Source of the DNA: Phoronis australis
Lineage: Eukaryota > Animalia > Phoronida
DNA: 64,000 nt
NCBI GenBank assembly: GCA_002633005.1
Contig: NMRA01000451.1
Span: 104,892 to 168,891, forward strand
Direction of reading: 5' to 3'
Shown: piece after piece, positions 1 through 64,000 of the stretch
How positions within the stretch are numbered: the stretch's first letter is position 1
Layout of the letters: each line of letters begins with the position of its first letter
Made by a program: the position numbers and the translations under genes
Notes under the pieces: model-generated
The model's input: the letters and a program-made list of their open reading frames with translations, nothing else
The model's database searches: none
What the model was told of the DNA's origin: nothing

Positions 1-2855
1 GAATCTTCATATGTACTTTCGCCTTTCAACAGCTTTCAGAAGATCTAGCATTGGCGAGAAGTGGTGTTTTGTGCTGGAAACTGTCAATTTTGTGATTTTG
101 CCACCAATTTCGGAACATAATTTGGGAAATAAAAGGACCAAAAATATAAGCTATTGTGGTTATGTGTAGTAGTTTTGAGGTGAAACGTCTCTCATTGTTT
201 CATTTTGTTCATACAGTTTTCGACAGAGTGGAAGAAAGACAGCGGTCGGTAGTAGCCTGTACACAGCCAAGCAAAATCCAATGCGAAGTGCACAGTGCAT
301 CCTAAATCTGTATATTTGAGACGTTGTCGGCTCTGAGGTTATCGGTATATTTGTAGTAGCAGGCATGTTCAAACACAAACGTAAGAATCAAATTATTACT
401 ACTGCACTTGAGTTTCCTCTGATCTCAACGGGAAATGTAATGAAAAGAAAATTGCGCACTGAGTTGAACTGACCAATTCATTTCCAAAAAGTCGCTTGAT
501 TACAACGTAGTGAGGCTCTAAACGATTCACCATCAACAACGCAGAATCAACAGATATAGCAATTGCCATTGACCGAAAAATGTAACAAAATATTGGCGGA
601 CCTCAAATGTAAAAAAATCCCAAAAATAGACATTGCATTTACGGTTGAACTCGCCAGCCACCTTAACCCCTTGTGCAGTTGTTGTATTTGCTGTCTAAGC
701 AGAAGTACTGTTTCAAGACTTCAAAAAAACAATGGTGGCTGTGTGGTGTCGTCACGATTAAATATCTGGTGTCGCGAATCGTATTAAAACTCCAATCGAA
801 AGCCGTGCTACCAGCTTAATGGACATTTTTACGCTTAGGGGACTGTGGTATATACCTAGTCCTCGTATCTGTTGATTCCAGTGCAATTGTACGTTATCTG
901 CTTGAAATTGCGTGGCTGACGGAAGTCCCACAATCCATTGCAGATATCCCACAGATATCCTAACACTCTTTAATCGTAAAAAGTCGAGAATGCAATTGTT
1001 GTTCGCTATCAATTAGACAAAAAATGTGCAAATGCCACAAACTTGTTTCCTTTTATTACCATACGTTCAGAGATACAATGTCGAACAGTAAGATAGTGAT
1101 TAGAGTTATACATAATACATAACACACCGATTAATACGTGGATAACACTGAAGTGGCAAATCCCGTGGTTTCATTTAGGAAACATTAAGATTAAATTTGC
1201 CAATAACACGGTAATTCCTAACATCAGGGCTGAGTTGCATAAAGCTTCAAAAGTTATCGCTGGATAAGTTGGATTGTTACATGAAGCCAGGTGCATTGTT
1301 CGGCAATAAAAGCGTGACACGTGATAGTGCGACGTTATTGTTTCTATACGGCGTACAACTTTTTAGCAACTGGGACTAGCTGTAAAATGCAATCTAGATT
1401 GTGTCTACAAATTCATACAATGTAGAATTTATATGTTAAAACTACTCCCCGGACGATATTACAGCCCAAAGGTCGTGAGGTCGCACTTCTTCTGTGTAGT
1501 CGGTTGTCGTCATCATTTGTTAAAATGCATTGCACTTAAAATACACAGATACGCTAGTAAAAAGATTACAACATTGAACAGTGACAACTCGAGGAAGGAA
1601 AGTTTTCATTATTTTTTACTTTACAAAATAAAATTCCCCAAATATGTTTATCAGTACATAATATTTCTTCACAACTTCCTGGCCTTCAGCCCATATAGTA
1701 TACAGTAGATTTTTTATTTCTTCAAAAGTACACAGTTGCTTTGTACTAACATGGAAAATATGAAAAAAATATATTTTAATAAGCTACCCTGAAAATCATT
1801 TCTTTACAGAACAAACTTTTTAAATTTAAACAATGGTGACACATGCGAGTCTTTTCCTAAAGGCTATGTTCTCAAGTTTAGGGCAGAATTGATTAAACAC
1901 ACGACTCTTTTTGTTATTGACAGTATTTATTCCGTTTCGTTCATATGTTAGGAATAAAACTCCACACTCAACGGAACATCGATGAATTAACTGACCAAGA
2001 GACATGATTAAAAGGTACACGATATTTCGAAACATACTTGTTTCATTCTCAAGTGGAAATAAAATGACGCAGTGATGCCACCACAGAGCATACATGTAAG
2101 CTGGAGACATATACATTGGAACACGGCAGCTGTGAAGTGCTGTAAAGAATGAAAAATGAAGGGGGTAACAGGAAAGTCACGCAAACAAGTGTAATGTGTA
2201 ATTGAGCTCTAAAACGAGGTTATGCTTTGGACGAAAGAATTAGGTGTTTTAATTTTAAAATTCAACTTGGTCGAGATTGATATTTGAAAAATATAACACA
2301 TGAAATAGACGTAATTATTAAAACCAAGAAAGCAGAATTGATGGTCATATAATTTTTATTTTCAAATTGCGAGCCTGTTTTTTATCGTAATCAAAATATA
2401 TATTTAATAGCATCAAGTATTATTTCAGATCAATGACAAATCAACAGTTAGTCCCGGTAGTGCCTATCTCACCAGGACCTAGGCTATACTTGAAACTTCT
2501 AATAGGCCTACTCTTGATCAACAAATTAAACCAGATTTGACTAATTGCACATGATAGCAAAATGCTATGAGCCACCTATGTCGAATATATCTTCAACTCG
2601 TCAACAATACGACCTGGTTCGTGTAGAAAGCATTTTTATCAAGAATTTATTAGAAGAAACGTAACCCTGCCTTCAGCATGATACCTAATCCGTAACACTA
2701 CGATCGCCGCAATTTGGTCATGTTTACTTTTCATGTTTCGAACCTAGTTTTCCGGAAAAAAAATTATACCCAGTCGTCAGACAACTCTTTGGTGCATTGA
2801 CTTGTTTTTTAACTGTAATTTTCTACGTCTCTGTGGTTAATTATTGACACATTTT

Positions 2856-5693
2856 TTAAGATTTAATATTCAGGTTTGACTCCAAAGACAGCCCATTTAA
2901 CTCATTTCCGCTTTGTTTATCGCAGTGATCCTCGCTTTGGATTTTAATGTCCGCCGCGTGAATTGAGTCTATTACAACAGTAAGCAACACTAACAGTACG
3001 CAATGTGAGCTGTAAGTGGCGCGACCATCACTCGAAGAGCTCGTTCCTTCAACAGATGAATTGAATGAAAATGATATATTGTTGTAGTGCGACTTAAAGC
3101 CAACCAGGTTAATTGCCGAACAGGTGTACATTCCGTTTATGAAGCGATCAACGGGAAAAGTGAGTGATGCAACCGTTCTGAGATCGGACGCGTTAGTAGA
3201 AGGTAAAGAAGTTGTCAACTTTTGTAATGGGTTGTACAGTGAGATTGCTGGCGAGGGGTCACCGCTTGAAACGCATTGGATGGTTACGTCTGTTTTGGTG
3301 ACTAGGACATCTATTTCAGGTTTGGAGGGTTGTTGGCACGTCATGTTGACGTCCAGAAAAGATTGCAGGATTGGTTTGTTTTCTACAGGGGAAGAACATC
3401 GCGGAATGTCATAGCTGTAATGATTTTCTACCTGATGCCTGGCGCTCAGCTTCACCCATTGCTGCAGGTGGACGAGACGGCAATTACAGTGAAGAGGATT
3501 TTTGGCAACGTGGAAAACCAAAAGGTTATTGGTTATTAGTCTGTCTATAATGGGCTGTGGCAGAGTAGTTAGTCGGTTGTCACTGATGTCCAGTATTCTC
3601 AGTGTGGACATTCTAGAAATGGCCAACGGTTCAATAACTTCAATACGGTTGTTATTAAGAGTCAACACTTGCAATTCAGTAAGTGGTCCGAAAACGTCTT
3701 CTTTGATCTCTCGAATACTATTGCTGGATAAATCGAGAAACCTAAGAAATAACAGGTTGTCAAATGTCCCTTGGTGTAACTTTTCGATTTTTGAGTCGCT
3801 TATGTTTAGGTTTTCTAAAAATCCTAAGCCGGAAAACATGCTCTTGGTACACTGCAGTATGGAGTTGTGGTTAATACTTAGCACCGCAGCATTAAGTGTA
3901 GGGTCAAAGCTACCATCTTCTATTTTTGATATCCTGTTGAAATTCAGCATAATAAAACTAAGGGAACTTCCGTTAAAAACGCCGGGAATTATCTTCTTTA
4001 TCAAATTGTTGTCAAGGTCGATGGTCGTGAGCAAATTTAATGGTTCGAAAGTCCCTCGTTCAATCTTTGCAATCCTGTTATTTTTCACCACAAGAATACG
4101 CAATGACGAAAGTCCAGCTAACATTTTTCCCGACAGTCGCGTAAGATTATTTCGTGAAAGATCTAACGACTCAAGTTTACCGCAAAGTTTGAATGGCTGG
4201 TCGTCAAGGCGTGTAATACCGCTGTTTCTTAATTCAAGACTTCGTAGATTGGCAAGGTGTAATGGAAGTGATGCCGATATAATGCCCCTTTCACACTTAA
4301 TTTTCATCGCCAATATGAGTACGTTCTTTAACGATATCGTGTGTTGAATATCATCAACTCGCCTAAGATCGACATTAAGTTTCCGAGCTTGAGGAGACCA
4401 TGTTCCTGAAATGTATGTGATTGGATTAGCATCGATGTCTAGGAAATCCAAACTCTGTGATCCACGCAGTGTGTTAGGCTTGAAATGTACAATATTGTTA
4501 CCTTGTAGGTAAAGTCTCCTCAAACGCCCCAAATTCGCGAAGGAAAATTCCTCTATGATGGCAATTTTGTTACCAGTCAACCGCAACTCTTCAAGTCCAA
4601 ACAAGCCGCGAAAAGCTCTACTCGTGATAATTGTTAAAGAGTTGTTCTGGAGAGACAGGAAACGGAGGCGAGATGCTAGCTGAAATGTGGCGTCCTCAAT
4701 AATTTCTATTTGGTTGTTTTCAATAGCCGCCGACACCAATGTTTCACTACATTGAAACATGCCTTTAGTCAAATTTCGAAGAAGGTTGTCAGAAATATAA
4801 ATTCGTGTTACCGCTGGCATTCGGCAAAAGGTTCCAGTGTGGATACTGGAAAGTTTATTTGAATTTAGCTTAAGATGAGACAGTGACTTGTAAAAATCAA
4901 GTTGCCATCCTGAGAGCTCGTGCAAGTCATTCGAACTCACATCCAAAACGCGTATGGATTCTGGGATTGTCCATGTTTGGACTGTGCTCAGTTTGTTGCC
5001 ATGAAAATGTAAATTGGCCAGTTGACCCAGATCCTCAAAAACACCTTCGTCAATATGAGATATTTTATTACTCTCCATTTTCAGTGATTTTAATGCCGGT
5101 AGTTGTCGAAATGTTCCGTTAACCAATCTTGATATGCAGTTTCCCGAGAGATCGAGGGTGGTCAAGTTGTACAATTTACTCGCAAAAGTCTCTCCATCCA
5201 GAGCAGTTATTTTGTTGTGATTTAGTTCCAAGTAGACCAACTTCGGTGCTGACGCGAAGGCACCGCTTGGTAAATCACATATCTTGTTTCCACTGATACG
5301 TAAATACTTTAGCTTAAACAAGCCAGCAAACGTTGTCTTCGTTATGCTAGTGATTCTGTTGAACTCAAGAAAAAGACCTGTCAATTCACCCATGGTAAGG
5401 AAAAGGTTGTCAGCGATACTAGTCAGCTTGTTGTATCCCAGTAATAAGCTGGTGACGTTAGACGCTGACGCAAACGTGTTTGGTAAGATACGCCTGATGC
5501 CGCATTTCTTTAACACAAAAACTTCTTGTGATAGCCTTGCTACCGCTGGAAGATCGTCTCGAGACAACACACCGTCACTATCGTCAATGTTCAAGGGACA
5601 CATTACGCGAACGGCGTAAGCAAGCCAAACTTTGAAGACGAGACTTGCTAGCACTAGTTTCATGGTTGGTCGAGTGCCGTGTGAATCTAACAT
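2856..5693 (-). CDS. Intronless leucine-rich-repeat + Ig-domain cell-surface or secreted protein (LIG/LRIG/LINGO-like architecture), 945 aa
   Basis: Uninterrupted ORF. Hydrophobic N-terminal signal (MKLVLASLVFKVWLAYA), more than 20 LxxLxLxxNxI repeats, LRRCT cap (NPLHCNCRL...C), Ig-like domain (VTIQCVSSGDPSP...GMYTCSAINLVG), Ser-rich linker and short hydrophobic segment (HCVLLVLLTVVI). Confidence 0.93.
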   Translation of the reverse strand: MLDSHGTRPTMKLVLASLVFKVWLAYAVRVMCPLNIDDSDGVLSRDDLPAVARLSQEVFVLKKCGIRRILPNTFASASNVTSLLLGYNKLTSIADNLFLTMGELTGLFLEFNRITSITKTTFAGLFKLKYLRISGNKICDLPSGAFASAPKLVYLELNHNKITALDGETFASKLYNLTTLDLSGNCISRLVNGTFRQLPALKSLKMESNKISHIDEGVFEDLGQLANLHFHGNKLSTVQTWTIPESIRVLDVSSNDLHELSGWQLDFYKSLSHLKLNSNKLSSIHTGTFCRMPAVTRIYISDNLLRNLTKGMFQCSETLVSAAIENNQIEIIEDATFQLASRLRFLSLQNNSLTIITSRAFRGLFGLEELRLTGNKIAIIEEFSFANLGRLRRLYLQGNNIVHFKPNTLRGSQSLDFLDIDANPITYISGTWSPQARKLNVDLRRVDDIQHTISLKNVLILAMKIKCERGIISASLPLHLANLRSLELRNSGITRLDDQPFKLCGKLESLDLSRNNLTRLSGKMLAGLSSLRILVVKNNRIAKIERGTFEPLNLLTTIDLDNNLIKKIIPGVFNGSSLSFIMLNFNRISKIEDGSFDPTLNAAVLSINHNSILQCTKSMFSGLGFLENLNISDSKIEKLHQGTFDNLLFLRFLDLSSNSIREIKEDVFGPLTELQVLTLNNNRIEVIEPLAISRMSTLRILDISDNRLTTLPQPIIDRLITNNLLVFHVAKNPLHCNCRLVHLQQWVKLSARHQVENHYSYDIPRCSSPVENKPILQSFLDVNMTCQQPSKPEIDVLVTKTDVTIQCVSSGDPSPAISLYNPLQKLTTSLPSTNASDLRTVASLTFPVDRFINGMYTCSAINLVGFKSHYNNISFSFNSSVEGTSSSSDGRATYSSHCVLLVLLTVVIDSIHAADIKIQSEDHCDKQSGNELNGLSLESNLNIKS

Positions 5694-6267
5694 GGAGTGT
5701 TGCAGTTTATATTATGTAGTTGTCTTCAGTGTGAAAAACATGCTTAGCACTCGCACTCAGTCACACAAAACTTGATAAATCACCTTCTTATTATATATTG
5801 ACTACAAAGTTATGTTAGAAACAAGTAAGAAAAAGACACAATCGACTAAAACTGTAATTGGTCACTGTTTGGGGAATTACCAAGAGCACAGTATTTATAT
5901 TGTTCAAGTTTCTACATATTGCGCTGTGGCCGAACTTGGAAGTCCATTGCTTCCAGATATAGTGCTTTGCGATTTCTGGGTTTGTCATTATTTCCTTGTA
6001 TACTCCGTGTAATTTCCATAAAACCTTTAAACACAAAAAAGCTGTCTCCCGCCTACTACTCATATGACGATTGCTACCAAGGCTTCACGCCTGAACCTTG
6101 TAAATAGTTGTTAGGGGCAGTTGCCTCTCCCCGCCTCTTCTTGCAGCAAATATAACAGTTGCGACTCCGAACATAAAACTGCTGTTCCATTGAGTAGTCG
6201 AAAATGGACAGTTTTGAAGCAGAATCTGTGGAATGGAAATCAGAAGAAATTCCCGGTGTGGGGGCAA

Positions 6268-6288
6268 ACTACTACTACTACTACTACT
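6268..6288. repeat. (ACT)n microsatellite
   Basis: actactactactactactact seen directly. Confidence 0.85.
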
Positions 6289-7212
6289 TGAGTGTGATAG
6301 TGCTTACAAAATCATTCCTGTTTGTTCTTAAGGAACCATGAAAAAGCTAGCTCGGTTGTACTGTATTTTGCTTCCTTATGGGCCTTCCTTAAAACAGTAC
6401 TAATCAGTCCTCAACAATCTTGCTTTACATGTATTTTGAAAGATGTAATGATGCAATACAGGCCCGTAGCAAGCAATGAGTGGGGTGGTTCGAATTTCTA
6501 GAACGGTGGACCTTCGATAATTCGCAAACGTCGAAACTATTACGATAATACCCTTGACGCAGCATATAACGACGACTCACAACTCTATGTTCCTGAGATG
6601 CGACGGAATTTGTAATACCATAAATGAGGATGCTGTGACGGTTGCTCACAAAGAACGGGAGTTGAATTCTGATTTAATGTGGTCTAGAAAGAGAACGTTC
6701 TCGCGTTACCTCCTGTCAAAATTTCGAATCAGGCGTGCTTAAGTGAGTGATTACACCTCATTACAAACTCCGATTGAAATATGAAGTCGGAGATTGAAAT
6801 TGTTTATCTGGTTGTATTATTACATGTTACTTAACTTGCTTACATCGCTGGAAGGTTCACTACTTTGAAGGTTCACTGCTCCGAATATCTACATTTTCGG
6901 ACACAGGTGTAATTTTTATATTTTTCATGCAAAAAAAAACGATACTTCGGTTATTAGATGCACTGAGTAAAGTACCTGTACCGAAAACAATACCCGGGTA
7001 CTAAAAAAACTTTGTTTGGGTTTCATGCGCATGCGAAATTGCCTGCATGTCTTACGAATACACCTGTACGTAAAAATGAGTATGTGTAAAAGAATATGAA
7101 GTAAGAATATTGATGAATTATAAACCACGTATGCTATTTTATTGATTTTTGCGTTCACGGGTGTAAAAAGGCAGAGAGCTAGTACCCAAAGAGCACGGGA
7201 GTTATACAGCAC

Positions 7213-7725
7213 AATGGGGTGGCTCTGAAATCAGCATGAAGGTCTCAAAAAATGATTGTTTTTGAGTGATGCGTTCAATGACGGCATGAAAACTGGTTAG
7301 AAAAGCGATCCAGTGGTGTGTTCTCAACAAAGGAGAACTTCAAAAAGGCAATGGCCTGATGCGGTTTGCACCAGGAGCCAGAATGCCTCTCATCAAAGCA
7401 AATCTGAAACTTCTTTACAAGACTTGTGATTCAGCAGAAGCACAGAGCATACAGCTGAGACTCTGATGAAGATAATGCCACTGTTGCACAGGCAATCAAA
7501 ATTGCTGAGATGCGTGCTTGTGTGTTTGACCTAATGGTGGTTTTCCACCCTATAAGGTTTCAGAACTTTGATTTGTGTCATCTGTCACAAGTTGGAGGTA
7601 GCAGACTTACAGGCTGCTTGCCAGTATTTGGGTGTCACTGTTCCTTCACAGTTGAAATGGAAGTACAAGTCATAATCATATGACTAAAGTTGGAATGTCT
7701 TGAGCAATGTCCATGTAGATCATAA
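7213..7725 (+). pseudogene. Degraded C-terminal fragment of a DNA-transposon protein (tentatively Sola3-like)
   Basis: Frameshifted translation gives MG/WALKS, DAFNDGMKTG*KSDP, KQI*NFFTRL, HPI..(N)FDLC and a terminal CPC. This motif series is recalled from invertebrate transposase C-termini; the family is uncertain. Confidence 0.4.
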
Positions 7726-8278
7726 TCATCAGTGTTTCTGTATTCTTATTGTACACCTTATGCTGTATCTATTACTATGAGGTTATTTATCAAGTGAGTT
7801 TGATTCCATGATATTTTCTGTAAATTACTTCTCACGCCTAGAATGTCGTTTCCAGGTTATTTCTATACATCAATATACACTGCAAGCCAAAAGTATCCAG
7901 ACAAAATAACTGGAATTTCTTGCCATGACAGCTGGGGCAAAAGTAACATTTGTCAACAAAGTGGTCTTTCTTTGTGACTGAGAATGGAGGGGAAACAGGA
8001 AAGCTAGTGTGGTGGCTTAATTACTCTGTAATTAGCCGTCGTTATAGTTATTACCAGTCATTTTGCATTAACAGGACTAGCCGCAACGGGACAAAGATTA
8101 TATTGTCAAATTACTTTTGCCTTGTTCTTTGTACCCATTACGCTGTCATCCCTGTCTTTGTGTGGCACTTGCTGCTGCATCTACAAAACCTTGGTGAATG
8201 TGAAATTTTACAGTTGGGTTGATTCACGGGAACTGTGGGATGTATTTGACTACCACTTTGCCCCAGTGGCAACTTTAC

Positions 8279-9500
8279 TTTTTGATGCGCCCACATATTT
8301 ACATGTGGACGCATTGTGCCGTCATCTGAGTCCGTCCGTGGTCCTGCGTCCGGCGCACGTCGTCCGCTGCTCTGTCTCCAAAACCGTTTGACGTATGTTC
8401 ATGAAATTTTGCACGTGTTTCTTTCGTTGATGGGACGGCATGAGCGAACTTTCGGACGGATCCGACTACCGGTGTGCTTCCTAGTGGCAATTTTAGTTTT
8501 TTACGTTTACCTCTGTATCTTCAAATGTCCTAGACGTATTTTCATAAAATTTAGTATATAGGCATTTATTAGTAAGACGACGGCATCCTGCCGTTTTCGG
8601 ATGGATTCGACGTAGTTTGCGCCACCTAGTGGCCATTTTTACTGTTTTGGAGTATGTTTTTTGACGTGCACCCCTCTATCAACCAAACCACTCTAAGTAT
8701 GATTGTGAAAATTGACATGTATGTTCTTACTATGAAGAGGACGGCGGACGATGATTTTCCGACGACTTCGACAACTGTGGTGCCTCCTAGTGGTGGTTTT
8801 GTTGTTTTGCACCTTTGCCTATATCTCCTAAACCGTTTGCAGAATCTTTACTAAATTTAGTAATTGCATTTATAAGAAGTTGACTGTAGACGACGACGAC
8901 ATTCGGACAGATCGGACAACTGGTGTGCCATCTAGTGGCAATTTTATTTTTTTAGGTTTACCTCTGTATCTTCAAATGTCCTCAATGTAATTTCATAAAA
9001 TTTGGCTTACAGACTTCTGTTAGTGACGTGACGCTTTCCCTATTCAGATGGATTTGACCTAGTTTGCGCCACCTAGTGGCCATTTTTACTGTTTTTGAAT
9101 CTGTTTTTTGCCGTCCACTCCTCTATCAAGCAAACCGCTTTCAGGATAATTGTGAAAATTTGCATGTATGTTTTTATTATGAAGTGGATCACTGACGATG
9201 ATTTTCCGATGACTTCAACTACTGTGGCGCCTCCTAGTTACAGTTTCTTTTATTTTTTCGCCCATGGCTGTATTTCCTAAACCGTATGCAGGATTTTTAC
9301 TAAATTTAAGAAGTGTGTTTATATGATGTTGACAACGGTCGACGATGATTTTGGGATGGATCTGACTACTCGTATGCCCCTTGTTGGCAATTTTAGTTTT
9401 TACGTTTACCTCTGTATCTTCAAAGGACCTCTGTCAACAGATTTTCATAAAATTTTGAATAAGGACATCTATTGGTGAGATGACGCTATCCTCCCGTTTT
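8279..9500 (+). mobile_element. Helentron-associated non-autonomous element (HINE/DINE-1-like) with internal tandem repeat array
   Basis: T-run, then 5' hairpin atgcgcccacat/atgtggacgcat (8285-8314), a GTCC-rich microsatellite-like tract, and about 150-bp subunits forming an about 447-bp higher-order repeat (8480 ~ 8930 ~ 9380; 8610 ~ 9060). The 3' end is not evident. Confidence 0.7.
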
Positions 9501-10689
9501 CAAATGAAAAGCTTTGTTTCATTTTATTCCACACAACCACTAATTTTAATTAGTATTTAAAATTACTGAACATTTTACGCCCGCCATATTATATACAGAT
9601 TAATTTTCTGGGCTTATTCTCGGTATCACTATAATTGTATTGTCTTATACACGTATTTTGAAATAGAAAAATATCTTAGGTGCCACTTGGTTGCTTGCTG
9701 GGCTGCCTGAAGACACGGCTGGGTAGCTTGATGTGCATGTCTTCCGTGATCTTTCTTTTGGTTCAGGCTATTTAGCCGTCAATTGTCCGAATGTTATTCT
9801 ACTGTTGTTTAGTCCACATGTGCTCTGCTGCTCCTGGTGAGCTATTGCCTTATCTGAAACATTTCTTGTGTTCCGATATACGCCGTATAACACATTTCCC
9901 TCAAAGATTAGTTGGTATTGTAGTAGTTAGAGTGCTGATTGCTACTCTAAAGGATCATTAGAACAATCCCACCTTCTGCCGAGAAAAAGGAAAAGGCATC
10001 TGTGTTCATTGTTTTTAGAACGCTATAACATTTGAAGATGGCCAGAGAAATGACCGATCAAAACGTCCAGACAAGCTAAAAAGGGCCAGAGGTTGGCGTA
10101 CACAAACCAGTATATTTTAGAAAAGATGCTACTACATAATCACCCCCCAAGTAGTATTAGAAAAACAGTGTCACAGGTGTTCTGCATTAAGTACAACTAG
10201 TTTTTAAACAGCTACAGACTTTGCGCATTTTAGATACAAGGTGTGAGTGACTTTTTAAATGTAGTGCTTCTAAACTTAGGAGAATTTTGTGGTCGAATAT
10301 ACATTTACCCATACGCGTTGAATCACTGGAGTGGAATACGGCCATGTAATAACATTTTCCGTATTCACCTCCCGTACTATTTTAACACTGACCTCTGTAC
10401 TCAAAAATGGAAAGTACAAAAGTAGGTTAATGTGGACCCACGAGTCGGTAACCACTTCTATCTTCAAACTTCTCCAAAATAGTTTTAAGTAATTAAACTG
10501 CAGCAGTATACATGTAAATAACACTTAACATCCAATCAGGTCCCAAATATAACATCTGGTACAAAACTGTTCATTATATGACACTTTTGTCTGCGTTTTA
10601 TTTGCTGAAATTTAGCGACTCAGACGCTGTAAGTACGGAAGCCCCCTCGCAACATAAATAATAATTTTCATTCTAGGAGTGGTCAATTT

Positions 10690-11780
10690 AAAATACGCGG
10701 ATCAAGAAATACAGGAGTTGTTTGAATTAGAAGAACAGGAGTTGCAACACGAAAAGCAAAAGATTTCAATAACCGGAAAAACAATGAAAACGTAGTGGGC
10801 TTTCTAACTGCATTGGCAAAGCTCGATGGATCATCATATGAGCAGGACACACTAACATCTTTTCACACGACCATTGAGAAACACCTGAAAGAAATTGGCT
10901 ACCCAGTCACTATGGTAGACAATCCAACTATAATCAGACTGTCCAAATACGTGCATTTTGCTCGTCGGCGTGACTTGACAACAAGGAAAGAAAAAACACG
11001 GCGCAATTACTGACAGATGACAAGGAAGAGCTGTTGTGGGGTGCCGGTCAACTTGAGAAACGTTCACCGTAAGCACTTCTCAACAGTGTATGCAGTGGTG
11101 GATTTAGAGGGGGGCCATGGCCCCCCTAAAATTCTCCCAGTTTACATTTGTCAGATGGGGGGTGCAAATGTCTGACTGGCAAAACCCTGGTTAATACTCT
11201 GCCATGGCGCCCCCTAACTCAAAATCCTGGATCCGCCCCTGGTATGGTTCATAAATACCAAACCGTTAAGTTTCCGGGGTTCACATAAAAGCCGCCATAT
11301 TCAGTGGGCAAACATACAGTGGCTTGAAGACGAATCTGGCAACCAATAACTAGAGTTCAAGGAAAGGGAAATGAAAACAAGGTTCGGCACTGGTAGCGAC
11401 ATTAGACCATTTAATCCAAAACCATTTGCCCATCCATCAGATCCGTCAAGGTGCTCCGTTACTATTTACACAGCCTACCGATCATGAAGACCACCAAAAG
11501 CCTACCGATCATGAAGACCCCCACCTTTCTATCTCAGCATCAACCACTGCAGAACCCTCAACTCCGAAATAATGTATAAGGATCAATCCCTGGTCAAAAA
11601 CAATAGCTTTTTCGTGAAAAAATGGCACAAAGAGCAGACTTCCCTGGTAAAAAAAAAACAACTACAGCGTAAGGCGAACCATGTGCACAAAACTCCTTCA
11701 TGAAGGCATATCACCTATCACAATCATGCAGCTCAGTAGATACAAAAATAGTAAGTTTGAACAACTATGTATCAGCTCCA
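10690..11780 (+). pseudogene. Decayed Crypton-type tyrosine recombinase (DUF3504, ZMYM/QRICH1/KCTD1-related)
   Basis: Motifs across frameshifts: KLDGSSYEQDTL...KHLKEIGY; LLNSVWFINTK; EFKEREMKTR; RPFNPKPF; PPFYLSIN; NYSVRRTMCTKLLHEGISPITIMQLSRYKN (cf. TNHSxR...QLSGHKN). Confidence 0.8.
11093..11241. mobile_element. 149-bp MITE inserted in the Crypton ORF
   Basis: Imperfect TIRs CAGTGGTGGATTTAG / CTGGATCCGCCCCTG and a 5-bp TSD GTATG (11088-11092, 11242-11246). Removing it restores the LNSVWFINTK frame. Confidence 0.85.
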
Positions 11781-12149
11781 ACGACACAGTAGAGCAAGGT
11801 CCAACATTCTGCAAACTAAGCCCCCATACAAGTGAAAAAATCACGTTCAAAGCCAAACGGTCAGTGGTGATGACACTAGCACCCGATACTATCGGCGACA
11901 GTATTACACGAGAAGCAGCAACGACCGTCCCAGCAACATTTGAACCTATCCAGGCTACAGAATCCATAGAAATGCGACAACGCACTTGAAACAATGCTAC
12001 AAGAGACATATTTGCCGGAGCTGTCATCAAATGTGGCACTTTTGACAACTTAGTGAAAACAGACTACGCGTAGGCTGCGGCGCTCAGGTCAATGACCAAG
12101 TTTTAAGAATGGGTGTAGCTACCACATGAGGATTTCACAATGTTATAGG

Positions 12150-13280
12150 TATTCTTGTTGTTACTTGTATGTTGCTCTGACGTCAGGTTTTACTTGATTT
12201 TTTTTTGTTCGCACTCTACAGGTCGCATTTTTCGTCCGAGTCGTGCGAAAAATACACACAACATGTGGACTCGGAAGTCCTGGAAATAAGTTGTTTTTCG
12301 TCATGATCGAATTCAAAATGGCGGTCACGACGGCTATTTTGTGTTCAAATTAAGATTCAAAGAATCGTGAAGACCGCATTTTTTCACATATTACACGGCT
12401 GAAAATCGACACGGTTTTTGTACTGGACGGTTACTAGAGATGTGTTTGAAATCACTTACTTTCGGTCAAAGCTGAAGGACGTATTGGCCATTTCGCAATT
12501 TTGGGAAGCTTTAAAATTTCTTTTAGATAGAGTTTTGAACGGCGCTTTCAAAATATCTTTAATTTTTTGCTAAGATGTCTTCAATGGATTCAAGATGGCG
12601 GACGTGACTGCCATTTTGTTTTCGAATTCAGATTTATGTGCCTCAATTGTTGACGTAGACAATTGAAAATCGGCACAGTTATTGTTGCTGACGTTCACTA
12701 CAAATGTATAAGAAATCGTTTACTTGAAGTTAAAAACAGGGGAAATACTTTCCATTGCGTATGCGAACCTCAATTTTGGGAAACATGTGTTCCTTTCAGA
12801 GGGCAGATTGTAAAACCAATTGGTTTGAATTTTTTTAGTTGTTATTGTTTTAACTAGCTATTATAAATTGCTGCTTAACCGGAAGTTTCTTTAAAGGTGA
12901 CGGATCCGGCGCATTTTCATCCATTTTCAATCGTGCTGGGATGCCATTTTAAACAGGAAGAGAAAACGAAGAGAATTTTAGCATGTAGATTCTCTGAGGT
13001 ATACTCCTTCAAATCGTACGTAACAATTTTTCTTGACATTTACCGTTTTTGAGTTATTGCTCTTTCAATTTCAAAAAATGCAAAATTTGGAAACTTTCGA
13101 AAACTCTACGGATTTTTGCTCTGTTAGATAAAGTTTTTAACGGCTTTCAAACGATATTTTTTATTTTTGCTGAATTATTCGAAATTATCTGATGTCGCTG
13201 ATTCTGATAATGTGGCCTGAGTAATTTCTTGGCCGAACAGTGCATTATTATTGAACAAGACTATGGCCTACTTGTTGCTC
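12150..13280 (+). mobile_element. Non-autonomous interspersed repeat (HINE-like), same family as 26270-27580
   Basis: Shares blocks (tatgttgctctgacgtc, gttcgcactctacaggtcgcatt, caagatggcggacgtg, ttttaaacaggaagagaaaa...ctctgaggtatactc) with the reverse complement of 26570-27560. Boundaries are approximate. Confidence 0.65.
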
Positions 13281-14431
13281 ATTTCTGATATCTTCATCCA
13301 TAGTCATCACTGTCGCCATCATATCCATCGTCGCCTTTCGGTTAATTTTGCCAAGTGTCGCTTCTCCGACCGCTTTCATTTAATTTTTTTTTGAAATATG
13401 ATAAAGTTTAATGCACAGTAACTGTCGTTTTCACACTTTTTATCAATTTCAAGTAATAAACCCTTACATTTAATACTGTAAGTTAGCAACATAACACGCA
13501 GGTACATGCACAACGGATTGTGATTTGCCACGTAAACAACTTGGGTGAAATATTTTAAAGCATGCCGAAAGAAAACAGAAGAAACTCACGAATTCGATGC
13601 GTATGGGATAAACACAAAACGTACCTCTAGTGGCGTGCATGAAATAATATCCCACTCGACGGTCTCGGTCGATGCGCGAAATAATGTCTCGTGGTTTATT
13701 ATTTCATGTATGCCACTCTCGCTACGTTTTGAGTATGTACGTGTACGCTTATGCTACACTGACATTTATCCTATGCGGTTGATAGAGGTGTGATATAGAA
13801 GAACTACTTTTCTGTATTTAATGAGTATTCAATACAGATTTTCCGTATTACGGATGCCTTCTTTCTCTCCAAAATTTCCTATTTTGCAAACAATACACTA
13901 CCTACAATCACACGCAACATGTTCATTTGTAAGGTATTGCTTCGGTTTCAGCTCCGTGCGCAATATTTTCACATGACACCACTATGATATGTGGTTTTAA
14001 AACTAAGCAATTTCGTGAAATCAAATATTGTTGACATTTTTTCTTAATAAACCATGTGGTTTCACGGTGTGGGGACTTGTTCTACGTGTTTGAGGAGTAT
14101 GGCGTCGTCGTGAGCAATTTCATGTAGGAATACACCAGTCGAACAAAACTGTATTTGAAATGTAGAAATCGATCATACATGTATATGTAATCAGATACAC
14201 TTCTTCCCAATAGCTTAAGAGTCGTGGCAAGCGCTGAAAGCTTCTCACATTAGCGTGACTTTGAATGGCGCCCAGTGCTACTCGGTAGCCGTGGTGCTGT
14301 GAACAAATCTGTAACATCGGTGAAAGTTTGTTACAAAATGATTCATTACGCCGTTGATTAAATACATTTTGTAGTGTAGGTAACACTTTATGAAGATGTG
14401 CATAAGCTACAAAAGTTTAAACAAAAAGTGA

Positions 14432-15900
14432 GTAAGTCGGCTTTTGCGGAAGGCAAAGACAAGTGGAGACATGATAAGATTCTCAAGGTGATTGCTCATA
14501 GTTTGGACCTAGAAAGAAGTAAGGCGGTTAACAACACCGACAGCCCCTTAATATCATTTTGCAGAGAAGGTGCAACCGGGAAGAGGAAAGATGCAGGTGG
14601 ATTGACTACAGCGATTGGAAGATGGTTGTGGATATAGGGCCATTGGCAGTGTTCCCAAGCTATATAATGATGACGACACTCCGGCCTGACTTGGTATTAT
14701 GATCAGATGGTACAAAGACGGTAATCATAGCAGAACTTGCAGTACCATGGGAATCCCGAGTGGTAGAGTCCAACGAGAGGAAATGGCAAAACTTTCCCAT
14801 GATTTTAAAATAGCTGGTTGGAAGTGTTTTTGTATGTCACTTGAAGTAGGTTGTAGAGGTTTTATCGGGAGCAGCATGTGGAGGTTGATGGAGTTCCTAG
14901 GTATCAGCACAGTGTCGACAAAGGATTTGTGTCAGAATATGGCCTGACATTATTTTTAGTTGTAGTGTTTGTTGTTAGGTTTGATTGGCACGACCCCTGA
15001 GTTAAGTACAGTGATGATGTAATTTGTTTACTTCAAAATACTGTGGAACTTTCTAGAAGACTGAGGTCAGAACAGTGATGATGTAATTTGTTTACTACAG
15101 TATTGTGCAGAACTTTCTAGAAGACTCTAGCATGACAGTGATTAATGCAGTCTACAATATTCTAGAGACTGATACATGTTTGTGGAATGGTCGGGTAGAT
15201 TCAGGAAAGTTCTAGAATGTGCTTGAATTGATGAAAAGTTCCAGAACAATGCATTTGGCTATAAATACACAAGCACGGGTTTGTGTTAGTCAGATCAAGT
15301 CATTTCACGAGAAGATCAAGTCAGTTCATCAGATCGATCACGAAAGTTAATCAGGAGAACTACAGTTGAGTTGCAGTGAAGAGAATCAGCAGTTACAGCG
15401 ATAGTCAATAGAGAGCCAGCTATAGAGACAGCAGTTTATTGAATCGACGAGTGTAAGTGTTGATGAACGTGTCTCAGAAGTTCATCACAAGTCAAGGCTT
15501 CGCACCACTGGCTGGAGCACAGAACAGACATTTCGTAAGACGTTTGGTTTGAATAGGCTTGTGAAAATACGATCGGGATTAATAAAGGATTAACTCGAAC
15601 CAGTCTGCAGTCAATCGTCGCACCGAAAGCTATTAGCACAGGTCTCTAACAAATTGCGCCCACCCACACACGAGGAAAACGTGACAATTTGGTGCACACA
15701 GTGACGGGATCTGCTGAAGAGGCGTTTTCGTGGCTATGGTTACAGCGAGACAACAGGTGGCACTCCAAGTGATAGCCGAAGTCTGATCAACTTCGGGGAC
15801 CCGGCATCAGAGATGATTCTAGATTACGGGTCGAAATTATCGATGAGGATGCATTCTAGCTGATGACAGCACTTGGAGAAGCAGCACACAAAAAACAGTG
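14432..15900 (+). mobile_element. 5'-truncated copy of a HERO-like RLE non-LTR retrotransposon, interrupted by a solo LTR
   Basis: 14432-14929 plus 15687-15900 align by eye to 18917-19630 (WRHDKILKV, PDLV, ELAVPWE, EVGCRGF, 3' UTR ending gcagcacaca..aacagtg). Confidence 0.85.
14930..15686 (+). mobile_element. Solo LTR (757 bp), probably Gypsy- or BEL-type
   Basis: TGTCA...TGACA termini, 5-bp TSD ATTTG (14925-14929, 15687-15691), internal TATAAA (~15260) and AATAAA (15581). The flanks rejoin into the host retroelement sequence. Confidence 0.88.
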
Positions 15901-18900
15901 ATAGAGGTAATTCAACGTCTGGACAAGCTCCGTGACATCAAGGGAAAGGCTGGAAGACAACCCGAAAAGGCATGTGACGACCTGGAGAGACGGCGGTGAC
16001 CTGGAGAGACGTGTGGCATTCTGGAGAGACAGTGAATTGGTTGGGTTAGCAACCCATCCAGTTGACATTTATATTGTTACGTACAAGTAACCAAAGAAGA
16101 GAATAGCCCCGGAGTTTCTCCGAGAGGGGGATGAAGAACTCAAGTATCAGAATACTTCGGAATCAACTCGGCATGTTACAGTAATTACGACATTGATTAA
16201 CGAGACTAGCACGAAGACGACACGGCAAAGTACAAGGACTACGACATTGATAAACGATGACCGAGTGTGCAGGGGATTTATGAGGACGTTTAAGAATTTC
16301 AAGGGGGTAAGAATCCATCAGGGAAAGACAAAGTGTCTCCAGCGGCAACGCTTAGGTGGTACTACTAGTACATGCCGGGCATGGGCGGCGTTGAAGTATT
16401 TACATCTGGTAGGGAGGAGCAGGTCTCAGGATTCGTGCTACTTTCCATGTCATAGTTGCTTACAGAAACAGGTGAGGACTGGGATCCAGGCAGCATTCCG
16501 AGGCAAAGGATTGAAGCACTATTTGAGGTGGTAACGAAGGAGCGGATTACTTGGCCAAGAGGCAATGACTCGAAGTCCTGGAGTTTTCTGGGTGAAGATC
16601 TTGGTGGCGTTCTACAGGCAACTTTAAAGGAGACTGCACACAAGAAACTGATCACCATGACTGAGCTTGTCTACACAGTTTGCATAGATCGATTTGGCGT
16701 GGCGGCAAAGAGGAAGAAACCAACCGCGCAAGGGCCTAGAGAGAGAACAAGGAGATCCGGGTAGAGTTGAGAGACCTTAAGAGGCGATGGCAGAAAACCG
16801 AGGGTCATGAAAGGAGAGGCTTGTTCCATTTAAGAATGGAGTTGAGGTGTAAACTTTTATCTTTGTGCATGGTAGAGCAGCTTAGAAAGAGGAAGTCCGA
16901 GAAGATCCGGAAGAGAAATAAATTTCTGTCCAATCCATACAAGTTCATGAAGGAGCTTTTTGGGAGAAAGACAAGTGGGCAGCTCAGATGCTCTAAGGAG
17001 GAGCTGGAGAGACATGTGGAGGAGGTTCACAATGACACTCGGTGCGAGGAACCTTGGGAGATTGTGACTGGATGGATGAAGAGGAATTTCCAAGTGTACC
17101 TTTAGAGGTTGGCGATTTTAAGTTCTGTGATGTCAGGAAGGTGGTCATGAACGCCAAGTCGGGATCAGCTTCAGGCCCATCCAGACTACCGTACTTAGTT
17201 TATAAGAAGTGTCCAAGGTTATTACACTGCATCGCCTTTGGAAGCTCTTGAGATTGGTTTGGCGCTCTAAGGAGTTGCCTTGGAGGCGGGTAAAGGCGGA
17301 AGGGGTGTACATTCCGAAAGGCAAAGGCTCTGTGAAGATTGGTCACTTCCGTCCTATCTGGTTTATTGGATGTGGAGAGGAAAGTGTTTTTCGCTGAGCT
17401 GGCAGACAGACTAACGACATTTTTGTTGGAGAACAGTTACATCAACCCCTCGGTGCTGAAGGGAGGCGTTCCCGGCTACTCTGGTTGTTTAGAACACAAC
17501 TGCGTGGTCACGGAGATAATCAAAGATGCAAAGAAATTAAAGAAATACCTGTCTGTGGTATGGCTTGACATGGCCAATACCTATGGGTCGATGCCACACA
17601 AGATTATAGAGAAGGCGACATGTATGTATCATTTGCCGGAAGATCTGCGTTCTCTCATCAGCAAATATTTCACAGGAACATGAATGATATTCTCGGTTAA
17701 TGGTTTTACAACAGAGGGGCAAACTTTGCAGAAGGGGTCATGACAGGGTGCACAATTTCTATAATTCTGTTTGTGATGGCCATGAATGTAATGATAAAGC
17801 GAGTATCCAAAGAGTGGACCTTTATTGCAGAACAAGCGTCCACCAAGTTGTCGTGCATATGTGGATTATCTCACTGTTACAACTCAGTCGTCATTTGCGG
17901 CAGGCAAGATTCTAAAAGCCTTGGGTGATCTAGCCAGGGAGGCTCGCATGGCGTTCAAAGTAGCAAAATCAAGGAGTTTAGAGCTGTTTCGAGGGAAGAT
18001 TAACACACATTTTACTTTGAATGTGGTTGAAAATGTGATACCTTCGGTGTCTTAAAAAATCAGTGAAGTATCTGGGGAAAGAGTATGACGGCACATTGAA
18101 CGATGGAGACCATGTAAAAGCGGCGCTGAAAAGTTTACATGAAAATTTTCAGAAGATCGATCAGTGTGAATTACCTGGTCGACTTAAGGTGTGGTGTTAC
18201 CAGATTGGCCTGTTCCCAAAAGCCATGTGGCCTTTGACAGTGTACGAACTACCTATTACACCAGCGGAGAGGATGGAGCGCTTGGTCAGCCGCTGGTTGC
18301 GCAAGTGGTTAGGCATCCCCCCAAGTTTCACCAGGTTGGGCCTGTACATGAGGTCTTCAGCAGTAAACCTAACTACACGATCTAATGTGGAAGAGTTTAA
18401 AGTCGTTAAGTGTAGGCTTTTCCTGACTCTGTGGGACTCGCAGATAAAAATAGCAGTGGTGTTAAGATTGACGTTTTTGCAGGAAGAAAGTGGAGTTCAG
18501 AGGAGGAAGTAGAGAGCAGAGAGCAGGCTTCACCAAAAAGATTTGGTAGGGGCAGTTTCTAGAGGACGTGAAGGCCTTGGCATGAAAACGTTTAAGAGGT
18601 GGAAGACAACTAGAGGTAACGATCGTTGTTCTATGGTGTTAGACGACGTACGTCACCGGGAAGAGGAGAAGCGCTTTTCTCATGCTGTGGGTTTGAGAAA
18701 GCAGGGCGCCTGGACAGCATGGGAAGGAGTTCACAGTAAGCCCATTACAGCAAACGACCTGACTTCGTGTGACCAGTGTAGACTAAGGTTTTTTCTGCGT
18801 TCTGTGCATGACGTACTCCCTATTCCGACAAACCTGGAGTTATGGGGAAGGATTGAAGACGATTCTTGCGGCAGTTGTAGGGGAGCGCTGCCCTTTACAA

Positions 18901-19630
18901 CACGTTTTGTCATTCTGTAAGTCGGCTTTGGTGGAAGGCAAATACATGTGGAGACATGATAAGATTCTCAAGGTGACTGCTCATATTTTGGACCTAGAAA
19001 GAAGAAAGGCGTTTAGCAACACCGACAGCCCGCTAATATCATTTTGCAAAGAAGGTGCAGCTGGGAAGAGGAAAGATGCAGATGTGCATGTCTTGACTAC
19101 AGCGAGTGATTGGAAGATGGTTGTGAATGTAGGGTCATTGGTAATATTCCCGAGCCATTTAGTGATGACGACTTGGTATTATGGTCAGATGATACAAATA
19201 CGGTCATCATAGTAGAACTTACAGAACCATGGGAATCCCGAATAGTAGAGTCCAACGAGAGGAAAAGGTTTAAGTATGCAGAACTGTTCCATGATTGATC
19301 AGTAGCTGGTTGGAAGTGTTTTTGTATGCCAGTTGAGGTAGGATGTAGAGGTTTCATCGGGAGCAGCATGTGGAGGTTTATGAATTTCCTGGGTATCAGT
19401 ACAGTGTCGAGAAAGAATTTGATTTAGACAGTGATGAGATCTGCTGAAGAGGCGTTGCCGTGGCTATAATTACAGCGAGACAACAGGTGGCACTCTAAAT
19501 GATGTCCGAAGCCTCATCAACATGGAGGACCCGGCATCCGAGATGATTCTAGATTAGGGGTCAAAATTATCGATGAGGTTGCATTCTAGCTGATGACAAC
19601 ACTTGGAGACGCAGCACACAACAACAGTGT
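15901..19630 (+). mobile_element. Near full-length but frameshifted RLE-clade non-LTR retrotransposon (HERO-like)
   Basis: N-terminal Zn finger (FKNFKGVRIHQGKTKC) and RITWP...DRFG. RT motifs FRPI, KGGVPGYSGCLEH, WLDMANTYGSMPH, MTGCTISIILF, AYVDYLTV, FKVAKSRSL, KYLGK, LPGRLKVWCYQ. C-terminal Cys knuckle, RHD and restriction-like endonuclease motif ELTEPWE..KRFKY. Confidence 0.9.
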
Positions 19631-21893
19631 TTCACGTAATTTTTAGCTTTATTAGAAAAGATATGGAAAGTATATATTAGTCAGTCGGACAAACAACTGT
19701 ACGGACTCTCCTCAGCCAACTGTACGGACTCGTCATGAGTAGACTTCTGAAAACTGTACGAACACGTCTGTCACCTTGTTAAGAATTACTAAAATTTTAA
19801 CCGGAATAGATCGTTTAACTTTATAATTACCAATAGTTCTCGAGCAGTAAAGTCGGATAGGTGAACTTAAAAAAATGGATGTATTAGCAAATGGTGTTAT
19901 GAAGTGAGAATACAAATACTAGGCTCGCTTGCCGCTCGCCAGCTCGCCATTGGCGAAGTCTGAGCAGCACTGGAGATGTTAGGGGTAAGTTCATTGGCAA
20001 TTTTGGCGAATGCTTTTGCGACTTCACCATAAAAATTATTTCGGGGAAACCTACTTGCGTGTCGACTCCCATTTAGCTCGAATGAAGTTCCGCCGCAAAC
20101 AACGTTCTTACTTCAATTCCCTTTGAAATTACTCTTTTATCGCAACGAAATGTTCAACAGTGTAAGGGCATCATCGCTCCTGGTAATAGCGATATCTCAC
20201 TTCATATCGAGATCTCGCGTACATGTAGGTGCTGCCGCTTGTCGTCTACAAGTGACAATGTCAAAACGACGAATAGAAGACTATTTCGGGAGCAAAGACG
20301 ACCCAGTCTCAGAATTGAGTACATTTGCAGTCTACTCGAAATGGGACATTAATTACGCTTTTTTGAGTACGACTCCAGTGAGCATGATTTTGAGTATGAA
20401 ATATCGGGTATGAGTATGAGTCTCAGTACGGAGATTGGAGACCGGGATCCATTCTCTTAGTAAATTGTTGCACTTGTAGCGTGCTTTAAGCCGGTCCGAC
20501 GGGTAATTTGTCAATTTTATTTTAAATTTCTTAATATTTTATACCTAAAATTGATAAGAACCAAGCGAAATGACCATTTTTAAGAAGCATCTGAGCGTGC
20601 ATCAGACACATTGTCTGGGTGTCCTCCACAGATATTACTCAACGAAGTCATGAAGAACGTCACAAACGGGAGCAAAGTGTAACTTAGAAGTACATTTCAG
20701 CTCCAACTGTGACTGAAAATACTGAAAAGAGCAGATATGAACCAAAAACCTGTAGCTGGTGTAAAATGCAAATTATTCATAAATATATTGCGTGCACATA
20801 TAAGTGTCATGCGATCTGCCATCAGCATTGATAAAATATGACAAACTACACAAAACAAGCAGAGCAATCTGTGTAAACCTGCTTCTTTAAAAACTCCTCA
20901 AAAATCAGCGGGGCGCATAGGACAAATATTCGCCGGAATTCAAGTACTTTTCCATATCACGAATCTTGATATCATTACGGCGTTTTCCCGTTGCTCCCAA
21001 CTTTTTCGATTCCATACTTCAGCAACAAGTTGAGAAAATGACCCCTGTAGACGACTGATTAACTCGATTCTGGCATTTGTGGTTGACGGGCCAGCTCTCT
21101 TTTTGTCGAACATTGCTCTAATCTCCAATAGCATATTTGAACATAAACCAATAGCATTTCTGAAATCATCGTGAAATGGTGATAGCTTTTGAATCGCCGA
21201 AGTCGTCCAACTACAGCTGAAGTTACAACAATCTATTCTTTCCGAACGTACCAATTCGCTCTGGGTTTGACTGTGTTCACTCGTGGTCTGTAATAAGCCT
21301 GGTAGTTAACTGGCCTGCCTGTTGTCATACCAGACAAAAGATTGTGCTTGGTAGTTAGTTAAGAAGCTAGATGTTATCACACTCTCACCACCCCTCTACC
21401 TCTGGTAAAGTCACTGAACGGGAAAACGCGGTCATGTAGAAACCAATGGTACAATAACGTACGTTGTATAACAAATATGTATACAACATGTATGTTTTCT
21501 TATTAAAAAGATTGCTATTGTGGAGAAATTTGCCGTCGAATCAGTTTAGAAGCATTTCTTTATACCATAGAAGTAGAGGAACTGGAATACCAATCCGGGA
21601 TTCTGAGGCAGCTCTCCTAGATAACCACGACAACCCGACATCTGACCACTTGCCCCTGAAGGCCCACGATGTCCAAGTATGGAAGGCCAAGCTACTCGTA
21701 TGTACATGTACGGCTACCACCAGGGATCGGTGTCAGAGTAGAATAACCAGCTTGCCGAGTAATTCTGGCAAGATATCGCCAGGTTTGCTTACACAGTAAA
21801 CAACCTCCAACCCTGTTCTATACCTTGCTTCTATTATTTCAAAACAGACTTGACATGTTTTGCTCAATACGGTTTTCGATCACCTGCGCAATG

Positions 21894-22042
21894 CTAGGAA
21901 GAAGATGCTGCCGAACCACATTTATTGGCGCAACGGGCGACCACGCACAAGACAATAAGCACACCAACTCCGGCAATCACATAAATGGCGTAAGTCTTCA
22001 CGAAAGTGCTTTTTAAAGGATCACCAGTAGTGTCCGTCGAAT
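21894..22042 (-). CDS. Terminal exon of the microexon gene: juxtamembrane segment, transmembrane helix and short tail
   Basis: Acceptor tctcttccag|AT in phase 1. Reads (D)STDTTGDPLKSTFVKTYAIYVIAGVGVLIVLCVVARCANKCGSAASSS*, with an about 20-aa hydrophobic run followed by basic/Cys residues. Confidence 0.75.
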
Positions 22043-22344
22043 CTGGAAGAGACATTTGTATTGAAAAAGCACTCCCAAAACACGTGATATTAAGCATCAG
22101 CCTGAGATTGGTACATGTACACTGTATGAGGGATTATTTAGGTAAGTTTCTATAACCGTGACAGTTTGCATTTTCGATTTTGGGGTCAAACTAAGAATAT
22201 CAAATTTTCACTGAACAAGGTTGAGGTGAACATTGTTTCATTCCAGGTCCCCTGTCTTTTCGAGTTATCTCAATCTGTTTCATTTCGTCACGAGGCCATA
22301 TCACGTGCCTTAAATGTCAGTCAAAGTGCACGAAAGTTGCTTAC

Positions 22345-22365
22345 CTCCGGCTTGCTGTCCTGAAC
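22345..22365 (-). CDS. 21-nt phase-1 microexon, (G)SGQQAG
   Basis: tttgtag|GTTCAGGACAGCAAGCCGGAG|gtaagc. Confidence 0.75.
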
Positions 22366-23332
22366 CTACAAAACAACGGAGTGTGAATTCAGGGTAACCT
22401 TATTGACATTCGTGTACATCATTTTTTCTCACGGAGGCAGTGATTTAGTTTAATTCGCAGAAGATGGCTCCGTTAATTTTTCCAGAGCAACATTTGGGCC
22501 CAGGTGCATGTATACGCCGTATAACAACAATGACGTCGCATTATCACACGTCACGTTATTGTTGTACAATGCACCTGACATCATGCAACAATCAAATTAT
22601 CCAGCGGATAACTTTGAAGTTTTATGCAACCCATCCCTGCAGAACACACCTAACCTCAAGTCATCAAATAGTTTAAATGTTAAATGTCAACAATCGTGCC
22701 ACTTTTTCAAGATCAAGCAAAAAAGGAACAGACAAAACGAACCAGAAGCAAAAACGCAGGCAAACCAATGTACATGTACCCTCAAATGGTTGTATGTTGA
22801 TTTGCAGTGAATTTAGTTTCTAACAATAGATGTTTCACACTCGATGACTCAGTTCATTTGTCGATTGAATTTTCCATGCTTCAAAAAAGCAGGCACGCAG
22901 AACCATGGACGTTTGAATGTGGAATTTTGGACAGGTATAAGGAACACTCCCTAAACCCATGTTAAATCAAACCAGTATTCCTTATTGCCGCGAAAATGAG
23001 TCAAAAATAAAAGTAGGCTTTAACTACGAGTAAGAGAATTAGAGCAGGTCTAGGTGGGCAATTGTCAACATCCCAAACGTGTCTGTTCATTCCCAGCCGA
23101 TTCCAAATCTAATATATGAAGTACACTCTGATTTGCAATATCTCCAACTCGCAAAGCGCATTCTGCCAAATTAGCAAACTCAGACAATGATTGTGCTGCA
23201 TTCCAAGTCATAAGTGCCTTCGAGCTGTTTCAAGCCTTTCTTCATATCATGAAGAGTCAGAGTTGCATTGCTCGAATGCATCTCCAACTGCTCTTGATTG
23301 TTTTTCCAATTAAAATAGTTTCACTCATTTAC

Positions 23333-23353
23333 CTCCGGCTACCGGCCCTGAAC
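23333..23353 (-). CDS. 21-nt phase-1 microexon, (G)SGPVAG
   Basis: ttttgaag|GTTCAGGGCCGGTAGCCGGAG|gtaaat (weaker AAG acceptor). Confidence 0.6.
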
Positions 23354-24080
23354 CTTCAAAAGTAGGCTGTGTGAATTTAAGAGCGACATAAGTGACACAT
23401 AAAAACGCTTGAAAGTCGGTTTAAGACCATTTCCATATAAGGTAGGGTGCAATTTTTTAGTAAGTACGAAAAACTTCCAGAGTTTCCGAATCAACAGAGT
23501 AAAGCAAATGTCCAAGAGACAACATAACCGCGGCAACAAAATGAGCAAGTCATTTAAATACCTTCTCGGTTGACTTCATCAGAGGAAAGTGGCAATAAAA
23601 AACTTGAGACCAGATTATGTGACACAAGAGGAATAAATGATATCTGAGAAGAAACATAATATAATTAAGTCATCACTTTCGGAAACGCAATTGGAGGTGC
23701 TGCCAAATTAGTAGTGCGAGGTAAAGATTGTTTCATTCCAAGTCCAACGTGTTTTCTATTTTCACCAAGAACAAGACAGACTCGAACATTCTGAGAAAAA
23801 GCTCCGTGTGGCAAGCCTACAGGTTTATACCATTGGCGACAGCGGTACAACTTGTATTTATTCTGTTGTATACTTGGATGTTGCAGTGCCGGTCGCACAG
23901 TATCTCCCACCTGCAAAGCGCATTCTGCTAAATTGTCAAACTCAGACAATGATAGCTACATTCCAAGTAAGGAGCCCCTTTCAGTTGTTTCAAGCCACTC
24001 TTTGTCATGACGAGGAAGAGTTGCATTTCTCGAATATATTTGCAACTGCATGTTCAGATCCAAAATGTCAGTGTACTTAC

Positions 24081-24101
24081 CTCCGACTCCCGGCCCTGAA
24101 C
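24081..24101 (-). CDS. 21-nt phase-1 microexon, (G)SGPGVG
   Basis: ttttgtag|GTTCAGGGCCGGGAGTCGGAG|gtaagt. Confidence 0.75.
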
Positions 24102-24400
24102 CTACAAAAGTAGAGTAAACGAATTAACAATACCTACACGGTTGACGTCGTCAGAGGAAAGTGACAATAAAAAACCCGCGACCACCTCATGTGATACATG
24201 CAGAATTCAGGACATCTGAGAACAAACATTATGTAATTAAGTCGCCACTTTCGGAAACGCAATAGGAGGCGCTACCAAATTGGTAGTCTAAGGTAAAGAT
24301 CGTTTCATTCCCAGTATCTTCGAGTTGTCTTACTGTATTCCATTTCGCCACGAGTCCATGTTGTGTGTCTTAGATTTCAGTCCAAGTCCACGATGCTTAC

Positions 24401-24421
24401 CTCCGGATCCCGGTCTTGAAC
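24401..24421 (-). pseudogene. Paralogous microexon with mutated acceptor (probable pseudo-exon)
   Basis: tttataa|GTTCAAGACCGGGATCCGGAG|gtaagc. The donor is intact but the AG is changed to AA; nearby AGs give 20- or 14-nt frameshifting exons. Confidence 0.6.
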
Positions 24422-25277
24422 TTATAAAGAAAGGGAGTATGAGTTCAGGGTGCCCTTATTGTCATAGACCAATTGTCTGAAGGAGGCGGAGATTTAAGGT
24501 TAGTTCCTCAGAAATTAGTTCCCTCAGTTTTGGACAAAGCAACATCTGCTGTGGGCAAAACGTGGGAAACCAATACGCCCTGAGATGTTTTTAAATTGAT
24601 CGGTAGTGAATTTAGACATTGATACTTGGTGTTTGACACTCGATGACTCAGCTCATTTGCCAATTGAACTCTGCAAGCTGCAAAACTTCAGTACTACAAA
24701 AGAAGGTATTTTTGCCTATATCCGAAACGTTCAATCGGTACACTAGCCGATGTGACAATATTTGGAGGTTTCTAATTAGTGGAATCTTGGATAGGTAAAC
24801 GGAGCACTCCCTAAAGCCATGTCACATCAAACTGGTACTCATTATGGCATCGAAAACGAGTAATAGCGTAGGATTGGACTAAATGTTACATAACCGAAGC
24901 AGTTCTCCGTGGACTATGGTCAGTATCCGAAACGTATCTGTTCGTTTTCACATGACTTCAAATCGTTTCAACAAGTACAAGACAATTTTGAGAATGAGCT
25001 TCGTGTGGCAGGCCTATACCAGGCTTATACCGTGACCTCTTGTATTTTGTACACTCCGATTTGCTGTGCTGGTCGTGCAGTATCTCTTACGTGCAAAGCA
25101 CATTAAAACAAACTGGGACAATGAATGATATATTCCAGTTCAGAAGTCCTTTTGAGCTGTTTGAAGCCACTCGTTTCATATTATGACGAGTCAGTGTCGA
25201 CATTCTCGATTGTCTCTCCAACTTCACGTTGTTTTGCTCTTGATTTTTGTTCAGTTAACAATGTATCAGTTGCTTAC

Positions 25278-25298
25278 CTCCGGCTCTCGGCCCTGAAC
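25278..25298 (-). CDS. 21-nt phase-1 microexon, (G)SGPRAG
   Basis: cttttgcag|GTTCAGGGCCGAGAGCCGGAG|gtaagc. Confidence 0.75.
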
Positions 25299-26269
25299 CT
25301 GCAAAAGAAGGGAATATGAAGTCAGGCTGATATAAGTGACAATTCAAACGGTTTACAAGGCGGTTTCAGAGTAATTCCATAGGACTTGCAACCTTTTCGT
25401 ACGTACAAACAACTTCCCGGCAACAAACATTTTAAAACCATTTACACATATTCGGAAAGTGACAATAAAAAACCGCAAATACATTACAATATGTGTCACA
25501 CATAGAATACACGACATTCGAGAACAATCATAATTAAATCGCCACTTTTAGGAACCTTTCAACAACCTACAAAACAAATAGAGTGGCATTCAGGATGCAC
25601 TTGTTTTCATTGATCAATTCTCTAACGTCTGCGGGGACTTAGAATGAAGCAAATGTCCAAGAGCTTACGTAAGCATAGCATCAAACACAATTAAATCACT
25701 TGTACAATCGGTTGACGTTATCAAAAGAAGATGGCAATAAAAATTTGCGAATACTATTGCAAAAAGACTTTTAATTTACGTAACGAGAAGTAAATCCAGT
25801 GCCGATTTGCTGCCAAGTTTTACGAAATCGCTGTCGGTGGTCAAAGAGCAGTTGCTGGAACTCAGCATCAGTTTCGTGATACGGCGATCAAGAAAGACAT
25901 TTGCCGATATAGATAGGTATTTTTTCTCCAATTTAAGACCATTGCGGGTGTTGATGTCGAAATCTGTACTACGTATCCTAGGCATAGAAGCAAAATGATA
26001 CAATTTGGTCAACATGTAATGAAATATGTATAAAAAGAATTACAACGATAATCAAAAACCTCTAAACAAAATGACAAGTTTTACGCCCAGGTGTTATCAA
26101 TGCCTTTTTAAGGACAACATGGTCGTTAACTTAGGAATCTTCCCGGGGGTACAGAGAACTCTGGAAAAGCAATAGATGGAAACAGCGGATGATTTTCTGA
26201 TCTCAACCGAGGTATAACTATGCTAAAAAGGCTCTTAGCTTGGTTACAAAATGATGAAACGTTACACTG

Positions 26270-27580
26270 TACATATTACTTGAAGAGCGATCGCCGAAAA
26301 ATCTCGAATAACTCAATAACGGTAAGTGGTAAATAGAAACGTATGGCATACTTTCCATACAGCTTGAAATGATCTACATGAATTCGAAGAAAAAATAGCT
26401 CCAGAAACAACAGACTCGTCGCTCGGGAAACAACTAATCTTGTAAAATAGTCGCCACAGCGCCTTCTGGCGTTTGATATCAATCAAAACCATAAGGCTTC
26501 GAGCAATTAACAAAACAATGTTAAAGTGTGAATTTCATTCGGTCGAATAAAAAGTTTGTCGAAAATGGTAAATCTGAGAAAAAAATTGTTGCAGTTCATT
26601 TGAAAGAGTATACCTCAGAGAATCCACATGCAAAACTTTATGTCATTTTCTCTTCCTGTTTAAAATGAGACCCCAGGCGACCTAAAATGGGTCAACATGT
26701 TCCAGATCCGCCATCTTGAAAGCAACTTCCATTTTTTAGCTCTGAATAATAGCGTGTCATCAGAAACTAATACCTGAAAAAATGGAAGGAATAGCGGATN
26801 ACTCGTCGCTCGGGAAACAACTAATCTTGTAAAATAGTCGCCACAGCGCCTTCTGGCGTTTGATATCAATCAAAACCATAAGGCTTCGAGCAATTAACAA
26901 AACAATGTTAAAGTGTGAATTTCATTCGGTCGAATAAAAAGTTTGTCGAAAATGGTAAGTCTGAGAAAAAAATTGTTGCAGTTCATTTGAAAGAGTGTAC
27001 CTCAGAGAATCCACATGCAAAACTTTATGTCATTTTCTCTTCCTGTTTAAAATGAGACCCCAGGCGACCTAAAATGGGTCAACATGTTCCAGATCCGCCA
27101 TCTTGAAAGCAACTTCCATTTTTTAGCTCTGAATAATAGCGTGTCATCAGAAACTAATACCTGAAAAAATGGAAGAAATTGGTCCAATAATGCGCCCTCT
27201 ACCGGAGGAAACGTTTTTACCTTGGAATCGAAGTGCGCATGCGCCAAGGCCAATATTTGAACGGAAGTTCGATGTGTTTTTATGCATAGCACTTGTCTAG
27301 TTCTATGTTTTCACCGATTTTCAGTTGTGTAATATAATAATTGCGGCTTCTATGAGCATTTGAATCTGAAATTGGAAACAAAATGGCCGCCACGTCCGCC
27401 ATCTTACAACCGATCATGACTAAAAACAACAGGCTTCTAGCACTTCCGGAGATACAAGTTGTGTACAAATTTTATGGAAATTGGACAAAGAATGCGACCT
27501 GTAGAGTGCGAACAATCAAAAAAGGAAAAGAACTTGACGTTAGAGCAACATACTTGGCGAAATTTATTTCGTCAAGTAAA
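26270..27580 (-). mobile_element. HINE-like non-autonomous element, inverted relative to 12150-13280
   Basis: Terminal hairpin tacttggcgaaat/atttcgtcaagta (27551-27578) next to an A-run, and homology to 12160-13060. The lower boundary is approximate. Confidence 0.65.
26414..27180. other. Probable assembly overlap duplication around n at 26800
   Basis: 26414-26790 is repeated almost identically at 26801-27180, directly across a single n. Confidence 0.8.
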
Positions 27581-27649
27581 AATAGACAACACTACAACTT
27601 ATTTTTGCGTTGCTCCAAAAGATCATCGTTGAATAGATATGCTAGTCTT

Positions 27650-28035
27650 TCATGGATGTATCGCCACTGTACACTGGCTCAATATCAGATGTGGGTATTA
27701 CCAAACTGAGTGGATTTGTTGACTTGCTAGAACAATGAGACAGTGTGATGGCAGATAAGCGATTTCTAATTAATAAGCTTCTCAATGAAAAGGGTACACA
27801 GTTGAACATCCTATCCTTTCTAAGCTAAAAAGGTAATTTTTCAAGTGAGGAAATAAGAAAAACAGAAATATCCAGTCTGAGAATACATGCACATGTGGAG
27901 AGAGTCATTAGACGCATCAAAGAAAATCACTTGTTTAACACTCCCATTCCTTTGAACATGACTGGCTCAGTAAATCAGTTGTGGACAGTTGCCTGTTTAT
28001 TTGCAAACTTTAGAGGCCCTATTGTAAATGAATGA
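27650..28035 (+). pseudogene. C-terminal fragment of a DDE transposase (DDE_Tnp_4, ISL2EU/Harbinger group)
   Basis: LYTGSISDVGITKLSG...DSVMADKRF...LRIH..VERVIRRIKENHLF...VNQLWTVACLFANFRGPIV, with internal stops. Confidence 0.85.
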
Positions 28036-28154
28036 TCATGTACAAAAAGTTTTGCAATAAACAACAAGACTTATACAGTTATTTAACTCTTTCAATTTAT
28101 TTCTTGAGACCACACAATATACATTTGGCACAAGACAGTGACTACAGTAACACC

Positions 28155-30410
28155 TCAGCTAGCAGGGGAATCAGGTGACAGATAGAAATTGTAGAAAAAG
28201 TGGTCTACCTTGTCTTTCAGGTCTTGGCAAAATGTCAAATCACAGCGAATCTCTTCCTTATGATAGTAGTTTTCATGCCAAATGAGCAGGTCACACCACT
28301 CCAGTCCAGTAACTGCAAGCTGTATTTGTATCTGCGTGAAATGCTGATGCGGCCTATTTAAATAATATCTTCCATCAGGTGTAACTTTCAGGTACATGTA
28401 GTTGATTACACTAATTGAGGGAGTTTGGGGGGCATTTGATCTCCAACAAACTAAATAGAGGAACTCGCTGGGGGGTCGCACACTTTACGGTCGGGACTCA
28501 CTGCCATCCAGGGTGACCATGGACTAATTATTAAATATTAATACTGCTTGCCACCACATCACTGTATTTGGCAGCTGCATGCGGTTCATTGGCAATACTA
28601 GCCAGCATGGCTGCAGTTTGAATGTAGCGAGTTGATTTGAGGCGTTTCAAAAGAGCTTCAAAATCTTTTTGTCTCACCCAAATGTAATGAACTTTTGAAG
28701 CTGTAATTCTGTGTTTTCTCAATTTATGCTAAAGAGGTGAGCCACTTTGCAAAACTGTTTTTCTTTCAAATGCTATAGCCTCGTCAAGAGATAACATCAA
28801 TCCATCCAGTGCATTTTGCGGATAATGCTGTAAAGGACATTGGTAACGGTTCTTTAAAACTTTCTCAACTGGTAAATCCGGATATTCTACACCATCATAC
28901 AGGTCCATAATAAAATGTGGGTGATGCTTTTGTTGCACAGAGAGTACAAAGCCCTTAGGGAAAAGGCCAAACTTAGTATTTTCCTGGTACTTGGACACCG
29001 TGAGAGCGCAGCAAGTACCATAATGTTGCTTTGAATGGCTTCAAGTGACCGTTTCAAAGAATGAAGGGAAGGATAATGGGTTCTGACAGGGTGTGTCAAC
29101 AGAGATGCTACAGCCCTTCTTGGTTCTTCACGCTCAGCACTGCCATAGCCTACAACTTGTAAATTCTGAAGTACCACAGGTTGTATTTTTTCACATCTTG
29201 GCTGGTGCCACGTTTCTTGAAGGGAGGTCTTAGCAACATCCTCAGGTACAGAAGAAACCCCCAGAAGCTTGTAATTTGCTATTTGATATAACAATTCAGT
29301 AATGTGGCCACAGGCTTATCCAAGACCTTTTGCGCTTGAGCAACTTGATTTTGTCACCTAAGGCACATGGCTAAGATCAATCTGCAATAATAAAATGCAA
29401 TTTCTTTTAGAGCAAATTGAAATGAATAATTGATACTGCTAGTTGAGTTATTTTCTGTCGATGGAAAATTTGACATCATTTTAAATAGGAATGATTTTAA
29501 AATGGCAGCATGCAAATCACTTATTACTGAATCATTATTTTGTCAAGATCTGAATAAATTTAATTTTAAATTTGATCATAGCAGACACTAAACATTTTAA
29601 TACGACCAACAAGGTTAATTTAATGTTTTTCAACACCAAATGTATTTAAGTCAATACATACTCATATTAATATCAAAAATTAGCATGCTACCTCAAATCA
29701 TTTTAGTGACTTCATACTTACAGATAAGTCATGGGGTGGTTCATTTTTCCTCTGAGATCTGAAACATTTTGCTTGCAACTTGCAACCACTTGCAACAGGC
29801 GTTACTGTAAACAAAATTAATGTTTTAGTTTATGATTTCTAAACTGCCCAGATATACAGAAAACAAGAGACCACTTCAGATTGAATTAAAATATGAGTAC
29901 ATAATAGAAACACGTGCACCGCCCATGAAACATCAGTTGCATTTGACGAAATCTCGTAAATTAACTAAACTTAAAACACCCTAAGGGCCTGCAGTAGTTC
30001 AGTCAAGATCCACACAACTGAATCAACGACATTTGAAGTGCTTATAAATTTAAAAATAAATGTGACACCCCTCAGCATTTCAAATATAATTTGGCCAGTA
30101 GTTTTACCTCTCGTGGTCAACTTGGTATCATTGCTTTCTTTTTGTAAAACAAAAACCCAGTGAAACAGGTTTGTTATGACTGACCAGCTGACATCTTAAC
30201 AACAACAACGGAAGAATGTTAATGCAACCTATAAAACTACTTACTTCTTATTGGTGTAATGTAACCTTCGCTGAAATACTTGTACCCTTTGGAGAGATGG
30301 TTCTTTCATGATGATTGCGAGGAATTTTTACAATATGACTCCACAAAGCCAAATGTTAAGTTTGGAACAAGTGTGAGGTCTCGATCAGCTGGCGCAGAGG
30401 AGGCTGCCAT
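28155..30410 (-). pseudogene. Three-exon SWIM + YqaJ (lambda-exonuclease-like) accessory gene of an ISL2EU-type transposon, decayed
   Basis: Exon 30245-30410 (MAASSAPA...KGYKYFSEGYI), exon 29722-29804 (KCFRSQRKNEPPHD) and exon 28155-29381 (CGHITELLYQIA, TSLQETWHQPR, TVLQSGS, RITASK, YYL..HQHFTQIQ.QLAVTGLEWCD). GT/AG borders; convergent with the transposase fragment. Confidence 0.82.
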
Positions 30411-32107
30411 GATTGTAAACAGTTAGTAGTCCATCAGTCCTAGCCTCGCTTTCGATTTTCACTTAATATTCATGAGGCAATATTAAGAAAGGTCTATTGT
30501 CAACACGCTGCAGAAAACAACTGGAATTGGAGGAAGTCGGATGGAAAAATAAAAATTGATTTTAAGCAGTTTTTATTATTTATCAAAATAGTCGTCGACC
30601 ACAAATCTTTAGTCGAAGGATCCACGTTTCGAAAAAAGGGATGGCGGTGTGGACATTCCGTTGCTAGCACACTTTTCGCTTTCTTTCAAGAACGTCCTGG
30701 AAATACGTGAGCCCCCCCTCCCTATTTTGGTCACCGATGATTAATGTGCATTATGATGTAAAGGAAAATCGCTTTCACTCCCGGGAGGACGATGCACTGA
30801 TTAACATTTGCAGAAAATCTACTTTTATGATCCCCATTTCTGTTCCGCGACTAACGAGAAAAAACGAGAAACGGATTCGGCCTTTGTGTTCATATTGATG
30901 CTATCACAATATCCCTTATTTTGATAGATTTATATTTGTTGTTGGTCGAAAACACCAATGTCTTTAGAAATCACTTCGGGGTTTACTGATGTTGGACGAC
31001 TCTGCAAAATCAAAAGTGACGCATGGCATCGCCAGTGACTTGCCCTAGTAACGAACACAGAATCGTTTCCCGTACCAGTCCGATCGCTATAACATGAGCA
31101 AAAAATACCAATTCGTTTCTCGTTTTAGCCATTTAAAAAGACAAAGTGTTGCTGTACCGAAATGTAGAAGCGTAGACAAATGTTCAAATTTGCTTAACTT
31201 CGGATCATCATACATGTATCTCAGGAATGACTGATGGAATCCTCAACTAACTTACATATACAGTGTACTATGTTTCATGCACTATTCTCAAAATCTCTTA
31301 TTAGAATTTGTTCCTTAAATGTTGCACTTGTGCATGACGGATCCCTTGACCTTGTTAGAAAAAAATAATTTTGATAAATAAATAACCTGAAATTATAATT
31401 TAAAAAAGTATAAACATTTTGAGATTTTGTATCAAGTGAAATTAGGCAATGCTATTACCACTGTTGTTTTCCTAACTTGGCAATGTGACCAAATTGCTAG
31501 GAAATTTGTAGGAAGTTACAATCAAATTTGTTTTCTTTTCTCGCACATATAGACATCACATTTGATTTAGGCCAGAACAGAAGCACGAACTTTAAAATTA
31601 GCGCTTAAGTAAATAACAACAGATCTGTCCAACGCTTCGTTTATTACTCTAAACCATTGTCAAGGAAACAGCTCACAGATTCAAAACAGGCGACACAGGT
31701 AGAGAAGAGAATGTACAGATACACGTCAAAATGCATGGTAAGAGGGAGAGACCAGAAATCAAAACAGTTGGAGCTCAACTGGGACCCGTGTTTCTATTGA
31801 GGTAACGCTCAGCATGGTTCAACTTAGGATGCACAATTTCAATGAAACGGCATCTTTAATTCAGTAAAATTTATCTGTGATTACCTCTCACTTGTAACTT
31901 ATCGATCTCCAGTTAAAATGAGGATAACATGTCGTCGGAACCCTTTGACCTGGACATTGTAATCGGTAACCAGTGCTAATCTATTTTAGCACACTTATTT
32001 TATATATTTACTTTATTTCTAATTTGTTTAAAATTTCAATTGGTTTTGAGTAAAAACATTTTAACGAGAGTAACTCGACATCGGACGCAGAAAGTAGAAT
32101 ATAGATA

Positions 32108-32175
32108 TATGTATGTATGTATGTTTGTATGTATGTATGTGTGTATGTATGTATGCACATGTATATGTATATGCA
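32108..32175. repeat. (TATG)n microsatellite
   Basis: Seen directly. Confidence 0.85.
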
Positions 32176-32963
32176 TAGATTATAGACAACAGGTTCGCAA
32201 CTCCGACATTTTCTTCCGTGCTATCCAAGAGGAGGCAACAATCTCCTAAACTATCTGCTGCATTTTAGGGTTAGTTTACTTTGACAGGAAATTCTCGCAT
32301 CTACTTTACTGTCCATTTCAATGAAAAAATTAATAGATTCGGCATTGAAACGCTGTTCAAAGTCTTCCAATAGTAGAACTGTTGGTATCGTGAGTACTTT
32401 TGGCAATGCTACTCGTAATGAATTAAAAAAATCAAACTTCGGTGCCGACTGATTATGTCGTCTGCTTGCACAATACTAAGCAGCATAGTTATCGGACACT
32501 TTTTGATTCGTGGTTCACATAGGCCTACTGAGAAAACTACGAAAGCATATTTGTGCACAAATTCTAAGGAGTACCTGTGAATGCAAAAGATACTTATATA
32601 ACGTTTTGTTTTAGAAGATTATTAATTTTGCTCGGATTAAAAAATGTGCCTCTGTAACGATTTCAATGGTTTAACCTTTGTATGTTTACAATTCAACATT
32701 CTCAAGTGAGCAGTTCTTTTCTTGGAAGTGTTTTTAAGTGGCCCTTACAAGGGCCGTTTGTTGTACTGTGCATCAGCTTTAGGTATAGCGTGAAATGGTT
32801 CTTAAAAGAACCGTTGAATAACAAGAGAACAAATCACATATTATACCGTGCTCATTCAAGTGCTGAAGGTCCTCTTATTTTTAGTTTTCATCAGGGAAGG
32901 TTGGATGAAAACAGAGAAGATGACAATATCAATGACAGTTGTAACACCGTAAATAGATATTAC

Positions 32964-33017
32964 CGTACCCCAACGCTGTCACGAACCCAGTTCTTGTTCC
33001 TGGATCCAGAAGTAATC
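32964..33017 (-). CDS. Candidate 54-nt phase-1 exon, (G)LLLDPGTRTGFVTALGY
   Basis: tctttttttcctacggttcag|GATTAC...GGGTACG|gtaata. Good pyrimidine tract, symmetric and stop-free, with a moderate donor. Confidence 0.5.
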
Positions 33018-34122
33018 CTGAACCGTAGGAAAAAAAGACATACAACAAAAGGAATCAAATTTCAAAAATAATCGCCTGCGTACGATTCCGTGTTGCTGTC
33101 GTCAGATTGATGTTCCTCCCCAACATCCACGTCGAAAATCGACGTTGCGAGTGATGGAAACTTTGTTTCTAACTTTCATGCCATTTTGTAAGAAAGGGGC
33201 GTATTGGTTTTGTCTATTGTTGATAGAGCGTATCTTTTGGTTTTTACAATGCATTAATCGTGTTGAATGCATTGATATTAAGTGGCCTCATTGAGCCTAA
33301 CAGAAAATAATTAATTGTAACACAATAAAGTTTTGAAAATAAATAGAACAGGACTCCCTAAGAATCAGGCTTGTTTTTCGAAATTTTGCACCGTTGGTGA
33401 TCTGATTAGTTCATGCACTTATGGTGGGAAAATGATAGACCGAATATTGTGCACGTGTGCACTGTAGGAACACTTTGTATCTTATTCTTATTTGGCCAAT
33501 CTGTTGATACAGTAAATTTCCTTATTTATGCCCATCCTGATTTGACCGCAACTTGAGCTTGTCATGGTTCTACCATATTGGGGTCGGCATAGGGACTTCA
33601 TTTTACCGACCATTTCAAATTGTGTAGGTGAAGTAAATAAACAAAGTGGATGATTGTCATCACAGGAATTTCATCATTAGTACCTTTTGCCGGGAGCTCA
33701 AATTTTCTGAGACTAGGGATTGTCACATTTGTAAGGTAGAAGTGTTTCGCTGGACTTCCTGGTCTGTGGCGTTATTTATACCGGACCAAAAGTAAAAAGA
33801 GCCCCTTGTTTAAATTAGGAGATGCATAAAAAATAATTGCAGGCGGTCTGATACATGTTGTACATAGTTTAGTAACTAGAACCGCCAGCAGCGGATAAGG
33901 GGGTCCCGTTTTTTTAGTCCACCGACAGATTTTCTGAACAGAAGGTCCACACCAATTCCACGAGGCAAGATATTGCCCCTCCTTATGGTATCCTAGATCC
34001 GCCACTGTTATACCAGACGTGCGCAGGCAGCTCATGTGGGTCCATTGCACAGATCAGTTGAAAGCATTTTTTATGCTTTATCATTAACATAGAGCTAAAC
34101 CAAGCTGAGGGTTTAGCAATTT

Positions 34123-34190
34123 GACCCAGTGGGATTCGAACCCACGACCTCGAGCAAAGAAAGCAGGCACACTAGGCCACCCCGCCTCCT
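34123..34190 (-). mobile_element. tRNA-derived SINE head or tRNA pseudogene
   Basis: The minus strand has A-box-like TGGCCTAGTG and B-box GGTTCGAATCC, but no complete cloverleaf. Confidence 0.55.
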
Positions 34191-34399
34191 CCAAGAGCTG
34201 CATAGGCTATAGGTTGTAATTTGTGTAGACGTTTCTCTGCGTTGCGAGTTTTTGTAAAAATGGGCAGTCTGTAGCCAACTACGCTAAATTCATAAAAGAC
34301 TGCGTGCAGTGCAACTGAAGTTCATAAATACTGGACTTCCAAACCGCTTGATCTGATTTGACATTTCACATGATATTTCAGAAGGACATTACTTAGTAT

Positions 34400-35140
34400 C
34401 CTTCATGCCGAGAGTGTCGTGAGAGGGCGGCTTGTGCAGTTAACAGTGAAGTTCTCGAGCCGGTTTATGATAACTGTAGTGAGGGAGATGCTGTGATGTA
34501 CACTGATGGATCGGTTAAAAGAGGAGAAATATCTGGATGGGGCTATGTAGTATGTACATGTAGTCAATGTAAATGGCCAAATAGTAGCGGAAAATGGTGA
34601 GGCATATGAGATCACGACATCTAGTATGAAGATGAAGGAGGTTGGTGCTGAAAAGGCACTTTCATGGCTACAGGAAAGCACTTATACCTCCGCAGTTATT
34701 GTGAAAGACTCTCAGAGCATGCTGAGTAAAATCGAAAAGGGATATCTCAAACCTGCACTTGCAGTGGACTGTGAAAGCTGACATGGATATTCTCATCTGG
34801 GCATGCCAGGGTCGCCGGAAATGAGAAAGTTGTCAAGTTAGAGGGAAATGCACCAATACAGGGCGCCCTCAGGTTGGGAGAGAGTGAGATTCTTGGAGCG
34901 CTTAGAGAGGTGGAGCCACATGAGAATGGAGATGCAATTCACAGGATGCAGCCGTTTGGATATGAGAGAGGCTGCGGTGTTGATAGCCGGTTGCATAGCC
35001 GGGCAAGACGACTTTGTAATCAGCAGTTCCGGCTGGAGTGGTCAGTCAAAGGACTTTGTCTGACTTGATGACGTGGAAAGCCGAGCATCTATGGGTCTGC
35101 CCCGAGTGTGACGACGCTGGTTCTGCACTCAAGTAATACC
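34400..35140 (+). mobile_element. 3' fragment of an RNase H-bearing non-LTR retrotransposon
   Basis: YTDGSVKRG..SGWG, TTSSMKM, AVIVKDSQSML, WIFSSGHARVAGNEK (RNase H motifs), ending in a short caagtaa repeat. Confidence 0.72.
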
Positions 35141-35989
35141 CAAGTAATGCACGGGGACCCTTTTGCTTTATTGGGAGTGGGATTGGTTCATGATGTACCC
35201 TAGAGGTTTAATGGCGGAAATTTAAAAATCATTCGTCCGCTTACAAAAAATTAACATTGAAGAATAAAAACAACCTTCACACCCTTCTGGTGCTCTAGTC
35301 CCATGTTTGCAAATAAGTTGGTTGTATATTCATAGACTGCAATGTACTTGGCTAAGATGGTCTAGATATTTTGTGTGGCATACATTCGACATGAAGTGAG
35401 TGTGTAACCTTCTGTTGAATTCCGAGATAGATTTTGAGTAGGCCATTTGGTTATTTCTGGGCTATTAATGTGATCTTTATTGATGTTAAAGGTTTTACCA
35501 GCATTCAATTTATTTGTGCACGGATATATAAATCGGCTATGTCGGTGATCCAAATCCCGACGAAATGTGCGCATTTTGCTGAGATAGTAACCGCCTGATT
35601 AGATCCAGCGAAGATGACTAATTTGGTTAATTCGCACACTAGACTATGGCTAAGTTCCTCCTAATGACAGGAGTTCGTGAATCACCATCTTTCGAAAGGT
35701 TTTTCTCCCACAGCCGATTATGAGGTCTCCGTACGTTATGGAAGCTAACGCCTTTGCATTTCGCCTGTTGTCGAACACCCGGCCACACAACAACCGACCG
35801 TGATTAGCAGGCGACGTACTTGCCGGAAATAACAACAGATAATTTGCCTAGGTGACGCTAGTGAATAATGACGTACATGTAAACGTAACGGCTTGTGCGA
35901 AACAGCACAGATTTCGTCCATTGAAAGTATACGGAGTTGACGGTCCATGTACTATAGTCTATGGTATTTGCATAGATGTCTATATATAT

Positions 35990-36005
35990 GCGTGCGTGTG
36001 TGTGC

Positions 36006-36037
<32 letters not shown>

Positions 36038-36052
36038 NTGTGTGTGTGTGTA
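35990..36052. repeat. (TG)n microsatellite containing an n
   Basis: Seen directly. Confidence 0.9.
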
Positions 36053-36321
36053 TGCTTATATGCATTTTGTATACTTAAATGTACTCCAACGTTTCAAAGG
36101 TGAGCAATTTCAGTTAAATGCGAAGTTCATTTTAGAATAAACTGCCGAATACGTTGAGCAGTACAGAGTGCTATATACAAAATCATATTTTATTTAACTA
36201 ATCAGAATTTGAGAAAGTCCTTTCTGGTAGACGTGGTAGATCCAGATTGTACGATCAACGCCCGGGTACCAGTGTGGGTAACCCATAGCTGACGGACAAA
36301 ACGTACTAAATGTCTGCTTAC

Positions 36322-36336
36322 CTGGTCGTACCGGAG
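36322..36336 (-). CDS. 15-nt phase-1 microexon, (A)PVRP
   Basis: ctgtttcttgcag|CTCCGGTACGACCAG|gtaagc; flanks are homologous to those of 44700-44714. Confidence 0.68.
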
Positions 36337-36919
36337 CTGCAAGAAACAGAATCAGCAATCAAGTTTCGGGAATTCCAGAAAAGGTTCACAGTATGATTAA
36401 CTACTTGAAAATTTTCAAGTTTTTTAACCTTTTGAGATAAGAACTGAAGGAGCAATCACCGGAAAATGATGAATCGCATGACACACTTCCCACACCGCTT
36501 GAAATGATCTACACAATGAAAAATAACCGACAACAAAACCTCTCCAGAACCATGGCTGGGCAAACTACAAAATGGCTGCCACATCGCCATCTCATGTCTG
36601 CAAAAACACAAAGTTTTAATCAATATACAAAACACACGTTGTGTGTAAATTCCATTTGTACAGGATAACAAGTTCGACCTATAGCGTACGAGCGAACAGA
36701 AAACTCGACAGAACAACACACTAATGAGAACTAAAACAAACATAGAGAACAGTACTGTTTTTCGCACCTCTCACAATGATCATGTTTAAACAGATATATT
36801 AGTCTCCCATGGTTTTAAACAAAAGAATCTCAGTTTGTTGCTTTCATTGATCACACCCTGACTTTACCTGACAGTGTAATTGTAAGGAATGTTTGATTTA
36901 CTACACATTTCGGGCTTAC

Positions 36920-36967
36920 CTTTCGTGGTCTTGGTCGTGGTCGTGGTCGTGGTCGTGGCTGTTGGAA
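36920..36967 (-). CDS. 48-nt phase-1 Thr-rich (mucin-like) exon, (V)PTATTTTTTTTKTTK
   Basis: gttttttccgtag|TTCCAACAGCC(ACGACC)n...AAAG|gtaagc. Confidence 0.72.
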
Positions 36968-37505
36968 CTACGGAAAAAACAGGAATCACATTCTACATAC
37001 ACTGTTACCATGCAGCGAAACATTTTGAAGGGGTGACATGCTCTTGAAGAAAATCAATGTTTTGATCCTCATATGTAATCCATATCTGATGAGATTGATC
37101 AAAAAACGAATTCGACCTTTACCCTGTTAAAATTGGTATCGTAATGTCCCTTATCTTAATAGGCGAATGTTCCCCCAAAGATCGTTTTTACTTAATCTGG
37201 ATTTGCTGGAAAACGTTTTTTCATTATTTGGGGGTGTGGCAGTTGGTAACCCTCAAGCGTTTTTAAAATATGCATATTAAGGTCCCCGTTATGCAATTTT
37301 CTATGTTTGCTTATAAATTCCTTACTAAGCACTGCATTTTTGTTTTCACCCATGTTTTTATTGTCAGCNGTTTAAACAGATATATTAGTCTCCCATGGTT
37401 TTAAACAAAAGAATCTCAGTTTGTTGCTTTCATTGATCACACCCTGACTTTACCTGACAGTGTAATTGTAAGGAATGTTTGATTTACTACATATTTCGGG
37501 CTTAC

Positions 37506-37508
37506 CTT

Positions 37509-37544
<36 letters not shown>

Positions 37545-37553
37545 CTGTTGGAA
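37506..37553 (-). CDS. Second copy of the 48-nt Thr-rich exon, probably the alternate haplotype
   Basis: Lies in the duplicate across n37369 and differs by AAG>ACG (K>T). Confidence 0.45.
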
Positions 37554-38072
37554 CTACGGAAAAACAGGAATCACATTCTACATACACTGTTACCATGCAG
37601 CGAAACATTTTGAAGGGGTGACATGCTCTTGAAGAAAATCAATGCTTTGATCCTCATATGTAATCCATATCTGATGAGATTGATCAAAAAACGAATTCGA
37701 CCTTTACCCTGTTAAAATTGGTATCGCAATGTCCCTTATCTTAATAGGCGAATGTTCCCCCTATACATGTAGTCCGAGAGCCAAAGATCGTTTTTACTTA
37801 ACCTGGATTTGCCAGAAAACGTTTTTTCATTATTTGGGGGTGTGGCAGTTGGTAACCCTCAAGCGTTTTTAAAATATGCATATTAAGGTCCCCGTTATGC
37901 AAATTTCTATGTTTGCTTATAAATTCCTTACTAAGCACTGCATTTTTGTTTTCACCCATGTTTTTATTGTCAGCGATTTTTAGTGTCGGCTTTTGAGGGA
38001 ATACGTTGTGAATTTGCATAATTTATGCAAATGGAGGCCGCCATTATTAAAAATTTTACTTGTTCATTTAGC

Positions 38073-40003
38073 TATGGTACCAGGAACCACAGGTGATTTG
38101 TCATATTTGCACCTGTGCTTCTATGATCAATTATTCTAAAGAAATGTATTTGCAAGTTTTTTTCATGATATATTTGCATAATTAATGGTTATTAAGGTCA
38201 TCATTTTTTCAAAATTGTATGTTTGCTTTTAACCTCCTTACCAAGTACTGCAGACAGTTTTTTAATGTTTTCGCCTACACCTCCATCGTCAGGGAATTTA
38301 ATGAAGCTTGTTTGCCGCTGAATTTCTATAATATGTGCCGCCATTATTCAAAGTATAATTTGACCTATAGCTGAAGTACCAGGCACCATAGACAAACTAT
38401 ACTTTCACATCTGCACCCATGTTTCTGTTGTAAATGAACTTCATGAAATCAGTTTGCAAACTGTTGCATGATAAATTTGCATATCTTTTACAAATAAATG
38501 GCACCATTATTATACTGTTACTGCTCATAACTTCCTTACGGGTATTCATGCAGATTATTTTCGTGTCATATCTCAGATTTTCATGGTCATCATGAATTTG
38601 CATACTTCGGTCTCGGTCAACACGCGTAATAATATCTCGTAGTCTAGTTGCCAGTCCAATAGCTCCCATAGTGAACCCTGCAATGTTGATTACTGTAAAT
38701 TTTTTTGTTGAAATATATTAAATGATCAGGAGAGCAACATTAGCTTGGTTGCACTTAGTGCAACTTTGAGCATTTTTTGCAATTCAAGATGGCGGATTCT
38801 ACCATTTTGAATTTCGACCAACTTTGTTTTTTTTTCAGCTTGATGACTAACAGGGTCATGTAATACATTGTTTATACCATTTTCTGTGATGGGAGTCCAT
38901 TTCTGGTGTTATTTTACTAATACAGGGTCATCTTCAAGGTCAAGCCAGAGGTCAAAGGTCAAAACTGCCTAGCAGCCTTCTGGCATTTAGTTTTTAACTC
39001 ATTATTTTTCATTTCCTTCGTTAAGCTCTTCAAGATATNATGGTACCAGGAACCACAGGTGATTTGTCATATTTGCACCTGTGCTTCTATGATCAATTAT
39101 TCTAAAGAAATGTATTTGCAAGTTTTTTTCATGATATATTTGCATAATTAATGGTTATTAAGGTCATCATTTTTTCAAAATTGTATGTTTGCTTTTAACC
39201 TCCTTACCAAGTACTGCAGACAGTTTTTTAATGTTTTCGCCTACACCTCCATCGTCAGGGAATTTAATGAAGCTTGTTTGCCGCTGAATTTCTATAATAT
39301 GTGCCGCCATTATTCAAAGTATAATTTGACCTATAGCTGAAGTACCAGGCACCATAGACAAACTATACTTTCACATCTGCACCCATGTTTCTGTTGTAAA
39401 TGAACTTCATGAAATCAGTTTGCAAACTGTTGCATGATAAATTTGCATATCTTTTACAAATAAATGGCACCATTATTATACTGTTACTGCTCATAACTTC
39501 CTTACGGGTATTCATGCAGATTATTTTCGTGTCATATCTCAGATTTTCATGGTCATCATGAATTTGCATACTTCGGTCTCGGTCAACACGCGTAATAATA
39601 ACTCGTAGTCTAGTTGCCAGTCCAATAGCTCCCATAGTGAACCCTGCAATGTTGATTACTGTAAATTTTTTGTTGAAATATATTAAATGATCAGGAGAAC
39701 AACATTAGCTTGGTTGCACTTAGTGCAACTTTGAGCATTTTTTGCAATTCAAGATGGCGGATTCTACCATTTTGAATTTCGACCAACTTTGTTTTTTTTT
39801 TCAGCTTGATGACTAACAGGGTCATGTAATACATTGTTTATACCATTTTCTGTGATGGGAGTCCATTTCTGGTGTTATTTTACTAATACGGGGTCATCTT
39901 CAAGGTCAAGCCAGAGGTCAAAGGTCAAAACTGCCTAGCAGCCTTCTGGCATTTAGTTTTTAACTCATTATTTTCATTTCCTTCGTTAACCTCTTCAAGA
40001 TAT
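38073..40003. other. Probable assembly overlap duplication around n at 39039
   Basis: 38073-39038 is repeated almost identically at 39040-40003, which explains the twin 90-aa ORFs. Confidence 0.82.
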
Positions 40004-43000
40004 GTTTTCAAAATGCTCACTATTACATACATGTACTATATTGGGCCAACTAGTTTGATCACAAATTTCATGAGGGTTGTATGGCATGGAAATGCACATA
40101 CTGTACAATCAGCAGTTCAATGCTCTAGTATGGTTACTGCCCATTACTCCAAAAATACTCCGAAAAACCTCTACTCTGAAGAAACCTTTGTCTCCTCCAA
40201 ATATGAACGCATTTGTTTCATTTTATAAAAATAATACATGCATGCACCCAGTCTAAAATATGGGGGGCTCGAATTTTTGGCAATATGGACCTTTTACAAA
40301 CTAAAAACATGGGACTAAAAACGGGATATCACGTTCAGGGACATGAATTGTGCATTCTTGCCTTTTCAGTGGACTTTTTTCTCGTTTTCTCGGACTTTTT
40401 GTAGTTTTGAGGCGGACGTTTTTGCCCACTTCGCCAAATGGGGGGCTCGTTCGAGCTCCCCGAGCTACCCCCTTTGGGTGCGCGCTTGTAATATGATAAA
40501 TTATCTCTCGATCAAGTGAACTTCAAAGAAGATAGTATACAAGAGTTGCTAACTACAAAAACAGTAATATTGGCAGAGATGAGTCATTGGACTTCATTGT
40601 CCAAATTTATTTTTGTGTTGTTATTTTGTTAGTTAGTAACAAGATAAAAAAACATTCGTGTAATTCTGAGAAAATGTAGGAAAATCGAGTAAAAAAGTCG
40701 TAGTAACGGTGTTTTTTCAGAGTTGAGGACCTTCGGAGTAGCAGTTTTTTCGGAATGGCGGCATTGGCCATTGGAGTATTAACCTGTTACACACCAGTGT
40801 AGTCAACGGAAAGGCTAGATGCGATACTCTGTTGGTTTACAATCTCTTTACAGCCATGTTGTAACTCCATGTCTACTAAAACGGGGCCAAGTCTTATGAA
40901 GAGCTGTTGGTTTACCTAAAGATGGTCCTTCAACAACCATGCCTCAAGGAGACCTGTTTCTTCGTAGGAGGTCACCATAATTATGTACGGCACCTGCGCT
41001 TGTGTAGCAGTCTTCAAAATAAACTAAACGACGTGGAAATTATTTTGGCCTAGAAAACAATAGCGCCTCCATTGCCTTAATTTTCACAATTCGCACGTAA
41101 CTCCATTCATAAATAAACAATAAGTGACTAAGCGCAATAATGTCAACCTAAACTATGATAAAACTTTGACAAAAGTGCGATAAGCATTCGATTAAGGTGC
41201 CAAACATTTCTGACGAGAACTTCATACCAAGTTTAGCAGCTTGACAAAGTTCTTTCGAAGATTATTTTGAAGTTTGCTGTGTGTGGAACGCCTGTCCAAT
41301 AATGTCAAAAAGTTCCACTCGAAGCTGCACACGTGGATGACAAGACGGCAGTACCTGTTGACCTATTCTAAGAACAGGCATACTGCATATCAAAGGAGTA
41401 AAAGGTTCTGGAGTTATAAGGAGCCTTTTAATGAGAGCCGAGCAATAAAGTGGAGAACATAAATCATGTGGAATGAAGGTGGTGAGGAGCAAACGTCACG
41501 TAGTGGAGGACAGGAAATGACTAAGAACAAGAAGGGAGTAGTGGACCTGAACGAGGATGACTAGAGAAAGATTGCACAGGAGATAGAGAAGCACAGATAC
41601 CCGCTCACTGACCAGCTGTCATACCTCCATAAGTTCTGCAATCATCGAGTAGATTCCAGAACGAGCTGGCCATTGGGCATGAGCAGAGCAGTCAAGATTT
41701 ATATTTTTGGTAAGCAGTGAATGTTACAAAGCAATTAAGAAAAATTCAAAATGCTGGAGATGCTGAAGAAACTTGTACTTTCAAGGAAGAACATGGCGTT
41801 GAAACTTTGTTCAGTTGCCAGTTAGTCGTAAGACAGCAGTGTAACACAAAGCTGATATCTTTCAGTATGAACTTATTGAGTCCACTCCCTATAGCCCAGA
41901 TCGGCAAATCCGGCAGTCTGAGGAAGGGTGACAATGCCATTTTGGTCAAATCTCTTCGATTGCATTATGTCACAAGAAATTCTGCTCCGAAGGTGGTGTG
42001 ATTTAGGTAAACCCCGGTACTCTACTAGCCTCCTATCCTCAAGAAGATCCCTACGCAAAGGCCATGAGACGATAACAGGAGGACAAGTTGAGGAATTTCT
42101 GCTAACCCCTGTTCCTAAACATCCCTTTTGCCGCTAAACTATTCTATATAACGCTATATTAAACAACCTTCTATGTGTATGAAGATATTCCCTTCTATTC
42201 AAAATCGAGTGGGTTAAGAAGAGCCACTGTGTAAGTACACATCGTGAAGCAGACGTTGTATAGGTAAATGTTGAAAGTGATGGAAGAAGGCACCCACACC
42301 ATCAGAATCACTTGTGACAACACTGACGTCTCCAAGCTTTTTATTTTGTGGGACGTCTAATATGCCAGTAGACGCCAAGACTCGAATGGACAAGTCGAAT
42401 GGCAGTTTTTCGGACAAGTACCGCCAACTTGAGAGGTCACAAGACGTAAGGGTATTGGACAGAGAACAGTTCTTGGTTTAAACGAGCTGTCAGAGACGCT
42501 AATAACCCCTCTCTGAGTTGACACGGAGGAGTCAAATTGAACTTATCGCAGTCACTGACTCGTGGTCGATTACCTTGAAGCTGTTCCCCATGAACACCGA
42601 CACATGGGGTGGTGAAATTTTCTGGAGAACCAGTTAGTCATCAATACTCAGTAGAAGAAGACAGGTGGCTCCGAAAAGTCGGGAACTTTATTTTATTTTG
42701 TAGTAAGTTCCACAAGTCATAGTTTATGAGTTTTCCTTGGATTAATAACAGTGCCGATCCTAGTTTACACGCGCAGAGTAACTAGTTACTGAGATGTTGG
42801 GATGATATCTTATTCCAGTATTTAGCTATCCATTATTCTTTATATAAGGGAATCACAGAAATGATAATTCTGCATTGCCCATGAATTTAACGTTTCGTTG
42901 CGCAAAAGAGATGATTTTCCTTGTTTCAGTTCTACTTGTCGTTTAACCTCTCATTGACCTGGACTTTGACCTTGCATCCATAAAATATTATAAGAATGGA

Positions 43001-43857
43001 CTCTCCGTCCCAAAAACATTGTAAACCATAAATTGCAGGATAATACACGGTATCATGTTCAAAGTGTGAAAATTAGGCGAAATTCAAGATGGCGGCTTCC
43101 GCCATCTTGAATTATAAAAAATGCTCAAAGTTGCACAAAGTACAACCAAGTTAATTTTGTTCTCCTAGCAACGTATAATAAATTTCCAAAAGAAAACTTT
43201 ACAGTATACAACATTGCAGGGTCAACATTTTGGCAACTAGACTCTCGTGGGATAGTACTCCATGTACGCCACTCTCAGTACGTTTTGTGTATGGAAACGG
43301 GCGTAAGTATTGAATTATAAAAATGCTCAAAGTTGCACAAAGTACAACCAAGTTAATTTTGTTCTCCTAGCAACGTATAATAAATTTCCAAAAGAAAACT
43401 TACAGTATACAACATTACAGGGTCAACATTTTGGTAACTAGACTATCGTGGGATAGTACTCCATGTACGCCACTCTCAGTACGTTTTGTGTATGGAAACG
43501 GGCGTAAGTACACATGTCTTTAACCAAAATGTACTTGAACGTTTAAAGCCTGGAATCCAGTCTGATTTTACACATTTTAACTAAATACTNCCATAAAATA
43601 TTATAAGAATGGACTCTCCGTCCCAAAAACATTGTAAACCATAAATTGCAGGATAATACACGGTATCATGTTCAAAGTGTGAAAATTAGGCGAAATTCAA
43701 GATGGCGGCTTCCGCCATCTTGAATTATAAAAAATGCTCAAAGTTGCACAAAGTACAACCAAGTTAATTTTGTTCTCCTAGCAACGTATAATAAATTTCC
43801 AAAAGAAAACTTTACAGTATACAACATTACAGGGTCACCATTTTGGCAACTAGACTA
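38640..43857 (+). mobile_element. Degenerate Academ DNA transposon; both ends duplicated, probably by assembly
   Basis: Termini TAGTCTAGTTGCCA (38640, again 39606) and TGGCAACTAGACTA (ends 43857; copies near 43244 and 43445), about 300-bp imperfect TIRs and a 3-bp TSD TCG. Internal remnants QRSKRFWS and ETLFSCQLVVRQQ...LSPLP...SGSLRKGDNAILVKSL (41390-41960). Confidence 0.78.
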
Positions 43858-44001
43858 TCGTGGGATAGTACTCCATGTACGCCACTCTCAGTACGTTTTG
43901 TGTATGGAAACGGGCGTAAGTACACATGTCTTTAATCAAAATGTACTTGAACGTTTAAAGCCTGGAATCCAGTCTGATTTTACACATTTTAACTAAATAC
44001 T
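42977..44001. other. Probable assembly overlap duplication around n at 43590
   Basis: 42977-43589 is repeated at 43591-44001; the first copy also has an internal repeat of about 200 bp. Confidence 0.78.
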
Positions 44002-44699
44002 CGAAGCGTTTTATTAAAAAACATACAACTTTGTTGACATCAAACCTTGTTTGGGGGATTTCAATCAGGCCTCGTTCTAGCACCAGCAAATGTTTCATTG
44101 GCGTTCAAGTTAAGTGATAAAAGGAGGATTCAAGTTGTAAAAACTCGTTCAATGCGTCATAGATAGGACGTGATTTTTCTTGGTGGGTGGCCTTTCCCTG
44201 CAGTTGTCGTGTACCTTGCTTAAGGCGTGGTTAACCCTTGCCAATTTAGGAGTCGTCGGACGGAGTCTTCTAATGGTGCTTCAAGCTTTGAGGGTTTTCG
44301 AGGGCTACACAGCATTATTTTTTCAGAGAACTAAGTAGGAAGGTCGTTTTAATGTATGTTAAGAGGTAAAACCGGGTTTGGTGACAGTTTTTGTGTACGT
44401 AATCCACATACGCGTTGATAGCAGTGGGCGGTAACCTGTAGAACATTTCGAGAGCACTTTCACATGGCAGTTTCTTGAATATCACAATACATTATCGTTA
44501 TTTTAAACTGAATTAAACGATTTAAAGGTGCGCTGTTTCTTTAAAAAAGTACGATGTTGATGGAGAATAAACTGTCGCATGCGTTGAGCAGTAGCTATAG
44601 AGCGCTCTAAACAATGTCATAATGATTCTGCATGTATGTCCAACGACGGTACCAGTGAACCTTTGGCTGACGGACAAAAAGTATCGAATATCTGCTTAC

Positions 44700-44714
44700 C
44701 TTGGAGAGTCGCAC
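44700..44714 (-). CDS. 15-nt phase-1 microexon, (G)ATLQ
   Basis: ctgtttcttgtag|GTGCGACTCTCCAAG|gtaagc. Confidence 0.68.
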
Positions 44715-45986
44715 CTACAAGAAACAGAGGTAACCATCTAATTGCAGGAAGACAATAAAGTGTTCACAGTAGCAAATTAAAAAACTGCACTCTACGACGT
44801 GGATAGAGCAATTGCATACACAAACCTACACAAGTGTGATACAGACCAAATGCCTTATTTTCGGCTAACGCCATAGTCAGTAAGAAAGCATTGGCGTCAA
44901 TAAATGTATGTTGAACAACCTAATAATACATCAGTGTTTTTCATAAATCAGCCCGTTGGTATCAAGAGTTACAATTCTTCACAAAGGACGTGACCTATAG
45001 GACAAGTCTGGGCAGCATGCGTGACTGAATACTCGTACAAGGAAGACACGCATTTCCAAATGTAGGTGGGTATTTTCAAATTTAGGCAGTGGGCTGAAGC
45101 TCATAGCAATATATTGTGAGTACTTAGTGGGGCAGCCTGAATTTTTGTATAACAAGGTAATACACCTATAATTCAACTTCAAACCAGGTATGTGTTTTTT
45201 AATCTTTGCGTTGAAGTCCAACTGTGATGACCAGTTGTTTTTCACTTGTTCAGTCCCCAGGCTTCCCAGGCCTTAGACATTACCCTCATGTCATGTCCCT
45301 AGTAGAGATGGTGGCCATGTCCCAGGCCCTCCATATGCCGGAAGCTTACGAAGATTGCTGCAATTGTAACTACATTGAAGTGCCCAAATTGCCGGCGTCC
45401 TTGTCATAATCTGAGGACAGGGGATGCCCCTGCCCACTTTGTGAAACGTAGATTGCCATAATTGTAAACCCAGCGTCTACAGTATGAGCATATGATTTCA
45501 ATCACTGCATAGGTACATTAGCTGACTTGTTTTCACCTGCATCATTGATTGTCAAACGTTCAAAATTTGTAGGCGAAAGAACAGAATGCATGTAAATTTG
45601 TTCGGGTGGTGGTAATTCAATTCCAGATAAGCCTGTCTGAAAAAATGCATACCAAAACACCGGTCGTTAAAGGCTGAATTAGTGTTAACGGTTCGGATTT
45701 TTTCAGATGGAGTTGCATCGCGAGCAGCAGCTTAGTCTGAGAACCTGAATGTGCAAATGAAATAGTCCTTTTGCGAGTTCATAACAATAACGCGAGATTA
45801 CGTGAGACTTAACTGTGCCGTCACGGGAAGTGGGGCAAAAGCTTGTCGATGGGCCCATTTGCCCAAAACGTTAGCAGAGTGTATTCTGTTATTTTCTTCC
45901 ACTTTTTGGCCGCTTAGTTCGAAAAATGCCAAACAAGCATGGCTGTTATGACAAATGAAATTCAGATTCGCACTGCAATACGTTGT

Positions 45987-46780
45987 NNNNNNNNNNNNNN
46001 NNNNNNNNNNNNNNNNNNNNNNNNNNNNNNNNNNNNNNNNNNNNNNNNNNNNNNNNNNNNNNNNNNNNNNNNNNNNNNNNNNNNNNNNNNNNNNNNNNNN
46101 NNNNNNNNNNNNNNNNNNNNNNNNNNNNNNNNNNNNNNNNNNNNNNNNNNNNNNNNNNNNNNNNNNNNNNNNNNNNNNNNNNNNNNNNNNNNNNNNNNNN
46201 NNNNNNNNNNNNNNNNNNNNNNNNNNNNNNNNNNNNNNNNNNNNNNNNNNNNNNNNNNNNNNNNNNNNNNNNNNNNNNNNNNNNNNNNNNNNNNNNNNNN
46301 NNNNNNNNNNNNNNNNNNNNNNNNNNNNNNNNNNNNNNNNNNNNNNNNNNNNNNNNNNNNNNNNNNNNNNNNNNNNNNNNNNNNNNNNNNNNNNNNNNNN
46401 NNNNNNNNNNNNNNNNNNNNNNNNNNNNNNNNNNNNNNNNNNNNNNNNNNNNNNNNNNNNNNNNNNNNNNNNNNNNNNNNNNNNNNNNNNNNNNNNNNNN
46501 NNNNNNNNNNNNNNNNNNNNNNNNNNNNNNNNNNNNNNNNNNNNNNNNNNNNNNNNNNNNNNNNNNNNNNNNNNNNNNNNNNNNNNNNNNNNNNNNNNNN
46601 NNNNNNNNNNNNNNNNNNNNNNNNNNNNNNNNNNNNNNNNNNNNNNNNNNNNNNNNNNNNNNNNNNNNNNNNNNNNNNNNNNNNNNNNNNNNNNNNNNNN
46701 NNNNNNNNNNNNNNNNNNNNNNNNNNNNNNNNNNNNNNNNNNNNNNNNNNNNNNNNNNNNNNNNNNNNNNNNNNNNNNNN
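45987..46780. other. Assembly gap (794 N)
   Basis: Run of N; the poly-X ORFs here are artefacts. Confidence 0.99.
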
Positions 46781-47828
46781 AACAAGAGCAATATGGCGGG
46801 TTTTGCCCCCTTTCCGGTGACGTCACATTGACTAACGAGAAACTCGCAAGTGAGCTATTCAAGGATAACGACCTTGTGGTTTTAAGTCAAGTACCACATA
46901 TCATGCTACGAAAATAGAAAGACAAATGGATCGTGAAGAGTGAAGAATCCTTAGTTGTCCGTTGCCTTAATTTCAAAAGTAAAGCAAGAATTTGAAGCAA
47001 TGCTTCAGAAATGTGGTGTGCATGGTGTTATTTGGACAGGCAATCTTAAGAAACGGCTGTTGAAGCTACCCACAGTTGCATTTTCTGCCTAACATGTTAA
47101 CGTGGATGGACTTACGTTTGGACTACCGAGCCAACTTTAAGTTCACCCACACACACCATGACCTAGAAGAACTTGCACTAGTGCGACATATCCCAATTTT
47201 AAATGGAGCAGAAGTTGTCGCTTTGTGCGTGAAAACGAACAGCTAATGCGATTGACCTATCGCACGCTCCATCCTTTGTTTTACCCGCCTCCGGTTCAAT
47301 AACGCTAGGACCTCGCTAAAAGGCAAGACTTCGCGAGATTACGTGAGGTAATGCCGTTCATTTAAATGAGAACACGTGACGCGTAGGTCCTAGCGTCTAC
47401 TGAACGCACGACCGGTTACGTGTTGTTTGTCGGGTAAAATGGCGGCTTGGAAACGAAGGTGTGTCAAAAATGCTGCAATCTAATTGGTCAGTTAAGTCAT
47501 CACTCAAAATCGTGGCATTAGGACAATTTCGGGGTGCAAAATAAGACCAGCGTTTATGTAACAGCAGCTAATAGTACTTTTGCTTAACCTAAGGTTTGCG
47601 TCCTCGCACAAGAAGTGGTACAAGTTACCCTGGAACAAGTTATCGTACCTCAATGGAGCAGGTTACACTTGTTTAACTAACGTCCAAACAGCCTCCAAAC
47701 CTAGCAAGTACTCGTTCCAAGAGTGTCTTGTTCTGAAGTAAGTCTGTGTGTAGGGCACTTTGGAATTTTCTGGGTTAAGTTAATAAAAGAGTTTTGAAAT
47801 ATCCAAGCTTCAATTAAGGTGTACTTAC

Positions 47829-47840
47829 CTGTGTATTTTG
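47829..47840 (-). CDS. 12-nt phase-1 microexon, (x)KYT
   Basis: ccttttcttctttttcag|CAAAATACACAG|gtaagt; very strong pyrimidine tract and consensus donor. Confidence 0.65.
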
Positions 47841-48586
47841 CTGAAAAAGAAGAAAAGGCAAATTATTGTGGATTACTACCACATATTGTGATAGCCTTGA
47901 TTTCATGAACATCATAATATTGTTCATATTTTACATACTGGTCGTAAACTTGCCGCATAGGTGCATGCATACACACTGAAAACCTCAAATTTTGGAATTT
48001 TGATCTTTCCGCTAAAGTCGACAGCTTTACTGAAACTTTTGTAATCTTGACGTCCTATCTACAAAATTACAGCTTTGGTGGTTTCATTGCTCAAGATAAT
48101 ATGTACTTTGATAGGTTTGATTTGTGTTCAGTTTATGCGCAGTATAGTCTCTGCAGTGCGATTGTAATAACGTATGCGGCACAGCATTTGCTATTCAATA
48201 CATGTGTGACAGGTACATGTATTACAGTAAATATGACACTTTCAAAGCACAGACTTCAATCCTGCTGGGGTTGGTTAACTGAATAATGGTTCTCTAGCTT
48301 TATGCAGACCTTAAGTAAAGCAGATTAACATTTTTAAATTGTTAACCAGCTACCGTAACACGTAACCGAAAATTGATTCCATGACTTAGTCAGAAATTTG
48401 GCTGCAACCTCCGTATTCGCAGGGTTCTTCTAATCTGAACAAGTAAATCATGCTATAATTTTGTTGGCGATAGCGTAAACTACCGAAACTGGTGAGGAAG
48501 ATCAAGTTATCTTCGAGGCCTTGTTAATACCGGATTAAGTTGCTGGGAACAAGTCGAAGAGTGGCATTTCACGAAACAAACATCTA

Positions 48587-48911
48587 GGCCAGGGACTTTA
48601 TTTTGTACTCGAAATCGAACTCGAAATTATTTTCATTATGTTTGGTTCTACTTCTGTGCAAAAAAGTAGCAATTGTGCTGCCCTCCATTATACTACGAAT
48701 TATGCTAAATAGTGTCAAGTCCAACTTGTAGCGGTCATGCTGCGCTCCCCAAGTGCAGACTAATCTTGGACTGCCATCCACATAAGCCATAGTGTACTCG
48801 AGCACACACTAACGGTCACACTTATCTCGAATTCGCAGAAATGTAGAACAGATTAAAAAATCAAAAAATAAGTCCGAGTTCGAGTTTGAGTACAAAGATT
48901 AGACCCCGGGC
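48587..48911. mobile_element. MITE with about 45-bp imperfect TIRs
   Basis: Left ggccagggactttattttgtactcgaaatcgaactcgaaattatttt; right aaaataagtccgagttcgagtttgagtacaaagattagaccccgggc. Confidence 0.7.
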
Positions 48912-49649
48912 TCTGAATTAGTATCCTCCCTTACTTCTAAGATTAACACCATTGCAAGATTGTCCCTCTTGTCTTTTTAAAGCTGCACGTTACGTGTTCA
49001 AGTAGCACTTGGTGCTGTCAATTGGGGTATTGATGCCATACTTGTGAATATAAAACGTATTGATGGTAGTTGTAAAATTTTCTATGAGTCGAAATCGAAA
49101 GTAATGGTTTCCGTGGCTTCCAAAAATATTATCCGGATTATCCGCCGCAACAAACAAGTCGCTGCCAAGTATTCGGCCAGTCTTTAATTTTTTCGTTTCG
49201 ATTGAATGAGGTTAGGCGTAATCGACAAAGGCCACTTAAAAAGCGTCCGTATTAATTTTTCTATAGTTTACCAGTTCCGGGATGAAACTGAAAACAAAAA
49301 AGTTGAGCATTAAATTCGCTCTCGTCGATGTTTGTATTATCTTCTCTAAGTCGCATGATTGGAGTGCAAATCTGAGTTTGCTCATGTAATAGAATTGCTT
49401 TATTTTCGAGTTGAGTATAGAATATAGAGATTAGGCTAAGGGCTCTAACGTAAGCCTGAATTTTCGTAAATTATTACTCCCTTTATGTCGCGTTCAGCTC
49501 GGAATGATTCTGACTCAGCTAAAAATTTTGCTTAATGGTAAATCAAAGTTGTTTTAAGCGTAAGAGTGTGACAAATTTACTTAAAATACAATCTTAAGTA
49601 TTTTGATTGCTCCTGGTAAAATGAATCACACTGTAGTATTTAAACCCTT

Positions 49650-51900
49650 CTTCGTCATTTGTACTTTCAGAATGAGTGGTTTACACGCCCCCAAAACAAA
49701 CGTCTTTGATGGATTCCCAGACTGTTGATAGAAGCAGACCGCCAGAAGAAACCTTGTTGTATTGTTCCATTTCATCTACTTAATATCACATCTCACAAGT
49801 TTAACCAGACAAAGGTATCTCTGTTTCGTTTAAAGTTTTTAAATTCACCTTGTTTAGGGCATGTTCAAATTGTATTCAGGGATTCATACATGATTTCGAA
49901 AGTAGGATGTCTAAAATGGGATTCCCAATATTTCAGGATGTCCGTGATTCCGACAACGCACTGCCCCCACCACCGTGCACCAGCGCCTCCATCCACAGTG
50001 ATTTTTTACAAAAAAAAACGTAGATTAAGTCGTTTACATCTGAGTTTTCAAAGTGACGAGATTTTTTACTAAAAAAACTGCTTGGACCTAGACTTCTGCG
50101 CCTAAATTTATGAATACATCCAAGCAGCTTACCAGACAAATGTTAAGGATATTTTTTGAACGATGAGTGAACTTCGCAGATGACGTGTGGTTAATATTTT
50201 GGCAATAGGTGTCACTATACTGTTCCATATCAAACATGAATAAGATCATTGAAGTGCATGCAACAGTGCTTAGTTTGAGTTATTTACATTAGGATTGTGT
50301 ATACCCTACTTCGATCATATCAGTGAGTTTTTTTATTCTAACTGTACAGTGCTTTGGAGGATGTCCAGTTGAGCAAAGAACAGTTGTAAGGTAACTAATT
50401 CTCATGTGAAAATTTTCAACTGGCTTACAACTGTAGTATAACTGCAATCTAAATCCAGTTTCTGGTTGAAATTATGTGTATCATTTCGGTGTGGCGAACA
50501 ACCACGATTTAAAAAAAACTTATTTTGATCATTCGCCTTTGTATGATCCCACCTCTCGATTCAATGTCACCGTTTGAGATTCATATATACAGGTCTGAAT
50601 TTTTAGTATAGAGGCATCAGTATGAATTTTAAACTCAATGTCTTCTTAAAAATGTCACTATTCTCATCTTGCAGGTATTCAGAGCTGTTGTTCGCCCATG
50701 TCTATCTTCTTTGTCACCTGCATCCTCACAATCTGCATCAAAGGGTTATGTCTGGTCTATGCTCTATTACAATTTAAAGTACACATAAACCTGACTTCTG
50801 TCACCAAGACCAACTTTTCATTTAGACGAAGTATCATTAGTATGAAATTAATCTCGATATATTCCTCGATAAAAATAGGTGTGAATTTCGGGCTTGAAAA
50901 TTTCTAGAAGTTTGTTACTGCTAGAGACAGTTTCTTTAGGTTGACTTGTCACAGCATACCATTTCATTCATCTGAGATGGTCCCAACCATAATGAACTGC
51001 CTCTTCTTTGCAAGACCAAAATTATTTCTCATCTGAATAAGGAAAAAGCCGAGATCAATCCTACACTGATAAGTGGTTAAAACCAAAAGTTAAGTTGCGT
51101 GGATAGAACAGGGTTTTATAACCATAGTAACTGTTCTCTGAAAAGTGCCACTTTATCTCTCAGTGTTGGTTTCTTATTGTTTACTTATAGACGATGATAG
51201 TATGAGCATTGTTTGAGCTTGAACAGTTGTAATAGCTTCATATTCATGCAACGGCTGCTGAGAAGCCCTTGGGACATAACCCTATTGCCAGGGGTTCAAT
51301 TTCCAGTCTTAGAACTCTAGGATCCATGTAAACCATAAAGTGTTTTGCAGTGGCCATCAAAAGTTATGATGCTATGAAGATTTAAACTCCGAGTCAAATG
51401 ACAATATGTGCATCGTCTTTCTAACTTGCAACCTCTCACACTTGTTTATACTACCATTCAGTCGATGGCATGGGTACGGTTATTATTACTTGTATCCAAT
51501 GGTGGTTTTCTTTGCCCTGTAGCTTTGGTTTTAGTGTTTCAGTGCTCAATTATATTGTAACATTCCACAATCTTTTACACGTATAGGCTACACAGGTACT
51601 TCAGTGAGAAATCCAAGAAGTATGCAGTCAGTGATTAAGAAAGTTCTGTACCCCACTGCCGCTGCCTTCCATAATTAGCAGATGCTTGTGAGAAGAACAA
51701 GGCGTGCACAAACTTTACACATGACTTCCAGGGGCCAACCAGTCCATTGCCTTGAAGTCAATGGTCTTGCAATGGCAACAAATGCTAATTTACATGTATC
51801 TATCAAAAGAAACTATCACTGCTTCAGTGAACAATTTACTCTAGCTTTACAGTTACGTTGGCAAAGTTGCTTGACGTGGATATAGACTGTAGTCAATTCA
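49650..51900 (-). pseudogene. Highly decayed L1/Tx1-type non-LTR retrotransposon (endonuclease and RT remnants)
   Basis: Minus-strand remnants VRGL (~51440), CRID..FFLI (~51050) and IAKILTTR (~50195), with many indels. Confidence 0.55.
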
Positions 51901-52202
51901 AAAAGACATGTCAATATTTTTGATCATCTTCGTTTACTGTACAATATATAGCTCTGACATTTTACTTTATATACGTGAACCAACAATACTTTATCACTTT
52001 TTGCCTACATACGACTCCAAAATTGTGATACAGTACCTGCTTTGTGATTGGAGTCTTCATGTAATTTGGTTATGGTTGAATCTATCAGCCTGCACCATCT
52101 GCTTTTGTTGATCCACCTGGTGTTATTTGACTATGTAATTAAAATAAAAGTTCAACCATATCGCAATTGATTGCCTTTCATGTAGCATTTCTTAGCATTT
52201 TT

Positions 52203-52398
52203 ATTAATTGTTTCAGGTTTAACCGTATCGTGAATCGTAAAGCGTTCACCGTATTGAAAATCGTATTATTACTCGTATCATATCATAAATAAAGTTTTAT
52301 GAGCCACTGTTACGGAATTATTATTACACGCGTGTAAACCGCTGGGTCAATAACAACAACAAGAGAGACATCTAATGTGCGTCTGACTGTACGCTACA
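52203..52398 (+). repeat. Remnant of the BEL 5' LTR (3' ~195 bp)
   Basis: Matches 57400-57589 and ends in ...cgctaCA. Confidence 0.85.
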
Positions 52399-55300
52399 TT
52401 ATAGTTAAACCAACGGGTTTATAGTCAAACCAACGAGTTTGAAGAACTGATCGCGAGAAAGGCTCGTGTCTCAACAACAACAGCAACAACAACAACAACA
52501 ACAATTGAAGATGGAACAACAACTGTCGGCCCTAAGAAAACAGCGCGGTGTCGCTAAAGGAGCCGTCACGAGGCTGATCAATCATGGCATCAGCCTCATG
52601 AAAAGTAAGGAAAATGTCGATTCCATGCAGGAAATTCTGCCAGAATTTAACCAGTGTTTAGAGACTGCCCTCGCAGCACACAAATGTATGACGAGCTATT
52701 GGAGGATGACGTAGAAAAGGAAGAATCGAGTGAATACAAACAGAGACTGCTTGACTCAGCACACAAGTTCATTACTCAAGCGCAGAAATGGGTGAATGAA
52801 GAAGACACTGATCCCAGTCATCAACCACAACAACAGCAACAGCAACAGACAGCTGTAAGTTATTTATTTGTAAATGCTATGCAGATGTTTATTGAACACA
52901 ACCGTTCTATTGTAAACAGTGTAAGTGCTCCTCGAGTTGAAATTTTGAGTTTTAATGGTGACCCGTTAAAATTCTACCCATTCATGCGTTCCTTTGACAA
53001 TACAATGGAGGTAAATCCCTCGATGATTCAACAAAATTACATTGCCTGATCCAAAATTGTAGTGGTCAGCCTAGAGACCTTCTAGAATGCTGCCTTGTAA
53101 AGGAGCCTTCTGATCGAAGGATACACGTTAGCACGAAACTTACTAAAACAAAGATTTGGAAATGAAGAAATAATTTCACAAGCATGGATGAATAAAGTGT
53201 TAAAACGCCAGAAAATAAGTAACGTGGAGCAGTTACGTCGTTTTGCTGACGATCTACGTACTTGTAGAGAAACCTTGTCGGCTCTCGATTATCTATACGA
53301 ACTCGAAACTAGGTGGAGTTTGAGGTCTATTGTAGAAAGGCTGCCTGACCATGTGCAAAATAGATGGAAGAGAAAAAATGCGGACCTAAAAGAAAAACAA
53401 AAGCATGTAGGTTTTAAATGACGTGATAGCGTTTATCGACAGGATCGTAGACGAGGAATGCGATCCCGTTTTTGGTAGCATTTCAAAATTCCCAACTACT
53501 CAAGCATCACATATGCCATCACAACAACAACATAAGAGGTCAGGTAGTGCATTTTCAAGAAATGCCAAGTCCAAAACTAACAACGTGTCAGGGCGCAACT
53601 ATAATCAATGTCACATATGTGACAAACCAGGCCACTATTTGAATCAATGTGACAAATTCAGGGCCATGTTTGTGAAAGGCAGACGGCAATTCGTGTTATC
53701 AAAAAAACTATGCATGAATTGTTTTCAGCCAGGCCATTTTGCTAGAGAATGCAAGAAAAATTGGTCTTGCAACATTGCTGGCTGCAATGAAAAACATAAC
53801 AGAGGGTTGCATCAAGGGCAACCATCTGAGTCTGGCTCAACTACCTCAGCTAATAAGAACCAAACCACTGTACCTCATGAAACCCAGTCAAATGCAATGT
53901 GTACATTTGTCAAATCCGAAGGCTGTACAATTGGGTTGCCTATTGTGCCACTCGTTCTTCAAGATTCGACCCACAAAATTCAGGTACAAACTTATGCTCT
54001 TTTAGACAGATGCTCTAATTCAACCATGTGCACAGACAGATTACGCAACAAGCTTGGTCTGTCTGGCAAGAAAGAATGTATTGAGTTAACAACATTACAT
54101 TGTGATCGTATGAGAGAAGAGGTAACAGTTGTTGACACTGAGGTCGCTGCCCTCAATGGCAATGGGACTCACATGTTGAAGGGTGTGATGTCCCGAGACA
54201 GCCTAAATGTAAACATGGGTAATCGTGTTACCTCTGCAGATATCAAGCGTATGTCACATTTGAAAGGCAGACGCTGATGTGTCACAAGTGGACATTATAA
54301 TAGGCGCTGACCATGCTCACTTGTTAGTTGACTTAGAGATTCGGACTGGAAAGGAAGGTCAATCCTTTGCAGCCAGGACACCATTGGGCTGGACAATCTA
54401 TGGTCCAACTGGTCCTGCCAAGAAACAAAAACAACGAACAATTTATTACACTGCCTTGGAAAGGCATAAAATTTTGGAAGCTAGATGACCCTTTGTATGA
54501 AGAAAAATCAACAATGTCTTTGAATAATAAAGGTGTCATTGCCCTCTGGGAGTCTTCTAGTCGATTGCAAGGCAACCAGCTGTCATTACCTATACCATTC
54601 AAAGAGAATCCTCCTAAAATGTCCAACAACTATCCAATGGCGAAGCACCGGCTTGAATTGCTCGGAAAACGTCTATCCAAAACAATGAGCTTCGCCAAAA
54701 ATATTTTGAGGGGTTCCATGAATCTGTAAAAATGGGTTATGTGGAAGAGTTTCCCCCCGACCCGAAAAGATGTCGTTTGACAAAGAGAAAACAGTATGGT
54801 ACTTGCCACACCATCCAGTGACTCACCCTCGCAAGCCAGGGAAAGTGAGAATAATGTACGACTGTTCCGCCAGGTATTCAGGGATGTCCCTAAATGATGC
54901 TGTACATCAGGGCCCTGACTTAATGAAAAATCTTGTCGGCGTCTTGTTGAAATTCCGACAAGAACCCATAGCGTTTATGGGAGACATAGAAGTCATGTGT
55001 ATGCAAGTAAAGGTGCATAAAGATGACCGTGATTGCCTACGTTTTCTTTGGTGGAAAGACGATGACCTCACAAAACCACCTATTGTCTTTCGGATGACCT
55101 CTCATTTGTTTGGTGGAATTTGGAGCCTAAGCTGTGCGCATTTTGCCTTACAAAAAAACAACCAGAGATAATCAAGATGGCTGTAATTAAGGAACAGTAA
55201 AAAAAATCAACAAAAATTTCTATGTTGATGACTGTTTGAAGTCAGTCGCTTCAGTAGAAGCAGTAAATCTGATTCAGGAATTACGAGACCTGCTCTCAAA

Positions 55301-56572
55301 GGGAGGATTCAGGCTTACCAAATTCATCAGTAATTCACGACAAGTGATGTCGTCAATTCCTGAATCTGAGTGGTCCAAACTTGGATCTTGAGCATGAAAA
55401 CATACCTGCTGAAAGAGCACTTGGTGTGCTCTGGAATTTGAAATCCGACCACTTCGGATACGACGTCGGCGTGAGAAATGTTCCACTCACCAAAAGAGGG
55501 ATTCTCAGCTTGACTAGTACTGTTTATGATTCGTAGGGTTTTGTTAGCCCTTTCATACTATTTGCCAAGATGTTATTCCAACAATTATGCCGTTTGAAAA
55601 TAGACTGGGATGAAAAAATCCCGCAAGACATTGCAGCTCAGTGGTTGCGATGGCTTGATGACTTGCCAAAGATAAGAGGATTTAAGGTTCCAAGGTGCTT
55701 AAAACCTAACTGGAAATCAGATAATTCTATTGTATTACAATTACATCACTTTAATTGTGATGCTTCTGAGAAAGGATACGGTGCAGTATCCTACCTGCGC
55801 GTAATTGACGCAAACGATAACATTTGGTGTTCCTTGGTGATGGCCAAGAGCAGGCTAGCACCACTTAAACCAACAACAATTCCTAGGCTTGAATTGTCTG
55901 CTGCAACGGTTGCGGTAAAACTTGACCAAACAATCAGAAAATACCTTGAGTGTGAACTTGAAGATTCTGTTTTTTGGACTGACAGTACCATAGTACTCCA
56001 TTATGTGAAATGTAATGACAAGAGATTTCAAACCTTTGTTGCCAATAGAGTGGTACAAATTCATGAAGGCTCAACTCCAATTCAGTGGAGATATGTCGAC
56101 ACCAAAAACAATCCTGCAGATGACATTGCTAGAGGGCTGTCAGCTGATGAGCTCATAAACAACAATCGCTGGATAAATGGACCTGAATTTCTTTGGAACA
56201 ATGACCAGGTGTGACCTGATCAACCAGAGATTGGTGGAATGCCTGAGGAGGCAGAAATTAAACATACTAAGCAAGTTTATTAAACCACAACGAAATTTCG
56301 AAGTCGGAGATTTGGTTCTCATAGTCGATGAATGTACTCCTAAAAACAAATGGACTTTGGGAATTATCACCCAAACTTTCCCATCCAATGATGGACTTGT
56401 ACGTACTGTTGAAGTTAAAAGTCAGGCCGGTTTCTACACTTGACCGATGCATAAGTTATGTTTGTTAGAGTCTGCACTAGATTAGTTATTGTTAGGTAAG
56501 AAACAATTGTGACAGCATGATGTCACCTGCATTGTTAAATTATGAGAGCTGTTCGCCTCATCGGGACCGGGA

Positions 56573-57589
56573 TGTTGGTGACATTTTTTGATGCTGTAGA
56601 TAATTAGTGTAATTAAAAGCAATGTTATGCAATTTTAGTGACTAGTGTATAATTAAACATATTGGTTGTTTACCAAAATTTGTAACCTCCTAGGAGTTCA
56701 TGGGGATGTGATGCACCACATGCCTGTTACCAGTTGTGGGATGTTTATAATACCAATTGAGCCTTGTTTTGCAGTTTGTGTAACTTAAAGTCTTTGAAAA
56801 CCTGTCAGCTTTGGGATGAGGCGTTTCCGACAACAACAATAATCAGTTATTTGTCCATCGGAATTACTCAACTCTTGATTGTCCTGAACCATAATTGGTA
56901 ATGGCTTGGGTTCATTGCTGGAGTCCAGCAGATGGATTCACAGAATTGTTTTGGAACCAGCGACTTTGTTCAGAGAATTGTTTTGGAACTAGATGTAGCA
57001 TTTTGGAGGAAGTTAGTGGGTTTTCATGTTTTGAACTATCTCGCCCACCTTTCTTGTGTTCAGTATAAATATTCTGTTAGCTACTCTAGAATTCATATTG
57101 CTTGGAGAGAGGCTGCTGCTTGCTTCAAAAATATCACAGATACCCAGCGTTGGTAAGAGACAACTTTGTTTCTTGATGTTTTACTATAAACTTTGACTTT
57201 AGAAACAACTATTCTCAGTTCTTTGATGATTTGAATAACTCATAGAAAGCGTTGTAATAGAAATTGTTATAACTACAAGTTTCTGCTAACTATTGTTTGC
57301 CAAATTGTGAGTTGATATAATATTATTAGATATGCAATTTTCTGTATTTTAGTATGATGTATTTGGTACTTCAATTTGTATTAGATATTCTATTATCTTT
57401 ATTGTTTCAGGTTTAACCGTATAGTGAATCGTAAATCGTTCACCGTATTGAAAATCGTATTATTACTCGTATCATATCATAAATAAAGTTTTATGAGCCA
57501 CTGTTACAGTATTATTATACGCGTGTAAACCGCTGGGTCAACAACAACAACAAGAGAGACATCTAATGTGCCTGTGACTGAACGCTACA
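56573..57589 (+). repeat. BEL 3' LTR (~1017 bp)
   Basis: Begins TGT after the purine-rich gggaccggga, ends ACA, and has AATAAA near 57481. Confidence 0.8.
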
Positions 57590-57599
57590 GTGCGCATTC

Positions 57600-58500
57600 T
57601 TCCAATGAGTGACAAAAATGAAAATATTAATGTGTCTCCCGTGTGGTATGATTCAAAGATTGACGTCGGTAGAAAATTTATTTTCTAAAATACCTGGTGT
57701 GAAAAAGGTGTCTATTGTGTGTGTGTGTGTGATTTGTTTAATGCTGAAGGTTTTTTATGTCATACGAAGAAGTCTGTAACAGTTACAACTTTCAACCTCC
57801 AATACTTGAATTCTATGGATTAAGAAGTGCATCCTTTGCAGCGTACAGGCGTCTTAAGAACAGACAAGACAATACCTTTGTGCCAAATTTTTCCAAGTTA
57901 TATTATAAAATTTTGCAGAATAAGTCACAAGCAATAAATATTTATGACACCTTATTACAGTCACTTCAGACAGTTTGTAAATATAAAAAGTGATCATCTG
58001 AGACAGATATAAAGGGTTTTATTAATAATGTAAATTTTAGTGACCCTGATACATGGTGGAGAAAAGTAAATAGACTCCCCTTCAATTGTACGAAAGATAC
58101 AAAATTGCGTTAGTCTCAATACCTCTTAATTCACAGAATATTGCCAGCCAATAAAATTGAAATAGAAACAAGTGATTTATGCTCTTTCTGTGGTGAACAC
58201 AGTGAAACTTTTCTCCATCTGTTTTGGGAATGTCGCACTGCCACCGGTTTCTGGCTCCTGTTCGCTGAGTGGTTAAACAAACATATCATGTAAATTTTCG
58301 TGTGGACAAAATTACAGCCTTTTATTGGTTTTTTGGGAAACATTCAGCCGGAAAATTGTAACATTAATCTGTTGATCATGCTAGCAAAAAATAAAAAAAA
58401 TTTATCCAAAAGTTTGTTAAAAAATGTCAATTTCCAAATGTTTATAAACTTTATTAAATTACATCGTGACGAAAATACGGTACTTGTTGACTAGTGACTT
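57600..58500 (+). pseudogene. 3' fragment of L1/Tx1 ORF2 (zf-RVT region)
   Basis: KLYYKIL...TKDTKLR*SQYLLIHRILPAN...LCSFCGEHSETFLHLFWEC...FW. Confidence 0.8.
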
Positions 58501-59058
58501 AATGGTATTCTTTGTAAATGATGTATACTGTATTGTTTTATGTGACATGTAATTATCATGGTAGAGCAAAATAAAAAAAATTAAATAAGATAAAAACTCT
58601 TCATTTTGACCACTTGTTGTCTCGGCCCATTCCTTAGTCAAAGTACAAGTGATTCCTGGAATTAGAAAAAACGACAGTTCGTTGTAGATCAAGCCTTAGC
58701 TTATCAAGTTGACTTGAAACGCCATATCATTTTTTCTAGGTGATTTTGTTCCAAGCCGAGAAACCCATCCTCACCTGGGTAAAGAAATTTACTGAAGGGA
58801 GGTTTGATGTAAAGAATGGTTTAAATCGAAAGTTTGTTTATTATTGATGGAATATGGGTTTTGATGCATTACATTTAAATCCTCATCCGATTTAGAATAT
58901 TAAACTAAGAAATGGTTTTGGGCATAAGTTTTGTTTATTGGTACCATAAAGTAATCACATTTATCTGAGTACTAAGTTGTAGGCAAAACGAATATATGCA
59001 TTAGACACATAAAAATTTGACCACAAGCAAAAGTAGATAAAGCAGTACGATTTGTAAC

Positions 59059-60609
59059 ACTAGAAAGATTATTGTCACGGCGTGACAATAACGGACTCTG
59101 TGCGTGAGTATTACTGGAATTATTATGGGAAGTTACTGACAGCAACCCGTTTACCAATATGAAAAGGAATTCTTTAAAATTGTAGGAGAAATTACATATT
59201 AATTTTTTGATGACCTTTCCACTAATTGACCTCTTCCGGTGCATTATAAGCCCCGATGAGGGAGTAATTGTTAACTCGATTAAAAGTGTGGTTAATGCTA
59301 ATAATCACAGATGTTTTATTTTAGGCACTTCAGAATACAAGATGAATGAAGTGGTCAAACTTTCAGAAGAAAAATGCAGCTAATGACCCCATGGGTACAC
59401 CAAATGACCTGAAAAATTAGAATTCAAACTCAATCGCACTTAGTAAACAGATACGTAATTCTGAAGTCTCTAGCTCAAAATTTTAGTTTGCACTCAATGA
59501 TCTTTGACCTATTTTTTCTGATTGGTTAGGCCTATTGCAAAGTAAAGTAGGGTAATTAATTGGCATGTTGACTTACACCAGTGTGCTGAAATTGAAAAGA
59601 ATTCCTTGAAAAACGTAAGAGATATAGCATGTTGAACGTTACATGACCTTTGCACTAATTGACCTTATCCGGTGCATTTTAAGCATCTTTAGGAGAATTA
59701 TTGCAAAGCCCATGGAAAATGTGTTTAACGCTGAGCATCACAGTTGTCTAACAGATGGTACATCAGAATACTTGCTGATTGAAAAGGTAAAATTTTCAGA
59801 AGAAAATGCACCTAATGACCCCATGTTTGCACTAAATGACCTGAAACTTTGGATTCCGATTTGATTTACCTGTGGCAATCAGACCTGTCAATTTGAAGTG
59901 TCTAGCTCAAAATTTTAGTTTGCACCTAATGACCTTTGACCTATTTCACCTGGTTGGTTGACCCGATTACTTAGAAAAGTATTTTTTCAAATTGCCAGTT
60001 GACTTATACCTGTGCACCGAATTTGAAAAAGGTAGCTTTAAAACTGAAGGAGGAGTAGCATTTTGATAATTATATGACCTTTGCACCAAACGACCTCTTC
60101 CGGTGCAATATGGAATATGATTATATAACCAATCAAAATTTATATACCGTCAAAAGTGATATGCTGTATTTAAAGACCGTACCTGCACCCAATTTGGAGT
60201 TATTAAGCCTCAAAGTTGGTCGGAAGAAGAATAAGAAGAAGAAGAATAATAAGAAGAATAAGAATAAGAATAAGAATAAAATTGAAGAAAACCCAGGAAC
60301 AACAGTACTCTGCGCTTACACGCGCAGAGTAATAAGAATAAAATTGAAGAAAACCCAGGAACAACAGTACTCTGCGCTTACACGCGCAGATTAATAATAA
60401 GAGGAATAAGAATAAGAATAAGAATAAAATTGAAGAAAACCAGGAACAACAGTACTCTGCGCTTACACGCGCAGAGTAATAAGAATAAAATTTAAGAAAA
60501 CCCAGGAACAACAGTACTCTGCGCTTACACGCGCAGATTAATAAGAATAAGAATAAAATTGAAGAAAACCCAGGAACAGTACTCTGCGCTTACACGCGCA
60601 GAGTAATAA
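59059..60609 (-). mobile_element. Complete Helentron-type non-autonomous element (HINE/DINE-1-like)
   Basis: On the minus strand: 5' hairpin ACTCTGCGC/GCGCAGAGT, (CTTATT)n microsatellite, about 430-bp internal tandem repeats (59210-60110), subterminal GCACAGAGT, perfect 10-bp stem TTATTGTCAC/GTGACAATAA (59069-59091), terminal CTAGT. Confidence 0.82.
60225..60609. repeat. Minisatellite: five copies of a hairpin-containing 60-80 bp unit plus (AATAAG)n
   Basis: gaagaaaacccaggaacaacagtactctgcgcttacacgcgcaga occurs five times with minor variants. Confidence 0.92.
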
Positions 60610-61749
60610 CCGTTGTATTGCGAAAATATGTTGGGGTAGTCGCCTTTTGTTGTAGTCAGTACATTTGTCGAATGCCAGCACATCATTACAGTAGACTTTT
60701 TCCAATTCCTCATTTAGAACGAAGACACTAAAAGTCCTGAACCAAAAATAAAAATAAAACTTTCTTCTCAGAAATAAAAGAAAAAAAATCTTCCATTGCC
60801 TAATGTACTTCAACAGCTGAATACCTCATAGAATGTACATTTGGAAATCCATTGTCATGTGTATTTTGGTATTCGTACTTAAATTTCAAACACTAAAAAC
60901 TGTCAAATTATGAATTTGTTTTCTTGTGTTTTGTTTTGTTTGCCTAAGCCCGGGCTTTATTATGAACCTGCCAAAAATCTTCAGATAGGCTTTAATGAAT
61001 ATTCATGTCAAGGGCATACAATCACTGCCGTAATAACTTAACAATTACCAAGAAAATATTTAATACTATAGGCACTAATACATAATAGACTGGGTATAAT
61101 TTGTACAAATTTTCTCAATAAGTAACAATTATGAGTATATTTTCAGATAATTTATTTATTTTCTAAATTGTGTTTTAAATATTGGTCTGAAACATTTATG
61201 TGGATTGTAAGACCAAATATCTGCCTTAAGTTACTTTTATGCAACACTTACCCTAGTACCGGTACGCCAGTTCGCTTTTTGTAATTCCCAAAGCCTTTTG
61301 ACTGTTCAATTGACACACAACAACAATGACTAGGTTGGTCACAATTCACATTTTATTGCTAACTGCTACAGAGTCAATACTAAGCACCATTATGAAGTGA
61401 AACAACGTTCTGACACAGACTACACAGATGTGGATCTAGGACGCTGCAGGAGGTAGCCAGAGCTTTGGAAGGAAAATGATAAAAGATTATTCCAAATGTC
61501 ATGCCAGCAATGTTTTCTTTCATAAATCCACATGTGTGCATAGTGAGAGTACTTAACTGGATTTCCGAAACTGTCGTTATAAGAAATAGTCATGGGCATG
61601 AGTAAAATACATGTGACAGGTCGCTTCTTATACATCTTTTTACTGTAGTGGATATTTCTCAGCATCTCCCGTAGGTACACCATGGTGACAATCACAGCTG
61701 ATGATAGCCACCACCACCTACATGTAGTAAGCACACCAAGTTGAATACA

Positions 61750-62800
61750 ATGACCTCATCCTCAGATATACTTATGTGAGGCAGGAAAAAACAAACCTCA
61801 CTATTTTTGAATTACAGTTTAAACATGGCCTCAACATGAAAGCGATTGTTTTCAACAACATTCTTATTGGTGTCAGCATAGCGGCAAACTGGTGCTGTTC
61901 TTCAAAAAGCAAGTAGTCCATTTTTAATTTTCAGCATTTCGTGTGGCATATTTTTAGCGATACTAAGGAAATGTACTTTATTAAAGGTTTTCAATTATGT
62001 CACCTATTAAACATGTAAGATTCGTGGTGAAAGAAAACAACAAGAAGGGACTTGATAACACAAACGTGTTGTAGAGACCGCTTCTGTTGCTTGAGGAAAC
62101 GACAGTGCTTCTTGCCTTGATTTCAAAACATGCCTGCATGTGAAGAGATCGAACACCGACTGCCACCCAAGCCCATTCCTCTGCACATGGTTCAGTGCTG
62201 TAATCATAATGCAACTGTTGCTGGACTCGTGTTGCTTGTTGCTGATGTAACGGTGATGCACACTCCGCTAATCCTTTAAAAAAACATGACAATCATACAA
62301 AATGTCATTCTGAGCAGTACATGGATAACATTGATCTATACATTCCATTGGATATACATTGATGTAAAAGTGTGAGTGTGCCTCAAATTGAAACTTCACT
62401 TTTATAACAGTTTCCAGACCCATTAAGTTTAGTTCATGTGTTAACTTGTCAATACTGGTGCTGGAAGTCTGATAACAGCCGACATTCAAGGCGGATTGAT
62501 GTTTTTCGAAGCACTCGTGAGGCCCTCTGCCCCGTAAACTGATGGATTTTGTTTTTGATAAAATGAGTCTGGAAGGGCCAAGGCGCATACTCAAATTCCG
62601 AGAAGAGGTGCATAAGATAGAAGCAAGCACTTTCATCAACCTTCCCCTGTCCTCAGACCCATATTTACCCAATCGAGAACATGCCACCGATAGTACATAG
62701 CCAATTAAAAATATTGAGTCACCTGAGATGTAAACTGCTCAACCTTTGTTAATGCTCCTACCGATCTGCCTTTGGCTACACCCCTTTGCCTTTGAGGAGG
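61750..62800 (-). pseudogene. Possible decayed DNA transposase fragment (P/THAP9-like C-terminus)
   Basis: Weak similarity only (PHECFEKHQSALNVGCY ~ D.LE..FG..R...GG.Y; SNRSGL ~ RGGL). Confidence 0.25.
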
Positions 62801-64000
62801 TCCCATTTATGATATATTATCATGTGACAATGATATGACCACTCTCAGGTCCAGCAATTTGAGAACCAGATTTCTCCACTAAATAACAGGCATCACAACT
62901 CTAACGTATGGTTTCGTTTGGTCTAAATTTTCTCTCAACTAGCTTCGGTCTACCAACACTACCCAACTTTGCTAGCATTTAACCTGAGGTTGTCATCGTT
63001 CACCCACTGGTTTGTGTTCAAGTGGACTAGCTAGCTGACTAGTAGAGTATACAGTAGGATCCCTATGATAAACGATGTTTTTCTTAATAATATGGCAATG
63101 AAAATCCACGAATAACTTTGCAATTAAATTCTGAAAATTGCCAGCAGGTAGAAATCCAATCCACGACCATTGAGTGACAAGCAGGGTATATCAAATCCCA
63201 GTAAGATTACACTCAATTTTAGTAACAACATTGATAGACCTAGGCTACACTACAGATTTTATTCGACTCGAACAAAAGAATTGCTATCAAATTGAGTACG
63301 TAATTTCCCCCGTGTAATGGTTTCATCTAATTCTAAGCGTAATAGTCAGACTGTTAAGCTCATCAAAATGTTCAAGAAACGAATAAGTTACCTAGCTAAG
63401 GCGAACTTCTCTTCTTCGAAGCATTAACGGAAACAGCTGACTATTTGTCTCCAGTTTCCAAACGATAAACAGCATAGCATTATGGGTAACATTGCTTTGG
63501 TTTGTTTTCATCGCGCGGAAAATACAAAACAAAAGAAAAAGTGTCTGCAGGCAGATGATCGACCTCATACTTATGAAAAGTTCTAATTAAGTACTAGTCC
63601 ACGAGAGCACCAACCATGAGCGGCAAGGTGGGGGTCAGCCGATTTTCACCAAATTTGGCACATATGTAGTCCTATGGTATCTATAAACAGCGGTAAAATG
63701 TTTCCTCAAAATATTGCGTTTTTCTAAAGTTATAGGTTCAAACACATTTTACGGTTTCGCAGCCATGTTTTCACGGTATAAAAACTGTCCAGATTTAACT
63801 GTTCATATTTTTCCTTGAATGAAAGCTATTGATTTATTATTCACTTGGCATTGTTTAGTGGTGCCTGTAGATTGTTACACAGATGTCTTGAAACACGATT
63901 CCGATTTACCACCCTCATTTAGTAGTTTTACTACACTGCCCCCCGTTATGCCATTTTGAGGTTGTGTTCAGTACACTGCTGTACCAAATCTGCCCCCACT

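Follow-up and report, generated by a model that had tools for sequence, protein, structure and literature searches.

The window analysed here, 64,000 nucleotides (nt) of a Phoronis australis contig (NMRA01000451.1), carries on its minus strand the 3' half of a microexon gene that is real, spliced and expressed, while the 5' end is absent from the window (Table 1). The initial annotation had proposed nine short internal segments and a terminal exon, and all ten were verified on the minus strand, bordered by AG and G|GTAA. The lengths of the nine internal segments are multiples of 3, their phase-1 frames are open, and joining the ten segments by coordinate yields one frame with its sole stop at the end. 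Splice sites were scored with an approximate matrix built for this analysis, in which an acceptor-donor pair passed at a score of at least 11. Ten pairs passed on the minus strand, covering eight distinct segments, and none on the plus strand, while 40 order-2 Markov sequences gave a mean of 0.15 passing pairs and a maximum of one; the excess of splice signals on the minus strand is not due to chance. Two of the nine microexons fell below this score, namely 32964-33017 (donor 0.9) and 23333-23353 (acceptor -0.3). Among 12 scored minus-strand donors in 47841-64000, none gave a convincing upstream exon, and no signal peptide was found. An open reading frame (ORF) scan misses the gene, as the protein is spelled by no listed ORF of at least 90 residues, making it an RNA-supported gene invisible to such scans. 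Nearby, an LRR-Ig protein is encoded whose matches are all distant as far as listed (120 of 625, with 22-33% identity); its LRRCT-Ig part gave 0 of 337.

Table 1 Features of the microexon gene, by position in the window
Position	Strand	Feature	Evidence
47829..47840	-	12-nt phase-1 microexon (predicted), most upstream found	window's best splice pair, acceptor 11.0, donor 8.9
44700..44714	-	15-nt phase-1 microexon (predicted), pairs with 36322-36336 as a duplicated unit	splice scores 7.1/7.1
37506..37553	-	second 48-nt copy of the Thr exon, probably other allele set in tandem by assembly	duplicated block around N37369
36920..36967	-	Thr-rich 48-nt phase-1 exon, predicted O-glycosylated	borders and frame, predicted
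36322..36336	-	15-nt phase-1 microexon (predicted)	splice scores 5.6/7.8; flanks paralogous to 44700-44714
32964..33017	-	54-nt phase-1 exon (predicted), least secure upstream exon	acceptor 7.2, weak donor 0.9
25278..25298	-	21-nt repeat exon, spliced	RNA joints
24401..24421	-	21-nt repeat exon, acceptor dead (AA) in assembly	one-base variant spliced in reads
24081..24101	-	21-nt repeat exon, spliced	RNA joints; two one-base variants also in reads
23333..23353	-	21-nt repeat exon, weak AAG acceptor	acceptor -0.3, donor 4.0; used in one read class, bypassed in others
22345..22365	-	21-nt repeat exon, joined to terminal exon	RNA joints
21894..22042	-	terminal exon, coding part: short polar linker, predicted transmembrane helix, 13-residue tail (two Cys), stop	hydropathy and RNA
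21570..21893	-	3' untranslated region (UTR), end not fixed	minus-strand RNA depth

Judging by their flanks, the two 15-nt exons are a duplicated pair: the introns flanking 44700-44714 and 36322-36336 are 70-72% alike, and such flanks are found nowhere else in the window. The exons themselves have 7 of 15 letters in common versus ~72% in the flanks (p ~0.03). Where one 48-nt Thr exon had been annotated, it was located at 36920-36967, but a second copy at 37506-37553 had been missed, which is probably an assembly overlap. A block of ~585 nt is repeated either side of a single N at 37369, with 576 of 584 aligned letters identical, and near-identical flanking blocks also occur at N26800, N39039 and N43590; because of this single-N pattern, a genuine second Thr exon was judged unlikely. 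In all, the assembly of the window includes a 794-N gap and five single-N joins, four of which have near-identical blocks on both sides. It could be argued from these joins, and from one spliced exon missing from the window, that short-read assembly has collapsed a longer repeat array or made a chimera of it, so that the apparent gains, losses and missing links would be artefacts. Yet the array at 21.9-26.4 kb is N-free, and its units, only 63-80% alike, are too diverged for collapse, leaving this explanation very improbable.

The introns flanking the five 21-nt copies are 63-80% alike, and by this resemblance the 21-nt exons derive from tandem duplication of exon-plus-intron units. Four such exons had been annotated and all four are spliced in RNA; the copy at 24401-24421, with AA in place of AG at its acceptor, and a 21-nt exon present only in reads had been overlooked. 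Four 21-nt exons were derived from the reads. Three of them are 1/21 off window copies, whereas the fourth, an extra exon between 22345 and the terminal exon, has no window match at three or fewer mismatches. Since these letters occur only in reads, the exons are not producible by splicing the window's own sequence. The gene shows exon birth and death under way, with tandem exon-plus-intron copies, one of them (24401) dead here yet spliced in different animals or gene copies, and with one spliced exon that the assembly lacks.

RNA evidence came from three raw-read runs (X1, X2 and X3) and one contig run (X4), all with the same species label; around 18-19% of each raw run was covered, and the lists ran to 15 of the 26 joints, 40 of the 280 letter differences and 24 of the 328 loose ends. 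In X1 and X2, two of the three raw runs, stranded reads join the 21-nt exons to each other and to the exon with the predicted transmembrane helix, and the CT..AC ends of these joints fall on the predicted borders. This bears out the annotated splicing and expression of microexons in frame with a terminal exon encoding a predicted helix. Splicing is RNA-supported for the exons at 25278, 24081, 23333 and 22345 and for the terminal exon. The three listed downstream joints of the 25278 exon comprise 61 reads in X1 and 59 in X2, and the 24081 exon is joined from 25278 (18 reads in X1, 17 in X2), to 22345 (24 and 19) and to 23333 (19 and 27). In 23 (X1) and 29 (X2) reads, the letters between 24103 and 25276 show one mismatch in 21 to the 24401 exon. 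The 22345 exon continues directly into the terminal exon (26 reads in X1, 25 in X2) or via the extra 21-nt exon (7 and 9), and its read flow is approximately balanced without input from 23333 (44 in and 33 out in X1; 32 in and 34 out in X2). The joint 22365-23333 is absent among the 15 of 26 joints listed, and the same joints contain no link from 23333 transcripts to 22345 or the terminal exon. The joined peptide of the initial annotation, one frame by coordinates, would require this unlisted joint. Intron retention after 23333 is ruled out by a depth of 0.11 and 0 in 23122-23315. Estimated minus-strand depth over the terminal exon is ~49 in X1, ~37 in X2 and 0 in X3, and in the 3' UTR bin 21570-21763 it is 4-6 in X1 and X2. 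Coverage by X4 contigs is confined to repeat-like parts, and the run index lists no RNA dataset for the terminal exon. At 21858-21879, within the 3' UTR, five listed mismatches to the window are carried by 16/16 or 19/19 X1 reads, and the reads at these five places show at least 4 to 7 further differences each.

Taken from separate junction counts and the mapping columns 'side' and 'both' rather than from single reads or a matched DNA run, the data suggest at least three exon chains, two of them with letters absent from the window. At joint 23351-24079, for instance, 'both' is 3 in X1 and X2 while the window's 24081 exon predicts 4, indicating a sequence variant tied to that junction. As two of the three chains would carry such letters, much of the variation seems to lie in DNA, which points to alleles or paralogues more than to combinatorial skipping of the MEG type, MEGs being the micro-exon genes of flatworms. 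The variable stalk proposed earlier therefore holds in that transcripts differ in stalk length and make-up, but its combinatorial origin is disfavoured. Three chains exceed the capacity of one diploid animal at one locus, implying pooled runs, paralogues or some real skipping. In a skipping scenario, each allele would produce several stalk isoforms, chiefly via 23333, 32964 and the extra 7-residue exon. The 24081 exon indeed has two neighbours on each side with similar counts (24/19 vs 19/27 downstream; 18/17 vs 23/29 upstream), the splice sites at 23333 and 32964 are weak, and the small exons are all symmetric, as in MEGs (PMC4671649, PMC8293314). The extra exon appears in 7/33 (X1) and 9/34 (X2) terminal-exon junction reads, which partial skipping also fits. 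However, differing junctions go with differing sequence variants absent from the window, one bypassed copy has no AG in the assembly, and no listed joint requires skipping inside one haplotype, so skipping as the main source is considered unlikely. As a caution, multiple microexon chains in RNA data need not imply combinatorial splicing.

Alternatively, at least two recent paralogues with near-identical repeat exons and differing 3' ends could be expressed, the window locus making one fixed stalk. Three chains are present in each run, none of the listed joints ties 23333 transcripts to 22345 or to the terminal exon, the window lacks the extra exon, and the 3' UTR reads differ from the window at further places; SmPoMuc is likewise organised in gene copies (PMC2576457). 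Such paralogues are nevertheless held to be quite unlikely, as the 23333-containing chain has its exons in the same order as the window and is close enough to two window exons to be placed, and pooled individuals of a highly heterozygous species would give the same data.

The explanation preferred here, with somewhat better than even confidence, is that the 3' half of this expressed gene joins duplicated 21-nt exons to a predicted single anchor, likely encoding a type I surface protein with a flexible stalk that varies from one allele or gene copy to another. As the exons are of phase 1 and multiples of 3, a unit could be gained by duplicating an exon plus its intron with the frame intact, the duplication being visible in the window, and lost by splice-site mutation or deletion, as with the one copy that has a dead acceptor here while reads contain a spliced variant of it. 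The assembly's haplotype would then give a three-unit chain omitting 24401, because its acceptor is dead, and probably 23333, because its acceptor is weak. Different haplotypes or copies would give a chain of at least four units including 24401 and 23333, or a three-unit chain probably linked to the extra acidic 7-residue exon. The terminal exon, with an acceptor score of 0.1, has a best 19-residue Kyte-Doolittle mean of 2.67 by window scan, followed by Arg and the 13-residue tail, and the predicted ectodomain of 92 residues contains 35 Thr/Ser/Pro and 19 Gly. O-glycosylation is predicted for the Thr run, and the Gly/Ser/Pro repeats may form a flexible spacer that keeps an unseen N-terminal binding part off the membrane. 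The Cys-containing tail is too short to hold a signalling domain, so the likeliest role would be adhesion or recognition.

Searches for homologues were negative within their scope. For the terminal-exon peptide (48 residues), a weak test, no credible homologue emerged: 0 of 26 candidates scored, no Pfam families were obtained, and its best Atlas score, 0.88 to an unnamed cluster, lies below the lead threshold of 0.9. Two matches among 1.84 billion representatives were rejected, being tandem-repeat proteins with scores added up across 24 and 9 stretches. No metagenome contig matched a 28-letter microexon pattern, and a full-text literature search found no publication on the gene, a weak result as the gene is without a name. 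For an alternative last exon, none of 31 scored minus-strand acceptors in 1-23332 gave a phase-1 frame with hydropathy above 1.52, a weak negative, given that the same scan overlooks the real terminal exon.

Should the variation be allelic, the gene would be a candidate for recognition and the invertebrate-type equivalent of two known polymorphisms, those of the IgG3 hinge and of chicken BG. It could be speculated, as an unlikely extension, that it encodes a hypervariable protein of a non-flatworm animal serving recognition (self/non-self, gamete or pathogen binding), in which alleles toggle microexons by splice-site mutation and insertion, each allele skips weak exons, and small exons outpace introns. 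Transcripts with the unaccounted 3' end would in that case be a second anchoring form, and the gene a MEG-like diversification system beyond parasitic flatworms.

As tandem exon-plus-intron duplicates, the 21-nt units appear closer to SmPoMuc or the IgG3 hinge than to a typical MEG, in which the microexons are generally unrelated; to our knowledge, no sequence relation between this gene and SmPoMuc is to be expected. The design is already known from other surface proteins, including SmPoMuc, the IgG3 hinge, chicken Muc13 and BG, and flatworm MEGs. In SmPoMuc of Schistosoma mansoni, repeat exons of 27 bp are duplicated tandemly with their flanking introns in a unit of ~1 kb, and variation combines gene copies, repeat number and splicing (PMC2576457). 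Repeat units on short exons duplicated together with their flanking introns are found here too, yet SmPoMuc units are described there as >94% identical, up to ~20 in number and just behind the signal peptide, while this gene has five units, 63-80% alike, beside a predicted transmembrane helix and with unequal splice-site strength. Similarly, human IGHG3 builds a spacer from tandemly repeated short exons, with 2-5 hinge exons depending on the allele (PMC8674132). Those exons are 15-residue hinge units, whereas the units here have 7 residues and are Gly-rich, and at least one unit here is silenced by acceptor mutation and not by deletion.

In MEGs, short symmetric exons in a run precede a longer terminal exon as here (PMC4671649, PMC8293314, 10.1101/2020.04.08.031872), Thr-rich membrane-anchored members (MEG-32) and fast sequence change are described, and the defining traits are a signal peptide and variation produced by skipping. 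Against a coding region mainly of symmetric exons of at most 36 nt, seven of the nine small exons are within that length, two exceed it, and all nine are symmetric. The operational definition asks for at least four consecutive exons below 70 nt and divisible by 3, and nine are predicted in a row; overlapping junctions would connect four exons (25278, the 24401 variant, 24081 and 23333). For an exon count of at least seven, ten or eleven are predicted, and RNA supports five exons of the window together with two known as variants or from reads alone, across separate junctions. As in membrane mucins, a simple hydropathy scan finds a C-terminal hydrophobic helix, a basic residue and a short tail. 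Chicken Muc13 (PMC1552070) and the CD46 STP region (PMC7709105) are likewise single-pass with a Ser/Thr/Pro-rich stalk split across exons, and alternative splicing of the stalk is described for CD46 and proposed for Muc13. They differ by longer exons (20 residues in Muc13) and by known folded domains beside the stalk (SEA, CCP), none of which was found in this window. Chicken BG has 21-nt repeat exons with allelic expansion and contraction, encoding cytoplasmic heptads, unlike the predicted stalk here (PMC4046983). Finally, aphid bicycle genes, from a non-flatworm animal, have many small same-phase exons, which are of phase 2 and encode putative secreted effectors (10.1101/2021.09.24.461719), whereas the exons here are of phase 1.

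The minus-strand microexon gene, in which short phase-1 exons are joined to a terminal exon with a predicted transmembrane helix, is a real, hidden gene whose 3' exons are supported by RNA. All ten segments of the initial annotation are found in the window sequence at their coordinates and with the borders described for them, and joining them gives a single reading frame with the terminal stop as its sole stop. A rule scan of the window returned nine candidates on the minus strand versus three on the plus strand; the minus-strand set comprises eight of the nine microexons proposed initially plus a second Thr exon overlooked at that stage, and exon 23333 (exons are named by their start) fails the rule. 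With an approximate splice-site matrix composed from general knowledge, the microexon segments occupy most top places on the minus strand. Splice pairs scoring at least 11 number ten on this strand of the window (eight distinct segments) and none on the plus strand; 40 Markov sequences gave 0.15 on average. By their matrix scores, exons 32964 and 23333 have one weak splice site apiece. The five upstream exons are parts of the gene predicted from sequence, and no convincing candidate for a further upstream exon was found in 47841-64000. A further minus-strand segment, 3 nt long, scores 9.4 (strong) at its acceptor and 3.9 (fair) at its donor; it may have arisen by chance or belong to another gene as a tiny exon.

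Features of the window and RNA reads across joints of the microexon gene
Feature	Position	Strand	Reads X1	Reads X2
Upstream exon, predicted	47829-47840	minus
Upstream exon, predicted	44700-44714	minus
Thr exon, predicted	36920-36967	minus
Second Thr exon	37506-37553	minus
Upstream exon, predicted	36322-36336	minus
54-nt exon, predicted	32964-33017	minus
Fifth 21-nt copy	24401-24421	minus
Terminal exon	21894-22042	minus
Joint, direct	terminal exon-22345	minus	26	25
Joint via extra 21-nt exon	terminal exon-22345	minus	7	9
Joint	22345-24081	minus	24	19
Joint via variant unit	22345-25278	minus	20	13
Joint	23333-24081	minus	19	27
Joint, direct	24081-25278	minus	18	17
Joint via variant of 24401 copy	24081-25278	minus	23	29
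3-nt segment	9973-9975	minus
LRR-Ig ORF	2856-5660	minus
Reverse-transcriptase-like fragments	14432-19629	plus
Short ORF pieces	28155-29315	minus
Broken Pao/BEL element	52651-56214	plus
195-nt direct repeat	52204-52398, 57398-57589

Three raw-read RNA runs (X1, X2, X3; ~18-19% of each sampled) and one contig run (X4), all with the same species label, were mapped to 20600-26400 at 90% likeness, and the results cover 15 of 26 joints, 12 of 14 inserts, 40 of 280 letter differences and 24 of 328 loose ends. Estimated minus-strand depth over the terminal exon is ~49 in X1, ~37 in X2 and 0 in X3, and X4 contigs gave no coverage of it in this region at this likeness. The direct joints end in CT..AC, which is GT..AG on the minus strand. 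Given these stranded joints and the terminal-exon coverage, the gene is expressed and spliced in two of the three raw runs, X1 and X2. Five X1 molecules start at 21849, 45 nt beyond the stop codon and next to a depth of 16; the transcript may end there, or a diverged allele may have its edge at this point. The first AATAAA downstream of the site lies at 20521. The short repeats at 20970-21440 and 22510-22640 are interspersed elements: all four runs show heavy coverage of both strands there, from reads continuing into unrelated sequence. One of them, which has an inverted copy at 1225-1355, sits in the intron above 22365.

The gene contains five 21-nt copies (25278, 24401, 24081, 23333 and 22345), of which 24401, missed initially, has an intact donor and AA instead of AG at its acceptor. 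Four exons of 21 nt can be read from the letters inserted between joints (12 of the 14 inserts). Three of them depart from a window copy at a single position of 21, and the fourth, an acidic exon of seven residues, matches nothing in the window even with 3 mismatches allowed. Since their letters are absent from the window, these exons cannot be spliced from its sequence, which favours alleles or paralogues as the source of the stalk variation. The joint 23333-24081 has a 'both' value of 3 in X1 and X2 instead of the 4 expected from the window's exon, as would fit a one-base variant of 24081 travelling with this junction; the same variant is present in four X1 reads. Junction counts and the 'side' column, through which linkage across junctions is indirect, suggest three chains. 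Chain 1, 25278-24081-22345-terminal exon, would be the expected product of the window's own haplotype because of its dead and weak acceptors. Chain 2 would run 25278-variant-22345, probably with the acidic exon next, and chain 3 25278-24401 variant-24081 variant-23333. However, three chains under purely allelic variation require pooled animals or paralogues, and the occurrence of the acidic exon in 7/33 and 9/34 reads is also compatible with partial skipping.

About 23 (X1) and 27 (X2) reads enter 23333, yet no joint leading out of it is among the 15 of 26 joints listed, which include rows down to 8 reads; flow through 22345 is roughly balanced without a contribution from 23333. Transcripts with this exon may differ from the window by over 10% at their 3' end, derive from a paralogue, use a different last exon or have lost their exit joint to a limit of the mapping tool. 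Intron retention after 23333 was ruled out by read depth. At joints into 25278, the 'side' value of 25 is one above expectation if the 54-nt exon is the neighbour; unspliced reads can explain this, and another neighbour is possible.

This gene shows unusually clear signs that haplotypes or copies have gained and lost exons. Alignment of the introns flanking the five 21-nt exons gives 63-80% likeness, indicating that these units were duplicated together with their introns, and the exons differ pairwise at 2 to 5 of 21 positions, mainly in the codons that separate the invariant Gly-Ser and Gly positions. Although 8 kb apart, the two 15-nt exons have flanks 70-72% alike (local score 57, whereas 200 shuffles reached at most 17) that do not recur in the window, and this likeness supports both as genuine units of one gene. 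The pair itself shares 7 of 15 letters, below the flank expectation (binomial p 0.03 at 72%), a hint, from one pair only, of rapid change. The block that contains the second Thr exon is present on either side of one of the window's single Ns. Four of the five single Ns of the window (26800, 37369, 39039 and 43590) are flanked by duplicated blocks of ~380-970 nt with 95-99% identity, probably haplotype overlaps at scaffold joins, and tandem duplications at these Ns are therefore not trustworthy. Because of this shared pattern, the Thr-exon duplication is read as two alleles end to end, the second exon probably being the other allele, placed in tandem by the assembly.

In the terminal exon, a 19-residue stretch with a mean hydropathy of 2.67 leads into Arg and then a tail of 13 residues, two of them Cys. 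A polar tail after a hydrophobic helix is a sign of a membrane-spanning anchor and not of a GPI signal, so the former is favoured. The predicted ectodomain of 92 residues holds 21 Thr, 19 Gly, 8 Pro and 6 Ser, and the stalk would be a glycosylated, flexible spacer beneath an unseen N-terminal part. Sequence and Pfam searches found no homologue of the terminal-exon peptide.

The initial annotation likened the gene to the micro-exon genes (MEGs) of flatworms, whose criteria and descriptions were taken from PMC4671649, 10.1101/2020.04.08.031872 and PMC8293314, with PMC5825161 as further comparison. The gene has the MEG-like run of symmetric microexons, and it may or may not share the further MEG traits of a signal peptide, a sufficient share of such exons and skipping from one allele. 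The design is already known from SmPoMuc, with tandem units of exon plus intron (PMC2576457), IGHG3, whose exon number differs by allele (PMC8674132), BG1, with allelic exon number (PMC4046983), chicken Muc13, whose stalk has one exon per repeat (PMC1552070), CD46, whose stalk is subject to splicing (PMC7709105), and the aphid bicycle genes, same-phase microexon genes outside flatworms (10.1101/2021.09.24.461719).

On the same strand, 16 kb downstream of the microexon gene, lies an intronless ORF of ~930 residues. Its product has a hydrophobic N-terminus, numerous LRRs, a Cys motif like that of LRRCT, a single Ig domain and, close to its end, a short run of hydrophobic residues; its relatives are distant (22-33% identity among the matches listed). 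Together with the window's Pao-type retrotransposon, this LRR-Ig gene marks the host as an animal. The intron from 25298 to 32964 contains short ORF pieces that gave no Pfam match and are reminiscent of DNA-transposon domains of the YqaJ and SWIM types. Fragments that by eye resemble a non-LTR retrotransposon reverse transcriptase, three pieces of which had no Pfam match, sit between repeats 83-87% alike. A broken Pao/BEL LTR retrotransposon retains DUF1759, zinc knuckles and Peptidase_A17, and the 195-nt direct repeat near it may represent its LTRs.
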